A stretch of 64,000 nucleotides of DNA, taken from assembly GCA_951406725.2 (NCBI GenBank), contig OX597827.1, positions 80,104,001-80,168,000 on the forward strand. Reading direction: 5' to 3'. Below the pieces are notes generated by a model. It worked only from the letters and a program-made list of their open reading frames with translations. It was not told the DNA's origin and made no database searches. Within the stretch, counting starts at the first letter, position 1, and each line of letters starts with the position of its first letter. Source of the DNA: Octopus vulgaris. Taxonomy: Eukaryota. Positions 1-64,000 of the stretch are shown piece after piece. The translations under genes and the position numbers were made by a program.

Positions 1-1144
1 CAGTGAATAAGATTATAGTCAGTTAGTTAAACTAAAATATAAAATTAAAACAACAATAATAATTAAAATAATTTACATTGAGATGATATCTTAATTAGAT
101 TGGAATTGTTAAATAAAATACAGTTCATTTAGTGACTTCTCTGGTTCACAAGCTGATCAAATTAGATGAATGTATAACTGTGCTTGAAGGCTAAGTTTAT
201 TAAAAAACTTCTAAAATTCCTTTTATATTATACTGCTTCATATAATTTGATAGTTTCAAGAATATACTTTCAATTTCAGTTAGACATGTTGACATAAATA
301 TTTCAGTACAAGATTAGTGGAGATATTAAAACAGACAGTGATGTGTATATTTAAAAGAAATGTGTTCACTATCTAAACATAAAGATTTGGAAATACAGAT
401 AATCAGAATGTGGAGATTGAAAACAGAAACAATCCCCATAATAACAGGTAGTTTGGAAAGGGTTAAAAAGTTGTGGACAAATTCATAATCAATATCTTAG
501 TAATTAGACAAGCACAAACATACAGACAACAGCACTACCAAACACTGCACATGCTTGGACTTATATTGTCTTTTTCTTTTTTAATATTATAGTTAGGAGG
601 AAAGGCAGTGTCGAGATGACATGTTAGTGGGCCTCTGCTATTGCTGGGAGGGAGGGAGGAAGATAGTCTCACAGCTGGCTCCTGACCTAAATGCTTGCAA
701 CAAAGTAGGCTTTGCTAAAGGCACCTAAGATGCCAAGTGGTAGAGCTAAATAGGGTGAGGGGTTACGTCTATCACCCAAGCAGACTATAGTACAAACTGA
801 ACTCAGAAAGCAAAGAGCCAGAACAAATAGCAGAGGACTTATGGTCCAACATTCTTACAGTTCGGCCAATCCATTGCCTTGAATCAGTATTTTTTAATGA
901 CCTTAAAAGGATGGAAAACAAAGGTGACCTTGGCAGGCTTTGACATCAGAGGGCAGAGAGTCAACTGATACCACAAACCATTTGGTTTGACACTGTAATG
1001 GCTCTGCCAATTCACCACCTAATTATACAACTTGTAAAACATTGCATGTAGTCAAAACACATGATGCTGTGTTCAATTATGCAATGATAGCACAAAATGA
1101 CAATAAAAAATCATGGAATGATAATTCTAACAATATTAATACAT

Positions 1145-1302
1145 ACACTCGCGGAGTGGTTGGCGTTAGGAAGGGCATCCGGCCGTAGAAACACTGCCAG
1201 ATCAGACTGGGCCTGATGCAGCCTTTTGGCTTCACAGACCCCAGTTGAACCGTCTAACCCATGCTAGCATGGAAAACGGACGCTAAATGATGATGATGAT
1301 GA
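1145..1302 (+). mobile_element. 3' tail fragment of RTE-type LINE/SINE ending in (GAT)n
   Basis: Matches the 3' end of the RTE fragment at 12190-12353 (ggcattaggaagggcatccagctgtagaaa...ccagatcaga...aaacgatgatgat); boundaries approximate. Confidence 0.7.
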
Positions 1303-2568
1303 TTAATAATAAGGATAATTTTCACTTACGGTACAAGAGAAGTGGATAGTGTTAATAATATTTACCTCAGTAGTTTGTAATTCATAAATCTAACTAATAA
1401 TATACACTGCTAGCTGAGCTGTCCAGGGGCTGTCTTAGCAGATGGAAAGATATCAGTGATTACTGGGGTACCATTGTTGAATTCTGTCACAGTGTTACAG
1501 CTGACTGGGTGAATAACCAGATGACTTAGCTGCTGAAAGATCCGAAGGCTTTACTGGCTTATCCCAAACAGTATCACAGTTGAGTTACTAGATGGAAGAT
1601 CTAATTGGTCATCTATCAACAGACTCTACTGGTTTACCACTGTTGTTACACCTAACTGAATTAATAGAGGGATACTAAGCTGATGAAGGGTCAATAAACT
1701 CTACTATGTCACAAACAATAGCAGAACTGACTGAGTTAATAGCAAGTTGACCAAACTGATAAAAAATTCATGTGTCAACATTACGGAATTCTGACGTGAC
1801 TAAAGACAATTAATTAAGCCTTGCTCAAGCCATCCATTTAATTGTAGGTCTTGTAGGGTGTGAATGCCTCTTTCCAATACCAACAAAGAAGGAGCCAGAT
1901 TGACAATACAAGGTGAGGAAACAAAATAATACATCTTGTTCAATTAACTGTTCCACATGAAAGCAATGCAGATGCAACTCAGGTTAGGAAAGATGGGTGA
2001 CATGAGATGCTGCACGAAGACTGTATAGCTGCTGGTTGGAGAGTAATAAGACCTCTTTATAGAAGTTGGATGTAGAAGTTTTATTGGAACCAAACTGAGA
2101 CAGTGGATGCTATCAATTGGTGTCAAAACTATGCAAGCAAATGTCATCTTGAAAGAGATCTAGTGGAGAGAGAGCCAGAGATTGAGTATAGCTGAAGGAA
2201 TGATGAAGCTTGGCTGGAGAAGTGATGACCCTGAAATGGACCCAAGGTTGAATACAAGTCAGTCAAACCAGGAGGTGAAGCCTCACATCAGGAAAGCTGG
2301 AGGCAGAAGAGGCAGTGCACTGTAAAGCTGTCAAGTGGAAGGCATCAAAACAGTTCACACTCTCTTCTGATGACCCCTAAAACCTTCTGGCATCCAGTAC
2401 ATGGAGTCTTTGACTGACTGCATTTGCATAAGAAAGCTGTTTCCAAGTTTCTATAAAGAAATGTATGATAAATGAATGCTTGGTGTTTAGTCTGCAAGCA
2501 ACTTTGAACTCAAGTAATTGTATGTATATGAAAGGCAACAAGAACTTATCCTACCTAAAATATGGATA

Positions 2569-2872
2569 GTGGAAGCACATGGCCTAGTGGTTAGAGAAGC
2601 GGACTCGCGGTCGAGGAATCGCAGGTTTGAATCTCAGACCAGGCAATGTGTGTGTTTATGAGCGAAACACCTAAGCTCCATGCGGCTCTGGCAGAAGGTA
2701 ATGGCGAACTTCTGCTGACTCTTTCATCACAACTTTCTCTTACTCTTTTCCCCCTGCATCTTACAGCTCACCTGCAACGGACCAGCATCCTGTCCAGGTG
2801 GGGAACCTATACGCCAAGGAAACCGGGAGATCCGGCCCTTATGAGCCAGGCATGGCTTGAGAAGGAACAAAC
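2569..2872 (+). mobile_element. tRNA-derived SINE with 12-bp target-site duplication
   Basis: Pol III A-box-like TGGCCTAGTGG and B-box-like GGTTTGAATC, A-rich tail, direct repeat AAAATATGGATA at 2557-2568 and 2873-2884. Confidence 0.8.
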
Positions 2873-3014
2873 AAAATATGGATATCTATTTGACCACAGC
2901 CAAGAGTGGAATGATGACCTATCAATGAATACTTCTGAATTTAAGCAAGTAAATTGATGATCAATGATAATTAATTAATCAATTATAAAATATTGAAGAA
3001 GATAGTTATCCTAC

Positions 3015-3168
3015 CTGACATTGCTGGTATTTCTTCATACTGTCTACTTGACCGCTCACTCCAGCACTGTCCACTGCTCTTACGACTGGTCAGTGTATCA
3101 GTGGGATAGTGAGAAGATGGTCTGTTGTCTCCATAAGATGTCACTTCAATCGGTTGACTGTATTTCTG
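3015..3168 (-). CDS. Pcdh1 exon E3 (154 nt, cytoplasmic QKYSQPIEV...QYEEIPAMS/G)
   Basis: Acceptor ttttacag|cag, donor CAG|gtagga; phase 0 start matches the E2 donor; near-identical in all seven units. Confidence 0.88.
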
Positions 3169-4093
3169 CTGTAAAATACAATAGTAACAACACATACTGT
3201 AAAGATATCATTTAGGATTAACAGTGCTATATCTGATATTGAATAATTTAGCCTAGTTCTGTATTAAGAAAAGATAAAACATTAGGTTTATAAGCCCTAA
3301 AATTCACTCTATAATTACGTACAGACATATAGCATAGTGGATAAGAGTGCAGGCTACTAACCCTCAGATTCTAAGTTCAATCCCAGACATTGTGTTGGCA
3401 TGTGTAGTATTACTAGTATATCTGTAGTTATCCATGTCATTCATTTTACACAAAATGTTTTACGATGCTTGCAGTCTATTCATTTACATAGAAATATGTG
3501 GAAGACGAGATAATAAATGCTTAAATATTCAAGCATGATTCACAATCTATATTGTTTATCTCTCCATTGTAATCAGATGTATGTAAGCAATATACATTCA
3601 TCATATTATGGCAGTAAAATATGAACAAATGGTTTTTATCTAAACAGCACAAAGTTATTGGGTTTTAACTACATGTATCTGGTGGTTAAGTCAATATTCC
3701 AAAACCTGCCATATAAAGGTTATAAATACTATGTAAAGTTTATGTTACTTGATAAAATTTAAAATATTAAAAAGTTGTAAAGAAGGAACAGTACATTTGC
3801 ATATAATTATCTAAAGTACAATTGTGATGACTAATTTGAAATTTTAAAATATATAAATATCATCATGGTGTTTATGTTTTAATTATCTCAAATGGGGTTA
3901 GCTGAAAGAACACAAAAAATGTCCGAGTAATTAAAAATAAATTCTATAACAATGAGAATACTGATACAAAATACAAGAAAATCATACATTCATACTTTTT
4001 GGTAAACTTCTGCTCATTGTCAATGCTTTTAAGTCATATAATTATTGAACAAACATTCACTGTTAACAAATAGTCAATCCAAGTAAAGCTTAC

Positions 4094-6451
4094 CTTTGTA
4101 GACTTCTGGAGACTTCTGCTCATTGTCGATGTCTTCCAGTCTTCAGGATAGTAATGGCTCCTCGAATGACCGTATCTATCTGACATCTCTCCTCGATTAC
4201 CTGACATCACAGGTACACTGTTGTTACCTTGATAGATCAACTGTCTCATCTCATTGCGACATTGGTATGCCTGTTTCTCTTCTGCTGTTCTTTCAGATGA
4301 GCTATTTCTCACATTGTTACATCTCACAATACACAGGGTTATAGAAACCACAATAGCTATAGATACTATCACAGCTGCTACTACAATGATAATCAACAAT
4401 GTCGCATCTATTGTGTTATCACTTGGTAGGTGCACAGCTGTGAACATTGGTGACGTCTTGTTACTAACAGTCAGTGTCAAAGACACACTAGTTGTTGCTG
4501 ACAGAACTGGAGTACCACTGTCTTTCACAACAAACTCAAGCTCATATGATCCGGCATCATTTTGGTAAACTGTGCGAGAGTAAGATAACACACCAGTGAA
4601 CGAATCCAGTTTAAATAACTGTCTCTCGTTACCTGAAACGATTTCATACCTGAGAAAAGCATTCATGTGACTGTCTATATCAGATGCTTTCAGAACTGTG
4701 ATGTCGTTCTTACTTTGCGGATGATAGTGGACATTAAGAGTGAAAGGGTCAACACTAGGAAATGTAAAATATGGAGCATTATCATTTCTATCCAATACTT
4801 CCACTTCAACATTCACTGTGTTATTCAGAGATGGGCTTCCATTGTCTTTCACAAAAACCTCAAACTCATAGAAATCTCTGTGTTCTCTGTCTAAAGACTG
4901 GTTTGTTGAAATAAAGCCAGAGTTGATAATCTGGAATGGCAGACGATATTGCTGTTTATTTCTCAGAGAATAAGACAATTCACCTCCCTTACCAATATCT
5001 GGGTCTGTAGCATTGATAAAGCCAATAGGGAAATTAGCTTTGTCATTCTCATAGGTAAGGAACTTGAATGTGTCTTTCGTAAAGTGTGGTTCTACATCAT
5101 TCACATCCAACACTTGGATTGACAGATCTTTATCAGTTTTCAGAGCAGGTAATCCTTTATCTTCACACGACACAGTAAAGTGATAATGTTCCTGTGTCTC
5201 TCTGTCTACTGCTTTCTTTAGAACTATTTTATATTCCTTCGATCCCATTGACTGTAGTTTGAATGTGTCGTCTTTGATATGACAGTTCACCTGTCCATTG
5301 TGTCCAACATCATTGTCAGTGACCATCACATAAGCAATGAAACTACCAACTTTGATGTCTTCCAGAATGGTAGCTGTGTTGTGATTCTGTGTAGAAATAA
5401 AGTTCACATCAATATTTGGGGGATTGTTGTGTTCATTGATAACATTTACCAAAACAGTGGCTATGGAACTCAGAGGAGATGCGCCATCATCTCTGGCTTC
5501 AATGTATAATTTAAAAGACTCATCCTTATCAATTTTTGAAGATGTAGCCAAATATAATTTCCCAGTATTTTCATCTAAATTGAAGTTCCTCTTCACTTTC
5601 TCAGTAGTTTTCCTGGCAAAGTAATATGATATTTTACCATTCCTGCCAATGTCTAAATCAGTGGCAGATAATGTGACTACTGGAATGTTCTTTTTATGTT
5701 TATGTTCAATAGAGACATTGTAAATACTTTGAGAAAACAGAGGTGTATTATCATTTTCATCTTTTACAGATATTTTAACATTTAAAACAGATTCTTTTGG
5801 TGGAGTTCCCCCATCTTTAGCAATGACTTCAATATTGTAACTGTCCTTCTTTTCTCTGTCTAATTTCTCTTCTAAAATGATTCGTAATGTTGATATTTCA
5901 TCAGTCTGTTTCGCAACTGATAAAGAAAAATGTCCATTATTCTTTTTCAATTCATAAGTAATTAAGCTGTTTTCTGGACTCATATCCTTGTCAATGGCAT
6001 TAGGTATGTGTTTCTTCATACCTTTACCATCACCTTCCTCAAATTGCAAAGTGATTTCTTTCTGAGGAAACTCAGGTTGGTGGTCATTGATGTCTTCTAT
6101 TATGACTTTAATCTTTAAGATCTTCATAAATGTCTTGGATTTGTGAACAGCAACTTTAACGATTTCAAAACATTCTTTCTCATAACTACACACAGACTCA
6201 GCATCCAATGTCTCAACAGTGTACAGTTTACCTGTTCTCGTCACATTGAACAACTGTTCTCCCTTTTGTTGCAGTTGACTAAATGTAATCAAATCCTTAT
6301 TCTTTAAGAAGGAGCTGTCTGATTTCTGTAGGTCAGTAGCAATGTCCCCTATATAGGTATAGGGACCATTCTCTTCTTTAACATGGTATGTGATATCTTC
6401 ACTTAGACAACAGTGGAAGAAAGTCAATAAAAGACACAGGTGTAACAACAT
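4094..6451 (-). CDS. Protocadherin Pcdh1 large exon E2 (signal peptide, EC1-EC6, TM, proximal tail; 786 codons)
   Basis: Cadherin motifs (LDRE, DxNDNxPxF, AxDxG), EC1 C-x5-C motif CSYEKEC, TM LLIIIVVAAVIVSIAIVVSITLCIV; donor AAG|gtaagc after 4094; acceptor tttcag| places the exon start at 6507. Confidence 0.95.
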
Positions 6452-7029
6452 CTCTGGGCTTGATTTTAATACAGTATCCAGGTTGGAGATGGCTTCAAAT
6501 ATTCAGTCTGAAATAGAAATTAATACTGTCTTTAATTATTGAGCTTAAATACATTATTTCATTTGCTTAAATACATTAATATTTTTAAACTAATGAACTG
6601 ATGATCAACCATTCCAATCATTACTTACAAAGAACCCATTTTTTGGCAGTCTAAAGAAATGGTTCAATCTTGTATATATGTCTTTGCTTTCATCAAATTC
6701 ATTCTAATAGAAAATTCATTTGTGTAAATAATGTTAGAAACTAGCAATTCCCTTGGACGATGCTGGTTTCTTTTACATTTACCAGTTTAACGAATTAGTA
6801 ATCTGTATTGTGTTATATGGGACAAAAATAGATTTTAGTGAGGTTCATTATAATTTTTGTACAGATTATATTATTCAAGTTCATGTATCTTGTACAAAAA
6901 AAGACAAATTCAAAAGGGACATTTGAACTCTGTGCTGTTGTTAGAGCAGTCATGTTTGGTAGCCAGTTTTGCCTTCAAATAATTCTCTACTTCCTATGCA
7001 TGCATGTGTGTGTGTGTGTGTGTGTAAGC

Positions 7030-7180
7030 AGCTAATTGGCATCATTGCTAACATGTTGGATAGTGCTTTGCAGTAATCAGTCTAGCTCAGTGTGTTCAGA
7101 GTTCAAATACTGCCATGGTCAACTTTGTCTTTCATCCTTTTGGGGTTGATAAATGATGCACCAGTGCTGCACTGGAGTTG
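7030..7180 (+). mobile_element. Degenerate tRNA-derived SINE
   Basis: gagttcaaatactgcc...actttgtctttcatccttttggggttgataaa resembles the reverse complement of the SINE at 16825-17032; boundaries approximate. Confidence 0.55.
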
Positions 7181-7750
7181 GTTCTCCTCTTTTTCTAACT
7201 CTTTCTTTCTCTCTACCTTTTTCTCTCCCTTTGGAAGAAACTGACTGTACAAATAGACAGTAAACTGAGTTGATCCTGAATTAGTTCCCAAAGTAATCCT
7301 ACGACAAGCATTGATTCAAAGGAAGCATTTTCTATTTCTGATATATTTTTTAAGTTGGTGCAGCAAAAGAGAATCCTTTTATTATAAAAAAACTGTGACG
7401 ATACCTGTACAAAATAATAACTGATATAAACGTAGGTCGTCAGTTGGTTGATTCCTCTTGTTACTCTTTACATTGTATTGAGCAAGAGGTAGACAGAGTA
7501 AAAGAGAGATGCAGAGAGGTGATATAAGAGAGGCAAGATCATAGCACGTACAAGGATTGGTGGCAGGCAATGATAACTGTCAGACAAATAAATATTTTTC
7601 ATTGAAACTTTGCAGAGATAGGTTTTGGATTGATTAGAATTTGATTATGTCAATGAAATTTAGAATAATTATAGCATATGTTTATTGCAAATATGCAAAT
7701 GAGAAATTTGCTTTATTTAATTTTATTGAAGATAATAAATATATTTCCTT

Positions 7751-8047
7751 TCATCATCATCATCATCGTTTAATGTCCGCTTTCCATGCTGGCATGGGTT
7801 GAACGGTTGACTGAGGACTGGTGAGCCTGAGGACTGGTGAGCCAGATGGCTGCACCAGGCTCCAATCTGATCTGACAGAGCTTCTACAACTAGATGTCCT
7901 TCCTAATGCCAACCACTCTGAGAGTATAGTGTGTGCTTTTACGTGCCACCGGCACGATGGCCAGTCAAGCGGTACTGGCAACAGCCACACTCAAATGGTG
8001 TTTTTTATGTGCCACCTGCACAGGAGCCAGTCCAGTGGCACTAAGCA
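7751..8047 (-). mobile_element. 3' fragment of RTE-type LINE/SINE
   Basis: Begins (CAT)n cgtttaatgtccgctttccatgctggcatgggtt, the reverse complement of the tail at 12100-12353. Confidence 0.7.
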
Positions 8048-9840
8048 CCAAGATATTCGATAGAAGTTAAATTATAATTATTTAATGTAAGCCATATTTC
8101 CTGATATTACCAATGATGGCAAAAGTATATTTCGAGAGCATGAAATAACAGATAACACTCGTCTTTGAATAAATTCCAATAACTTCAAATGAATATAAGT
8201 GATCCTGACAACAGAAATGCAAGATTATCTCTGTAGTAAACATTATGTATTTTCACATTTACTGAAAGACAGAGGACATCAATACGTTTTGATTACATCC
8301 CATGGCGAAGACATCAGGAGGAAGACACCAAACTAATTTTCAACAAAGCCAAGTTATTTCACACATATTTCAATATCTGGGACAATAATAACACTACACC
8401 ATTAACTGTCAATATTTTATCATTAATGATAACAATACTGTAACAATACTGTAACATTATTACCTGTGAAACTAGACGAAAGAACATCCAGAACATTTTA
8501 CTAATGCTTCATTTTATGATAAATAGTAATTACACAGTATTTATTGATTTATGACCATGCACACACACAGTCGTACAGGTGATACCTGCCAATTAAAATA
8601 ATCTTAATTAAGAGACAGAGTCAAAAGAGGGTCAGTGTATAATAGTGACCCAGTAAGATGTTTCTACAACACTTCAACTACAGTTTATTTCCTGATAGAG
8701 ATCAAATGTAAGATACTGAAGCAACATTCTCTCCCACAGATAACAAAGCAAGAATGGATTCACATCTCAGATTCTGCATGTAACAAAATGATAATGATGA
8801 CACAAATTTCCAACACACAGACGTAAGTGATAAGACATTACATATTTAAAAATTAAAAACATTTGCAATTTTAGAATTAATTCTTTAGAATGTACTAATT
8901 CATACATCATAAATATATTCTCCTTAGAATAATTCTTAATTTTAATCATGATGAAGGAAACTTCAGCAAGATGGTTCTGAGTTTTAAGCAGGTCAATAAA
9001 ATAACAATCATCAATATGTTGTTATATAAGTAGAAAGGCAGGGATTCATTTATCAATAATTGCAATGTTAGAAAATCTGACAGTTCCAGAGTAATATTGC
9101 ATGGACCCAAATTTTATCAGAACCAATGAAGATTGCAAAATTATTATGAATTAATGAATCAATACTAAAATTAAAATACAACAGACATATTTCACCTATC
9201 AAATATTGATGACTAATTCCAAATATATCTTAAACATAAATATATTACATCTAAAAAAATATTTTAAAAACAAAACCAGTTAGCTAATATATTCAAGATG
9301 AGTGGTATTTTTCAATTATGCTTTAAACCAGAATAGAAAAAGGGCTTATGTTATCACTCGGGAAAAATAAACACACTCAAACACAAATGAGATAAAGATA
9401 TCTTGCAAAATATATCTATATCTGTAGTTAACATGATTATTTCTAGCATTTATATTCTCAAAGGTGAGGTTTATTCTAAAGTCTATCATTTAAGTAATTC
9501 TTGAATGAACTTCACTGACCAAAGACTAAATGATTTATTTGAAACAAAAACAAAAAAAATTCGGCAGAAAATAATTCTTTATAAGTAAAACAGAAATAAG
9601 GGAATTGCTATACACATATCCAAAATATTAAAATATCAAGTACAGAAAAAATTACTGGAATTATATTCTGTACAAGCTTTCAATTTCTTTAATTATCAAT
9701 AAATACAAAAGACAAACGAAGCCTCAACCAGATCTAATATGGCCACCATTACAATATAACATTTTGGTGTCAGAATACAGTCATAAATGAAATCATTGTT
9801 TCACATAATTTGAATAAATAATATGGAATAACAAACTTAC

Positions 9841-10328
9841 CTTCATTGTGTGTAAAATCCTTTGTTATATAAACTGTGACTTGGTCCCAATGTTCTGTTG
9901 TTAATGGTTGTCTGTGTCACTGCTGCTATGGTGTGACAATGGCTTCATGTTGATGGAATAGTGTTGGTGGTGAGTCAGTGGGAACCAGCAGTTCCCTCTC
10001 AGTCTTCCTTTGTGGATGTGTGGTGTTTAGTGTGTGTGTGTGAGTGTGTGTGAAAGGGAGGAGGAGGAGTAGGATGGGTGATGCTTACTACAGCCTCTCT
10101 CAGACTTGATGTTGCCTCTCACACACAAAGACAGAGTAGTGAGAGAACACACACTATCAGCTCCACTAACAGTCAGCCATGATAAGTCTATATAACACCA
10201 ACATGTCTGATGTGGAGAGAGACTGACATAGAAATCCTTAGAACAGAGAGGTTATATTAACAAAATATGGCTGATGTTGTTAATGTGTGGGTAATTTAAA
10301 ATGTAAATACAATATTGACAATAATAGT
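9841..10328 (-). promoter_or_regulatory. Conserved leader exon E1 / putative promoter block of Pcdh1
   Basis: ~490-bp block near-identical in six units, ending in a perfect donor AAG|gtaagt at 9841; contains (CA)n, a TTATATAG TATA-like element and TGAGTCA; TSS cannot be determined from sequence. Confidence 0.7.
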
Positions 10329-10782
10329 TTGTGAGTGTCTGACCTAATTCAAAACAGAGTCTCATATAAGGATATCTATGGGAAATTTAAAGAGACATCT
10401 CAACTAAACAGAATATATTCTCTGAAATATTAATTACTTATCATTTATTTATTTTTTTCTTATAATTTAAATCACATTTTCAAGTATAAACTGAATTTCC
10501 CAGGCATAATGTCTACTTCTGCACAATATTTCACTTAATGATTGTTCATTTAACTATGAAATGTTACCAATGGATTCTTCATATCTGAAGCTGTTAGTTT
10601 CTTGTTCATCTGGAGTAATATTCCCAAGATATACACAAAATATATTCTCTCAAACATATTTGAAGATATTCAGTCATATGTGGGCAATATCATTATCTAA
10701 CTAAAATATTTCTGTTGTTTTTAAATGTTGTGTGAATGTTGAAGGTGATATTATTTCTGTTGTGTTCCTTTCTCAGCCTCAC

Positions 10783-10904
10783 TTAACTGACAACAACATC
10801 TGGTGTTGAAGGTAACTGTCTCTCTGGAGGTTTCACATATCTGTCTTGGTAATGGTCTCTCTCACTGGTGCCTGATACATCGGGTGGGGCACCACCATAG
10901 ATTC
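10783..10904 (-). CDS. Pcdh2 terminal exon E4 (G/IYGGAPPDVS...RQLPSTPDVVVS*)
   Basis: Acceptor gtttcag|GA completes the phase-1 Gly codon from E3; TAA at 10785-10783; six near-identical copies. Confidence 0.85.
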
Positions 10905-11492
10905 CTGAAACACACATACATACATCAAGTAAACTCATTACACAGGTCATACGGTCAATGGGTATTTACTGTCATTAGTAATCAATGTTTTGTCCACAAC
11001 ATTCAATGGACTAAAATGAAGAACAACATCAATAATTAAAGATGTCACATTGAAATCGTGTCTCAGTATCCTACATCAGAGAACATTACAAACCCCAATC
11101 ATACAACTGATATGATAATTTAGACTCAAATGGTTAAATTAAAATCAGCCTATTAAATAACTGCTTTTGCTTACATATTGTTGAAGTTTCCAACCTTGGT
11201 AACAATAATGGGTTGTTCTTAAAACCACATGCTCTCTCACATGTGCTATCTGTTTCCTTAATGAACCTAAGCTAATGAATATTTCATTCAATTACCCTAA
11301 AATTACACAATTAATATATATGTGGATGGACATAATCTTTCATTTTTAGTCACTAGAAGTTACAAAGTGATTCAAAGGCCAAGAGTTTCGAGGATGACAC
11401 TTGATAAGTGTAATGCAAAAAACTCTAAGACTGATTCAGTTACTTTGCAACTTCTTACAATTAAATATATATATATATATATATATACACAT

Positions 11493-12353
11493 ACAGTAGT
11501 GAAACTTGGGCCATGAATGCTGAGGAGATGCGTATGATTGAAAGAAATGAAGCTAGTATGGTCCGCTGGATGTGTAATGTCAGTATGCATACACAACAGA
11601 GTGTGAGCACCCTGAGAGAAAAGTTGGACATAAGAAGCATCAGATGTGGTGTGCAAGAGAGACAACTGCACTGGTATGGTCATGTGTTGTGTATGGATGA
11701 GGACAGCCGTGTGAGGAAGTGTCACACCATAACTGTGGAAGAAACCTGTGAAAGAGGTAGACCCAGGAAGACATGGGATGAGGTGGTGGAGCATGTCCTT
11801 CAAACATTGGGCCTCACAGAGGCAATGACAGGAGATCAAGACCTTTGGAGATATGATGTAATTAAGAAGAGCAGGCAACTTATGTGAGATCGCAGCCAGG
11901 GCCGATGCCAGTGTTGCATGTCTGGCCCATTTAAGAGTACCCTTGATGCGTTGGGTGGTAGGATATCCTTGGGAAGACCTGTTAAGCCAAATAAGACCAA
12001 AATCGTAGCTGTCGCCAATGCCCCCTGACTACCTCCCATGCTGGTGACTTGTAAAAAGCAACATCTGAATGCGGTTGATGCCAGGTCTGCCTGTGTAGCT
12101 CCCAACCCAGTGGTACATAAAAAGCACCATCCGAATGTGATCAATGCCAGGTCCACCTGACTGGCTCCTGTGTTGGTGGCAGGTAAAAAGCACCCACTAC
12201 ACTCTCAGAGTGGCTGGCATTAGGAAGAGCATCTAGCTGTAGAAACCTTGCCAGATCAGATTGGAGCCTGGTGCAGCAGCTGGCTGTCCAGACCTCAGTT
12301 AACCATCCAACCTATACCAGCTTGGAAAACAGACGTTAAACGATGATGATGAT
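11493..12353 (+). mobile_element. 5'-truncated RTE-clade LINE fragment
   Basis: ORF 11513-11887 has RTE C-terminal motifs (SETW, RQLHWYGHV, RGRPRKTW, LWR); 3' tail ends in (GAT)n. Confidence 0.85.
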
Positions 12354-12805
12354 AATTTGCATGTTTTGAATTCTATTTATTCTGCTTCTTCTACAAAGTT
12401 TAAAAAGACAATATAAAACAGCATCTCACAAAGCAGAATACATTTTCAAACATTTGTTGACATTGGAAGAAAATTACAAATTTGCTGACCACTCAACAAC
12501 CTGTAATCAATACTGACAAGAGTAATAAACAACATAAAGAATTGTTCCTTAATTCAACCTGGTGTAAATGGATATCAAGATTAATATATTTGTTGTGTCA
12601 CTATAGAAAGGAGAGAACGAAAATGACTACATATTAGATGAAAATTTTCTTAACTCTCACAATAAGTTCTAATCCTGCCCTGAATGTGGTGAAGCTGAAG
12701 CCATCCAAGTTTATATTTCCCACTTAGATGTTTCCTCCACTTTAGATTTCAGTGGATATGGGTATTTCTGAAGAGAAAAAATTGGTCAAATAAATGTTAT
12801 CCTAC

Positions 12806-12959
12806 CTGACATTGCTGGTATTTCTTCATACTGTCTGCTTGACCGCTCACTCCAGCACTGTCCAGTGCTCTTACGACTGGTCAATGTGTCAGTGGGATAG
12901 TGAGAAGATGGTCTGTTGTCTCCATACGATGTCACCTCAATCGGTTGACTGTACTTCTG
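12806..12959 (-). CDS. Pcdh2 exon E3 (154 nt)
   Basis: Same acceptor, donor and open frame as 3015-3168. Confidence 0.88.
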
Positions 12960-13727
12960 CTGTAAAATGCAATAGTATCAATATATAATGTACAGATAAC
13001 AGTGTAATATTTAGTAATAATGAAATTTACAGGTTTCTTCGGAAGTATAAACAATTTTGTCCAATATTTATGATAATGTAATATTGACAAAATTTTATAT
13101 CTATAGAAAAATCAGTTCAATTTCTTCCATTGATAGTTAAGATTTTTTAATCCTTACTGGCAAGGAGTAGGAGTAATGCCATTCTTCCACTGACAAAATA
13201 CTAAAACCATCACTTTTTACCTCATTATGTTTCCTCATTTCCTATAAGACAAATTAGCCAAAGTCACAAACAACTGTGAACAATACTTTTATAATTGGTT
13301 CTACAGTCTCTCTTAGAGACTTCTTTCTGAAAGGATAATGCAAATTTAGAATGTGTGGATGAACAGAGTAATGTATGATTTGGCAGCCTTAATCTCCAGA
13401 ATAACAGCCTACAAAGATATTTGAGTTGTTGTAACTAAGAGGCTTCCACAATGTCAGATTTTCATTTGTCATAAATTTCTTATAACATACAGACGGTTGT
13501 AATCATAACAAAAGTTAATAATTAAATAAATATAAAGCAAAATTCCTCACTATATCGGAATGGCATTTTCTGATTCATACATAATATATATTTCGAACAT
13601 TTTGAAGCTAAACAGTATGTATATTAGATCAAATTAACTGTAATGTCAAATATAAAATGTGTGATTAAGAAATTATTCTTAATCACACATTATTTACTAA
13701 GAGAATGTTTATTCAAGTAAGGCTTAC

Positions 13728-16085
13728 CTTTGTAGACTTTTGAAGACTTCTGCTCATGGTCGATGTCTTCCAGTCTTCAGGATAGTAATGGCTCCTTGAA
13801 TGACCATATCTGTCTGACATCTCTCCTCGATTACCTGACATCACAGGTACACTGTTGTTACCTTGATAGATCAACTGTCTCATCTCATTGCGACATTGGT
13901 ATGCCTGTTTCTCTTCTGCAGTTCTTTCAGATGAGCTATTTCTCACATTGTTACATCTCACAATACACAGGGTTATAGAAACCACAATAGCTATAGATAC
14001 TATCACAGCTGCTACTACAATGATAATCAACAATGTCGCATCTATTGTGTTATCACTTGGTAGGTGCACAGCTGTGAACATTGGTGACGTCTTGTTACTA
14101 ACAGTCAGTGTCAAAGACACACTAGTTGTTGCCGACAGAACTGGAGTACCACTGTCTTTCACAACAAACTCAAGCTCATATGATCCGGCATCATTTTGGT
14201 AAACTGTGCGAGAGTAAGATAACACACCAGTGAACGAATCCAGTTTAAATAACTGTCTCTCGTTACCTGAAACGATTTCGTACCTGAGAAAAGCATTCAT
14301 GTGACTGTCTATATCAGATGCTTTCAGAACTGTGATGTCGTTCTTACTTTGCGGATGATAGTGGACATTAAGAGTGAAAGGGTCAACACTAGGAAATGTA
14401 AAATATGGAGCATTATCATTTCTATCCAATACTTCCACTTCAACATTCACTGTGTTATTCAGAGATGGGCTTCCATTGTCTTTCACAAAAACCTCAAACT
14501 CATAGAAATCTCTGTGTTCTCTGTCTAAAGACTGGTTTGTTGAAATAAAGCCAGAGTTGATAATCTGGAATGGCAGACGATATTGCTGTTTATTTCTCAG
14601 AGAATAAGACAATTCACCTCCCTTACCAATATCTGGGTCTGTAGCATTGATAAAGCCAATAGGGAAATTAGCTTTGTCATTCTCATAGGTAAGGAACTTG
14701 AATGTGTCTTTCGTAAAGTGTGGTTCTACATCATTCACATCCAACACTTGGATTGACAGATCTTTATCAGTTTTCAGAGCAGGTAATCCTTTATCTTCAC
14801 ACGACACAGTAAAGTGATAATGTTCCTGTGTCTCTCTGTCTACTGCTTTCTTTAGAACTATTTTATATTCCTTCGATCCCATTGACTGTAGTTTGAATGT
14901 GTCGTCTTTGATATGACAGTTCACCTGTCCATTGTGTCCAACATCATTGTCAGTGACCATCACATAAGCAATGAAACTACCAACTTTGATGTCTTCCAGA
15001 ATGGTGGCTGTGTTGTGATTCTGTGTAGAAATAAAGTTCACATCAATATTTGGAGGATTGTTGTGTTCATTGATGACATTTACCATAACAGTGGCTATGG
15101 AACTCAAAGGAGGACTGCCATCATCTCTGGCTTCGATGTATAATTTAAAAGACTCTTCTTTATCAATTTTTGAAGATGTAGCTAAATATAATTTTCCAGT
15201 CCTTTCATGTAAATTAAAGTTTCTCTTCATTTTCTCAGTAGTTTTCCTAGCAAAGTAATATGATATTTTACCATTCCTGCCAATATCTAAGTCATTGGCA
15301 GATAATGTGACTACTGGAATGTTCTTTTTATGTTTATGTTCTATAGAGACATTGTAGATACTCTGAGAAAATTGTGGTCTGTTGTCATTTTCATCTTCTA
15401 CAGATATTTTCACATTCAAAACAGATTTTTTTGGTGGAGTTCCCCCATCTTTAGCAATGACTTCAATATTGTAATTGTCTTTCTTTTCTCTGTCCAATTT
15501 CTCTTCTAAAATAATTTCTAATGTTGATATTTCATCTGTTTGTTTTGAAACTGATAATGAAAAATGTCCATTATCCTTTTTTAATTCATATGTTACCAAG
15601 CTGTTCTTATGACCCATATCATTATCCACAGCATTGGGTATTGATAGTTTTGCTCCTTTACCATCTCTCTCTGAAAACTGAATGTTGACTTCTTCAGTTG
15701 GAAACTCAGGTTGGTGGTCATTGATGTCTTCTATTATGACTTTAATCTTTAAGATCTTCATAAATGTCTTGGATTTGTGAACAGCAACTTTAACGATTTC
15801 AAAACATTCTTTCTCATAACTACACACAGACTCAGCATCCAATGTCTCAACAGTGTACAGTTTACCTGTTTTAGTCACATTGAACAACTGTTCTCCCTTT
15901 TGTTGCAGTTGACTAAATGTAATTAAATCCTTATTCTTTAAGAAGGAGCTGTCTGTTTTCTGTAAGTCAGTAGCAATGTCCCCTACATAGGTATGAGGAA
16001 TATTCTCTTCTTTAACGTGATATGTAATATCTTCACTTGCATAACAGTGGAAGAAAGTCAGTAAAACACACAGGTGTAACAACAT
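13728..16085 (-). CDS. Protocadherin Pcdh2 large exon E2 (786 codons)
   Basis: Six cadherin repeats plus TM; donor AAG|gtaagc; acceptor ctctttcag| places the exon start at 16141. Confidence 0.95.
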
Positions 16086-16824
16086 CTCTGGTCCTGATGT
16101 TAATGCAGTATCCAGAAAAAAGATGACTTGAAAAATTTGGTCTGAAAGAGAAAATATTTTGTTTCAATGAGCAATTTTGACTAGTTTCGGTTTATTTCAA
16201 TGCATGAATATTTCTTAAACAAATTAAGTGACTAGCAATCATATGTAATTATAATCTTTTCTAGCGCTTATAAAACTACCAGTTTTCCATAAAATCCTCA
16301 AAGATGATTTTATGTCATTTTATTCAACACACACAGTTTAATAAGAAATCTATTTGCATAAATATTCTTTTAAATTTATAACTCCCTTGTGATTCACTAA
16401 TTTCTTTCCAATTTATCATCTTAATCTTTCACACATTATATTTATTATGTGTCCACTAACCCAGGTAATATATTTTATATAATTACCCTCACTAATACTC
16501 AATAATTGCATTCAGATCCTATCCATTATACCCTTTATCTAAAATGTAATATATTTTAGAAGCTGTCATAGTGACATAACTATCACAACAACATTGTATT
16601 TAATTTCAATGTGAAATGCTCATTTTGATTATATACACAAATAATGGAAAGAATAGAAAACAACGGATTTTAATAACAATTCAGAAATTTCATGTTTTGT
16701 TCTCCAGCTGTTTCCATGACCCATATGATAACATAATCAATTATATAATGATTATCTAATTATTTGTACATATTAAATTAACTTGATTCAATGTTATGTG
16801 ATAGACATTTCATTTACACTTATT

Positions 16825-17032
16825 CTTTTCACCTCAAGGTACAAGGTCTGAAATTTTGGGGGAGGGGGCCAGTCGATTTGATCGACCACCAGTAAGTAGC
16901 TGGTACTTATTTTATCGACCCCGAAAGGATGAGGGCAAAGGTGACCTCAGCGGAATTTGAACTCAGAACGTAAAGACAGATGAAAGACTGCTAAGCATTT
17001 CGCTTGGCATGCTAATGTTTCTGCCAGCTCAC
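16825..17032 (-). mobile_element. tRNA-derived SINE (octopus-type)
   Basis: Minus strand reads gagctggcagaaacattagc...gagttcaaattccgctgaggtcacctttgccctcatcctttcggggtcgataaaataagtaccag (A/B boxes plus core); paralogous copy at 35421-35622. Confidence 0.75.
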
Positions 17033-17419
17033 TTCTACAATTGTTCACTCTATTATATGTAACATTCAATGAACAACAGGTTCCTCTGGAAACTGGTTTC
17101 CAACTACGTCTCCTAATAGTTTCCTGCATTTATGGTGATAATGAGAGTGGGAAAGAGACATCTGTGAGACTCGAGGGGAAGAAATACTGGAACGTATTTC
17201 GTTTTTAAAGTACTTTATAATTAGTTTTAATTTCTTTTGCCAATTTGATAATATATTGGAGCAAACGATCTACACATATATATATATACATACAGAACCA
17301 ATGTAAAAATCTACATTACACACATACATACACTTACAAAATATACATCTACTGAATAAGTTCTAATGAAATGTCTTCCACATCATATTGATACGTAACA
17401 AAGTTTCACAGTAATATTT

Positions 17420-18530
17420 TTGTTCAGTATGAAACCTGGAGTGAATAACATTGAATTGTTCTATGATTTGGTTCTCTGATGAAGAAAAAGTCTTCTTGGC
17501 CCACCACATCAACATGCAATATACAACTGACCACAAAAGAAATGTGGATTTGTAGAAACCCAAAAGACTGTCCTTGAGACTTGATGATGACCACAAAAAC
17601 ATGTGTCACTGGAAAACTGCATGAGAACTTCTGGTCAGATGAAAGAAATGAGTGGAATGAAAGCATCTCTTCCCCTGACAAAACCAGTCATAATGGTGGC
17701 TTTCATTACATGAAGCATAAAAGAGTTGTCAGCAACTCTTGTATAGTAATAGTGATGCAGTGCATCTAAATATCCTTGCAACATTCCTGCATTCATTTCG
17801 GGATTGTAAGGGGAGACCACAATGGAATAAAGAGAATTGAGTGATTCTGTTGGATAACTACCAACAATGCTAACATCAACTACAGTGAGAACAGATTTTG
17901 ACAGATACCTGCTGTATGACAATAGCATTGATCTCCCGCAGAGTGTCACTTTAGTAGCTAGGATGGCATGTTCGGAAAGCCAGTCATGGTTTCTATAATT
18001 CTGTGGGAATCTAGAATAAATATTCAGTAGTATGTCTCGAGATGTATTCACAACTGTTTCATAATATTTATTGGCATTTTGACATCTCCATTTACAGTGT
18101 CAAATGGTAACTGACCATTGCCCCCAGCTGAAGGAAAACCTTGGAACACTGGGTTACTTGGACATCTCTATTAAGTGCAACTCCCAAGTTGGTAGAAAGA
18201 AGAAGTCTATTAATCTCTTCTCATATCACAGGATGCCTTCAGACATGCTTTCAACTTATCAGCAGGTGTCCTCTTTACAATCAGAATTGGACTCAAATCA
18301 CTAGACAGCATGACTGTAGCGAGGCAAATGATGTTGGTGTTATGTCTGACAATTAGTCAGGTGCAAAAGAGAACCACAACAGCAACAACATGAGACATTG
18401 TGCACTCATACTGTTCAGCCTGGTCTGCTTCAAAACATTTCAATTCATTGTCAATATTAAATAGAAGACTGCCATTGTGTGCCTCGTTGACTGGCAGCTG
18501 AAAAGCAGCTTAATAACCAAGAAAGATTCC
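17420..18530 (-). mobile_element. Degenerate Helitron Pif1-like helicase remnant
   Basis: Frameshifted fragments in expected order: AAFQLPVN, ECTMSH (Walker B region), KGTPADKLKACLKAS, NYRNHDWLSEHAILATK, YPTESLNSL, IIKSQGQS; recognised from known Helitron helicase motifs. Confidence 0.8.
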
Positions 18531-19331
18531 CAAAATTATTATGAATTACTTAATCGCTATTAAAATCTATCACAAGAGGAAAGCTTTTAACTCTCAGATA
18601 TTAATGGCTTAGTCCCAAATATATCTTAAACACAGATATATTAGGCTTTAAAGATGCTTTTAAAGGGAAAACCAGTTAGTTAACAGACATAATATATTCA
18701 AGATGGATGGTGTTTGTAAATTATGTTTTAAATCAGAATGTACATAAGAGGGAGCATCTGTGAAGTTCAAGACAAACAAATACTGCAGGGTGTTTCTGTT
18801 TTAAAGAATTTACTTATCAGTTTTCTTGCAAATTTTTAAATCTTTTGCTTTTGCTACCACTTATAGACAAACAAATATGAAACGAGAAACCTCTAAAAAA
18901 ATGTATCCATTTTTGTGGAAAACATAATTATTTCTAGCATTTATATTCTGAAATGTGAAGTTTATTTAAGTAATTGTTGAATAAACTTCACTGACCAAAC
19001 ACTAAATGATTTATTTGAAACACATTACAAAACAGACACCATTCAAACAGGAATTATTTGTAAGGAAATCAGAAATAAAAGAACTGCCATAAAATATATC
19101 CAGAATTCTCAACAAAGTTTTAAAATATCCAGTTTGGGGAAATTATTCAAATTATATTCTGTACAAGCTTTCAATTTCTTTAATTATCAATAAATACAAA
19201 AGACAAACGAAGCCTCAACCAGATCTAATATGGCCACCATTACAATATAACATTTTGGTGTCAGAATACAGTTATAAATAAAATCATTATTTCACATAAT
19301 TTGAATAAATAATATGGAATAACAAACTTAC

Positions 19332-19818
19332 CTTCATTGTGTAAAATCCTTTGTTGTATAAACTGTGACTTGGTCCCAATGTTCTGTTGTTAATGGTTGT
19401 CTGTGTCACTGCTGCTATGGTGTGACAATGGCTTCATGTTGATGGAATAGCGTTGGTGGTGAGTCAGTGGGAACCAGCAGTTCCCTCTCAGTCTTCCTTT
19501 GTGGATGTGTGGTGTTTAGTGTGTGTGTGTGTGTGAGTGTGTGAAAGGGAGGAGGAGGAGTAGGATGGGTGATGCTTACTACAGCCTCTCTCAGACTAGA
19601 TGTTGCCTCTCACACACAAAGACAGAGTAGTGAGAGAACACACACTATCTGCTCCACTAACAGTCAGCCATGATAAGTCTATATAACACCAACATGTCTG
19701 ATGTGGAGAGAGACTGACATAGAAATCCTTAGAACAGAGAGGTTATATTAACAAAATATGGCTGATGTTGTTAACGTGTGTGTAATTTAAAATGTAAATA
19801 CAATATTGACAATAACAG
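19332..19818 (-). promoter_or_regulatory. Conserved leader exon E1 / putative promoter block of Pcdh2
   Basis: Near-identical to 9841-10328; donor AAG|gtaagt at 19332. Confidence 0.7.
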
Positions 19819-20272
19819 TTTGTGAGTGTCTGACCTAATTCAAATCTAAGTCTCATATAAGGATATCTATGGGAAATTTAAAGAGATATATCAACTTATT
19901 ACAATATATCCTCTGAAATATTAATTACTTATCATTTATTTATTTTTTCGTTATAATTAAAATCTCATTTTCAAGCATAAATTGAATTTCCCAGGCATAA
20001 TATCTACTTCTGCACAATATTTCACTTAAAGTTTGTTCACTTAACTATGCAATGTTATCAATGGATTCTTCATATCTGAAGCTGTTAGTTTCTTGTTCAT
20101 CTGGAGTAATATTCCCAAGATATACACAAAATATATTCTCTCAAACATATTCGAAGATATTCAGTCATATGTGGGCAATATCATTATCTAACTAAAATAT
20201 TTCTGTTGTTTTAAATGTTGTGTGAATGTTGAAGGTGATATTATTTCTGTTGTGTTCCTTTCTCAGTCTCAC

Positions 20273-20394
20273 TTAACTGACAACAACATCTGGTGTTGAA
20301 GGTAACTGTCTCTCTGGAGGTTTCACATATCTGTCTTGGTAATGGTCTCTCTCACTGGTGCCTGATACATCAGGTGGGGCACCACCATAGATTC
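20273..20394 (-). CDS. Pcdh3 terminal exon E4
   Basis: Acceptor tttcag|GA, 122 coding nt ending in TAA. Confidence 0.85.
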
Positions 20395-21336
20395 CTGAAA
20401 TACATACATATATACATCAAGTAAACTCATTACACAGTTCATACGGTCAATGGGTATTTACTGTCGTTAGTAATCAATGTTTTGTCCACAACATTCAATG
20501 GACTAAAATGAAGAACAACATCAATAATTAAAGATGTCACATTGAAATCATGTCTCAGTATCCTACAACATCACAGAACATTACAAACCCCAATCATACG
20601 ATTATTATTAAGATAATGCCTTAGACTGGAATGGTTAAATAAAAATCAGTCTATAGTGAGCAGTCCCTTGGTTTACATATTGTTCAACTTTCCTACCATG
20701 GTAACAATAATGGGTTGTCGTTAAGACTAAATGCACTCTCACATGTGCTATATGTTTACTTACTGACCCAAAACTAATTAAGGTTTCATTCAACTACCAT
20801 TAAATTACATAAGTTATAAGTCAATAGACACATTTCTTTTTTTCTTTATATCAGCAGATGTTTCAATGTGATCCAGAAGATAAGGATTTTGTGTATGACA
20901 CTTGATAAGTAAATGTTTTGAATTCTATTTATTCTCTTTCTTCTACCAAGCTTAAAAAGTCAATATGAAACTGTCTCATAAAACAGAATGGTATATGTTT
21001 CGAAACAGCTGTTAATGTTGGTAAGGAAAAGACAAATTTTGTAGGCTTAGTTTAGCCATAGCTCGACAAACTGACCATTCAACAATCTGTAATCAAATAT
21101 GAACAGCCATAACCAAGATGAATAACCCTTCCTTAATCTGGTCAGCTGTAAACAGGTATCAGATTGAGATTAAGTGCCACTACATAAAGTAAGGAACTAA
21201 AATGGATGCCTATTTGATGAATATTCTCTTAGTTGTCACAGTAAGTTCTAATCCTCCCATGATTCTGGTGAAGATGAAGCTACTCAAGTTTACATTTCCC
21301 AGGTAGATATTTCTTCTTCGTGTGAATATGAATATT

Positions 21337-22340
21337 TATAATAATAATAATGAAATTATTGTGTATAGTGTTCAGGTACACTGCAACTCATCAAAGGTAC
21401 ATGTACATCACATAGAATTATGTACAAAAATCAGAGAAGTGAAAAGTGTAAGAGTCGTGATATACGTGTGTGCATGCATATGGAGTGGGGATATCAGGTG
21501 TAGTGCTGGTGAATTTCAGGAAGCATGGAGGTTTTAAAGGATGCAATGTCTCAGCAACTAACATATGATGCAGGTAGTTTGTTCCATGCTTCAGCAATTC
21601 TAAGTGTGAAAAAATGCTTCCAAAAGTCATGGGAGCTGTGCTGTTTTCTGACTTTGTAGACATGACATAACCACATGGAGCTCAAAAAGGTGCTCAAGGT
21701 GGTGGTTGGCACTATGGTTAATAATTTTGTGGGTGTTTACCAAGTCAGTTGCCAGACGTCAGAGCTTCAATGTATCCATGCCCAGGAAAGCAAGGCATTC
21801 AGAGTATGGTAGAAGCCTGATGGAAGGTATTTGCTTGGTTGTACATCTCTAAACAGTTTCCAGTCGGTCAGTGTCCTGAGCAAGATAGGGGTTCCAGACT
21901 AGTGATGCAAATTCCAAATGGGGCCACACCATAGCTATATACAGCTTAAAATAGATAGGTGGAGAGCAGCTGAAAAAGGTCTTGCTGAATGACGTCAAGA
22001 AACACTCGGCCTCCTTGACTATTTTGTTTTGTCCAGTGCAAATAGCTGCTGACAGTAATGCCCAGATCAGATTCACAAGAAGACTTCTTCAAATTAGTAT
22101 TGTGGAGAGGGTATAAGGATGCTGGGTTTTTCCTCCCAAAATGCAAGGTGGACACTTGTCCACAGCCAGTTTGAGTTGCTAGTTCATAATCCATTGCTGC
22201 ATTGTGTCCTTGTCTGATTGCAGAAAAGATCTATAGTGCTCAGAATCTGTCCTTTTTATCTCTGGTATCATTTAAGTTGGCATCTATGTTATAAATCTAT
22301 GCAACAAAAAGGGGACCAAGAACAGATCCTTACAGTACAG
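21337..22340 (-). mobile_element. Decayed 5'-truncated CR1-type LINE
   Basis: Reverse-complement homologue of roughly 36855-37837 (PHLEFASLVWNPYLAQD, (ATT)n tail); many indels. Confidence 0.8.
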
Positions 22341-22366
22341 GAAATGGCAAATCATTTTTATCCTAC

Positions 22367-22520
22367 CTGACATTGCTGGTATTTCTTCATACTGTCTGCT
22401 TGACCGCTCACTCCAGCACTGTCCACTGCTCTTACGACTGGTCAGTGTGTCAGTGGGATAGTGAGAAGATGGTCTGTTGTCTCCATAAGATGTCACCTCA
22501 ATGGGTTGACTGTATTTCTG
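22367..22520 (-). CDS. Pcdh3 exon E3 (154 nt)
   Basis: Conserved splice sites and frame. Confidence 0.88.
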
Positions 22521-23044
22521 CTGTAAAATATAATAGTAACAAGACATACTATAAACATAACATTCATGATTGACACTAAAATATGTAATAATAATAAAAT
22601 TTACTGGTTTTTGGTGGTATTAATAGTTTTGTTTTATATTTATGATCAGGTATTTTATGTGTACTTAATCAGTTAAATATTTTATATGTATTTAATTAGG
22701 TAAATTTCTGAAATCTGTTATTAAGATTTGTTAATTCTTCACTGGGAAAGTGCAAAGGACTACCATTCTACAACAGACAAAACAATAAAAACCACTTAAA
22801 CTTCATTACTTTCCATCATATTCTATTTGATATATATATGATTTGGCAGCCAGAAGCACAGCCTACAAAGATATTTGAATTGTTGTAACTTAGAAGTTTC
22901 CACAAAATCAGATGCAATCCTATTGACAAATATTAAAAATGACAGACTGTAAAGTATACAAAGATGTCTAATTATCCTGGTAAATGTCTTCTCAGATTTT
23001 CAGTTGCCATAAAATATTTTATGACAAACAGAAAACTAATCAAA

Positions 23045-23825
23045 ACTAGAAAAGCACTCGGAGAGCACAAACCTCTGCCAAGCAGCTCATTTCCACCCAT
23101 AGACACGCATGCTGAAAATCGCTCAATTTCTCAAACCAACGGCAGCAAAAACATAACCTCCTTGGCAGGGGTAAAGAAAAAGATAACACAGCCAAATGAT
23201 TTTAAGAAAAAAAACCCTTTAAAAACAGGAATCATCTGAAGCAGTTCACATCAGCATCAGCATCATTGTCACTGCTTCCACTTCAACCACAGACATCGCC
23301 ATCAATGTTATCATGACGGTTACCTTGACAGTCACTTTCACCACCACAACCAGTATAACCACTGCAATACCGCCACCATCACACAACTAACACTATCATC
23401 AACACCACTATTACCACCATCACCTCAGCATCACACATGACACCACTCTTGTCGCCATTATAACCACCAATACTATTTTATCCTCCCCCCATACTTATCT
23501 CAACCATCGTCATCATCAACACTGTCTCTAAACAGCAACGCCACCATAGGTTACGTGGAAACGATGCGTTTTCAAGGGAGATAAGCAAGGAACGTAACAT
23601 TGTAATACTTCATGTAAAGTAAATATAACAAATGAAAAATCCTTCAAGAATCCACAAAATTCCTGGATCACTACCAAAATTTAATCATCTGTTCCTTGCG
23701 TCATTACCTACTTTTCCTGCAAGTTTCATCAAATTCAGTTCACAACTTTTTGAGTTATTTTGCACACAGATGGACAAACCGGCGACAATGAAAATATAAC
23801 CTCCTTCCTTGGCAGAGATAATAAA
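23045..23825. mobile_element. Non-autonomous insertion, possibly Helentron/DINE-1-like
   Basis: Absent from the homologous Pcdh5 intron; subterminal inverted motif acctctgccaag ... cttggcagag, internal CAC/CAT-rich low complexity; related element at 48626-48972. Family assignment is inference. Confidence 0.5.
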
Positions 23826-24040
23826 GACATAAAACTAACAAATGAATAAATAAATATTCAAAATCATATCAGGAATGGAATTTCCTGAACAATATATAAT
23901 ATATATTTTGAACATTCTGAAGATAAACAATACTTTAAAATATGACAAGTGATATGTAATGTCAAAAATAAAACATTTTGCTAAATAATTCTTAATTACA
24001 CATAATTTACTAAGAGATTTTAAACTGAAGTAAAGCTTAC

Positions 24041-26398
24041 CTTTGTAGACTTTTGAAGACTTCTGCTCATCGTCGATGTCTTCCAGTCTTCAGGATAGTA
24101 ATGGCTCCTCGAATGACCATATCTGTCTGACATCTCTCCTCGATTACCTGACATCACAGGTACACTGTTGTTACCTTGATAGATCAACTGTCTCATCTCA
24201 TTGCGACATTGGTATGCCTGTTTCTCTTCTGCTGTTCTTTCAGATGAGCTATTTCTCACATTGTTACATCTCACAATACACAGGGTTATAGAAACCACAA
24301 TAGCTATAGATACTATCACAGCTGCTACTACAATGATAATCAACAATGTCGCATCTATTGTGTTATCACTTGGTAGGTGCACAGCTGTGAACATTGGTGA
24401 CGTCTTGTTACTAACAGTCAGTGTCAAAGACACACTAGTTGTTGCTGACAGAACTGGAGTACCACTGTCTTTCACAACAAACTCAAGCTCATATGATCCG
24501 GCATCATTTTGGTAAACTGTGCGAGAGTAAGATAACACACCAGTGAAAGAGTCCAGTTTAAATAACTGTCTCTCGTTACCTGAAATGATTTCATACCTGA
24601 GAAAAGCATTCATGTGACTGTCTATATCAGATGCTTTCAGAACTGTGATGTCGTTCTTACTTTGCGGATGATAGTGGACATTAAGAGTGAAAGGGTCAAC
24701 ACTAGGAAATGTAAAATATGGAGCATTATCATTTCTATCCAATACTTCCACTTCAACATTCACTGTGTTATTCAGAGATGGGCTTCCATTGTCTTTCACA
24801 AAAACCTCAAACTCATAGAAATCTCTGTGTTCTCTGTCTAAAGACTGGTTTGTTGAAATAAAGCCAGAGTTGATAATCTGGAATGGCAGACGATATTGCT
24901 GTTTATTTCTCAGAGAATAAGACAATTCACCTCCCTTACCAATATCTGGGTCTGTAGCATTGATAAAGCCAATAGGGAAATTAGCTTTGTCATTCTCATA
25001 GGTAAGGAACTTGAATGTGTCTTTCGTAAAGTGTGGTTCTACATCATTCACATCCATCACTTGGATTGACAGATCTTTATCAGTTTTCAGAGCAGGTAAT
25101 CCTTTATCTTCACACGACACAGTAAAGTGATAATGTTCCTGTGTCTCTCTGTCTACTGCTTTCTTTAGAACTATTTTATATTCCTTGGATCCCATTGACT
25201 GTAGCTTGAATGTGTCGTCTTTGATATGACAGTTCACCTGTCCATTGTGTCCAACATCATTGTCAGTGACCATCACATAAGCAATGAAACTACCAACTTT
25301 GATGTCTTCCAGAATGGTGGCTGTGTTGTGATTCTGTGTAGAAATAAAGTTCACATCAATATTTGGGGGATTATTATGTTGGTTGATGACGTTTACCATA
25401 ACAGTTGCTATGGAACTGAGAGGAGGGTTGCCCCCATCTCTGGCTTCAATGTATATTTTAAAAGATTCGTCCATATCAATATTTGAAGATGTAGCTAAAT
25501 ATAATTTCCCAGTATTTTCATCTAAATTAAAATATCTCTTCACTTTCTCAGTAGTTTTCCTTGCAAAATAATATGATATTTTACCATTCCTGCCAATGTC
25601 TAAATCACTGGCAGATAATGTGACTACTGGAATATTCTTTTTATGTTTATGTTCTATAGAGACATTGTAGACTCGTTGGGAAAATTTTGGTTTATTATCA
25701 TTTTCATCTTCCACAGATATTTTAACATTTAAAACAGATTGTTTTGGTGGAGTTCCCCCATCTTTAGCAATGACTTCAATATTGTAACTGTCCTTCTTTT
25801 CTCTGTCTAATTTCTCTTCTAAAATAATTCCTAATGCTGATATCTCATCTGTTTCTTTTGAAACTGATAAAGAAAAATGTCCATTATCTTTTTTTAATTC
25901 ATAAGTAATTAAGTTGTTTTCATGGCTCATATCTTTATCAATGGCATGAGGAATGGGTTTCTTCATACCATCTCTGTCTCCTTCGCCAAAGATCAGTGTA
26001 ATGTCCTTCTCAGGAAACTCAGGTTGGTGGTCATTGATGTCTTCTATTATGACTTTAATCTTTAAGATCTTCATAAATGTCTTGGATTTGTGAACAGCAA
26101 CTTTAACGATTTCAAAACATTCTTTCTCATAACTACACACAGACTCAGCATCCAATGTCTCAACAGTGTACAGTTTACCTGTTCTCGTCACATTGAACAA
26201 CTGTTCTCCCTTTTGTTGCAGTTGACTAAATGTAATTAAATCCTTATTCTTTATGAAGGAGCTGTCTGATTTCTGTAAGTCAATAGCAATGTCCCCTACA
26301 TAGGTATGAGGAATATTCTCTTCTTTAACATGGTATGTGATATCTTCACTTAGATAACAATGGAAGGAAGTAAGTAAAACCCATAGAAACAGCAGCAT
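24041..26398 (-). CDS. Protocadherin Pcdh3 large exon E2 (786 codons)
   Basis: Six cadherin repeats plus TM; donor AAG|gtaagc; acceptor gtttcag| places the exon start at 26452. Confidence 0.95.
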
Positions 26399-27029
26399 CT
26401 TGTTTTGGTGTTAATACAGTATCCAAAGAAAGGATAGCTTTAAAAATTCAATCTGAAACAGAAAACATTTTGTCTAAATGAGCAATTTTGGCTTCTTTCA
26501 ATTTACTTCAATGCATAAATATCTTTTAAACAAATTAAGTCTGTGCATAACTAAAATAAGCCTATGCCATTCAAACGGAATATATTGTCAATGTAATGGT
26601 TTTTTTACTACGATAATTTATTAAATACATAGGACAGATAATAGGTAATAAAAATACAATGGATGTCATTTGAATATTAATTGGTATTGTATTAGTGAAT
26701 GGTAATTATAGAAAATATATAACTTTAGATTACAGGTGTTTCACTGAAGCTTCACATATCATAGAAACCCGAGAAAAATTCAACTTCAGACATGTATTTG
26801 CATTTATCTCAGGTTTCTACGAGGTATGAAGCTTCTGAGACTGTTGACAATTGATAATCAAAGTATCGATAATCCAAGCAAGATCTACTTGATGCTGATG
26901 ATGATGATCAATACTATTAAGGATATGTTTTACTTAATCTAATTTTGAATTGATACATAACACATTTTAATAGTAATTTTCACAGTAATTTTTCTTATTC
27001 AGTATGAGCTGTGGAGTAGAGAGAATTTA

Positions 27030-27630
27030 ATTGTTTCATGGTTTGGTGATCTGAAGGTAAAAAACAGTTTTATAACCAAGTCTCTGACCTACCACATCAA
27101 CATGCAATATACAGCTGATCATGAGACAAATGTGGACCTGTAAGTTAGAGTGTAGCAACCCTGAGGGACAGTCCTTGAGACCTGATGATGGCCTCAAAAA
27201 TATGACAGCATCACAGGGAAACCCAGTTGAAGGAAAACCTTGGAACACTGGGTTACTTGGACATCTCTATTAAGTGCAACTCCCAAGTTGGTAGAAAGAA
27301 GAAGTCTTTTATCTCTTCTCATATCACAGGATGCCTTCAGACATGCTTTCAACTTATCAGCAGGTGTCCCCTTTACAATCAGAATTGGACTCAAATCCCT
27401 AGACAGCATGACTGTAACGAGGCAAATGATGTTGGTGTTATGTCTGACAATTAGTCAGGTGCAAAAGAGAACCACAACAGCAACAACATGACACATTGTG
27501 CACTCATACTGTTCAGCTTGGTCTGCTTCAAAACATTTCAATTCATTGTCAATATTAAATAGAAGACTGCCATTGTGTGCCTCGTTGACTGGCAGCTGAA
27601 AAGCAGCTTAATAACCAAGAAAGATTCCCA
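27030..27630 (-). mobile_element. Internally deleted Helitron helicase remnant
   Basis: Right part nearly identical to 38099-38500; left part reads GQSLRVATL*LTGPHLSHDQLYIAC (helicase motif V/VI-like). Confidence 0.75.
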
Positions 27631-28436
27631 AAATTATTATGAATTACTTAATCGCTATTAAAATCTATCACAAGAGGAAAGCTTTTAACTCTCAGATATT
27701 AATGACTAGTCCCAAATATATCTTAAACACAGATATATTAGGCTTTAAAGATGCTTTTAAAGGGAAAACCAGTTAGTTAACAGACATAATATATTCAAGA
27801 TGGATGGTGTTTGTAAATTATGCTTTAAATCAGAATATACATAAGAGGGAGCATCTGTGAAGTTCAAGACAAACAAATACTGCAGGGTGTTTCTGTTTTA
27901 AAGAATTTACTTATCAGTTTTCTTGCAAATTTTTACATCTTTTGCTTTTGCTACCACTTATAGACAAATAAATATGAAACAAGAAACCTCTTAAAATTGT
28001 ATCTATTTTTGTGGATAACATAATTATTTCTAGCATTTATATTCTGAAATGTGAAGTTTCTTTAAGTAATTGTTGAATAAACTTCACTGACCAAAGACTA
28101 AATGATTTATTTGAAACACATTACAAAACAGACACCATTCAAATAGGAAGGTAGTAATTATTTGAAAGGAAATCAGAAATAAAAGAACTGCCATAAAATA
28201 TATCCAGAATTCTCAGCAAAGTTTTAAAATATCCAGTTTGGGGGAAATTATTCAAATTATATTCTGCACAAGCTTTCAATTTCTTTAATTATCAATAAAT
28301 ACAAAAGACAAACGAAGCCTCAACCAGATCTAATATGGCCACCATTACAATATAACATTTTGGTGTCAGAATACAGTTATAAATGAAATCATTATTTCAC
28401 ATAATTTGAATAAATAATATGGAATAACAAACTTAC

Positions 28437-28926
28437 CTTCATTGTGTAAAATCCTTTGTTGTATAAACTGTGACTTGGTCCCAATGTTCTGTTGTTAATG
28501 GTTGTCTGTGTCACTGCTGCTATGGTGTGACAATGGCTTCATGTTGATGGAATAGTGTTGGTGGTGAGTCAGTGGGAACCAGCAGTTCCCTCTCAGTCTT
28601 CCTTTGTGGATGTGTGGTGTTTAGTGAGTGTGTGTGTGTGAGTGTGTGTGAAAGGGAGGAGGAGGAGTAGGATGGGTGATGCTTACTACAGCCTCTCTCA
28701 GACTAGATGTTGCCTCTCACACACAAAGACAGAGTAGTGAGAGAACACACACTATCAGCTCCACTAACAGTCAGCCATGATAAGTCTATATAACACCAAC
28801 ATGTCTGATGTGGAGAGAGACTGACATAGAAATCCTTAGAACAGAGAGGTTATATTAACAAAATATGGCTGATGTTGTTAATGTGTGTGTAATTTAAAAT
28901 GTAAATACAATATTGACAATAATAGT
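28437..28926 (-). promoter_or_regulatory. Conserved leader exon E1 / putative promoter block of Pcdh3
   Basis: Near-identical block; donor AAG|gtaagt at 28437. Confidence 0.7.
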
Positions 28927-29380
28927 TTGTGGGTGTCTGACCTAATTCAAATCTAAGTCTCATATAAGGATATCTATGGAAAATTTAAAGAGATATATCA
29001 ACTTATTACAATATATCCTCTGAAATATTAATTACTTATCATTTATTTATTTTTTTGTTATAATTTAAATCACATTTTCGAGTATAAATTGAATTTCCCA
29101 GGCATAATGTCTACTTCTGCACAATATTTCACTTAATGTTTGTTCACTTAACTATGAATTGTTACCAATGGATCCTTCATATCTGAAGTTGTTAGTTTCT
29201 TGTTCATCTGGAGTAATATTCCCAAGATATACACAAAATATATTCTCTCAAACATATTTGAAGATATTCAGTCATATGTTGGCAATATTATTATCTAACT
29301 AAAATATTTCTGTTGCTTTTAAATGTTGTGTGAATGTTGAAGGTGATATTATTTCTGTTGTGTTCCTTTCTCAGTCTCAC

Positions 29381-29502
29381 TTAACTGACAACAACATCTG
29401 GTGTTGAAGGTAACTGTCTCTCTGGAGGTTTCACATATCTGTCTTGGTAATGGTCTCTCTCACTGGTGCTTGATACATCTGGTGGGGCACCACCATAGAT
29501 TC
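29381..29502 (-). CDS. Pcdh4 terminal exon E4
   Basis: Acceptor gtttcag|GA, 122 coding nt ending in TAA. Confidence 0.85.
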
Positions 29503-30068
29503 CTGAAACACACATATATATACATCAAGTAAACTCATTACACAGTTCATACGGTCAATGGGTATTTACTGTCGTTAGTAATCAATGTTTTGTCCACAAC
29601 ATTCAATGGACTAAAATGAAGAACAACATCAATAATTAAAGATGTCACATTGAAATCGTGTCTCAGTATCCTACAACATCACAGAACATTACAAACCCCA
29701 ATCATACAACTGATATGATAATTTAGACTCAAATGGTTAAATTAAAATCAGCCTATTAAATAACTGCTTTTGCTTACATATTGTTGAAGTTTCCAACCTT
29801 GGTAACAATAATGGGTTGTTCTTAAAACCACATGCTCTCTCACATGTGCTATCTGTTTCCTTACTGAACCAAAGCTAATGAATATTTCATTCAATTACCC
29901 TAAAATTACACAATTAATATATATGTGGATGGACATAATCTTTCATTTTTAGTCACTAGAAGTTACAAAGTGATTCAAAGGCCAAGAGTTTCGAGCATGA
30001 CACTTGATAAGTGTAATGCAAAAAACTTTAAGACTGAAGCAGTTACTTTGCAACTTCTTACAATTAAA

Positions 30069-30099
<31 letters not shown>

Positions 30100-30100
30100 T

Positions 30101-30962
30101 ACAGCAGTGAAACATGGACTATGAATGCTGAGGACATGTGTATGATTGAAAGAAATGAAGCTAGTATGATCCGCTGGATGTTTAATGTCAGTATGCATAC
30201 ACAACAGAGTGTGAGCACCCTGAGAGAAAAGTTGGACATAAGAAGCATCAGATGTGGTGTGCAAGAGAGACAACTGCACTGGTATGGTCATGTGTTGTGT
30301 ATGGATGAGGACAGCCGTGTGAGGAAGTGTCACACCATAACTGTGGAAGAAACCTGTGAAAGAGGTAGACCTAGGAAGACATGGGATGAGGTGGTGAAGC
30401 ATGACCTTCAAACATTGGGCCTCACAGAGGCAATGACAGGAGATCAAGACCTTTGGAGATATGCTGTAATTAAGAAGAGCAGGCAACTAATGTGAGATCG
30501 CAGCCAGGGCCGATGCCAGTGTTGCATGTCTGGCCCATTTAAGAGTACCTTTGATTCATTGGGTGGTAGGATATGCTTGGGAAGACCTGTTAAGCCAAAT
30601 AAAACCAAAATCATAGCTGTCGCCAATGACCGCTGACTGACTCCCATGCTGGTAGCATGTAAAAAGCAACATCTGAATGCGGTTGATGCCAGGTCCGCCT
30701 GCGTAGCTCCCATACCGGTGGTACATAAAAAGCACCATCCGAATGTGATCAATGCCAGGTCCACCTGACTGGCTCCTGTGTTGGTGGCAGGTAAAAAGCA
30801 CCCACTACACTCTCAGAGTGGCTGGCATTAAGAAGGGCATCCAGCTGTAGAAACCTTGCCAGATCAGATTGGAGCCTGGTACAGCTGCAGGCTGTCCAGA
30901 CCCCAGTCAACCATCCAAAATATGCCAGCATGGAAAACAGACGTTAAACGATGATGATGATA
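30101..30962 (+). mobile_element. 5'-truncated RTE-clade LINE fragment (duplicated copy of 11493-12353)
   Basis: Same position, flanks and RTE motifs as in the Pcdh2 intron. Confidence 0.85.
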
Positions 30963-31413
30963 ATTTGCCTGTTTTGAATTCTATTTATTCTGCTTCTTCT
31001 ACAAAGTTTAAAAAGACAATATAAAACAGCATCTCACAAAGCAGAATATATCTTCAAACATTTGTTAACATTGGAAGAAAATTACAAATTTGCTGACCAC
31101 TCAACAACCTGTAATCAATACTGACAAGAGTAATAAACAACATAAAGAATTTTTCCTTAATTCAACCTGCTGTAAATGGATATCAAGATTAATATATTTG
31201 TTGTGTCACTGTAGAAAGTAAACAACGAAAATGGCTACATATTAGATGAAAATTTTCTTAACTCTCACAATAAGTTCTAATCCTGCCCTGAATGTGGTGA
31301 AGCTGAAGCCATCCAAGTTTATATTTCCCAGTTAGATGTTTCCTCCACTTTAGATTTCAGTGGATATGGGTATTTCTGAAGAGAAAAAATTGGTCAAATA
31401 AATGTTATCCTAC

Positions 31414-31567
31414 CTGACATTGCTGGTATTTCTTCATACTGTCTACTGGACCGCTCACTCCAGCACTGTCCACTGCTCTTACGACTGGTCAATGTGTCAG
31501 TGGGATAGTTAGAAGATGGTCTGTTGTCTCCATAAGATGTCACCTCAATCGGTTGACTGTATTTCTG
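31414..31567 (-). CDS. Pcdh4 exon E3 (154 nt)
   Basis: Conserved splice sites; open frame with one His>Asn change. Confidence 0.88.
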
Positions 31568-32335
31568 CTGTAAAATGCAATAGTATCAATATATAATGTA
31601 CAGATAACAGTGTAATATTTAGTAATAATGAAACTTACAGGTTTCTTCGGAGGTATAAACAATTTTGTCCAATATTTATGATAATGTAATATTGACAACA
31701 TTTTATATCTATAGAAAAATCAGTTCAATTTCTTCCATTGATAGTTAAGATTTTTTAATCCTTACTGGCAAGGAGTAGGAGTAATGCCATTCTTCCACTG
31801 ACAAAATACTAAAACCATCACTTTTTACCTCATTATGTTTCCTCATTTCCTATAAGACAAATTAGCCAAAGTCACAAACAACTGTGAACAATACTTTTAT
31901 AATTGGTTCTACAGTCTCTCTTAGAGACTTCTTTCTGAAAGGATAATGCAAATTTAGAATGTGTGGATGAACAGAGTAATGTATGATTTGGCAGCCTTAA
32001 TCTCCAGAATAACAGCTTACAAAGATATTTCAGTTGTTGTAACTAAGAGGCTTCCACAATGTCAGATTTTCATTTGTCATAAATTTCTGATAACATACAG
32101 ACGGTTGTAATCATAACAAAAGTTAATGATTAAATAAATATAAAGCAAGATTCCTCATCATATCGAAATGGCATTTTCTGATTCATACATAATATATATT
32201 TCGAACATTTTGAAGCTAAACAGTATGTATATTAGATCAAATTAACTGTAATGTCAAATATAAAATGTGTGATTAAGAAATTATTCTTAATCACACATTA
32301 TTTACTAAGAGAATGTTTATTGAAATAAAACTTAC

Positions 32336-34693
32336 CTTTGTAGACTTCTGAAGTGATCTGCTCATTGTCGATGTCTTCCAGTCTTCAGGATAGTAATGGC
32401 TCCTCGAATGACCATATCTGTCTGACATCTCTCCTCGATTACCTGACATCACAGGTACACTGTTGTTACCTTGATAGATCAACTGTCTCATCTCATTGCG
32501 ACATTGGTATGCCTGTTTCTCTTCTGCTGTTCTTTCAGATGAGCTATTTCTCACATTGTTACATCTCACAATACACAGGGTTATAGAAACCACAATAGCT
32601 ATAGATACTATCACAGCTGCTACTACAATGATAATCAACAATGTCGCATCTATTGTGTTATCACTTGGTAGGTGCACAGCTGTGAACATTGGTGACGTCT
32701 TGTTACTAACAGTCAGTGTCAAAGACACACTAGTTGTTGCTGACAGAACTGGAGTACCACTGTCTTTCACAACAAACTCAAGCTCATATGATCCAGCATC
32801 ATTTTGGTAAACTGTGCGAGAGTAAGATAACACACCAGTGAACGAATCCAGTTTAAATAACTGTCTCTCGTTACCTGAAACGATTTCGTACCTGAGAAAA
32901 GCATTCATGTGACTGTCTATATCAGATGCTTTCAGAACTGTGATGTCGTTCTTACTTTGCGGATGATAGTGGACATTAAGAGTGAAAGGGTCAACACTAG
33001 GAAATGTAAAATATGGAGCATTATCATTTCTATCCAATACTTCCACTTCAACATTCACTGTGTTATTCAGAGATGGGCTTCCATTGTCTTTCACAAAAAC
33101 CTCAAACTCATAGAAATCTCTGTGTTCTCTGTCTAAAGACTGGTTTGTTGAAATAAAGCCAGAGTTGATAATCTGGAATGGCAGACGATATTGCTGTTTA
33201 TTTCTCAGAGAATAAGACAATTCACCTCCCTTACCAATATCTGGGTCTGTAGCATTGATAAAGCCAATAGGGAAATTAGCTTTGTCATTCTCATAGGTAA
33301 GGAACTTGAATGTGTCTTTCGTAAAGTGTGGTTCTACATCATTCACATCCAACACTTGGATTGACAGATCTTTATCAGTTTTCAGAGCAGGTAATCCTTT
33401 ATCTTCACACGACACAGTAAAGTGATAATGTTCCTGTGTCTCTCTGTCTACTGCTTTCTTTAGAACTATTTTATATTCCTTCGATCCCATTGACTGTAGT
33501 TTGAATGTGTCATCTTTGATATGACAGTTCACCTGTCCATTGTGTCCAACATCATTGTCAGTGACCATCACATAAGCAATGAAACTACCAACTTTGATGT
33601 CTTCCAGAATGGTAGCTGTGTTGTGATTCTGTGTAGAAATAAAGTTCACATCAATATTTGGAGGATTGTTGTGTTCATTGATGACATTTACCATAACAGT
33701 GGCTATGGAACTGAGAGGAGGGTTGCCATTGTCTCTAGCTTCAATGGATATTTTAAAAGACTTGTCCTTATCAATTTTTGAAGATGTAGCTAAATATAAT
33801 TTTCCAGTATTTTCATTTAAATTGAAGTTCCTCTTCACTTTCTCAGTAGTTTTTCTAGCAAAGTAATATGATATTTTACCATTCCTGCCAATATCTAAAT
33901 CACTGGCAGATAATGTGACTACTGGAATATTCTTTTTGTGTTTATGTTCTATAGAGACATTGTAGATACTTTGGGAAAATTGAGGCCTGTTGTCATTTTC
34001 ATCTTCTACAGATATTTTAACATTTAAAACAGATTCTTTTGGTGGAGTTCCCCCATCTTTAGCAATGACTTCAATATTGTAGCTGTCTTTCGTTTCTCTG
34101 TCCAATTTCTCTTCTAAAATTATCTCTAATGCTGAAAATTCATCTGTTTGTTTTGAAACTGATAATGAAAAATGTCCATTATCTTTTTTTAATTCATATG
34201 TTACCAAGCTGTTCTTATGACCCATATCATTATCAACAGCATTGGGTATTGATAGTTTTGCTCCTTTACCATCTCTCTCTGAAAACTGAATGTTGACCTC
34301 TTCAGTTGGAAATTCAGGTTTGTGGTCATTGATGTCTTCTATTATGACTTTAATCTTTAAGATCTTCATAAATGTCTTGGATTTGTGAACAGCAACTTTA
34401 ACGATTTCAAAACATTCTTTCTCATAACTACACACAGACTCAGCATCCAATGTCTCAACAGTGTACAGTTTACCTGTTCTCGTCACATTGAACAACTGTT
34501 CTCCCTTTTGTTGCAGTTGACTAAATGTTATCAAATCCTTATTCTTTAAGAAGGAGCTGTCTGATTTCTGTAAGTCAGTAGCAATGTCCCCTACATAAGT
34601 ATAGGGAATATTCTCTTCTTTAACATGGTATGTGATATCTTCACTTGCATAACAGTGGAATAAAGTCAATAAAACACATATGTGTAACAACAT
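32336..34693 (-). CDS. Protocadherin Pcdh4 large exon E2 (786 codons)
   Basis: Six cadherin repeats plus TM; donor AAG|gtaagt; acceptor places the exon start at 34749. Confidence 0.95.
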
Positions 34694-35420
34694 CTCTGGT
34701 CCTGATGTTAATGCAGTATCCAGAAAAAAGATGACTTGAAAAATTTGGTCTGAAAGAGAAAATATTTTGTTTCAATGAGCAATCTTGACTAGTTTCGGTT
34801 TATTTCAATGCATGAATATTTTTTAAACAAATTAAGTGACTAGCAATCATATGTAATTATAATATTTTCTAGCGCTTATAAAACTACCTGTTTTCCATAA
34901 AATCTTCAGAGATGTTTTTATGTCATTGTATTCAACACACACAGTTTAATAAGAAATCTATTTGCATAAATATTCTTTTAAATTCATAACTCCCTTGTGT
35001 TTCACTAATTTCTTTCCATTTTATCATCTTAATCTTTCACACATTATATTTATTATGTGTCCACTAACCCGGGTAATATATTTTATATAATTACCCTCAC
35101 TAATACTCAAAAATTGCATTCAGATGCTATCCATTATACCCTTTATCTAACATGTAATATATTTTAGAAGCTGTCATAGTGACATAACTATCACAACAAC
35201 ATTGTATTTAATTTCAATGTGAAATGCTCATTTTGATTATGTACACAAATAATGGAAAGAATAGAAAACAACGGATTTTAATAACAATTCAGAAATTTCA
35301 TGTTTTGCTCTCCATGACCCACATGATAACATAATCAATTATATAATGATTATCTAATTATTTGTACATATTAAATTAACTTGATTCAATGTTATGTGAT
35401 AGACATTTATCTACACTTAT

Positions 35421-35622
35421 TCTTTTCACCTCAAGGTACAAGGTCTGAAATTTTGGGGGAGGGGGCCAGTCGATTTGATCGACCACCAGTAAGTAGCTGG
35501 TACTTATTTTATCGACTCCGAAAGGATGAGGGCAGAGGTGACCTCAGCGGAATTTGAACGTAAAGACAGATGAAAGACTGCTAAGCATCTCGCTTGGCAT
35601 GCTAATGTTTCTGCCAGCTCAC
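35421..35622 (-). mobile_element. tRNA-derived SINE (duplicate of 16825-17032)
   Basis: Same flanks and sequence with a small internal deletion. Confidence 0.75.
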
Positions 35623-36019
35623 TTCTACAGTTGTTCACTCTATTACATGTAACATTCAATGAACAAAAGTTTCCACTGGAAACTGGTTTCCAACTAAGTC
35701 TCCTAACAGTTTCCTGCATTTATAGTGATAATGAGAGTGGTAAAGACACATCTGTGAGACTCGAGGGGAAGAAATACTGGAACATATTTCGTTTTTAAAG
35801 TACTTTATAATTAGTTTTAATTTCTTTTGCCAATTTGATAATATATTGGAGCAAACAATCTACACATATATATATATACATACAGAACCAATGTAAAAAT
35901 CTACATTACACACATACATACACTTACAAAATATACATCTACTGAATAAGTTCTAATGAAATGTCTTCCACATCATATTGATACATAACAAAGTTTCACA
36001 GTAATATTTTTGTTCAGTA

Positions 36020-36457
36020 TGAAACCTGGAGTGAATAACATTGAATTGTTCTATGATTTGGTGCCCTGATGAAGAAAAAGGTGTTCTTGGCCCACCACAT
36101 CAACATTCAATATACAACTGACCACAAAAGAAATGTGGATTTGTAGAAACCCCAAGGACTGTCCTTGAGACTTGATGATGACCACAAAAACATGTGTCAC
36201 TGGAAAACTGCATGAGAACTTCTGGTCAGATGAAAGAAATGAGTGGAATGAAAGCATCTCTTCCCTTGACAAAACCAGTCATAATGGTGGCTTTCATTAC
36301 ATGAAGCATAAAAGAGTTGTCAGCAACTCTTGTATAGTAATAGTGATGCAGTGCATCTAAATATCCTTGCAACATTCCTGCATTCATTTCGGGATTGTAA
36401 GGAGAGACCACAATGGAATGAAGAGAATTGAGTGATTCTGTTGGATAACTACCAACA
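36020..36457 (-). mobile_element. Helitron helicase remnant, 3' part (interrupted by CR1)
   Basis: Homologous to about 17420-17866 (YPTESLNSL, IIKSQGQSL). Confidence 0.75.
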
Positions 36458-37806
36458 TCACCTGTCAACTATCGCCCAGTCAGTCTCACTAGCTGTATTG
36501 CAAAACTGATGGAATCGTGTGTCAGAGAAACACTCTGGAACTTCTAGAGCTCTCACAGTCTCATCCGACCCTCACAATATGGATTTGTCCCTAACTCCAG
36601 CTGCAGTGACCAGCTTGTCGAGTTCCTTGAGGACATTACTCAGATCACTGACAGTGGCTCATGGGTGGATGTTGTCTACCTTGACTTTGCTAAGGCTTTC
36701 AACTCTGTGCCACACAAAAGGCTTATGGTGAAACTCTCTGCAATGGGTGTGGGGGATGACCTTTTTAACTGGTTGAAATCCTTCATCCTCAGCCGAAAGG
36801 ATGTAGTCACAGTTCTAGGACAGCACTCTACACCATATGAGATGTCATCGGGTGTACCATAGGGATCTGTCCTTGGTCCCCTCCTGTTTGTGGCATACAT
36901 TAATGACATAGATGCCAATTTAAAGAATGCCACAGTATTGAAATATGCAGACAACATCAAGCTGTACCTTGAAATCAAGAGGACTGATCCTGATGTCTAC
37001 AACTCTTTCCTGCAATCAGACCTAGACACAATGCAGCAATGGATCACAGACTGGCAACTGAAACTGGCTGTGGACAAGTGTACCACCATGCATTTTGGGA
37101 GAAAAAAACCCTGCGTCCACATACTCCCTCCACAACACTGATATCAAGAAATCCTCTTGCGAGCGTGACCTAGGCATCACTGTCAGCAGTGATTTGCGTT
37201 GGACAAAGCATATCTCTAAAATTGTCAAGAAGGCTGAGGGTGTCTTGGCATCACTCAGCAAGACTTTTGTTAGCCGCTCTCCAGCCATCTATTTAAAACT
37301 GTATACAGCTATGGTACGACCACACTTGGAATTCGCATCATCAGTTTCGAATCCCTATTTTGCTCAGAACATTGACCTCCTGGAATCTGTCCAGAGACGT
37401 GCAACCAAACGCATACCCTCCATCAGACACCTACCATATTCTGAGCGCCTTGTTTCCCTGGGCATGGATTCACTGAAGCTCCGGCGTCTGGCGACGGACT
37501 TGGTAAACACCCACAAGGTTATCAACCACCTCACCAACAACAACACTGAACACCTTTTTGATCTCCATGTGTCTAACACACGTGGACATGCCTACAAAGT
37601 CAGAAAACAGCACAGCTCCCATGACTTTCGGAAACATATTTTCACGCTCAGGGTTGCTAAAGCGTGGAATAAACTGCCTGCATCAGTTGTTGACTGCCAT
37701 GACACTGCATCCTTTAAGGCCCTCATGCTTCCCGAAATCCGTCGAAACTACACCTGATTATATATACACTTTAGATGAGTTGTAGTGCACCTGAGCACTG
37801 TACACA

Positions 37807-37837
<31 letters not shown>
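36458..37837 (+). mobile_element. 5'-truncated CR1-type LINE (reverse transcriptase pseudogene)
   Basis: RT motifs NYRPVSLTS, QYGF, VVYLDFAKAFNSVPH, SGVP*GSVLGPLLF, KYADN, VRPHLEF, QRRATK; in-frame stop and frameshift; (ATT)n tail; empty site visible near 17866. Confidence 0.9.
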
Positions 37838-37840
<3 letters not shown>

Positions 37841-38510
37841 CTAACATCAACTACAGTGAGAAAAGATTTTGACAGATACCTGCTGTATGACAATAGCATT
37901 GATCTCCCGCAGAGTGTCACTTTAGGAGCTAGGATGGCATGTTCGGAAAGCCAGTCATGGTTTCTATAATTCTGTGGGAATCTAGAATAAATATTCAGTA
38001 GTATGTCTCCAGATGTATTCACAACTGTTTCATAATATTTATTGGCATTTTCATGTGTCCATTTACAGTGTCAACTGGTAACTGACCATTGCTCCCAGCT
38101 GAAGGAAAACCTTGGAACACTGGGTTACTTGGACATCTCTATTAAGTGCAACTCCCAAGTTGGTAGAAAGAAGAAGTCTTTTATCTCTTCTCATATCACA
38201 GGATGCCTTCAGACATGCTTTCAACTTATCAGCAGGTGTCCCCTTTACAATCAGAATTGGACTCAAATCCCTAGACAGCATGACTGTAACGAGGCAAATG
38301 ATGTTGGTGTTATGTCTGACAATTAGTCAGGTGCAAAAGAGAACCACAACAGCAACAACATGACACATTGTGCACTCATACTGTTCAGCTTGGTCTGCTT
38401 CAAAACATTTCAATTCATTGTCAATATTAAATAGAAGACTGCCATTGTGTGCCTCGTTGACTGGCAGCTGAAAAGCAGCTTAATAACCAAGAAAGATTCC
38501 CAAAATTATT
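37838..38510 (-). mobile_element. Helitron helicase remnant, 5' part
   Basis: NYRNHDWLSEHAILAPK, KGTPADKLKACLKAS, ECTM motifs; homologous to 17867-18530. Confidence 0.78.
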
Positions 38511-39308
38511 ATGAATTACTTAATCGCTATTAAAATCTATCACAAGAGGAAAGCTTTTAACTCTCAGATATTAATGACTAGTCCCAAATATATCTTAAAC
38601 ACAGATATATTAGGCTTTAAAGATGCTTTTAAAGGGAAAACCAGTTAGTTAACAGACATAATATATTCAAGATGGAAGGTGTTTGTAAATTATGCTTTAA
38701 ATCAGAATATACATAAGAGGGAGCATCTGTGAAGTTCAAGACAAACAAATACTGCAGGGTGTTTGTGTTTTAAAGAATTTACTTATCGGTTTTCTTGCAA
38801 ATTTTTAAATCTTTTGCTTTTGCTACCACTCATAGACAAATAAATATGAAACAAGAAACCTCTAAAAAAAGTATCTATTTTTGTGGATAACATAATTATT
38901 TCTAGCATTTATATTCTGAAATGCGAAGTTTATTTAAGTAATTGTTGAATAAACTTCACTGACCAAAGACTAAATGATTTATTTGAAACACATTACAAAA
39001 CAGACACCATTCAAACAGGAAGGGAGAAATTATTTGCAAGGAAATCAGAAATAAAAGAACTGCCATAAAATATATCCAGACTTCTCAACAAAGTTTTAAA
39101 ATATCCAGTTTGGGGGAAATTATTCAAATTATATTCTGTACAAGCTTTCAATTTCTTTAATTATCAATAAATACAAAAGACAAACGAAGCCTCAACCAGA
39201 TCTAATATGGCCACCATTACAATATAACATTTTGGTGTCAGAATACAGTTATAAATGAAATCATTATTTCACATAATTTGAATAAATAATATGGAATAAC
39301 AAACTTAC

Positions 39309-39790
39309 CTTCATTGTGTAAAATCCTTTGTTGTATAAACTGTGACTTGGTCCCAATGTTCTGTTGTTAATGGTTGTCTGTGTCACTGCTGCTATGGTGT
39401 GACAATGGCTTCATGTTGATGGAATAGTGTTGGTGGTGAGTCAGTGGGAACCAGCAGTTCCCTCTCAGTCTTCCTTTGTGGATGTGTGGTGTATAATGTG
39501 TGTGTGTGTGTGTGAAAGGGAGGAGGAGGAGTAGGATGGGTGATGCTTACTACAGCCTCTCTCAGACTAGATGTTGCCTCTCACACACAAAGACAGAGTA
39601 GTGAGAGAACACACACTATCAGCTCCACTAACAGTCAGCCATGATAAGTCTATATAACACCAACATGTCTGATGTGGAGAGAGACTGACATAGAAATCCT
39701 TAGAACAGAGAGGTTATATTAACAAAATATGGCTGATGTTGTTACTGTGTGTGTAATTTAAAATGTAAATACAATATTGACAATAATAGT
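39309..39790 (-). promoter_or_regulatory. Conserved leader exon E1 / putative promoter block of Pcdh4
   Basis: Near-identical block; donor AAG|gtaagt at 39309. Confidence 0.7.
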
Positions 39791-40244
39791 TTGTGGGTGT
39801 CTGACCTAATTCAAAACAGAGTCTCATATAAGGATATCTATGAAATATTTAAAGAGACATCTCACTTAAACAGAATATATTCTCTGAAATATTAATTACT
39901 TATCCTTTGTTTATTTTTTTCTTATAATTAAAATCACATTTTCAAGTATAAATTTAATTTCCCAGGCATAATGTCTACTTCTGCACAATATTTCACTTAA
40001 TGTTTCTTCACTTAACTATGCAATGTTACCAATGGATTCTTCATATCTGAAGCTGTTAGTTTCTTGTTTATCTGGAGTAATATTCCCAAGATATACACAA
40101 AATATATTCTCTCAAACATATTTGAAGATATTCAGTCATATGTGGGCAATATCATTATCTAACTAATATATTTCTGTTGTTTTTAAATGTTGTGTGAATG
40201 TTGAAGGTGATATTATTTCTGTTGTGTTCCTTTCTCAGTCTCAC

Positions 40245-40366
40245 TTAACTGACAACAACATCTGGTGTTGAAGGTAACTGTCTCTCTGGAGGTTTCACAT
40301 ATCTGTCTTGGTAATGGTCTCTCTCACTGGTGCCTGATACATCGGGTGGGGCACCACCATAGATTC
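40245..40366 (-). CDS. Pcdh5 terminal exon E4
   Basis: Acceptor gtttcag|GA, 122 coding nt ending in TAA. Confidence 0.85.
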
Positions 40367-40605
40367 CTGAAACACACATACATACATCAAGATAAACTCA
40401 TTACATAGTTCATACGGTCAATGGGTATTTACTGTTGTTAGTAATCAATGCTTTGTCCACAACATTCAATGGACTAAAATAAAGAACAACATCAATAATT
40501 AAAAAATGTCACATTGAAATCGTGTCTCAGTATCCTACAACATCACAGAACATTACAAACCCCAATCATACGATTAATATTAAGATAATGCCTTATCGAC
40601 TATAA

Positions 40606-40652
40606 ATATAATATAATATAATATAATATAATATAATATAATATAATATATA
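40606..40652. repeat. (ATATA)n pentanucleotide microsatellite
   Basis: Directly visible tandem repeat. Confidence 0.9.
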
Positions 40653-41300
40653 CATAAATACATACATATATTTGTACTTTGATTTCTATTTTTTCTACCA
40701 GGCTTAAAAAGACAATAGGAAACTGTTTCTCATAAAACTGAATAATATGTTTTCAAATATTTGTCAATGTTTGTAGGAAAAAGACAAATTTGTTGGACTT
40801 AGTTCAGTTTTGTTTACAGGTTGTTGAATGGTCAGTTTGTTAAGCTATGACTGAACTGTGTAAAAACATGAATATCTCTTTCTTTATTCAACTGGCAGTA
40901 AATAGGTATCAGATAAATATTTTGTTGGAATTTACAAAAAACACAAAAGACGAAGACAGGTGTATAAACAGCAAACAGATGCATTAGTTTAATACTCAGG
41001 AAGTGAGAAAGTCTTTTACATTTCGGGCCTACACTCTTCAACAGAAAGGAACACAGAAATAAGCACAGAGAGAAAATAAAAAGAACACTAATATATTTAG
41101 TGTCACCGTAGAAAATAAGAGACTAGTAAAGTTTCATAAATGATGAATATTCACTAAGCTGTTACAATAAGTTTTAATCCATTCGTGAATTAGGTGAAGA
41201 TAAGGCCACACAAATTTATAATTCCCTGGTAGATATTTCTTCTACTTCATGTGAATATGGATATTTATGAATAGGAAAAGTCAAATCATTGTTATCCTAC

Positions 41301-41454
41301 CTGACATTGCTGGTATTTCTTCATACTGTCTACTTGACCGCTCACTCCAGCACTGCCCACTGCTCTTACGACTGGTCAATGTGTCAGTGGGATAGTGAGA
41401 AGATGGTCTGTTGTCTCCATAAGATGTCACCTCAATCGGTTGACTGTATTTCTG
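41301..41454 (-). CDS. Pcdh5 exon E3 (154 nt)
   Basis: Conserved splice sites and frame. Confidence 0.88.
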
Positions 41455-42290
41455 CTGTAAAATATAATAGTAACAAAACATACTATAAACATAACATTTA
41501 TGATTGACACTAAAATATGTAATAATAATAAAATTTACTGGTTCTTGGTGGTATTGACTATTTTCTATGTATATAATCAGTTACATTTCTTAAATCTGTT
41601 ATTGAAATTTGTTAATCCTTCACTGGGGAAAGGCATAAGTACTGCCATTCATCCACTGACAAAACAATAAAACATCACTTTTTACCTAATTATGTTTCCT
41701 CATTTCCTACAAGAATTATGTACAGTATAAGTTAGCTAAAGTCACAAACAATTGTGAGCAATACTTTTATGAGTGTTTCTACAGGATTTTTAAGAGAATT
41801 CTTTCTGAAGGGATAATGCAAGTTTAGACTGTCAGTGTGTGTAGAGTAATGTTGGATTTGGCAGTTTTAATCTCCAGAAGCAAAGCCTATGAAGATATCT
41901 GAATTATTGTAAGTAGGAAGTTCCCACAAAATCAGATGTAACCCTATTGACAAATATCAAATGCCAGACTGTAATGCGTAAAAAGGTGTCTAATTATCCT
42001 GGTAAAAGTCTTCTCAGGTTTTCAGTTGCCATAAAATATCTTACAATTTACAGACAACACCTAAAAAATATATAAATAATGGTATAAATATGGAAGTAAA
42101 AACTTAAAATTCCTCACCATGTCAGAAATGACGTTTCCTAAAACATACATATTATATCTTAAGAATATTTAGAGTGTAAACAATTCTATGAAACTGGGCA
42201 AGAAAATTATTGTCAAGTATAAACACCAAGCTAAATCATAGATAATTACACATTATTTACTAACAGATCGTTAATTAAAGGAAAGCTTAC

Positions 42291-44648
42291 CTTTGTGGAC
42301 TTTTGCAGTGTCCGGTTCATTGTTGATGTCTTCCAATCTTCAGGATAGTAATGGCTCCTCGAATGACCATATCTGTCTGACATCTCTCCTCGATTACCTG
42401 ACATCACAGGTACACTGTTGTTACCTTGATAGATCAACTGTCTCATCTCATTGCGACATTGGTATGCCTGTTTCTCTTCTGCTGTTCTTTCAGATGAGCT
42501 ATTTCTCACATTGTTACATCTCACAATACACAGGGTTATAGAAACCACAATAGCTATAGATACTATCACAGCTGCTACTACAATGATAATCAACAATGTC
42601 GCATCTATTGTGTTATCACTTGGTAGGTGCACAGCTGTGAACATTGGTGACGTCTTGTTACTAACAGTCAGTGTCAAAGACACACTAGTTGTTGCTGACA
42701 GAACTGGAGTACCACTGTCTTTCACAACAAACTCAAGCTCATATGAGCCGGCATCATTTTGGTAAACTGTGCGAGAGTAAGATAACACACCAGTGAACGA
42801 ATCCAGTTTAAATAACTGTCTCTCGTTACCTGAAACGATTTCATACCTGAGAAAAGCATTCATGTGACTGTCTATATCAGATGCTTTCAGAACTGTGATG
42901 TCGTTCTTACTTTGCGGATGATAGTGGACATTAAGAGTGAAAGGGTCAACACTAGGAAATGTAAAATATGGAGCATTATCATTTCTATCCAATACTTCCA
43001 CTTCAACATTCACTGTGTTATTCAGAGATGGGCTTCCATTGTCTTTCACAAAAACCTCAAACTCATAGAAATCTCTGTGTTCTCTGTCTAAAGACTGGTT
43101 TGTTGAAATAAAGCCAGAGTTGATAATCTGGAATGGCAGACGATATTGCTGTTTATTTCTCAGAGAATAAGACAATTCACCTCCCTTACCAATATCTGGG
43201 TCTGTAGCATTGATAAAGCCAATAGGGAAATTAGCTTTGTCATTCTCATAGGTAAGGAACTTGAATGTGTCTTTCGTAAAGTGTGGTTCTACATCATTCA
43301 CATCCAACACTTGGATTGACAGATCTTTATCAGTTTTCAGAGCAGGTAATCCTTTATCTTCACACGACACAGTAAAGTGATAATGTTCCTGTGTCTCTCT
43401 GTCTACTGCTTTCTTTAGAACTATTTTATATTCCTTCGATCCCATTGACTGTAGTTTGAATGTGTCATCTTTGATATGACAGTTCACCTGTCCATTGTGT
43501 CCAACATCATTGTCAGTGACCATCACATAAGCAATGAAACTACCAACTTTGATGTCTTCCAGAATGGTAGCTGTGTTGTGATTCTGTGTAGAAATAAAGT
43601 TCACATCAATATTTGGAGGATTGTTGTGTTGGTTGATGACATTTACCATAACAGTTGCTATGGAACTGAGAGGAGGACTGCCATCATCCCTTGCTTCAAT
43701 GTATATTTTAAAAAATTCATCCGTATCAATCTTTGAAGATGTAGCTAAATATAATTTCCCAGTATTTTCATCTAAATTGAAGTTCCTCTTCACTTTCTCA
43801 CTAGTTTTCCTAGCAAAATAGAAAGATATTTTACCATTCCTGCCAATATCTAAATCACTGGCAGATAATGTGACTACTGGAATATTCTTTTTATGTTTAT
43901 GTTCAATAGAGACATTGTAGATACTTTGGGAAAATTGTGGCCTGTTGTCATTTTCATCTTCTACAGATATTTTAACATTTAAAATAGATTGTTTTGGTGG
44001 AGTTCCCCCATCTTTAGCAATGACTTCAATATTGTAACTGTCCTTCTTTTCTCTGTCTAATTTATCTTCTAAAATAATTTCTAACGCTGATATCTCATCT
44101 GTTTGTTTAGAAACTGATAAAGAGAAATACTGATTGTTATTTTTCAATTCATAAGTAATTAAGTTGTTTTTATTACTCATATCTTTGTCAATAGCATGAG
44201 GTATGGGCCTTTTCATGCCTTTACCATCTCCATCTCCGAAATGAATATCAATTTCTTTCTGAGGAAACTCAGGTTGGTGGTCATTGATGTCTTCTATTAT
44301 GACTTTAATCTTTAAGATCTTCATAAATGTCTTGGATTTGTGAACAGCAACTTTAACGATTTCAAAACATTCTTTCTCATAACTACACACAGACTCAGCA
44401 TCCAATGTCTCAACAGTGTACAGTTTACCTGTTCTCGTCACATTGAACAACTGTTCTCCCTTTTGTTGCAGTTGACTAAATGTAATTAAATCCTTATTCT
44501 TTAAGAAGGAGCTGTCTGATTTCTGTAAGTCAGTAGCAATGTCCCCTACATAGGTATAGGGACTATTCTCTTCTTTAACATGGTATGTGATATCTTCACT
44601 TAAATAACAGTGGAAGAAAGTCAGCAAAACACACAGGTGTAACAACAT
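42291..44648 (-). CDS. Protocadherin Pcdh5 large exon E2 (786 codons)
   Basis: Six cadherin repeats plus TM; donor AAG|gtaagc; acceptor places the exon start at 44704. Confidence 0.95.
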
Positions 44649-45894
44649 CTCTGGTCCTGATGTTAATACAATATCCAGATGAGAGATGTCTTCAAATATT
44701 CAGTCTGAAATAGAAAATAGTTTTGTTTAAGGAATGACTTTAAATAAACTTTCTTTCTTACTTGAATGCATTAATATTTTTTAATCGAATACAGAAACAA
44801 GCAATTTTTTAGATTAACATTAATTTCCAACACATACAAAAGCCTTTCTGCTTTATAGGAAGTCCAAAGAAATGCATGGAGGTTAGTTTTTCACTGCATT
44901 CAACAAATTGAGTTTAAAAACAAATTCAATTTTATAAATTATGTGTGAAGTTTAATAACTCCTTTGTATCCTGCTGGATTCTTTTATGTTTACCAGTTTA
45001 ATGATTGACTTATAAGCATACTTACTGATGTATAAAACACATTTATGTATAATGAGCTTACCTAACTATGAAGTCCAGCAAGAAAGTATCTCACATGTAT
45101 AATATGTACTGATTTCTTTTTCAGTGTCATGGTATATGGGGAAGGAACAGTTTTAGTTAGATTTATTATAATTGTTCTATAAAGGACACTGACAGATGTG
45201 GGACCATTGTAATTAGGCCTTAGAAGTTCACACACTGTAACATCAACTTTGTAAGGATTACACAAACAGAGTTATTATTATATGTAATCAAAGTTGTTTA
45301 CTGAAAACTCATTTTATGACTGCTGGAGGCGCTAAGTATCCCCAACAATAACAACAATTAAACCAGTAAAAGAGCACAAAATTTAAAGAATCTACACACA
45401 AAACTCTCAACATACAATTTGATTTGAAACTCTGTTTCCAAATATTAAACATTTTAAATATTGGTCTTCACTGTCCAATCTTGTGCTTACAACAGTTTGT
45501 TCCCAATGCAGGAAAAAACCCCATCTCAGTCTGTGGAGTCACCCCATGGTTATATAAACACCAGTTTCAGCCCCTCTTTGTCTTTGGCAGCAGCTATTGA
45601 CCACACACCACATCTCTATTGGACCAGCACTGATAAACTAGACACCAGTTGGTTTCGCAGCATTCTTCAACCAGCCGTTGCCTGTCGTCTTCACTGCAGC
45701 AAGAGACAGCAGAGCATAGCCCCAGCAACAGACCCTGCAGAACTGAAGTCTTTTGAATTTTTGTTCTAGACTGTTATATTAACATCATTTGCTTTTGGCT
45801 TTCTTCTATTTTTATATCTTGAGGAGTAAATCATTGCTTCTTCAACTTACTCAAATCTTATCATTTTTTTTCCCTTCTGTCCTCCTTACAGGTC

Positions 45895-46045
45895 AATTAC
45901 AGCACTCAACTTGTACTTATTTTGTCAACCGCAAAAAGATAAAAGACAAAGTTGATCCCAGCAATATTTGAAATCAGAATGTAAAGTCGGAAGAAATGCC
46001 ACTTAACATCTTGTCCAACACAATAACAATTCTGCCAGCTCACAG
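45895..46045 (-). mobile_element. Degenerate tRNA-derived SINE
   Basis: gtacttattttgtcaacc...atttgaaatcagaatgtaaag...ttctgccagctcac resembles 16825-17032. Confidence 0.55.
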
Positions 46046-46805
46046 CCTTCATTCAAAGGAAATATTATAATGATGAAACGCTTAGAAGAACCAATGAAGA
46101 TTAGAGAATTATTATGAATTAATAAATCAATACTAAAACTAAATTACAACAAGAAATATTTTAACTATCAGATATTGATGACTAATCCCAAATATATCTT
46201 GAACAAAAATATATTACATCTAAAAAAATATTTTAACAAACAAAATAAATAATATATTCAAAATGGGGGGTGTTTGTGAATTATGTTTTACATCAAAACA
46301 GACAAGGATTTTTGTTACCATTCAGGATAATAAACTCACAAATATGAAAATATATCTACTTTTGTCGATAACATAATTATTTCTAGCATTTATATTCTGA
46401 AAAGTGAGGTTTATTTTAAACTCTATTATTTAAGTAAATTCTTGACTAAACCTCATTGACCAAACACTAAATGATTTATTTGAAACACATTACAAAACAG
46501 ACACCATTCAAACAGGAAGGTAGTAATTATTTGAAAGGAAATCAGAAATAAAAGAACTGCTATAAAATATATCCAGACTTCTCATCAAAGTTTTAAAATA
46601 TCCAGTTTGGGGAAAATTATTCAAATTATATTCTGTACAAGCTTTCAATTTCTTTAATTATCAATAAATACAAAAGACAAACGAAGCCTCAACCAGATCT
46701 AATATGGCCACCATTACAATATAACATTTTGGTGTCAGAATACAGTTATAAATGAAATCATTATTTCACATAATTTCAATAAATAATATAGAATAACAAA
46801 CTTAC

Positions 46806-47298
46806 CTTCATTGTGTAAAATCCTTTGTTGTATAAACTGTGACTTGGTCCCAATGTTCTGTTGTTAATGGTTGTCTGTGTCACTGCTGCTATGGTGTGAC
46901 AATGGCTTCATGTTGATGGAATAGTGTTGGTGGTGAGTCAGTGGGAACCAGCAGTTCCCTCTCAGTCTTCCTTTGTGGATGTGTGGTGTTTAGTGTGTGT
47001 GTGTGTGTGTGTGAGTGTGTGTGAAAGGGAGGAGGAGGAGTAGGATGGGTGATGCTTACTACAGCCTCTCTCAGACTAGATGTTGCCTCTCACACACAAA
47101 GACAGAGTAGTGAGAGAACACACACTATCAGCTCCACTAACAGTCAGCCATGATAAGTCTATATAACACCAACATGTCTGATGTGGAGAGAGACTGACAT
47201 AAAAATCCTTAGAACAGAGAGTTATATTAACAAAATATGGCTGATGTTGTTAATGTGTGTGTAATTTAAAATGTAAATACAATATTGACAATAATAGT
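46806..47298 (-). promoter_or_regulatory. Conserved leader exon E1 / putative promoter block of Pcdh5
   Basis: Near-identical block; donor AAG|gtaagt at 46806. Confidence 0.7.
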
Positions 47299-47619
47299 TT
47301 GTGAGTGTCTGACCTAATTCAAAACTAAGTCTCATATAAGGATATCTATGGAATATTCAAGTTTATGTAAACTATGAAAATAGATTTTGTAAAATATCAA
47401 TATTTACAAAATAATTTATTTATCTATTATTTACTTAGAAGATAATTTAATTTACATTGTTAAGTGTAGATTGTATTTCCAGCTATAATGTCTATCTGTG
47501 ATTACTTTCCATTGTTTTCCATAACTCTGCTTTTCCTAACTACAGTGTTTAAACCCATTATTCACTTTTAGAGCTACTAAATTATTCTACATCCGCGAAA
47601 ATATTCCCAAGGTGTTTGA

Positions 47620-47622
<3 letters not shown>

Positions 47623-47694
<72 letters not shown>
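47623..47694. repeat. (AT)n microsatellite
   Basis: Directly visible, ~72 bp. Confidence 0.95.
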
Positions 47695-47696
<2 letters not shown>

Positions 47697-47866
47697 TTTT
47701 GGAATGGTAGAAAGATGGAATGTTTCCAATGCAGCACTCAACCCAAGCCTGAGGATTTTCAAACTCTGGAATTGTAGTCTTAAGTAAAATCGAAATTCTT
47801 CTAGTAGGATGTCCAAGTTGTCACATTGGTTAAGCCAAAGTGTGGGTCTAGCAAAGGGTAAAGCAT

Positions 47867-48205
47867 AATACAAATAAGAAGACAAAGAAAGACTTTAACA
47901 CGTCTTTAATGACCAGTTACAATCGTTTTGCTGCCAATTCATGCAAAATTCCCATGTGAAGGGTGAAACACTAGAGTGGTACTTCATCAGACTTGCATTA
48001 AAGACGCACACTTACATTGTGCATCAGCACATTTGATGCACGTCTGATGAAGTGCTACACTGATGCTTAAAAGTGCAAATATTAACTAACTTTTTTACAC
48101 GGAAACTTTGCATGAATTGGCATTAAAAATAGAATTGGTACAGAAACAATTGTAACTGGTCATTAAGGATGTGCTGAAGTCTTTCTATGTCTTCTTATTT
48201 GGATT
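47867..48205. repeat. Long imperfect inverted repeat (fold-back/MITE-like element)
   Basis: Outer ~60-bp arms nearly reverse-complementary, plus two inner complementary segments (tgccaattcatgcaaa/tttgcatgaattggca; acttcatcagac/gtctgatgaagt). Confidence 0.85.
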
Positions 48206-48345
48206 GTGTGTGTGAAATAAACATGAATAGTTTCAGTCATAAATGGAGAAATATTATTAATTAACTAATATATTTCTGTTGTTTTAAATGTTGTGTGAAT
48301 GTTGAAAGTGATATTATTTCTGTTGTGTTCCTTTCTCAGTCTCAC

Positions 48346-48467
48346 TTAACTGACAACAACATCTGGTGTTGAAGGTAACTGTCTCTCTGGAGGTTTCACA
48401 TATCTGTCTTGGTAATGGTCTCTCTCACTGGTGCTTGATACATCGGGTGGGGCACCACCATAGATTC
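48346..48467 (-). CDS. Pcdh6 terminal exon E4
   Basis: Acceptor gtttcag|GA; GIYGGAPPDVSSTSERDHYQDRYVKPPERQLPSTPDVVVS*. Confidence 0.8.
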
Positions 48468-48567
48468 CTGAAACACACATATCAAATATACTTATTATAT
48501 AATTTACATACACAATAAGCATTTTGCTGACATTATATATAACACTCACACAACTAAAATATAAATC

Positions 48568-48625
<58 letters not shown>
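48568..48625. repeat. (AAT)n microsatellite
   Basis: Directly visible. Confidence 0.95.
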
Positions 48626-48626
<1 letters not shown>

Positions 48627-48972
48627 GAGAGCGCAAACCTCAGCAAAGGCAACACCAACATCCTCTCAACAATTAGCCATCGATGATTTTTAAAATGAAA
48701 ATATCTGAAATAAACTCAAGTGTTCTCACAAACGAGAATACTAAAAATGAACCTGACTATTCTCAAAAATTAAGTAAAAAAAACAGGAAAAATAATCCAG
48801 CATCCTTGTCTGGTACCAGATTGACCCCAAAATCTATGCTGTCCGTGCTAGACACAAGGCCAAACATCTCTGAAATTTTTATCTGAATCCATCCAGTTGT
48901 TCTTGAGATATCTTGCCCATGGACAAACAAACAAACACAATTGAAACTCTGTCTTAGTGAAGGCAGAGGTAA
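48626..48972. mobile_element. Non-autonomous element related to 23045-23825, flanked by (AAT)n
   Basis: Shared 5' gagagc.caaacctc.gc.aag; 3' stem-loop ctctgtctt...aaggcagag preceded by (ACAA)n. Confidence 0.5.
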
Positions 48973-49145
48973 TAATAATAATAATAATAATAACAACAAC
49001 AACATTGAGATAGTATCTTGATATCTTACAATATCCTAAAACTTTACCAACCCAAATCATATCCGAATGGAAGGCTTAAATAAAAATCAGCCAATTTAAT
49101 AACTGCCATGGTTTCCATATAGCTCAAGTTTCCTATTTTGTTTAA

Positions 49146-49364
49146 CCCTTTAGCATTCAGATTATTCTGTCAAATATAATATTTATTTATCCATATTGTT
49201 TTAAGCTAATCATGCATTATTTCGTAGCTTTAAGATTTTGATGATGTTATCACCTGTTTTTAGATTGACATTATAGGTTGGTGTGAGATACCAAATCTGG
49301 GCAGTTTTAACAGAAAACAAGTAGATTATTTGGGCCGGATATGGCCGGTTTAAACACTAAAGGG
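49146..49364. mobile_element. piggyBac-type MITE
   Basis: TTAA|CCCTTTAG ... CTAAAGGG|TTAA: TTAA target duplication with CCC/GGG termini. Confidence 0.8.
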
Positions 49365-49520
49365 TTAAGTAAAATTGGTAATAGTAATGTGTTGTTGCTA
49401 AAACCATATCTATCCTCACATGTCCTATCTTTGCTACAGTCCTGCTCAGTCAAAGCTGATTAAGGTCTCATTCAAATACCCTAAAACTATATCATGTAAC
49501 TTTACATTACAATGAGATTG

Positions 49521-49947
49521 GGATCTTTTCGGTTTGAACGGCAGTTTTTTCTAGCGGTGTCATATGAAATTGTCACTCATAATTATGACCCTAGTATCGA
49601 TCTATTGCATTTCAATCTGATCTAGGGTTAGTTAGGGTTAGAGTTAGGGGTGGGGGGAAGGGTATCTTTTTTTCTTCACAAATGTAAATAAACCCAATCT
49701 GTTTCTTAAACAAGGGACATATTCATACGGCACAGAATGTTTTTTAACTCAATGGACATATTTGATTGGTTGAAATTGCAGAAATTGAAGAAAAAAATCC
49801 ACAAATATCTTACAAACTATAGAATTTTCTCAATAAAGTCAAGAGAAAAAAATGTTTTATAAACACATTCTACCAGTATATGAAGTTTAAAATTTTTTAG
49901 TTAACTAGAAATTATGTTAAAAACTGCCGTTCAAACAGAAAAGATCC
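49521..49947. mobile_element. MITE with ~29-bp terminal inverted repeats
   Basis: GGATCTTTTCGGTTTGAACGGCAGTTTTT ... AAAAACTGCCGTTCAAACAGAAAAGATCC (one mismatch). Confidence 0.85.
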
Positions 49948-50885
49948 TAAGATTGTAGACAACTACACGATAGTGATGATTCTGGTCATTCAATGGTGCA
50001 CGGACAATTGGGTGACGTAGTTAAGCACTTCTAATAAGGTTTTACTTCATATATTAATGAACAGGTTATGTGAAGCAGTGAAGGTATCAGCCCATTTGAT
50101 TAGGTCATGATTATGATATCGTGGGTTCACTTCCAAGGCTGGGCCGTGCATTATGTCCTTAAGCAAGACACTTCATTTCATGTTGTTGTAATGAGTACAT
50201 ATTATATTCCTCCTCATCTCAGTCCATTCTTGTTTGCAGGTGAAGGCTGGCCCTTGTATTAAACAATATGTATAGATAACACAGTGACATAGCCAAAATG
50301 TTTAAAGTATATGTTTCAAAACCTTTGTAAATGTTGGTAACTAAAAGAGAAATCTGCACTTAAGAATTTTGATCCAATCCAGTCAGCTGTAAATAGGTAT
50401 CAAGCCCCATTACTCACAGGAAGATGCAAATTGGCAAAATCATTAGGGCACTGGATAAAATACCTTGTAGTTTATAGTCTTAGCTCTCTACACTGTGAGC
50501 CCAAACCCCACTAATGTTGATTCTGCCATTATTCTGAAGTTAACAAGTAAAGTACAAGTTGAGGGTGGTAGAGTGGTTGGATTTTGGAAAGTGGTATCTC
50601 TTCCACCTGTTTCTGTTCTGACAGCAACACCTGCAACAACACTAATACATAGCTTTGTTTGACTTGCTGTCTGATATAAACATTGACACAGAGAGGGAAG
50701 ATATCACTGCAAGGGCACTTGTGAATCATCTGCAAATGAAAATCTTTGCCTGATCTGAGCCTCAGAGAAGAAGGATCTGCATACAGACACACAGACTCCC
50801 TATTCTACTGCCAGATAGATATTTCCTCTACCTGAGTGAATATGAGTATTTCTGAATAGAAAATGTCAAATCATTGTTATCCTAC

Positions 50886-51039
50886 CTGACATTGCTGGTA
50901 TTTCTTCATACTGTCTGCTTGACCGCTCACTCCAGCACTGTCCACTGCTCTTACGACTGGTCAATGTGTCAGTGGGATAGTGAGAAGATGGTCTGTTGTC
51001 TCCATAGGATGTCACCTCAATCGGTTGACTGTATTTCTG
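50886..51039 (-). CDS. Pcdh6 exon E3 (154 nt)
   Basis: Conserved splice sites and frame. Confidence 0.8.
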
Positions 51040-52010
51040 CTGTAAAATATAATGTAAAGATATGACTGATAATGAAATATTTAGTAATACTTAAATTTAC
51101 ACTTGTTTTATGATATTAACAATTTAGTTCCATATCTATGATCAGATGATACTGACAATTTTATATGTTTATCATCAGCTGAACTTCTAAAATGTGTTGC
51201 TAAGATTTCTCAGTCCTTAGACTAGAAAGAAGAACCATGTGCTCAAATATCCATTATAATTTCACAAGTTTTACATCTTTACACTGCCAAAACAACACAT
51301 ACTGTGGATGCATTTGTTTATTGAATGGTTATTAATTCCTGTTATTAAATGAGATACATGAGAAACAGACATTCACACAGAGCCAAATGAATAAGCATCT
51401 GTTTTGCAGGGAACGAGTTCTCCTTTCTTTGTTTCAACAAGAGCACTTCTTGTATTCCTAACCATTCTATGTTTGGGTATAAATATCACCAGTGCACATA
51501 ATGCCAATCAATCTACATAAATGGAAACCTTGCTTCATCTTGGATTAACTGCTTCACTTTTCATTTTAATGAATGCTATTAACAATCACACATTGGTAGT
51601 TACTACCACATCATAATATATCTTCATATCTATAATTACACAATCATCAATGATGAAAATATTGATATATTAGGCATTAGTAAAAAATGACGAACAGCCT
51701 ATGTGTTTATACTCTAGCATGAAAGACAGTGAAGATCAGAAATGGGGAAGTGTTGGAAGGGTGCTTTGTCTTCCTTTCTATAATCAAGTTTTCACTAATG
51801 ATTATTTTCTCGAAAAGCCAGACATATTTGAGTAAGGATTCATTAAATAAGATTTCTAACACTCACAACAGAACAATGGGTGAATATAGTAATAGATATA
51901 CATGACTCACACAATTCCACATAATGAATAAAATTTCTTGAAAAAGGAGGTTTATTCAAATATAGATAGAAAAGTAAGAGGATTTCTTTGTAAACACAAA
52001 TATATCTTAC

Positions 52011-54369
52011 TTTTATAGATTTTTGAAGTGTTCTGTTCATTGTCGATGTCTTCCAGTCTTCAGGATAGTAATGGCTCCTCGAATGACCATATCTCTCTGA
52101 CATCTCTCCTCGATTACCTGACATCACAGGTACACTGTTGTTACCTTGATAGATCAACTGTCTCATCTCATTGCGACATTGGTATGCCTGTTTCTCTTCT
52201 GCTGTTCTTTCAGATGAGCTATTTCTCACATTGTTACATCTCACAATACACAGGGTTATAGAAACCACAATAGCTATAGATACTATCACAGCTGCTACTA
52301 CAATGATAATCAACAATGTCGCATCTATTGTGTTATCACTTGGTAGGTGCACAGCTGTGAACATTGGTGACGTCTTGTTACTAACAGTCAGTGTCAAAGA
52401 CACACTAGTTGTTGCTGACAGAACTGGAGTACCACTGTCTTTCACAACAAACTCAAGCTCATATGATCCGGCATCATTTTGGTAAACTGTGCGAGAGTAA
52501 GATAACACACCAGTGAACGAATCCAGTTTAAATAACTGTCTCTCGTTACCTGAAATGATTTCATACCTGAGAAAAGCATTCATGTGACTGTCTATATCAG
52601 ATGCTTTCAGAACTGTGATGTCGTTCTTACTTTGCGGATGATAGTGGACATTAAGAGTGAAAGGGTCAACACTAGGAAATGTAAAATATGGAGCATTATC
52701 ATTTCTATCCAATACTTCCACTTCAACATTCACTGTGTTATTCAGAGATGGGCTTCCATTGTCTTTCACAAAAACCTCAAACTCATAGAAATCTCTGTGT
52801 TCTCTGTCTAAAGACTGGTTTGTTGAAATAAAGCCAGAGTTGATAATCTGGAATGGCAGACGATATTGCTGTTTATTTCTCAGAGAATAAGACAATTCAC
52901 CTCCCTTACCAATATCTGGGTCTGTAGCATTGATAAAGCCAATAGGGAAATTAGCTTTGTCATTCTCATAGGTAAGGAACTTGAATGTGTCTTTCGTAAA
53001 GTGTGGTTCTACATCATTCACATCCAACACTTGGATTGACAGATCTTTATCAGTTTTCAGAGCAGGTAATCCTTTATCTTCACACGACACAGTAAAGTGA
53101 TAATGTTCCTGTGTCTCTCTGTCTACTGCTTTCTTTAGAACTATTTTATATTCCTTCGATCCCATTGACTGTAGTTTGAATGTGTCATCTTTGATATGAC
53201 AGTTCACCTCTCCATTGTGTCCAACATCATTGTCAGTGACCATCACATAAGCAATGAAACTACCAACTTTGATGTCTTCCAGAATGGTAGCTGTGTTGTG
53301 ATTCTGTGTAGAAATAAAGTTCACATCAATATTTGGAGGACTGTTTTGTTGGTTGATGACATTTACCATAACCGTTGCTATGGAGCTGAGAGGAGGCATA
53401 CCTTTATCTTTAGCTTTTACATACAATTTAAATGACTCTTTTATATCCAGATTTAAAGGTTTTTCTAAGAATAATTTCCCAGAATTTTCATCTAGATGGA
53501 AGTATTCTTTCATTTTAGCATCTGTTTTCTGACTGAAATAGAAAGATATTTTACCATTCCTGCCAATATCTAAATCACTGGCAGATAATGTGATGACTGG
53601 AATATTCTTTTTATGTTTATGTTCAATAGAGACATTGTAGATACGTTGGGAAAATTCTGGTTTATTATCATTTTCATCTTCTACAGATATTTTAACATTT
53701 AAACCAGATTGTTTTGGTGGAGTTCCCCCATCTTTAGCAATGACCTCAATATCATAATTGTCCTTCTTTTCTCTGTCTAATTTATCTTCTAAAATAATTT
53801 CTAATGTTGATAATCCATCATCTTCTTTGGAAACACTTAATGAAAAATGTCCATTATCTTTTTTTAATTCATAAGTAATTAAGCTGTTTTCATGACTCAT
53901 ATCCTTGTCTATAGCATGAGGTATGGGTTTCTTCATACCATCTCTGTCTCCTTCCCTAAAACTTAGAGTAATTTCTTTCTGAGGAAACTCAGGTTGGTGG
54001 TCATTGATGTCTTCTATTATGACTTTAATCTTTAAGATCTTCATAAATGTCTTGGATTTGTGAACTGCAACTTTAACGATTTCAAAACATTCTTTCTCAT
54101 AACTACACACAGACTCAGCATCCAATGTCTCAACAGTGTACAGTTTACCTGTTCTCGTCACATTGAACAACTGTTCTCCCTTTTGTTTGCAGTTGACTAA
54201 ATGTAATTAAATCCTTATTCTTTAAGAAGGAGCTGTCTGATTTCTGTAAGTCAGTAGCAATGTCCCCTACATAGGTATAGGGAATATTCTCTTCTTCAAC
54301 ATGGTATGTGATATCTTCACTTAAATAACAGTGGAAGAAAGTCAGTAAAATGCACAGATACAACAACAT
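52011..54369 (-). pseudogene. Protocadherin Pcdh6 large exon E2 with +1 frameshift in EC1 (pseudogene or assembly error)
   Basis: ttttgtttgc at 54181-54190 versus ttttgttgc in the six other copies; the rest of the exon, donor AAA|gtaaga and acceptor (exon start 54425) are intact. Confidence 0.75.
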
Positions 54370-57019
54370 CTCTGGTCTTGACGTTAATGCAATATCCAAG
54401 GAAATGTTGATTTCAAATTTTTCATCTGGAAAATAAATAAATAGCCTTTAAGTAATAAAAAATAAGTTGTAATTTTATTTGAAGTGGCTTTTAAATAACC
54501 AGATTTATGTTAATGTGAAAGGATGCCATTTCTATGAATAAAGAAGATTCTTTTATTGTGAAATATAAGTAGCAATGAAGAGGAGACAGAGATTAGATTT
54601 TATTTGTTGATTCCACCTTTAAAATACTCTTTGAGAACCTTAATTTCCCTGAGTACCACTTAGTTCCCTCTCTTTTTACTTCCAAAGAATATCTTCATAT
54701 TCTAATGAGTACAGATATAAAATCAAAAAATTACATCTCATAACTCCTTACAAATCTTTTTATTGATACTTTACTGATATAATATAATCCTCATAACTCA
54801 ACATTTCAGGTGTCTATTCATATTCTCATCTTAATGATTAATTAGTTCCTTCTTTATAGTTACTTTCTATAGAGAAAAATAAACAAACACTCATGATATG
54901 ATACTATCAAGGCAGTATTAGGATTTCTACATTTACAGCATTACGAGTTAGTGCTATACTACTCTACAGAATAAATCTATAGGATTCGGTCATCACAAAC
55001 GTCAATATTGTATTGCAATAGAAGACAGCCAATGCACCAGTAATTATGAGTTAGCTCCCTTGCAGATCACTAAACAAACCTGTTAGAAAACGATATAATT
55101 TCCTATTTAAAAAAAAATTCGTTAATAATGTATAAAATAGGAAATATTGCAAAAATAACCTTAATTCGATAACTTTGAGATTACTTTGATGTTATAAACG
55201 ACATAAATACTGGGAAAATTATATTTATACCTCTATGGCCCTCTTTAAATACTTGTAAATTATCACAGCTATAAGAACAATGTTAGAGAAACGATCCCAA
55301 TATAATGTACCATCAACAGCAGGAAAAGGTAAATATTATAACAAGAAGACATTTTTACGACAACTCTACAGAAACAAAAGAGGAAACTGAAAATAGAATA
55401 TCCATCGCAAAATGAGAATGAAACTACATCTTTTGATATCAGATTGGTTTTGAGTGAGCAGACATTCCAGAAGTGGCTATCCCAACTTTTCTTCAAAAGT
55501 AACATATCGTGGACTCTGCCATGTAATGTCTTCTTTCTTTTTTAGGATGGTAGGCTGTGATTTGAGTGAGATTTGGCTGCTATTTCAAGAAAGTGGAGAA
55601 ACCAACACTAGTTCTCTCACTGACCATTAATGATGTAGGTCACAATCACAATTTCAACAAAACGACATGACATCTAATACCATTTAATTAATATCTACCA
55701 ACTTATTCGTTAACATAACATCCCATATTTAGTCAAAAGTAGTTTAATCTTTGCCCAGTTGCTCTGTCTGGATGTCAACTTTATCCAAACCAGTCTATAA
55801 AAATATTTCAAATCATTTATCCATTTGTATAATTAAACAATATTCAATTTATCCATCAGTAGGCAGGTTTACAAGAGATTTATATAAGGTCATTAACAGA
55901 ATTCTGTTTTTGTCTTTTGTTGTGTCCACCAAATGGTGGGGACTGGGTGTGGTGTGAACGCTTATGTTTCTTGGACCCTTTCAAAAATTCAATTGTGTGT
56001 GTGAGAAAAAGATGGGGGGGGGGGAGATAGAAAAGGAGAGAAGGGATATCAACTCCTGTAAATAAGGAGTAGCTTATGAAGCCCAAAGGGATGTAAAGTA
56101 AATTTGGTTTCTGTGCGATTTGAACTCAGAACCCAGAAGACTTCAGACCATACCAATTCCCTATTGTGACTCTATGAGAGACAATATTACCTAACGATAT
56201 ATTTGAGAAGAGCAATGAAATACAACACAGAAACAATAAAGACAGTTTAACCAACAAATAATCGTTTTTATAAATAAAGTAAAATATCCATAGAAGAAAC
56301 TGAGCTAGAAATTATAAAACTGTTACATTTTAATGGTTGAAATATACAAAATAATTCTAATTAGCAAATGTGATTCAAGTGTTCAGAAATGATCTAGTCA
56401 TGATAGGTAGTATTTAAAATTTGTATAAAGACAAAGCATAAAGATGAAGGAAAACAGGAGAAGCAGCAATTATATATTGTACATATACATACATAGAAAC
56501 GCAGCCAAATACATTGATTATATATAGACACATACACTCACACAATAGCATATATACCTAGGTTCATACATATTTTAACCTTCTTTTAGTATTATTTATA
56601 TTTCCAATAATGTGTTTATATTTTACACGGTATCAAATTATTTCCATAAAGCATTTATAAATGTAAATATTCAACAAGAAAAATATTCTAGTGAAAGGCA
56701 GAGGCACGTCAACTGGAATATAATGGTTTAGCAAAGAAATGAAAGTTGCAGTGAATTTATAAAGATCCGACAAAGATGTGTGAAAAAAACATCACATCAA
56801 AATGATTACAAATCATATTCCTGAACAATTCCTGCTTCCCTACAATTATCAACAAAATATTTGAAAGCCACAATAGAAAAGGAAGTCATTAAAAAAGGCA
56901 TAATACAAATCAAATATGGCCACCATTAAATTACTCCAGTCTGATGTTCCAATATGCCTATGTACAGGAAACTGTTACTTTACATGACTAAATAAATAAT
57001 ATAGAATAAACAAACTTAC

Positions 57020-57511
57020 CTTCATTGTGTAAAATCCTTTGTTGTATAAACTGTGACTTGGTCCCAATGTTCTGTTGTTAATGGTTGTCTGTGTCACTGC
57101 TGCTATGGTGTGACAATGGCTTCATGTTGATGGAATAGTGTTGGTGGTGAGTCAATGGGAACCAGCAGTTCCCTCTCAGTCTTCCTTTGTGGATGTGTGA
57201 TGTTTAGTGTGTGTGTGTGTGTGTGAGTGTGTGAGAAAGGGAGGAGGAGGAGTAGGATGGGTGATGCTTACTACAGCCTCTCTCAGACTAGATGTTGCCT
57301 CTCACACACAAAGACAGAGTAGTGAGAGAACACAAACTATCAGCTCCACTAACAGTCAGCCATGATAAGTCTATATAACACCAACATGTCTGATGTGGAG
57401 AGAGACTGACATAGAAATCCTTAGAACAGAGAGGTTATATTAACAAAATATGGCTGATGTTGTTAATGTGTGTGTAATTTAAAATGTAAATACGATATTC
57501 ACAATAATAGT
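57020..57511 (-). promoter_or_regulatory. Conserved leader exon E1 / putative promoter block of Pcdh6
   Basis: Core near-identical to the other five although both flanks are diverged; donor AAG|gtaagt at 57020. Confidence 0.7.
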
Positions 57512-57939
57512 CTCCTATTACATACTTATTAACGTATTTGGAAAATTTAATGATACGTAAACTATATAAAATATTTTCTAAAATGTAACATAATTATTTT
57601 AGGTCATGAAATTAAGAGATTTATTGTATATTGTGATGAAAACTTTAGAATATGAATTACATTTCACCAGAGTAAAAAACTATCTATAATTTCTTACAAT
57701 ATTTACCTTAACGTTGTCTTATATGACTGCACATTGCTTATTCATGCCTAATGCTGTTATGTAGGTCTTCATTTCTAGAGATGTTCAAACATAAAATATA
57801 CTGTGTGGAACACATAGGAATATTCCCAGTCATATGTGGGGAAATATTGTTAATTAACTAAAATATTTGTGTTGTTTTTAAATGTTGTGTGAATGTTGAA
57901 GGTGATATTATTTCTGTTGTGTTCCTTTCTCAGTCTCAC

Positions 57940-58061
57940 TTAACTGACAACAACATCTGGTGTTGAAGGTAACTGTCTCTCTGGAGGTTTCACATATCTG
58001 TCTTGGTAATGGTCTCTCTCACTGGTGCTTGATACATCGGGTGGGGCACCACCATAGATTC
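57940..58061 (-). CDS. Pcdh7 terminal exon E4
   Basis: Acceptor gtttcag|GA, 122 coding nt ending in TAA. Confidence 0.85.
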
Positions 58062-59119
58062 CTGAAACACGTATACACACATATATATATATCAAATAAA
58101 CTTACTACATAGTTCATGGAGACAATAAGTATTGACTCACTGACATTAGAAATCAATCATTTTATGTGTAGTCAGTGATCTATAAAAATAACAACCACAA
58201 AAGAATGATATCTGACAACAAAATTAGACCCTCAAGCATTTCAATGAACAACTGACGAGATGTCAGCAATGTAAGCTATGCTTTAACTTGTGGGGAAAAG
58301 GGTTTGTGGGTATATTTTTAACTTATCGCTATAATAATTATAATTGACTGAATTCAATTCAATTGGCACAAATGTCGTTACAGGCAAAATAATCCCATTT
58401 CAACTTAGAGAAGTGTTGATGTTAATAATAGATGCTATATAGACTGAAAAGAGGAGAGCATCCACAAATAACATCTTCTAAGGGTTTAAAATGGAACAGT
58501 CAGATAAGACAAGTGCAAAGCAAATCTATTATGAACACAAAAAATTATAACCTAAAAATGTGTGTGTGTGATAAACAAAGTAGCTAAATATGTCTTCAGG
58601 GTGTGTACATATTTATGTAGACCCTTATGAAATGATATGTACATTTGTGTATCTATTGAGAGGTCTTTGCGTACGTGTGGGGGGGGTGCAGCCAGGTAAC
58701 TAACATATTGCATGTCAAATATATTATAATATATTGTTACTTCAAGTTTCATTTGTCATTCAAAAACTAAGTAATCTTCAAATGGTCTCTCATAATGCAT
58801 TAGAAGCTAGTAGAACCAAACATAGATCTTATATATATTCTGAAAACTTCATCATCTATTACTAAGAAAAGATACCTGAATAACATCTGGTCCACACACT
58901 CCTTTTTATTAAATGTCATAATTAATATATGGCTAAAATCTAGTCCTAATTGCTCTACATTTATCAACCATTACTTCTGATGTGGAGAATCTCATAGCAT
59001 GTAAACCAACGAAATTACCAATGCTAAATTCAAATGCAGAAACAAATTCATGCCTCCTCAATCCTGTAATGCTGAAATGAGCCCATACAGAACAGATGTC
59101 ACCTCTACCGAACCAAACT

Positions 59120-59270
59120 TAAATCATCATCATTAAGCAACATCTGTGTTCCATGCTGGCATGGGTTGGACAGTTTGACAACAGCTGGCAAGTCAGAAGG
59201 CTGAGCTTGCTTTGGTTTCTATAGCTGGATGCCCTTCCTAATGCCAACCACTTTTCAAAGTGTACTGGGT
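59120..59270 (-). mobile_element. Degenerate RTE-type 3' tail fragment
   Basis: catcatcatt...ttccatgctggcatgggttgga...gctggatgcccttcctaatgccaaccac as in 7751-8047. Confidence 0.6.
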
Positions 59271-60843
59271 ACTTAGCAAAGTGAGTACTTTTCGAACTGG
59301 GTACTTAATGAGGTCACCAAGACAAGACCACTCAATAGGGGTGGGGTATAGTACTGAGGGAGGTGTCTTGAGGTAAAGGAAATACATAGTTACCCCAGCT
59401 GAAGGAAGTGAGGAGTAAGGGAGAAGAGAGAGAAGATGGTGAAAACGTGAATGGCAGATATGTGTAAAGTAGAAGATAAATTTAAAGTTTATTTTAATCA
59501 TACATCTTTCAGACACAGGAAAGGGGAAAATCACATCACAACCTAATTAAAAGGTCCATCACTTAATTATCACACAATCTTCATTTTATAAAACTTCCTA
59601 AATAAAAATAAGTTATTTTTCTACTTAACAGTACAAATAACTAATTATCTCAAAATCCCATTTATTTTACTCATTAATTAACCTACCGAAATTCACTGCA
59701 CTCTCCACACAATGGTCTATGTTTCCTTATAAATTTCTTCCTATGCAAAGGTAGAATCTGCCTTCCCAGCAGGAATCTCTGGTTGGGTGATGCAATATAA
59801 TAATATTGCAGGCTTTGCTTAACACCAAAGAGAATAGGCATGTTTATAACAAGTGTGGGTGTAGAGCGCCATCAGGGCTTGTCTGAGGAAATAGCAGTGA
59901 GAAGAATGAGACAGGCTAGTCCCTGCCAGAGACTTCAGGAACTCCCAGACAACCAGCTATGGGAAACAACACAAGAGCTCCAAAGGAAAGATGTCCCACA
60001 GCAACACACACAGATGCGCTATAAGAAATACATAGATGTGGCAACTACAGAAAAGCTAGCAAGATGCTGAACTGTAATCACAACAAAACAAATCTCATAA
60101 CATAGAAAATCAAGCAAATTAATCTAAATTGATTGCACATTGAGAAAGACAAAAGCTGTAATGAGCAAATATGAAGCAAAAGTCACTTCCATCAAACTAA
60201 GTCTTAATACCATGTACAAAGTCTACAGTACGTTCAATTATATGTCTTTCTTCAGACATTTAGAAGAGAAGAATACAATATTATATAAAAACACATCTGG
60301 AATGTGAAAAAACATGCAGCTTATTTCGATATCAAATAGAAAAAATCTGAATGTTGCAGGCCATACAGAAACTGGCAAAAAGATGCAGGTTTATGCACAG
60401 GTGAGAAGAGCCTTATGCTGGGGGGGGGAAATGTAAGATCAGATTCTTTACTACAATCTTTCAACTTGATGAGGTCATGTTGGATGGAGACCACCGCTGC
60501 CGTTGAGCCACCAACATCACCAGATGAAATGGCCCATCATGTAATTATTCCATGTACTTTATTACAAATTGTAATAAAGCCAAGTTTATAACAATATGAA
60601 TATATGTAGTTGAGCACGTGATGAAACACTGAGCCCAAAACAAATGGACAACTGTGTGTTGTCCACAAACATTAAAGGTCATCTTAAAGAGATAATCCTT
60701 ACTAATTCATGTAAATGTTAGCCATGTTCTGGACTGAATATATAAAAAAATTGATGTCATCAAAATCCTGTGCTTTATTTAGGGTTCACTCCATTGTGTA
60801 CCACTGGTAATAATAAAAAAATAAATGAATGAGATTGTTTTAC

Positions 60844-60997
60844 CTGACATTGCTGGTATTTCTTCATACTGTCTACTTGACCGCTCACTCCAGCACTGCC
60901 CACTGCTCTTACGACTGGTCAATGTGTCAGTGGGATAGTGAGAAGACGGTCTGTTGTCTCCATAAGATGTCACCTCAATGGGTTGACTGTATTTCTG
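60844..60997 (-). CDS. Pcdh7 exon E3 (154 nt)
   Basis: Acceptor gtcaccag|cag, donor CAG|gtaaaa; exon near-identical to the others, flanks diverged. Confidence 0.85.
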
Positions 60998-61631
60998 CTG
61001 GTGACAAAACAGAACATTATATAAGCATAAATGCATTGTCACCTGCCAGGAATAGTTTACATCATCTCCGATGGGAATCTAAAAATGTTATATAATATGA
61101 ACAGTCAGAATCAAATGTTGATTAGATCTGGGATAAACAACCACAAGATATGATACCTTCATCAACAAAACTTAACTTTATAAATAACACACGTGGTTAA
61201 CCAGGTACATTTTAGAGATTGTAATAGTTTGACACATAGTCAACATGCTTGAAGCATAAAACACTGGACTCTGTTTTAGGACCAACACATTATCCATTAT
61301 TTAAGACTAAACAGAAAAGACAACAAAGGGAAATTTGAATAAACTAAAATCATTCATGTGTACAAACAGTTTGAAAGTGGAATACATTGGTTTGCAATGA
61401 GAATCAGAATACGTAGAACCTCCCAACACAGGCTATAACTACATCACTCAGAACTTAGAGCTTATTTCATCATACACAGATGATGTAATTCACTATAAAG
61501 TAAGGGAATTTCTAAATTAACTGAAAGAATAAAAGATTAGCAATGCATAGAAATCTGCTTGTAATTCAGAGTTACAATTTACTTCAGGTAATGTCAAAAT
61601 ATTAAGAAATTACAGAATCTTTAATACTTAC

Positions 61632-63989
61632 CTTTGTGGACTTTTGAAGTGATCTGCTCATTGTCGATGTCTTCCAGTCTTCAGGATAGTAATGGCTCCT
61701 CGAATGACCATATCTCTCTGACATCTCTCCTCGATTACCTGACATCACAGGTACACTGTTGTTACCTTGATAGATCAACTGTCTCATCTCATTGCGACAT
61801 TGGTATGCCTGTTTCTCTTCTGCTGTTCTTTCAGATGAGCTATTTCTCACATTGTTACATCTCACAATACACAGGGTTATAGAAACCACAATAGCTATAG
61901 ATACTATCACAGCTGCTACTACAATGATAATCAACAATGTCGCATCTATTGTGTTATCACTTGGTAGGTGCACAGCTGTGAACATTGGTGACGTCTTGTT
62001 ACTAACAGTCAGTGTCAAAGACACACTAGTTGTTGCTGACAGAACTGGAGTACCACTGTCTTTCACAACAAACTCAAGCTCATATGATCCGGCATCATTT
62101 TGGTAAACTGTGCGTGAGTAAGATAACACACCAGTGAAAGAGTCCAGTTTAAATAACTGTCTCTCGTTACCTGAAACGATTTCATACCTGAGAAAAGCAT
62201 TCATGTGACTGTCTATATCAGATGCTTTCAGAACTGTGATGTCGTTCTTACTTTGCGGATGATAGTGGACATTAAGAGTGAAATGGTCAACACTAGGAAA
62301 TGTAAAATATGGAGCATTATCATTTCTATCCAATACTTCCACTTCAACATTCACTGTGTTATTCAGAGATGGGCTTCCATTGTCTTTCACAAAAACCTCA
62401 AACTCATAGAAATCTCTGTGTTCTCTGTCTAAAGACTGGTTTGTTGAAATAAAGCCAGAGTTGATAATCTGGAATGGCAGACGATATTGCTGTTTATTTC
62501 TCAGAGAATAAGACAATTCACCTCCCTTACCAATATCTGGGTCTGTAGCATTGATAAAGCCAATAGGGAAATTAGCTTTGTCATTCTCATAGGTAAGGAA
62601 CTTGAATGTGTCTTTCGTAAAGTGTGGCTCTACATCATTCACATCCAACACTTGGATTGACAGATCTTTATCAGTTTTCAGAGCAGGTAATCCTTTATCT
62701 TCACACGACACAGTAAAGTGATAATGTTCCTGTGTCTCTCTGTCTACTGCTTTCTTTAGAACTATTTTATATTCCTTCGATCCCATTGACTGTAGTTTGA
62801 ATGTGTCATCTTTGATATGACAGTTCACCTCTCCATTGTGTCCAACATCATTGTCAGTGACCATCACATAAGCAATGAAACTACCAACTTTGATGTCTTC
62901 CAGAATGGTGGCTGTGTTGTGATTCTGTGCAGAAATAAAGTTCACATCAATATTAGGGGGATTATTGTGTTGGTTGATGACATTTACCATAACAGTAGCT
63001 ACAGAACTTAGTGGGGGACTGCCTTCATCCCTTGCTTCAATGTATAATTTATATGATTCTTCCTTACCAATTTGTAATTGTTTAGCTAAATACAACATAC
63101 CAGTGTTTTCCTTTAATACAAAATTATTCCTAATTTTATCAGGAGTTTTTCTACTAAAATAATATGATATTTTACCATTCCTGCCAATATCTAAATCACT
63201 GGCAGATAATGTGACTACTGGAATATTCTTTTTATGTTTATGTTCAATGGAGACATTGTAGACATGTTGGGAAAATTCTGGTTTATTATCATTTTCATCT
63301 TCCACAGATATTTTCACATTTAAAACAGATTGTTTTGGTGGAGTTCCTCCATCTTTAGCAATGACCTCAATATTGTAGTTGTCTTTCTTTTCTCTGTCTA
63401 ATTTACCCTCTAATATAATTTCTAATGATGATAAACCATCAGCTTCTTTGGAGACTGATAAGGAAAAATATTTATCATCATTTCTTAGTTCATATGTAAT
63501 TAAGCTGTTCTGGTATCCAATATCTTTGTCAATAGCACCCGGTATAGTTTTCTTCATTCCATCACGGTCTCCTTCGCCAAAGATTACTGTTATTTCTTTC
63601 TGAGGAAACTCAGGTTGGTGGTCATTGATGTCTTCTATTATGACTTTAATCTTTAAGATCTTCATAAATGTCTTGGATTTGTGAACAGCAACTTTAACGA
63701 TTTCAAAACATTCTTTCTCATAACTACACACAGACTCAGCATCCAATGTCTCAACAGTGTACAGTTTACCTGTTCTCGTCACATTGAACAACTGTTCTCC
63801 CTTTTGTTGCAGTTGACTAAATGTAATTAAATCCTTATTCTTTAAGAAGGAGCTGTCTGATTTCTGTAAGTCAGTAGCAATGTCCCCTACATAGGTATAG
63901 GGACTATTCTCTTCTTTAACATGGAATGTGATATCTTCACTTAGATAACAATGGAAGAAAGTCAGCAAAACACACAGGTGTAACAACAT
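61632..63989 (-). CDS. Protocadherin Pcdh7 large exon E2 (786 codons)
   Basis: Six cadherin repeats plus TM; donor AAG|gtaagt; acceptor and leader exon lie beyond the window end. Confidence 0.95.
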
Positions 63990-64000
63990 CTCTGCTTTTG

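Follow-up and report, generated by a model that had tools for sequence, protein, structure and literature searches.

Each vertebrate clustered protocadherin (alpha, beta, and gamma) encodes six EC domains in one large exon (PMC4978886, PMC5106212, PMC5001838), as do the octopus genes described here. The cephalopod protocadherin expansion is described as independent in origin from these clusters, and gene conversion among its members was suggested earlier in papers on the coleoid expansion (Albertin 2022, PMC9068888; Styfhals 2019, PMC6339937; Jiang 2022, PMC9795677), the accessible parts of which contain no domain-level analysis. Likewise, the accessible part of the genome paper makes no claim on protocadherin function; the pattern described here bears on whether the cephalopod expansion serves as a neuronal identity code. 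The vertebrate delta-protocadherins (Pcdh8, 10, 17, and 19; PMC5115871), which provided the top sequence and fold matches for EC1-4 of the octopus proteins, resemble them in being whole genes with their own tail exons. Overall identity is ~30% to delta and clustered protocadherins alike; the fold matches correspond to protocadherin EC1-4. The listed matches include no cephalopod structure, and the closest ectodomains of known structure share ~30% identity. Delta-protocadherin genes are mostly dispersed and are not known to be homogenised. In the octopus array, conversion appears to be confined to part of EC1, EC4-6, the TM segment, and the tail exons, and two further features go beyond the coleoid literature as far as it is accessible, i.e. 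EC2-3 lineages that predate the Octopus-Argonauta split and reshuffled EC2/EC3 modules.

Organisation of the array

The 64-kb Octopus vulgaris window (the whole stretch of DNA that was analysed) contains seven protocadherin large exons of 786 codons each, all on the minus strand like every feature given below, and these are part of a tandem array of at least 26 genes that extends well past the window. The large exon of gene 1 (4094-6451) encodes the signal peptide, EC1-6, the TM segment, and the proximal tail; those of genes 2 to 7 are located at 13728-16085, 24041-26398, 32336-34693, 42291-44648, 52011-54369, and 61632-63989, respectively. The diverged EC2-EC3 block covers residues 125-343 of gene 1 (5423-6079) and lies at 15057-15713, 25370-26026, 33665-34321, 43620-44276, 53340-53996, and 62961-63617 in genes 2 to 7, respectively. 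One Cadherin_2 and five Cadherin stretches (Pfam), one TM segment, and an ectodomain within a single large exon identify the products as coleoid protocadherins, and the named nearest relatives among the protein matches are Octopus, Argonauta, and cuttlefish proteins. All 150 scored matches are on one chromosome in tandem same-strand arrays; the array counts do not take in the 0.6-15 Mb cluster, the interval 79.943-80.004 Mb, or five matches located at 82.2-82.9 Mb.

The initial annotation described seven complete genes. All seven large exons are present, but a single additional base at 54186-54188 puts EC1 of gene 6 out of frame, and the window truncates genes 1 and 7: the last exon of the former is situated ~90-210 bases ahead of position 1, and the 5' acceptor of the latter is past the window end. 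An RNA-like contig without the extra base of gene 6 was considered as a test of this frameshift and was rejected, as it matches the paralogue at 80.177 Mb exactly. In this assembly, three of the 26 array genes are frameshifted and one has lost its tail, and genes 2 and 4 represent a recent 8.5-kb duplicate. An upstream block is common to genes 1-5 only; no shared promoter block was found beyond these five genes, and in a 264-kb stretch the probable first exon of gene 6 has no match other than itself.

The 154-nt cytoplasmic exon E3 was identified at 3015-3168, 12806-12959, 22367-22520, 31414-31567, 41301-41454, 50886-51039, and 60844-60997 in genes 1 to 7, respectively, and the coding part of the last exon, up to the stop codon, at 10783-10904, 20273-20394, 29381-29502, 40245-40366, 48346-48467, and 57940-58061 in genes 2 to 7, respectively. 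In the 264-kb stretch, 24 of the 25 large exons have an E3 of their own downstream and 23 have a last-exon match, as expected from the proposal that each gene keeps its own constant exons. The description of both downstream exons as almost identical holds: ~1 of 117 coding nt differs in the last exon among 13 genes, and a mean of 4.5 of 153 nt in E3 among the seven. Splicing from one gene into the E3 of another may also occur and would be hard to recognise, as E3 hardly differs between copies; in one contig of a probable RNA run, the 971-nt intron before E3 of gene 6 is skipped.

Homogeneity follows the exon edges closely. In ungapped profiles, identity is 88-100% per 10 nt inside E3 and 46% ten bases into the intron, falling below 50% within 10-30 nt outside E3, whereas at the last exon it carries on into the 3' untranslated part. 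Identity already declines to 77-84% in the 40 nt that close the large exon. Among the introns behind the large exons of the seven window genes, that of gene 7 has no alignment to the other six and that of gene 6 only 0-23%, in line with the initial description of these two as mostly unalignable, but gene 1 is equally isolated (at most 10%).

Divergence of the domains within and between species

The near-identity of genes 1 and 7 noticed by eye was recovered by counting: 15 of 1308 nt differ in residues 345-780 and 1 of 225 nt in residues 54-128, versus 136 of 645 nt in residues 130-344. For the 21 pairs in the window, dS reaches 0.50 in EC2-3, compared with 0.032 in residues 54-124 and 0.022 in EC4-TM. 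The corresponding EC2-3 and EC4-TM values are 0.96 and 0.034 for the 26 array genes, and two neighbouring subclusters, each with its own tails, repeat the pattern (0.63 versus 0.045 in 25 genes at 80.38-80.67 Mb and 0.41 versus 0.048 in seven genes at 79.19-79.33 Mb). Because looser gene groups show EC4-TM dS of 0.35 and 0.97 (EC2-3, 0.72 and 1.69, respectively), the low dS of the tail is not intrinsic to it. Residual tail differences are mostly synonymous (dN 0.002 versus dS 0.022 in the seven genes), and EC5-6 is 98-100% identical inside a subcluster. Divergence is also seen in the signal peptide (dS 0.49) and in the 26 codons that end the large exon (dS 0.32). Third-position GC is 0.24-0.28 in EC2-3 versus 0.36 in EC4-6, and EC2-3 distance increases with genomic distance (rho 0.41), whereas tail distance does not (rho -0.14). 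EC2-EC3 had been called hypervariable; these domains are indeed diverged, but with proteins 79.7% identical and a dN/dS of 0.24, their sequences indicate old rather than hypervariable domains.

Argonauta, a paper nautilus, carries the same array, and O. sinensis proteins show the same domain pattern. In the first subcluster (26 versus 24 proteins), 14 species-fixed residues are located in EC4-tail and none in EC1-3; in the second (26 versus 10 proteins), the numbers are 36 in EC4-tail, 0 in EC2-3, and 1 in EC1. The species-label changes needed in the first and second subclusters are 14 and 8 on the EC2-3 trees, respectively, and 2 on each tail tree (quick trees for the tail of the first subcluster and for all of the second). 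Six EC2-3 types pair Octopus with an Argonauta sister on starred branches, and the EC2-3 of gene 7 is sister to Argonauta P0014. These tree data indicate that the EC2-3 lineages are older than the Octopus-Argonauta split and that tail similarity reflects concerted evolution rather than recent duplication. Whole-gene duplication plus domain-restricted conversion, the mechanism originally proposed, is thus supported by the dS contrast, by fixed tails in Argonauta as against EC2-3 types shared across species, by GC, and by the separate downstream exons.

Distances of 0.36 for EC2-3, 0.014 for the homogenised body, and 0.145 for the whole gene illustrate that whole-gene distances mix old EC2-3 with a freshly homogenised body, and dating is therefore affected. 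The reported burst of one octopod cluster 8-14 million years ago may reflect conversion and not gene birth, if the same cluster is concerned. The near-identical exons may also confound short-read and 3' single-cell counts.

Mosaic EC2-EC3 modules and the predicted interface

The EC2 and EC3 modules each reject the tree of the other (AU p = 1.5e-5 and 3.4e-4), which indicates that EC2 and EC3 modules have been reshuffled between genes. The idea that EC2-3 escapes conversion therefore needs amendment: the block is set apart from the homogenised domains, but it is itself a mosaic. A recombination test on EC3 alone gave no significant signal, either among the seven genes of the window (p = 0.89) or in the set of 13 nearest genes (p = 0.10). 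Genes 1-5 have a common EC3 module (85-89% identical), and such near-sameness could allow cross-binding. In gene 1, divergence peaks at residues 130-195 and 273-338, with a partly homogenised trough between them; pS is 0.21 in the non-interface middle (residues 196-272) versus 0.53 and 0.38 in the flanks.

Interface residues were taken from the delta-protocadherin list available in PMC5115871, and the element limits agree with an alignment-based AlphaFold model (pLDDT 85; single-sequence model, 32). Among paralogue-variable sites in the six cross-species pairs, 28% of 31 predicted-interface sites differ versus 41% of 66 others (p = 0.004). When all sites are used, cross-species conservation of the interface gives p = 0.003 by residue and 0.012 by element, and the test is weaker at the most variable sites (p = 0.075). 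Better conservation of the predicted trans-binding face between species is a modest hint of specificity. In the seven window genes and the 13 nearest, pN and pS are both highest in the predicted interface elements. Amino-acid variation is not enriched at the interface in the second subcluster (p = 0.73) or across the full set of 26 genes (p = 0.54), and the predicted interface is not more variable among Argonauta paralogues. No positive selection was detected on EC2-3 (dN/dS 0.24-0.29), with no rise on the predicted interface (0.25 versus 0.24). An uncontrolled prediction of a gene 1 EC1-4 homodimer (score 0.06) carries no weight either way. A cell-recognition barcode function of EC2-3 is only hinted at.

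Explanations of the pattern and comparison with known systems

We favour, at a probability of about 0.6, the reading in which ongoing conversion between copies is the most likely cause of the uniform tails, and selection likely protects those EC2-3 surfaces that are predicted to set partner choice. Conversion could be real without such shielding if EC2-3 were weakly constrained and had drifted past the identity needed, the copies being largely redundant adhesion molecules kept for dosage or for distinct sites of expression. The EC2-3 dN/dS of 0.24 with no interface excess, the escape of other weakly constrained segments (introns, signal peptide, and exon edges), the 26-gene set and second subcluster without interface enrichment, and the gene turnover and frameshifts are all consistent with this; it is nevertheless rather unlikely, given that the same two domains escape in three subclusters, Argonauta, and vertebrates, that the non-interface middle is more homogenised than both its flanks, and that paralogue-variable interface sites are better kept across species. 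Spliced RNA or cDNA as the template, instead of neighbouring genomic DNA, would explain the stop at exon edges, i.e. the sharp fall around E3 and the continued identity past the stop codon in the last exon. This we consider improbable: identity already fades within the large exon, all 24 E3 matches in the 264 kb are separate from their large exon with no intron loss seen, and purifying selection on exons yields the same edges from DNA templates.

The near-identity is probably not an assembly artefact, and collapse or polishing is a very improbable source of it. That three of 26 genes are frameshifted could point to leftover assembly errors, and a raw-read check that placed 0 and 6 reads from two DNA runs was uninformative; against this, separate Argonauta and O. 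sinensis proteins share the pattern (Argonauta with its own fixed residues), the residual tail differences are mostly synonymous, third-position GC is shifted, and two contigs (323 and 443 nt) of a probable RNA run on another sample match the tail with 4 and 2 differences, respectively. Recent whole-gene duplication followed by very fast EC2-3 evolution under positive selection would fit the small whole-gene distances, the published whole-gene dating of most of one octopod cluster to 8-14 million years, and the recent duplication of genes 2 and 4, but it is scarcely credible, since synonymous sites and introns are diverged too, dN/dS is 0.24, and six EC2-3 types have an Argonauta sister.

In the favoured reading, conversion would act on germline DNA between tandem paralogues and would be sustained where purifying selection preserves long identity. 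The proteins would form an antiparallel EC1-4 trans dimer, in which, to judge from vertebrate structures, EC2 of one partner faces EC3 of the other and EC1 likewise faces EC4. All genes of a subcluster have the same EC4, which would leave EC2:EC3 to determine partner choice among them; for mammals, Goodman 2016 argues that specificity is carried by EC1:EC4 as well. Subcluster-specific EC4-6 and tails could then mark the members as one subfamily and supply a shared cis partner surface and a shared signal. A more far-reaching version, which we regard as tentative, is an octopod neuronal self-recognition code convergent with the mammalian one, in which conversion takes the place of constant exons used in common, species retain the same EC2-3 specificities over tens of millions of years, breakpoints at the conserved EC2-EC3 junction recombine modules into new receptors, and the combinatorial barcode cross-binds by class. 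The pattern points to domains and natural chimeras for functional work, the latter including genes at 80.098, 80.185, and 80.202 Mb.

The domain pattern is already known in vertebrates, and its demonstration in cephalopods appears to be new as far as the accessible literature goes: no paper on domain-restricted conversion in cephalopods was found, and a domain-level remark may exist in Albertin 2015, Noonan 2004, Wang and Ragsdale 2017, or supplements. In mammalian clustered protocadherins, homophilic binding and stochastic promoter choice have been shown, and the vertebrate clusters have a conserved, CTCF-bound promoter element (CSE); any counterpart of these in the octopus genes would be hypothetical. 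Conversion that spares EC2-3 is common to both systems, subject to the mosaic make-up of EC2-3 in the octopus. In the available vertebrate data, dS has its maximum in EC2 or EC3 and its minimum in EC5 or EC6, and identities in EC1, EC2, EC3, and EC5 are 96, 69, 59, and 98% for mouse alpha, compared with 97, 79, 81, and 100% in the octopus window. The octopus contrast in dS (0.002 in EC5 versus 1.06 in EC2) is far above that reported for mouse alpha (7.9-fold) and is like that of zebrafish Pcdh2ab (231-fold). Promiscuous EC5-6 cis dimers, a vertebrate feature, would be permitted by the uniformity of EC5-6 in a subcluster. By analogy with the separately evolved vertebrate system, distinct EC2-3 domains may act as a cell-recognition code. 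Vertebrate alpha and gamma genes splice variable first exons to shared constant exons, whereas the octopus genes have their own E3; a variable-head, constant-body receptor set would thus be obtained in the octopus via conversion instead of splicing.

Gene organization and transcripts

Six-frame translation of the window identified cadherin repeats in seven long minus-strand frames (genes 1–7, by rising coordinate). Each gene contains one large exon of 786 codons, which opens with the start codon and closes at a GT donor, followed downstream by a 154-nt exon (E3) and a short last exon; an acceptor lies 55–60 nt 5' of the start codon in genes 1–6, and gene 1 encodes five Cadherin stretches in addition to a Cadherin_2 domain. 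Among the matches listed, the named relatives are protocadherins of Octopus, Argonauta, and cuttlefish, and the array is a real feature that belongs to the coleoid protocadherin expansion and not to the vertebrate clusters. The initial annotation described seven complete genes: seven large exons are present, but gene 6 is frameshifted by one extra base in EC1 (54186–54188), and the window edges cut off gene 1 before its last exon and gene 7 at its 5' end. The exons of gene 6, without flanking introns, are covered by contigs of two probable RNA runs, which skip its 971-nt intron and continue from E3 into last-exon sequence, although the copies are too similar for the gene of origin to be unambiguous. 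A 278-nt contig in EC3 differs at 5 positions from gene 6 and at 40 or more from each of 25 other genes; thus, a gene-6-like allele is probably transcribed. The E3 acceptors (3163–3171 and in other genes) are tandem CAG-CAG, with the upstream CAG used in the contig joint. Low-depth probable-RNA contigs at 55557–55993, 1.2–1.6 kb upstream of gene 6 and unique in 264 kb, mark a candidate non-coding first exon of this gene.

An AT-rich non-coding block (74–85% alike) is present 1.2–3.8 kb upstream of genes 1–5 (9119–9335, 18515–18739, 27613–27837, 38485–38709, and 46086–46304) and was not found before genes 6 and 7; it could be a promoter-side sequence or the 3' end of the gene upstream. Two copies of a ~790-nt element in opposite orientation (21493–22262 and 36971–37758; 78% alike), the second overlapped by a 231-codon open frame (37062–37754), are probably transposon remnants, and a short interspersed repeat found in both orientations (1144–1304, 7750–8027, 12110–12357, 30706–30965, and 59123–59274) is likely a SINE-type element.

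Divergence by domain and extent of the array

Genes 1 and 7 are separated by 15 differences in 1308 nt over residues 345–780, in agreement with an earlier estimate by eye of one to two dozen positions over 1.3 kb, and by 136 in 645 nt over residues 130–344. Per-domain comparison, as proposed earlier, gave unequal values over the 21 pairs of window genes, i.e. dS 0.50 and dN 0.12 in EC2-3 versus 0.022 and 0.002 in EC4-TM; dS is 0.032 in the second part of EC1, 0.49 in the signal peptide, and 0.32 in the last 26 codons of the large exon. Because the contrast sits at synonymous sites, protein constraint alone cannot cause it. The introns align partially at 69–84% or not at all, except between the recently duplicated genes 2 and 4; EC2-3 is therefore of roughly the same age as the introns, and the remaining exon is far younger. 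The term 'hypervariable', previously applied to EC2-3, does not fit a region that is old and constrained (79.7% protein identity, dN/dS 0.24).

An EC2-3 search scored 150 of 903 candidate matches, all of them on the window's own contig, G000:C14 (window at 80104001–80168000), where the 200-kb flank and 60 further stretches yielded 79 near-complete exons and 17 fragments. The window's tail type is common to at least 26 genes at 79.94–80.26 Mb (first subcluster), one of which lacks the end of the tail and three of which are frameshifted (gene 6 and those at 80.0716 and 80.1947 Mb), as either pseudogenes or assembly errors. In these 26 genes, dS is 0.96 in EC2-3, 0.77 in EC1, 0.034 in EC4-TM, and 0.002 in EC5; EC1 is thus homogenized in local subgroups only and EC4-tail over the whole 320 kb. 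Six genes outside the window (L001–L006, 80.007–80.057 Mb) have an E3 as in the window genes (96–100%) and a different last exon (about 64–67%); homogenization is thus by subgroup in the last exon and EC1 and array-wide in EC4-E3. An outlying copy, L020 (80261153–80263279), matches the array through EC6 and then diverges, with no E3 match nearby, and is a probable truncated gene.

The second subcluster (80.38–80.67 Mb; 25 genes, excluding one further gene with three stops from dS) has its own tail, which shares ~70% identity with that of the first, and shows dS of 0.63 in EC2-3 versus 0.045 in EC4-TM; the corresponding values are 0.41 and 0.048 in the third (79.19–79.33 Mb; 7 genes), and 0.72 and 0.35 (8 genes) and 1.69 and 0.97 (11 genes) in two looser groups. 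Given the higher EC4-TM dS of the latter, strong homogenization accompanies tight tandem packing. Among 276 pairs from 24 genes, tail distance shows no increase with genomic distance (rho −0.14), whereas EC2-3 distance increases (rho 0.41). GC-biased conversion is expected to raise GC in converted sequence, as in EC4-6 (third-position GC 0.36) versus EC2-3 (0.24–0.28).

Mosaic EC2-3 and comparison with Argonauta

Divergence among window genes peaks at residues 130–195 and 273–338, with a trough at 196–272 (pS 0.53, 0.38, and 0.21, respectively). The EC2 and EC3 module trees of 13 genes reject each other, and a permutation test indicates recombination across EC2-3 (p 0.002). One EC2 class carries two EC3 classes (genes 2, 4, and the 80.202-Mb gene versus the 80.098- and 80.185-Mb genes), and one EC3 class is paired with several EC2 classes. 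Genes 2 and 4 lie in an 8.5-kb duplicate of 95.8% identity (9407–17866 and 27994–36457); further spacer duplicates of 2.5–2.8 kb occur at 17866–20910, 27222–30012, and 37837–40595. The introns of genes 2 and 4 are 98 and 94% identical, yet their EC3 differs at 28 of 324 nt, which points to patches taken in from other copies. Together with the homogenized body, this mosaic indicates that conversion wipes out differences between bodies and redistributes those between heads.

Forty proteins from one contig of Argonauta, the paper nautilus (among the best 120 of 1117 hits), were compared at the protein level; tail identity assigned 24 to the first and 10 to the second subcluster, one was placed in the outgroup, and 5 were excluded. 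Residues fixed differently between the species number 14 in EC4-tail and 0 in EC1-3 in the first subcluster, and 36 in EC4-tail, 0 in EC2-3, and 1 in EC1 in the second. The nearest EC3 copy is from octopus rather than Argonauta for 12/24 and 10/10 Argonauta proteins, respectively; for EC5 and EC6, no Argonauta protein is nearer to an octopus copy than to other Argonauta copies. The per-domain trees with a related species, called for earlier, show species mixed in EC2-3 of the first subcluster (14 species-label changes, 12 forced by starred branches; 26/500 shuffles as low), with starred branches joining six octopus genes, including gene 7, each to an Argonauta sister, and species separated in a quick tail tree (2 changes, one in the outgroup pair; 0/500 shuffles). 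The second subcluster gave 8 and 2 changes, respectively.

Paralogues that predate the species split in EC2-3 and postdate it in EC4-tail bear the signature of concerted evolution. Recent duplication is thereby excluded, and an assembly artefact is unlikely. We consider the tail to be homogenized by conversion (probability about 0.93). Albertin 2022 derives sub-arrays from full gene duplication and suggests homogenization by gene conversion, as does Styfhals 2019; whole-gene distances led Jiang 2022 to an age of 8–14 million years for most of one octopod cluster, without the word 'conversion' in the passages covered. A full-text literature search, covering listings and selected passages, found no paper that shows the domain-restricted pattern, cross-species EC2-3 types, or binding data in cephalopods.

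The predicted binding interface and known systems

The trans interface of the delta and clustered protocadherins of vertebrates comprises, in EC2, the A-B loop, strand B, D-E loop, and start of strand E; the linker; and, in EC3, the C-D loop, F, F-G loop, and G (PMC5115871). The corresponding 69 residues, versus 140 others, were placed by cadherin motifs, with strand limits agreeing to ~2 residues with an alignment-based AlphaFold model. Predicted interface pN exceeds that of other residues in the 7 window genes (0.154 versus 0.094, p 0.006) and the 13 nearest genes (0.183 versus 0.108, p 0.001); since pS rises equally in both sets, we read this as protection from conversion, not as accelerated protein evolution. 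Enrichment was not found among all 26 first-subcluster genes (p 0.54) or in the second subcluster (p 0.73). A mammalian isoform test considers residues variable among paralogues but conserved in orthologues (PMC5106212); it is positive here, in that orthologues in six Octopus–Argonauta pairs differ at 28% of paralogue-variable interface sites versus 41% of others (p 0.004), a contrast that fades at the sites that vary most (p 0.075).

The EC3-EC4 linker (5423–5440, residues 339–343 in gene 1; same place in genes 2–7) lacks the aspartates of DxND, the usual calcium-binding motif, which may lower the number of calcium ions bound and make this linker more flexible. In an antiparallel dimer, each EC1 type would face an identical EC4, so partner choice within a subcluster would rest on EC2:EC3, and genes with a common EC3 class could cross-bind. 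Selection maintaining EC2-3 binding specificity is somewhat favoured. Published single-cell data put the number of protocadherins per neuron at about 21, some of them enriched by cell type, and in the passages covered are silent on random choice (PMC9712504); a barcode reading of the array is plausible but unproven, and a strict or combinatorial neuronal barcode is rather doubtful. Escape of EC2-3 from conversion is established for vertebrate clustered protocadherins (PMC4978886). The shared-exon design of those clusters is not found in the octopus array, whereas their domain-level evolution is like that of the array.

What the first reader, a model, noticed from the sequence alone, without database searches (positions are those of the whole stretch)
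6466..9846. A 15-codon uORF created by splicing is retained in all six testable genes
Seen: E1 ends ...ATG AAG|gt. Joined to the E2 acceptor it reads MKTEYLKPSPTWILY* (Pcdh1), MKTKFFKSSFFWILH* (Pcdh2, Pcdh4), MKIEFLKLSFLWILY* (Pcdh3), MKTEYLKTSLIWILY* (Pcdh5) and MKMKNLKSTFPWILH* (Pcdh6). Length, K7 and the WIL[YH]-TAA end are invariant even though this UTR stretch is otherwise divergent between paralogues. The stop lies 12-14 nt before the main ATG. Inference: a selected translational attenuator or peptide-dependent uORF, possibly tuning isoform dosage.
Basis: partly seen in the sequence, partly recalled or inferred. Interest (0 to 1): 0.7.

Follow-up and report, generated by a model that had tools for sequence, protein, structure and literature searches.

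The report
Upstream reading frame in octopus protocadherins
Neighbouring octopus nerve-cell adhesion genes each carry a short reading frame just ahead of the real start that probably lowers how much protein is made, but sister genes have lost or fused it, so it looks like an ordinary upstream frame rather than a special regulatory peptide.

Summary
The window is a tandem array of octopus protocadherin genes (minus strand; gene 1 equals an O. vulgaris protein over 780 of 780 residues compared). The splice-made 15-codon uORF is present in 6 of 6 testable genes, as described. The junction is indirectly supported: RNA-type contigs break at the predicted acceptor, and annotated paralogues begin with the same frame. 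Retention is weaker evidence than it looks: exon 1 is 99.6% identical between copies and genes 2 and 4 share one leader. There is no peptide-level signal: pN/pS is 0.49 in the uORF frame, 0.47 in the +1 frame, and within neutral simulation. Among 15 sister-gene leaders read from protein models, two deletion classes fuse the uORF in frame with the protocadherin, one loses W12, one loses the stop and three cannot encode W. Some constraint remains: a 15-nt end block is conserved (scan p 0.019) and neutral survival of the frame is 0.03-0.06. Best reading: an ordinary, peptide-independent damper in a two-uORF leader. No translation data exist here.

The parts
9841..9846 (-). Gene 1: first two codons (ATG AAG) of the splice-made uORF, at the end of exon 1
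   Evidence: a contig joint uses the donor beside 9841 in run X10
6466..6507 (-). Gene 1: codons 3-15 and TAA of the uORF, at the start of exon 2
   Evidence: contigs of X1 and X2 stop matching at 6509
6466..6480 (-). 15-nt conserved end block (W-I-L-[YH]-stop in the uORF frame)
   Evidence: 13 of 15 columns invariant; exact in 6 of 6 genes
6508..9840 (-). Gene 1 intron 1 (GT..AG, 3333 nt), with high-copy repeats near 6990-7300 and 7630-8110
   Evidence: unique parts without cover in X1 and X2, covered in X19
9901..9948 (-).
   Evidence: inside contigs 9875-10001 of X1 and X2
9729..10328 (-). Homogenised exon-1/promoter block shared by the copies
   Evidence: alignment; blastn to gene 6
4094..6451 (-). 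Gene 1 main ORF in exon 2: signal peptide, cadherin repeats, transmembrane segment
   Evidence: equals P0115 over 780 of 780 residues compared
16100..19337 (-). Gene 2 uORF (19332-19337 joined to 16100-16141)
26411..28442 (-). Gene 3 uORF (28437-28442 joined to 26411-26452); 12-nt spacer, so its stop is in frame with the main ORF
34708..39314 (-). Gene 4 uORF (39309-39314 joined to 34708-34749); leader identical to gene 2
44663..46811 (-). Gene 5 uORF (46806-46811 joined to 44663-44704)
54384..57025 (-). Gene 6 uORF (57020-57025 joined to 54384-54425); second in-frame ATG at the acceptor; main ORF frameshifted in this sequence

Best explanation
Each gene has a two-exon 5' leader with at least two AUG uORFs. 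Shown in sequence: uORF-a (15 codons, in exon 1), a 52-54 nt gap, uORF-b (15 codons, across the splice junction), a 12-14 nt gap, then the main AUG. Inferred: scanning ribosomes that start at uORF-b stop too close to the main AUG to re-acquire initiator tRNA, so uORF-b lowers protocadherin output whatever its peptide says. The main ORF is reached by leaky scanning, or by ribosomes that finish uORF-a, pass uORF-b's AUG and restart 112-116 nt later. The six copies share it mainly because exon 1 is homogenised by recent duplication or gene conversion, with mild constraint on the end of the leader. In sister genes the same AUG gives an N-terminal extension or an overlapping frame, the usual three fates of an upstream AUG.
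For: Anatomy and A at -3 for both upstream AUGs. Junction: X1 record 5 matches 6377-6509 with 0 differences and 13 letters left over; X2 record 29 matches 6332-6509 with 27 left over; 6509 is where a join to an exon ending in AG must break; X10 shows a joint to 9841 with donor-type ends. P0008, P0124 and P0125 start with two residues, then nine, then W12, the spacing of this junction. No peptide signal: pN/pS 0.49 (uORF frame), 0.47 (+1), 0.88 (+2), 0.22 (signal peptide); neutral runs reach 0.49 or less in 16-28%. Homogenisation: exon 1 99.6% identical; codons 421-600 of exon 2 99.8-100% identical with no synonymous differences in genes 1-5; conversion already suggested for cephalopod arrays (PMC9068888, passages). 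Family variation: of 15 distinct leaders, 6 are compatible with the full motif and 9 are not. uORF coding regions are mostly neutral and under 1% encode conserved peptides (PMC7889888, passages); re-initiation depends on uORF length and distance (PMC5972666, section 5 part 1).
Against: No translation data: initiation at either AUG is not shown. The exact joint is not among the 15 of 151 joints displayed, the leftover letters of the two contigs were not shown, and the runs are only guessed to be RNA. Neutral survival of frame plus stop is only 0.034-0.059 and of the end block 0.0003-0.0015 under uniform rates (block chosen after seeing it, scan-corrected 0.019). The other two frames carry stops in 4 of 6 and 3 of 6 copies while the uORF frame has none. 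K7 and L14 each change only synonymously in the window. The 15 outside leaders come from predicted protein models, which over-sample fusions and cannot show leaders with a stop in the main frame; P0125 and the stop-loss leader of P0139 each rest on one species.
Confidence: 0.6

Rival explanations
1. Peptide-dependent arrest uORF (class I conserved-peptide type): the W-I-L-[YH]-stop end stalls the ribosome and blocks scanning to the main AUG.
For: End block and stop position kept in 6 of 6 window genes; pN/pS 0.21 for codons 12-15, from only two variable columns; 8 of 15 outside leaders are compatible with W12, L14 and the stop. Conserved C-terminus plus stop is the class I pattern (PMC4330380, passages).
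Against: No third-position variation in the block in the window, so conservation is of bases, not shown to be of residues. Whole-uORF pN/pS is not frame-specific. W12 impossible in a class seen in two species; I13 changed in 2 leaders; stop lost or deleted in 3 leader types; no W possible in 3 more. Critical regions in the tested plant cases span 12-26 residues, not 4.
Confidence: 0.1
2. The conserved thing is a 15-nt RNA or DNA motif near the acceptor (splicing enhancer or protein-binding site); the uORF ends there by coincidence and matters little.
For: 13 of 15 bases invariant, including third positions; scan p 0.019; the main-frame reading of the block is more stable than its upstream neighbours in models of three species.
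Against: No Rfam match in 6300-10500; leader folds no better than shuffles in 5 of 5 (z 0.22 to -1.09); no pairing with exon 1 or the intron start in 6 of 6 (p 0.21-0.94); no other exact copy in the window; partly deleted in P0008/P0124 and P0125.
Confidence: 0.15
3. Stress-regulated delayed re-initiation as in ATF4/GCN4: uORF-a is permissive, uORF-b inhibitory, and eIF2-alpha phosphorylation raises protocadherin output.
For: Two uORFs in that order, 52-54 nt and 112-116 nt after uORF-a's stop; 15 codons is under the 30-codon limit quoted for mammals (PMC5972666).
Against: ATF4's first uORF has 3 codons and its second overlaps the main ORF (PMC5972666, passages); neither holds here. uORF-a lies in the homogenised block, so its retention says nothing. 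Three further ATGs lie upstream (10229, 10204, 10180) and the transcript start is unknown.
Confidence: 0.1
4. The exon-1 donor is not joined to these acceptors and the uORF is a paper construct.
For: The exact joint is not among the rows shown; contigs are short and shared between paralogues.
Against: Contig breaks at 6509 in runs of two studies, donor use at 9841, empty unique intron; gene models from two species start in this frame with W at 12.
Confidence: 0.05

Closest known systems
Canonical non-overlapping AUG uORF and its sister classes, overlapping uORF and N-terminal extension (classes as defined in PMC7889888)
   Same: AUG start, in-frame stop before the main AUG, near-neutral coding region; sister genes show the extension class (P0008, P0124, P0125) and probably the overlapping class (one leader of P0139).
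   Different: Start and stop lie in different exons, and the fate of one shared AUG differs between tandem paralogues.
Class I conserved-peptide uORFs (plant CPuORFs; arg-2 and gpUL4 uORFs as cited in PMC4330380)
   Same: Conserved C-terminal residues and stop position in the six window genes.
   Different: No frame-specific low pN/pS, only 4 conserved end residues, losses within the family, no test of stalling.
ATF4/GCN4 two-step re-initiation leaders (PMC5972666)
   Same: An upstream uORF followed by a second one placed to block the main AUG.
   Different: First uORF 15 codons rather than 3; second ends before the main AUG rather than overlapping it; no stress data.
Cephalopod clustered protocadherin arrays (PMC9068888, PMC6339937)
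   Same: Head-to-tail multi-exon genes made by full-gene duplication, with homogenised stretches.
   Different: The passages I saw do not describe the non-coding first exon or its uORFs.

Membership tests
Canonical AUG uORF | AUG in the 5' leader with an in-frame stop before the main AUG | tested here: met
   6 of 6 genes
Canonical AUG uORF | The leader exists as a spliced transcript | tested here: inconclusive
   Contig breaks at 6509, donor at 9841 used, gene models agree; exact joint not displayed
Canonical AUG uORF | Translated, and lowers main ORF output | not testable with these tools
   Needs ribosome profiling or reporters; one search found 0 papers with octopus, ribosome profiling and protocadherin
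Class I conserved-peptide uORF | Ka/Ks below neutral in the uORF frame (criterion of PMC2075485) | tested here: not met
   pN/pS 0.49 against 0.47 in the +1 frame; reached by 16-28% of neutral runs. Power is low: 5 sequences of 13 codons.
Class I conserved-peptide uORF | C-terminal residues and stop position conserved across homologues | tested here: not met
   Met in 6 of 6 window genes but compatible in only 6 of 15 leaders from protein models
Class I conserved-peptide uORF | Repression lost on frameshift or alanine change, kept on synonymous change | not testable with these tools
   Reporter test as in PMC4330380
ATF4/GCN4-type leader | Very short permissive first uORF and an inhibitory later uORF | tested here: inconclusive
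   Order fits; first uORF is 15 codons, second does not overlap
ATF4/GCN4-type leader | Output rises with eIF2-alpha phosphorylation | not testable with these tools
   No data
Cephalopod clustered protocadherin | Signal peptide, cadherin repeats with a Cadherin_2 first repeat, tandem same-strand array | tested here: met
   Pfam PF00028 and PF08266 above cut-off; seven copies on one strand; named matches

The most novel reading that the evidence does not exclude
The array keeps one near-identical promoter and first exon ending in a fixed AUG, and each paralogue's short exon-2 leader decides what that AUG does: a repressing uORF, an overlapping frame, or a longer signal peptide that turns the inhibitory start into a productive one. 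Selection on these leaders would set protein dose per isoform after transcription, a way to tune protocadherin codes in a lineage that lacks the vertebrate variable-first-exon scheme.
Probability: 0.2. Interest if true: 0.6.

Novelty: new member of a known kind. Interest (0 to 1): 0.27.

Why it matters
How cephalopods control their many protocadherins is open, and I found no paper on their 5' leaders (Creative Commons library only). The natural variants (stopped, fused, overlapping) are a ready-made allelic series for a reporter test of isoform dosage. But uORFs occur in about half of mammalian transcripts (PMC5972666), and nothing here shows function, so the finding is modest.

Tried and rejected
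No whole genome is held for this window, so no further paralogues could be read as DNA. No listed run is on record as RNA; 16 of 22 are guessed RNA, and 4 of 22 were laid. A search for short protein fragments spanning the leader found no candidate. A search among longer proteins gave 4 hits and no new leader of this subfamily. The metagenome scan gave 1 distant locus at 28% identity, not used. The back-inference was off by one residue and was redone; only one search is used. One of 16 leaders was dropped because its upstream residues come from another exon of a fused model. Rejected: RNA structure, Rfam family, docking-type pairing of the block with exon 1 or the intron start, further copies of the block (20 matches at up to 3 mismatches, 16.5 expected, 6 exact). 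Rejected: near-cognate start at the CTG/TTG opening the block, since it is out of frame in gene 3 and the main frame shows pN/pS 0.88. Rejected as evidence: that about 10 of 109 relatives start with M-K (my count, no control), so an ancestral role of the exon-1 AUG as true start stays untested. P0016 (Argonauta) starts M-K plus 13 residues before the signal methionine, but I could not align it to the leader. No ancestral sequence was computed; the neutral simulation starts from observed copies. Earlier findings of the scan: none returned. No supplementary files were read; those of PMC9068888 may hold gene models that bear on the first exon.

Full report
Setting. The window holds seven head-to-tail protocadherin genes on the minus strand, each with one long coding exon of about 790 codons (Pfam PF00028 and PF08266) and two short downstream coding exons. 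Gene 1 equals P0115 and gene 7 equals P0135, both named O. vulgaris proteins, over 780 of 780 residues compared. Such arrays are known: full-gene duplications with suggested gene conversion, without the vertebrate variable-first-exon scheme (PMC9068888, passages; PMC6339937, passages).

Observation. Six copies of an upstream exon end in ATG AAG followed by a GT donor. Gene 7's leader lies beyond the window.

Is the junction real? I laid 4 of 22 listed runs on 5700-10500 at 85% likeness. Three are guessed to be RNA and one looks like DNA: it covers 29 of 30 bins, against 17, 16 and 20. X1 record 5 matches 6377-6509 with no difference and leaves 13 letters over; X2 record 29 matches 6332-6509 and leaves 27. 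Position 6509 is where a join to an exon ending in AG must stop matching. X10 shows a joint to 9841 with donor-type ends, but its other side was placed at 6211 with unknown letters between, probably a paralogue. The exact joint 6507/9841 is not among the 15 rows shown of 151, and contigs cannot give strand, start or level. Independent support comes from gene models: P0008 (O. vulgaris) and P0124 (O. sinensis) begin MKINNVNLPNSWTSRPE, and P0125 (O. vulgaris) begins MRMNKLCSPYPWILSRTE, each followed by the usual signal peptide. Both have W at position 12, the spacing this junction predicts. I rate the junction about 95% likely.

How much does retention mean? An 84-nt stretch just before the exon-1 ATG is 99.6% identical between copies, and codons 421-600 of exon 2 are 99.8-100% identical with no synonymous differences in genes 1-5. 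The start codon is therefore one inherited observation. Genes 2 and 4 share their leader, leaving five sequences. On a tree of the 56-nt leader (length 0.90, transition bias 7.0), simulation from each observed copy kept an open frame in 13-20% of runs, the stop in 27-29%, and both in 3.4-5.9%. That is borderline evidence of constraint. The other frames carry stops in 4 of 6 and 3 of 6 copies. The last 15 nt vary in 2 columns against 17 of the 27 before them (Fisher 0.003; 0.019 after a scan correction). So a conserved block is probably real.

Is the peptide selected? pN/pS is 0.49 in the uORF frame, 0.47 in the +1 frame, 0.88 in the +2 frame and 0.22 in the signal peptide. Neutral runs reach 0.49 or lower in 16-28% of cases. 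In the block, one variable column is synonymous (L14) and one is not (Y/H15), and third positions do not vary. K7 changes synonymously in gene 6. With five short sequences the power is low, but there is no frame-specific signal.

What sister genes show. Among 153 stored proteins, 44 signal-peptide starts of this subfamily were found, 21 with ten or more residues before them, giving 16 distinct leaders; I dropped one whose upstream residues come from another exon. From main-frame residues one can list which codons the shifted frame allows. Of 15 leaders: 6 are compatible with W-I-L-x-stop; 2 keep W, L and the stop but not I13; 1 class, seen in O. bimaculoides and O. sinensis, cannot have W12; 1 (in P0139) cannot have the stop at codon 16; 2 are in-frame fusions; 3 form a class in which no W is possible, and gene 7's last ten leader bases fit that class. 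The fusions shorten the 56-nt leader to 45 and 48 nt, that is by 11 and 8 nt, removing the stop (arithmetic). The 11-nt type occurs in two species and three copies, with no X in the models, so it is unlikely to be an assembly slip. K7 is N or C there. Caveats: these are predicted models; fusions are over-sampled because they lengthen the annotated protein; leaders with a main-frame stop are mostly invisible; compatible does not mean shown.

A missed part. Exon 1 holds another 15-codon uORF (ATG 9948) whose stop ends 52-54 nt before the exon-1 terminal ATG and 112-116 nt before the main ATG, in 6 of 6 genes. It lies inside deeply covered contigs (9875-10001). Both upstream ATGs have A at -3; the main ATG has G at -3 in five genes and A in gene 3. 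Three more ATGs lie at 10229, 10204 and 10180; whether they are in the mRNA is unknown.

Mechanism. Shown: the anatomy above. From established work: re-initiation needs a short uORF and enough distance to re-acquire the ternary complex (PMC5972666, section 5 part 1); most uORF coding regions evolve neutrally and under 1% encode conserved peptides (PMC7889888, passages). Inferred: the splice-made uORF diverts ribosomes and ends too near the main AUG for efficient restart, so it damps output independently of its peptide; the first uORF may let some ribosomes pass it. Its stop also lies upstream of later exon junctions, so decay by NMD is possible (general knowledge, not tested). In fused paralogues the same AUG makes a precursor with 17-18 extra residues before the signal peptide. 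Confidence 0.6. Rivals: a nucleotide motif (0.15), an arrest peptide (0.1), stress-regulated re-initiation (0.1), no such junction (0.05). Tests of structure, Rfam and long-range pairing were negative.

Comparison and novelty. It works like a canonical non-overlapping uORF. It fails two tested marks of class I conserved-peptide uORFs: low Ka/Ks (PMC2075485, passages) and a family-wide conserved end (PMC4330380, passages). It resembles ATF4-type leaders in order only (PMC5972666, passages). Five searches found no description of these leaders (listings and abstract starts only). Verdict: a real, probably undescribed, but ordinary feature. The boldest reading not excluded is that paralogue-specific leaders set isoform dose from a shared promoter and AUG (probability 0.2). 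Interest 0.27.

Noticed in passing
window 54186-54188 (gene 6): One extra A relative to gene 5 shifts the main ORF, which stops after 74 codons; a pseudogene or an assembly slip in an A run. The uORF of this gene is intact.
   Followed up: partly
window 9729-10328 and copies near 19340, 28440, 39310, 46810, 57025: About 500 nt of promoter and exon 1 are near-identical in all six genes, including gene 6 whose flanks are divergent. Near-identical promoters raise the question of how isoform choice is made.
   Followed up: partly
exon 2 of genes 1-5: Patchy homogenisation: codons 61-120 and 361-779 are 97.6-100% identical, codons 121-180 only 77%, so diversity is concentrated in the middle of the ectodomain's first half.
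   Followed up: partly
window 10786-10914 and 10328: The last coding exon of gene 2 ends only about 450 nt before the conserved exon-1 block of gene 1; the other units look similarly tight.
   Followed up: no
window 63990-64000 (gene 7): The ten bases before gene 7's ATG fit a different, shorter leader class seen in P0112, P0119 and P0126.
   Followed up: partly
window 1-3012: No match for gene 1's last coding exon was found in the window, although six other copies were; it probably lies beyond position 1.
   Followed up: no
window 11372-12028, 17635-18099, 30001-30495, 37062-37757: Open frames of 154-231 codons in introns or spacers that look like transposon remnants (LINE-like, one helicase-like; resemblance recalled). 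Pfam found no family for the three tested.
   Followed up: partly
P0016 (Argonauta hians): Model begins M-K plus 13 residues before the signal methionine, possibly a third in-frame fusion of the same upstream AUG in a more distant octopod.
   Followed up: no

What the first reader, a model, noticed from the sequence alone, without database searches (positions are those of the whole stretch)
9841..57511. Six near-identical ~490-bp non-coding leader/promoter blocks, one per gene
Seen: blocks at 9841, 19332, 28437, 39309, 46806 and 57020 differ mainly in (GT)n length and a few SNPs. The Pcdh6 block keeps this identity although its flanks have diverged. All end in a perfect AAG|gtaagt donor and contain TTATATAG, TGATAAG, TGAGTCA and a GGGAAC-n5-GTTCCC palindrome. 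Inference: equivalent promoters cannot easily be told apart by transcription factors, which would favour stochastic or enhancer-competition promoter choice. This is analogous to the conserved element of vertebrate clustered Pcdh promoters, though I see no convincing CTCF motif here.
Basis: partly seen in the sequence, partly recalled or inferred. Interest (0 to 1): 0.75.

Follow-up and report, generated by a model that had tools for sequence, protein, structure and literature searches.

The report
Interchangeable first exons of octopus protocadherins
Six neighbouring octopus nerve-adhesion genes start with almost the same 490-base piece, probably promoter plus untranslated first exon, kept alike by DNA exchange while only the recognition domains stay different, which raises a testable question of how neurons pick among them.

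Summary
The six blocks are real: 97.5% mean identity, minus strand, one before each of six octopus protocadherin genes. Each is best read as about 160 bp of proximal promoter plus a 320-330 nt first exon that holds one short upstream ORF and starts another. No start site was measured. The block is not uniquely conserved. EC1, EC4-6, the transmembrane region, tail exons 3 and 4 and the proximal 3'UTR are 96-100% identical too, whereas EC2-EC3 (82-85%) and introns are old. All 17 variable block columns are singletons, and block 6 shows about 8 differences where 45 are expected from its flank. EC4-6 proteins group by genus, while EC2-3 interleave Octopus with Argonauta. This is concerted evolution by DNA-level exchange, paralleling vertebrate clustered protocadherins. 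The block is not a vertebrate-type conserved element: no CTCF core, almost no CpG. The listed GATA, AP-1 and palindrome motifs are individually at chance level. Identical promoters argue against gene-specific proximal control but fit broad co-expression as well as stochastic choice; this was not testable here.

The parts
9841..10328 (-). Block 1: inferred proximal promoter (10328-10168) and first exon (10167-9841) of gene 1
   Evidence: TATA-like 10195, initiator-like A 10167, donor after 9841
19332..19819 (-). Block 2 (gene 2); TATA-like 19686, inferred start 19658
28437..28926 (-). Block 3 (gene 3); TATA-like 28793, inferred start 28765
39309..39790 (-). Block 4 (gene 4); TATA-like 39657, inferred start 39629
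46806..47298 (-). Block 5 (gene 5); upstream flank diverged, first 440 nt of intron 1 still near-identical to units 2-4; inferred start 47138
57020..57511 (-). Block 6 (gene 6); both flanks diverged; inferred start 57350
9901..9948 (-). Upstream ORF 1 (15 codons plus stop) inside the first exon; same in all six blocks (19437, 28542, 39414, 46911, 57125)
4094..6507 (-). Gene 1 exon 2: 56-nt leader, signal peptide, six cadherin repeats, transmembrane helix, start of tail; ATG at 6451
13728..16141 (-). Gene 2 exon 2; ATG at 16085
24041..26452 (-). Gene 3 exon 2; 54-nt leader; ATG at 26398
32336..34749 (-). Gene 4 exon 2; recent duplicate of gene 2; ATG at 34693
42291..44704 (-). Gene 5 exon 2; ATG at 44648
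52011..54425 (-). Gene 6 exon 2; ATG at 54369; one extra base near 54187 shifts the frame in EC1
61632..63989 (-). Gene 7 exon 2 coding part; its first exon would lie outside the window
3015..3168 (-). Exon 3 (154 nt, cytoplasmic tail) of gene 1; copies start at 12959, 22520, 31567, 41454, 51039, 60997
   Evidence: 97.1% identical
10783..10904 (-). Exon 4 coding part with stop, gene 2; copies start at 20394, 29502, 40366, 48467, 58061; each stop lies 920-1540 nt before the next block's donor
   Evidence: 99.0% identical
10448..10453 (-). AATAAA of the upstream gene, 114-125 nt before each block and 275-286 nt before the inferred start (also 19944, 29051, 39915, 47420, 57625); use as poly(A) signal is inferred

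Best explanation
Each block is the proximal promoter (about 160 bp) and the mostly untranslated first exon (about 325 nt) of one gene in a head-to-tail array of complete four-exon octopus protocadherin genes. Purifying selection keeps this piece alignable, and repeated DNA-level gene conversion or unequal exchange then resets it to near identity, as it does EC1, EC4-6, the membrane anchor, both tail exons and the proximal 3'UTR. EC2-EC3 escape this. The array therefore reaches a variable/constant design without shared exons: same promoter input, same leader, same signalling tail, different recognition module. The most likely working consequence is that all paralogues are competent in the same broad set of neurons and fire largely independently, giving overlapping, noisy mixtures tuned by intronic or distant elements, without vertebrate-type CTCF/methylation choice. 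Shown here: identity pattern, star-like block variation, genus-wise grouping of constant domains. Strongly inferred: first exon spliced to exon 2 (about 0.9), conversion as cause (about 0.85). Weakly inferred: start site at the initiator-like A inside the block (about 0.65), expression pattern (about 0.5).
For: Donor in 6 of 6 blocks, pyrimidine-rich acceptor 54-56 nt before 6 of 6 start codons. 3 of 160 database proteins screened (CAI9733494.1, XP_029645412.2, CAI9733495.1) begin with two residues that fit the block's last six bases (0-1 changes) better than the six intron bases before the acceptor (3 changes), followed by ten residues in the acceptor register (9 and 7 changes of 30 against gene 6; random 30-mers reach 9 or fewer in 0.08% and 0 of 5000). 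Identity runs 133 bp upstream of the TATA-like motif at 98%, whereas intron ends before exons 2, 3 and 4 are 58-66%. Fourfold-degenerate sites: EC5 100%, EC4 98%, EC6 97%, EC2 71%, EC3 74% over 7 genes. Block: 17 of 17 variable columns are singletons; block 6 differs from blocks 1-4 by a mean 7.75 sites against 44.7 expected if it scaled like its flank, block 5 by 3.75 against 34.2 (P about 1e-11 and 1e-10). Units are mosaics: genes 1, 3 and 5 have near-unalignable introns 2 and 3 (45-61% among themselves; random baseline 48%) yet blocks 1-4 share 91-95% upstream flanks, and the shared tract of block 5 runs 440 nt into the intron, so the exchange is at DNA level. Among 64 protein units, EC4-6 split 21 Argonauta from 43 Octopus (100/99), while EC2-3 need 10 label changes and reject one Argonauta clade (p-AU 1.75e-8). 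Single-cell work reports about 21 PCDH genes per octopus neuron (PMC9712504, passages).
Against: No transcript, start-site or chromatin data were available; a search for short transcript-derived proteins crossing the junction gave 1 hit of 4 candidates, a RefSeq model without the leader. The three supporting proteins are predicted models, probably only two distinct paralogues; their exon coordinates and RNA support were not visible. TATA-to-initiator spacing is 27 nt, short of the usual 30-31 (recalled), and the motif is a 7-of-8 match. All-singleton variation suggests one recent sweep, or some sequencing error, rather than steady patchwork conversion. Assembly polishing could inflate the last 1-2% of identity. 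No DNA from another species was available, so conservation of the block itself across species is untested. Some octopus PCDH are cell-type specific, though it is unknown whether they belong to this array.
Confidence: 0.62

Rival explanations
1. Stochastic, limited promoter choice. The blocks are equivalent promoters competing for a shared enhancer, or silenced by read-through from the upstream neighbour, so each neuron stably expresses a small random subset: a barcode as in vertebrates but without CTCF or CpG methylation.
For: Promoter differences were not protected from homogenisation while EC2-EC3 differences were (pS 0.35-0.42, pN/pS 0.28-0.29). Uniform co-expression would make that diversity useless for self-recognition (inference). 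Only 114-125 nt separate the upstream AATAAA from the block, and read-through PCDH transcripts are mentioned in PMC9712504. [quoted passage not shown]
Against: No CTCF core in any block: 15 window matches, 14.3 expected, 0 of 15 inside a block. 0-2 CpG per block. No enhancer identified. Many PCDH are co-expressed per cell and some are ubiquitous. Identical promoters in other tandem families give co-expression (recalled).
Confidence: 0.27
2. The whole block is transcribed leader (or an internal exon using the acceptor-like site 367 nt before the donor), and the true promoters are upstream, in divergent sequence overlapping the previous gene's 3' end. The promoters would then not be equivalent.
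For: Identity elsewhere in these genes is mostly limited to exons. One acceptor-like site exists in the block, and a donor-like GTGAG follows the exon 4 stop in 6 of 6 units. Long 3'UTRs are a noted feature of the octopus transcriptome (PMC9699675, passage).
Against: The 120 nt upstream of the acceptor-like site are 98% identical, unlike true intron ends. The 90 nt after the stop are 96% identical, as expected of 3'UTR rather than intron. A full-block leader would add three more upstream ATGs. The single TATA-like plus initiator-like pair lies inside the block.
Confidence: 0.25
3. The identity reflects recent tandem duplication of whole units plus ordinary purifying selection, with no conversion.
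For: Genes 2 and 4 are a recent whole-unit duplicate (8.5 kb at 95.8%). Flanks of blocks 1-4 are 91-98% alike. An 8-14 Ma octopod expansion has been dated (PMC9795677, passages).
Against: Synonymous sites are near-identical in EC4-6 but about 27% diverged in EC2-3 of the same exon. Oldest and youngest blocks are equally close. EC2-3 lineages predate the Argonauta-Octopus split.
Confidence: 0.07
4. The block is a dispersed repeat, a structured RNA gene, or an assembly artefact.
For: It holds a microsatellite; the window is repeat-rich; gene 6 has a homopolymer frameshift that may be a sequencing error. No eukaryotic genome could be searched.
Against: Six copies, each at the same place in a homologous unit, with diverged but alignable flanks. 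No Rfam match (0 of 4227 families), no tRNA, fold z -0.49. The same constant/variable pattern appears in proteins from three other genome annotations.
Confidence: 0.04

Closest known systems
Coleoid protocadherin tandem arrays (Albertin 2022, PMC9068888; Jiang 2022, PMC9795677; passages read)
   Same: Head-to-tail, multi-exon, complete genes; no shared constant exons; homogenisation by gene conversion already suggested.
   Different: The passages read do not describe a near-identical leader exon or promoter, nor restriction of diversity to EC2-EC3. A reviewer reply for PMC9712504 calls the large exon the first exon.
Vertebrate clustered protocadherins (Pcdh alpha, beta, gamma; PMC7811963, PMC4978886, passages read)
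   Same: One promoter per variable unit; EC2-EC3 most diverse and EC5-EC6 most converted; constant tail. Closest solved structures by sequence are protocadherins.
   Different: Independent origin. Constant tail by conversion of separate exons, not by splicing to shared exons. Leader exon and 2-4.6 kb intron before the ATG. No CGCT box or CTCF core, no CpG island; whole promoter-leader near-identical rather than a short shared motif.
Chelicerate sDscam alternative-promoter cassettes (PMC4835542, passages read)
   Same: Invertebrate tandem array of neuronal recognition isoforms, each preceded by a promoter.
   Different: Immunoglobulin domains spliced to shared constant exons; near-identity of promoters not reported in the passages read.
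Primate red/green opsin array with a locus control region; histone, rRNA and hsp70 tandem arrays (recalled, no call)
   Same: Near-identical promoters maintained by conversion in tandem genes.
   Different: Opsins show exclusive choice by one enhancer, the others show co-expression; together they show that promoter identity alone does not decide between the two outcomes.

Membership tests
Coleoid clustered protocadherin gene | Signal peptide, six cadherin repeats and transmembrane helix in one large exon | tested here: met
   gene 6 has a frameshift
Coleoid clustered protocadherin gene | Head-to-tail complete genes, each with its own tail exons | tested here: met
   Exon 3 for 7 of 7 genes, exon 4 for 6 of 7 (gene 1's not in the window)
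Vertebrate cPcdh conserved sequence element | CGCT box / CTCF core motif | tested here: not met
   CGCT in 1 of 6 blocks; 0 of 15 matches to a recalled 12-base CTCF consensus with 2 mismatches lie in a block. Consensus scan only, no weight matrix; some frog and fish elements also lack CGCT
Vertebrate cPcdh conserved sequence element | About 200 bp upstream of the start codon | tested here: not met
   Intron 1 of 1984-4559 nt separates block and coding exon
Vertebrate cPcdh conserved sequence element | Methylation-controlled CpG promoter | tested here: not met
   0-2 CpG per block, observed/expected 0-0.1 against 0.25 for the window; methylation itself not testable
Vertebrate cPcdh conserved sequence element | CTCF/cohesin loop to a cluster enhancer | not testable with these tools
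   CTCF and cohesin are reported in squid (PMC9023564, passage); no binding data
Vertebrate-type stochastic promoter choice | Random subset expressed per neuron | not testable with these tools
   Only family-wide counts in print
Vertebrate-type variable/constant organisation | Variable exons spliced to shared constant exons | tested here: not met
   Each gene carries its own exons 3 and 4
Vertebrate-type variable/constant organisation | EC2-EC3 spared from conversion, EC5-EC6 homogenised | tested here: met
   vertebrate pattern from PMC4978886
Vertebrate-type variable/constant organisation | Homophilic EC1-4 antiparallel binding with EC2-EC3 specificity | not testable with these tools
RNA polymerase II TATA/initiator core promoter | TATA box about 30 nt before an initiator | tested here: inconclusive
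   7-of-8 TATA-like, spacing 27, 1% of 1000 shuffles, post hoc
RNA polymerase II TATA/initiator core promoter | Mapped capped 5' ends and open chromatin | not testable with these tools
   Annotation supplement of PMC9712504 too large to read
Conserved-peptide upstream ORF | Amino-acid-level constraint in the uORF frame only | tested here: inconclusive
   Junction uORF is 15 codons in 6 of 6 genes; pN/pS 0.49, but 0.47 in the +1 frame
Dispersed repeat / SINE / known ncRNA | Copies away from the genes; tRNA-like head; Rfam match | tested here: not met
   Window only; genome-wide search not possible

The most novel reading that the evidence does not exclude
Octopods independently built a neuronal barcode locus: gene conversion makes promoter, leader and tail interchangeable across dozens of complete genes, selection shields only EC2-EC3, and each neuron expresses a random subset through a CTCF-free and methylation-free route, such as competition for one enhancer or promoter occlusion by read-through from the neighbour whose poly(A) signal lies under 300 nt upstream.
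Probability: 0.27. Interest if true: 0.85.

Novelty: new variant of a known kind. Interest (0 to 1): 0.57.

Why it matters
How cephalopods deploy their independently expanded protocadherins is open. This locus supplies a concrete candidate promoter, a predicted start site and junction, and paralogue-specific probe regions (EC2-EC3, signal peptide, exon 2 leader). It shows that the EC2-EC3-variable, rest-constant pattern of vertebrate clustered protocadherins has also arisen in octopods, by conversion of whole genes including their 5' ends. It also has practical consequences: short reads from the constant parts cannot be assigned to paralogues, and expansion dates from whole-gene distances may be too young for such arrays. 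Nine literature searches and the passages read showed no description of these blocks or of the domain-wise pattern in cephalopods. Albertin 2015 was not held, Wang and Ragsdale 2017 was not looked up, and the supplements of Albertin 2022 were not read; any may already cover part of this.

Tried and rejected
Rfam scan of the window: 0 matches. ARAGORN: 0 genes. Leader RNA fold: z -0.49, so no special structure; the palindrome is a 7-bp stem of chance frequency. CTCF consensus scan: chance level, none in blocks. GATA, AP-1 and CSL-like motifs (recalled consensuses): each in 20-45% of shuffles. Coding potential of the block: no long ORF in six frames of block 3, and tblastn of 159 retrieved proteins against blocks 3 and 6 with flanks gave no hit. 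Peptide constraint on the junction uORF: not distinguishable from another frame. Positive selection on EC2-3: pN/pS about 0.3, not shown. Messenger-RNA-templated conversion: rejected because shared tracts include intron and flank. The fused second unit of XP_029645412.2 was first noted as proof of the acceptor position, then dropped as ambiguous. Search for short transcript-derived proteins across the junction: nothing useful. Transcript annotation supplement: too large; one scanned PDF not searchable. Complex prediction of an EC1-4 dimer: tool not available. Prokaryote, phage and plasmid collections were not searched as irrelevant; viral and metagenome contigs were closed. For the trees, 63 proteins went in, 66 full-length units passed the filter and 64 remained after removing duplicates; all 5 O. 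bimaculoides entries and 2 O. vulgaris entries failed the length filter.
Full report
Setting. The window holds seven protocadherin genes head to tail on the minus strand, about 8-10 kb apart. The best database matches are octopod proteins, and EC2-3 of genes 1 and 7 are identical to O. vulgaris CAI9733492.1 and CAI9733493.1. Each gene has a large exon (signal peptide, six cadherin repeats, transmembrane helix, start of tail), a 154-nt exon 3 and a terminal exon 4. Database models confirm the exon 2-3-4 joins. The genes are complete and share no exons, as described for coleoids (PMC9068888, passages).

Observation. They are 482-493 bp long and 97.5% identical on average over 15 pairs, 98.8% without gaps. 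All end in a consensus donor. No other copy exists in the window. The quoted motifs come from both strands, and GATA, AP-1 and the palindrome each occur in 11-45% of 1000 shuffles. Their presence in all six copies is one observation, not six.

Anatomy. Each large exon has a pyrimidine-rich acceptor 54-56 nt before its ATG, 2.0-4.6 kb downstream of the block. The block holds one TATA-like motif with an initiator-like A 27 nt downstream; this pair occurs in 1% of shuffles, but the pattern was chosen after the fact and rests on recalled consensuses. Taking that A as the start gives 160-161 bp of promoter and a 321-333 nt first exon, with the palindrome and AP-1 site inside the transcribed leader at about +170 to +200. 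The exon carries a 15-codon upstream ORF. Its last six bases begin a second 15-codon ORF that ends 12-14 nt before the main ATG in 6 of 6 genes; peptide-level constraint was not shown. Three of 160 retrieved proteins appear to start on these six bases, in paralogues where a short deletion would put them in frame. This is indirect support for the splice, since these are predicted models whose exons I could not see. An AATAAA of the upstream gene lies only 114-125 nt before each block, leaving little room for gene-specific upstream sequence.

Why the blocks are alike. The block is one of several islands. Over the window's genes EC1 is 97.9% identical, EC4 99.1%, EC5 100%, EC6 98.9%, the membrane helix 100%, exon 3 97.1%, exon 4 99.0% and the first 90 nt of 3'UTR 95.7%. 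EC2 is 82.2%, EC3 85.0%, the exon 2 leader 76%, and the sampled 300-nt intron windows 54-77% against a random baseline of 48%. Fourfold-degenerate sites follow the same split (EC5 100%, EC2 71%, EC3 74%), which protein selection cannot explain. In the block, 17 of 475 ungapped columns vary and all 17 are singletons. If the block shared its flank's history at a uniformly lower rate, block 6 should differ from blocks 1-4 at about 45 sites; it differs at 7.75. Segment-by-segment identities show mosaics: only genes 2 and 4 are a whole-unit duplicate, and shared tracts around the block extend into intron and flank to different lengths. So the exchange is between DNA copies, not through mRNA.

Cross-species test. 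Among 64 protein units (7 window, 9 O. vulgaris, 27 O. sinensis, 21 Argonauta hians), EC4-6 is 99% identical within each genus and 95% between them (medians). Its tree separates the genera (100/99, bootstrap not fully settled), while the EC2-3 tree needs 10 changes, at least 8 forced by well-supported branches, and rejects a single Argonauta clade (p-AU 1.75e-8). The grouping is by species label, but I had seen the tree before running the test, and long branches are present. Duplications therefore predate the genus split and the constant parts were homogenised in each lineage. Polishing artefacts could add a little identity but not this pattern. The test covers proteins only; no DNA of the block from another species was available.

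How it probably works. Shown: sequence islands and their histories. Inferred: selection keeps promoter and leader alignable, conversion equalises them, and nothing has favoured promoter differences, whereas EC2-EC3 differences persist under purifying selection (pN/pS about 0.3). The proximal promoter then cannot specify which paralogue a cell uses. My leading reading is broad competence with largely independent firing, modulated by divergent introns or distant elements (0.62 for the whole account). Limited stochastic choice, by a shared enhancer or by read-through interference, is the main rival for the last step (0.27). A fully transcribed block with divergent upstream promoters remains possible (0.25). 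These readings overlap in part, so the figures do not sum to one. Published single-cell data give about 21 PCDH genes per neuron, some ubiquitous and some cell-type enriched (PMC9712504, passages and one part of the review file). They do not resolve this array.

Comparison. In vertebrates the conserved element is a CTCF site with a CGCT box about 200 bp before the ATG, under methylation control (PMC7811963, PMC4978886, passages). Here position, motif and CpG content all fail, so the block is not a member, although the scan used a consensus only. The domain pattern does match vertebrates, where EC2-EC3 escape conversion and set binding specificity. Binding was not testable. Chelicerate sDscam uses alternative promoters with shared constant exons (PMC4835542, passages). 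Whether a HUSH-like control exists in octopus is left open in PMC9635835 (passage). Gene conversion in coleoid arrays has been suggested before.

Papers seen: passages only for PMC6339937, PMC9068888, PMC7811963, PMC9712504, PMC9795677, PMC4978886, PMC8787164, PMC9023564, PMC9699675, PMC9635835 and PMC4835542; part 5 of 12 of one supplement of PMC9712504. Albertin 2015 was not held. Noonan 2004 is known only through citing passages. Opsin and histone comparisons are recalled.

Verdict. A real feature, best explained as a converted promoter plus first exon in a known gene array: a new variant of a known kind. The wider pattern, a vertebrate-like variable/constant design reached by conversion, is the more solid result. 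Interest 0.57; 0.85 if stochastic choice without CTCF is shown (probability about 0.27).

Noticed in passing
window 54187 (gene 6, minus strand): One extra base in an A-run shifts the frame in EC1. Pseudogene or sequencing error; an O. sinensis unit 94% identical in EC2-3 is annotated in frame.
   Followed up: partly
window 9407-17866 and 27994-36457: Recent 8.5-kb duplication at 95.8% identity (genes 2 and 4 with adjacent blocks).
   Followed up: yes
exon 3 acceptors, e.g. window 3168: Tandem CAGCAG acceptor in 7 of 7 genes; database isoforms differ by one glutamine at this join.
   Followed up: partly
exon 4 stops, e.g. window 10783: A donor-like GTGAG directly follows the stop codon in 6 of 6 units; use unknown.
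   Followed up: no
genes 1 and 7 (window 4094-6451, 61632-63989): They match consecutive O. vulgaris accessions CAI9733492.1 and CAI9733493.1 although five genes lie between them here: annotation gaps or copy-number variation.
   Followed up: no
EC2-EC3 of the seven genes: 1353 of 3240 pairs of biallelic informative sites are incompatible, suggesting shuffling within the variable region itself; recurrent mutation not excluded.
   Followed up: partly
database proteins P0124, P0135, P0146, P0148, P0153, P0157: Gene models fuse two to five array genes (up to 4439 aa): annotation artefacts or read-through.
   Followed up: no
window 47623-48208: An (AT)36 run and a 77-nt inverted repeat pair lie between exon 4 and block 5, lengthening the spacer by about 600 nt; possibly a small transposon.
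   Followed up: no
window 37062-37757, 21493-22262, 30001-30495: Intronic ORFs and an inverted copy that look like LINE reverse-transcriptase C-terminal remnants (resemblance recalled, not searched).
   Followed up: no
window 17635-18099: An intron 1 ORF of gene 2 resembles the N-terminal extension of RefSeq model XP_036365289.1, probably a repeat-derived mis-annotation.
   Followed up: no
literature, PMC9795677: The 8-14 Ma date for one octopod PCDH expansion uses whole-gene distances, which conversion would shorten; whether this array is that cluster was not tested.
   Followed up: no
window 1-3014: Gene 1's exon 4 is not in the window, so its intron 3 exceeds 3 kb or the exon is missing.
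   Followed up: partly
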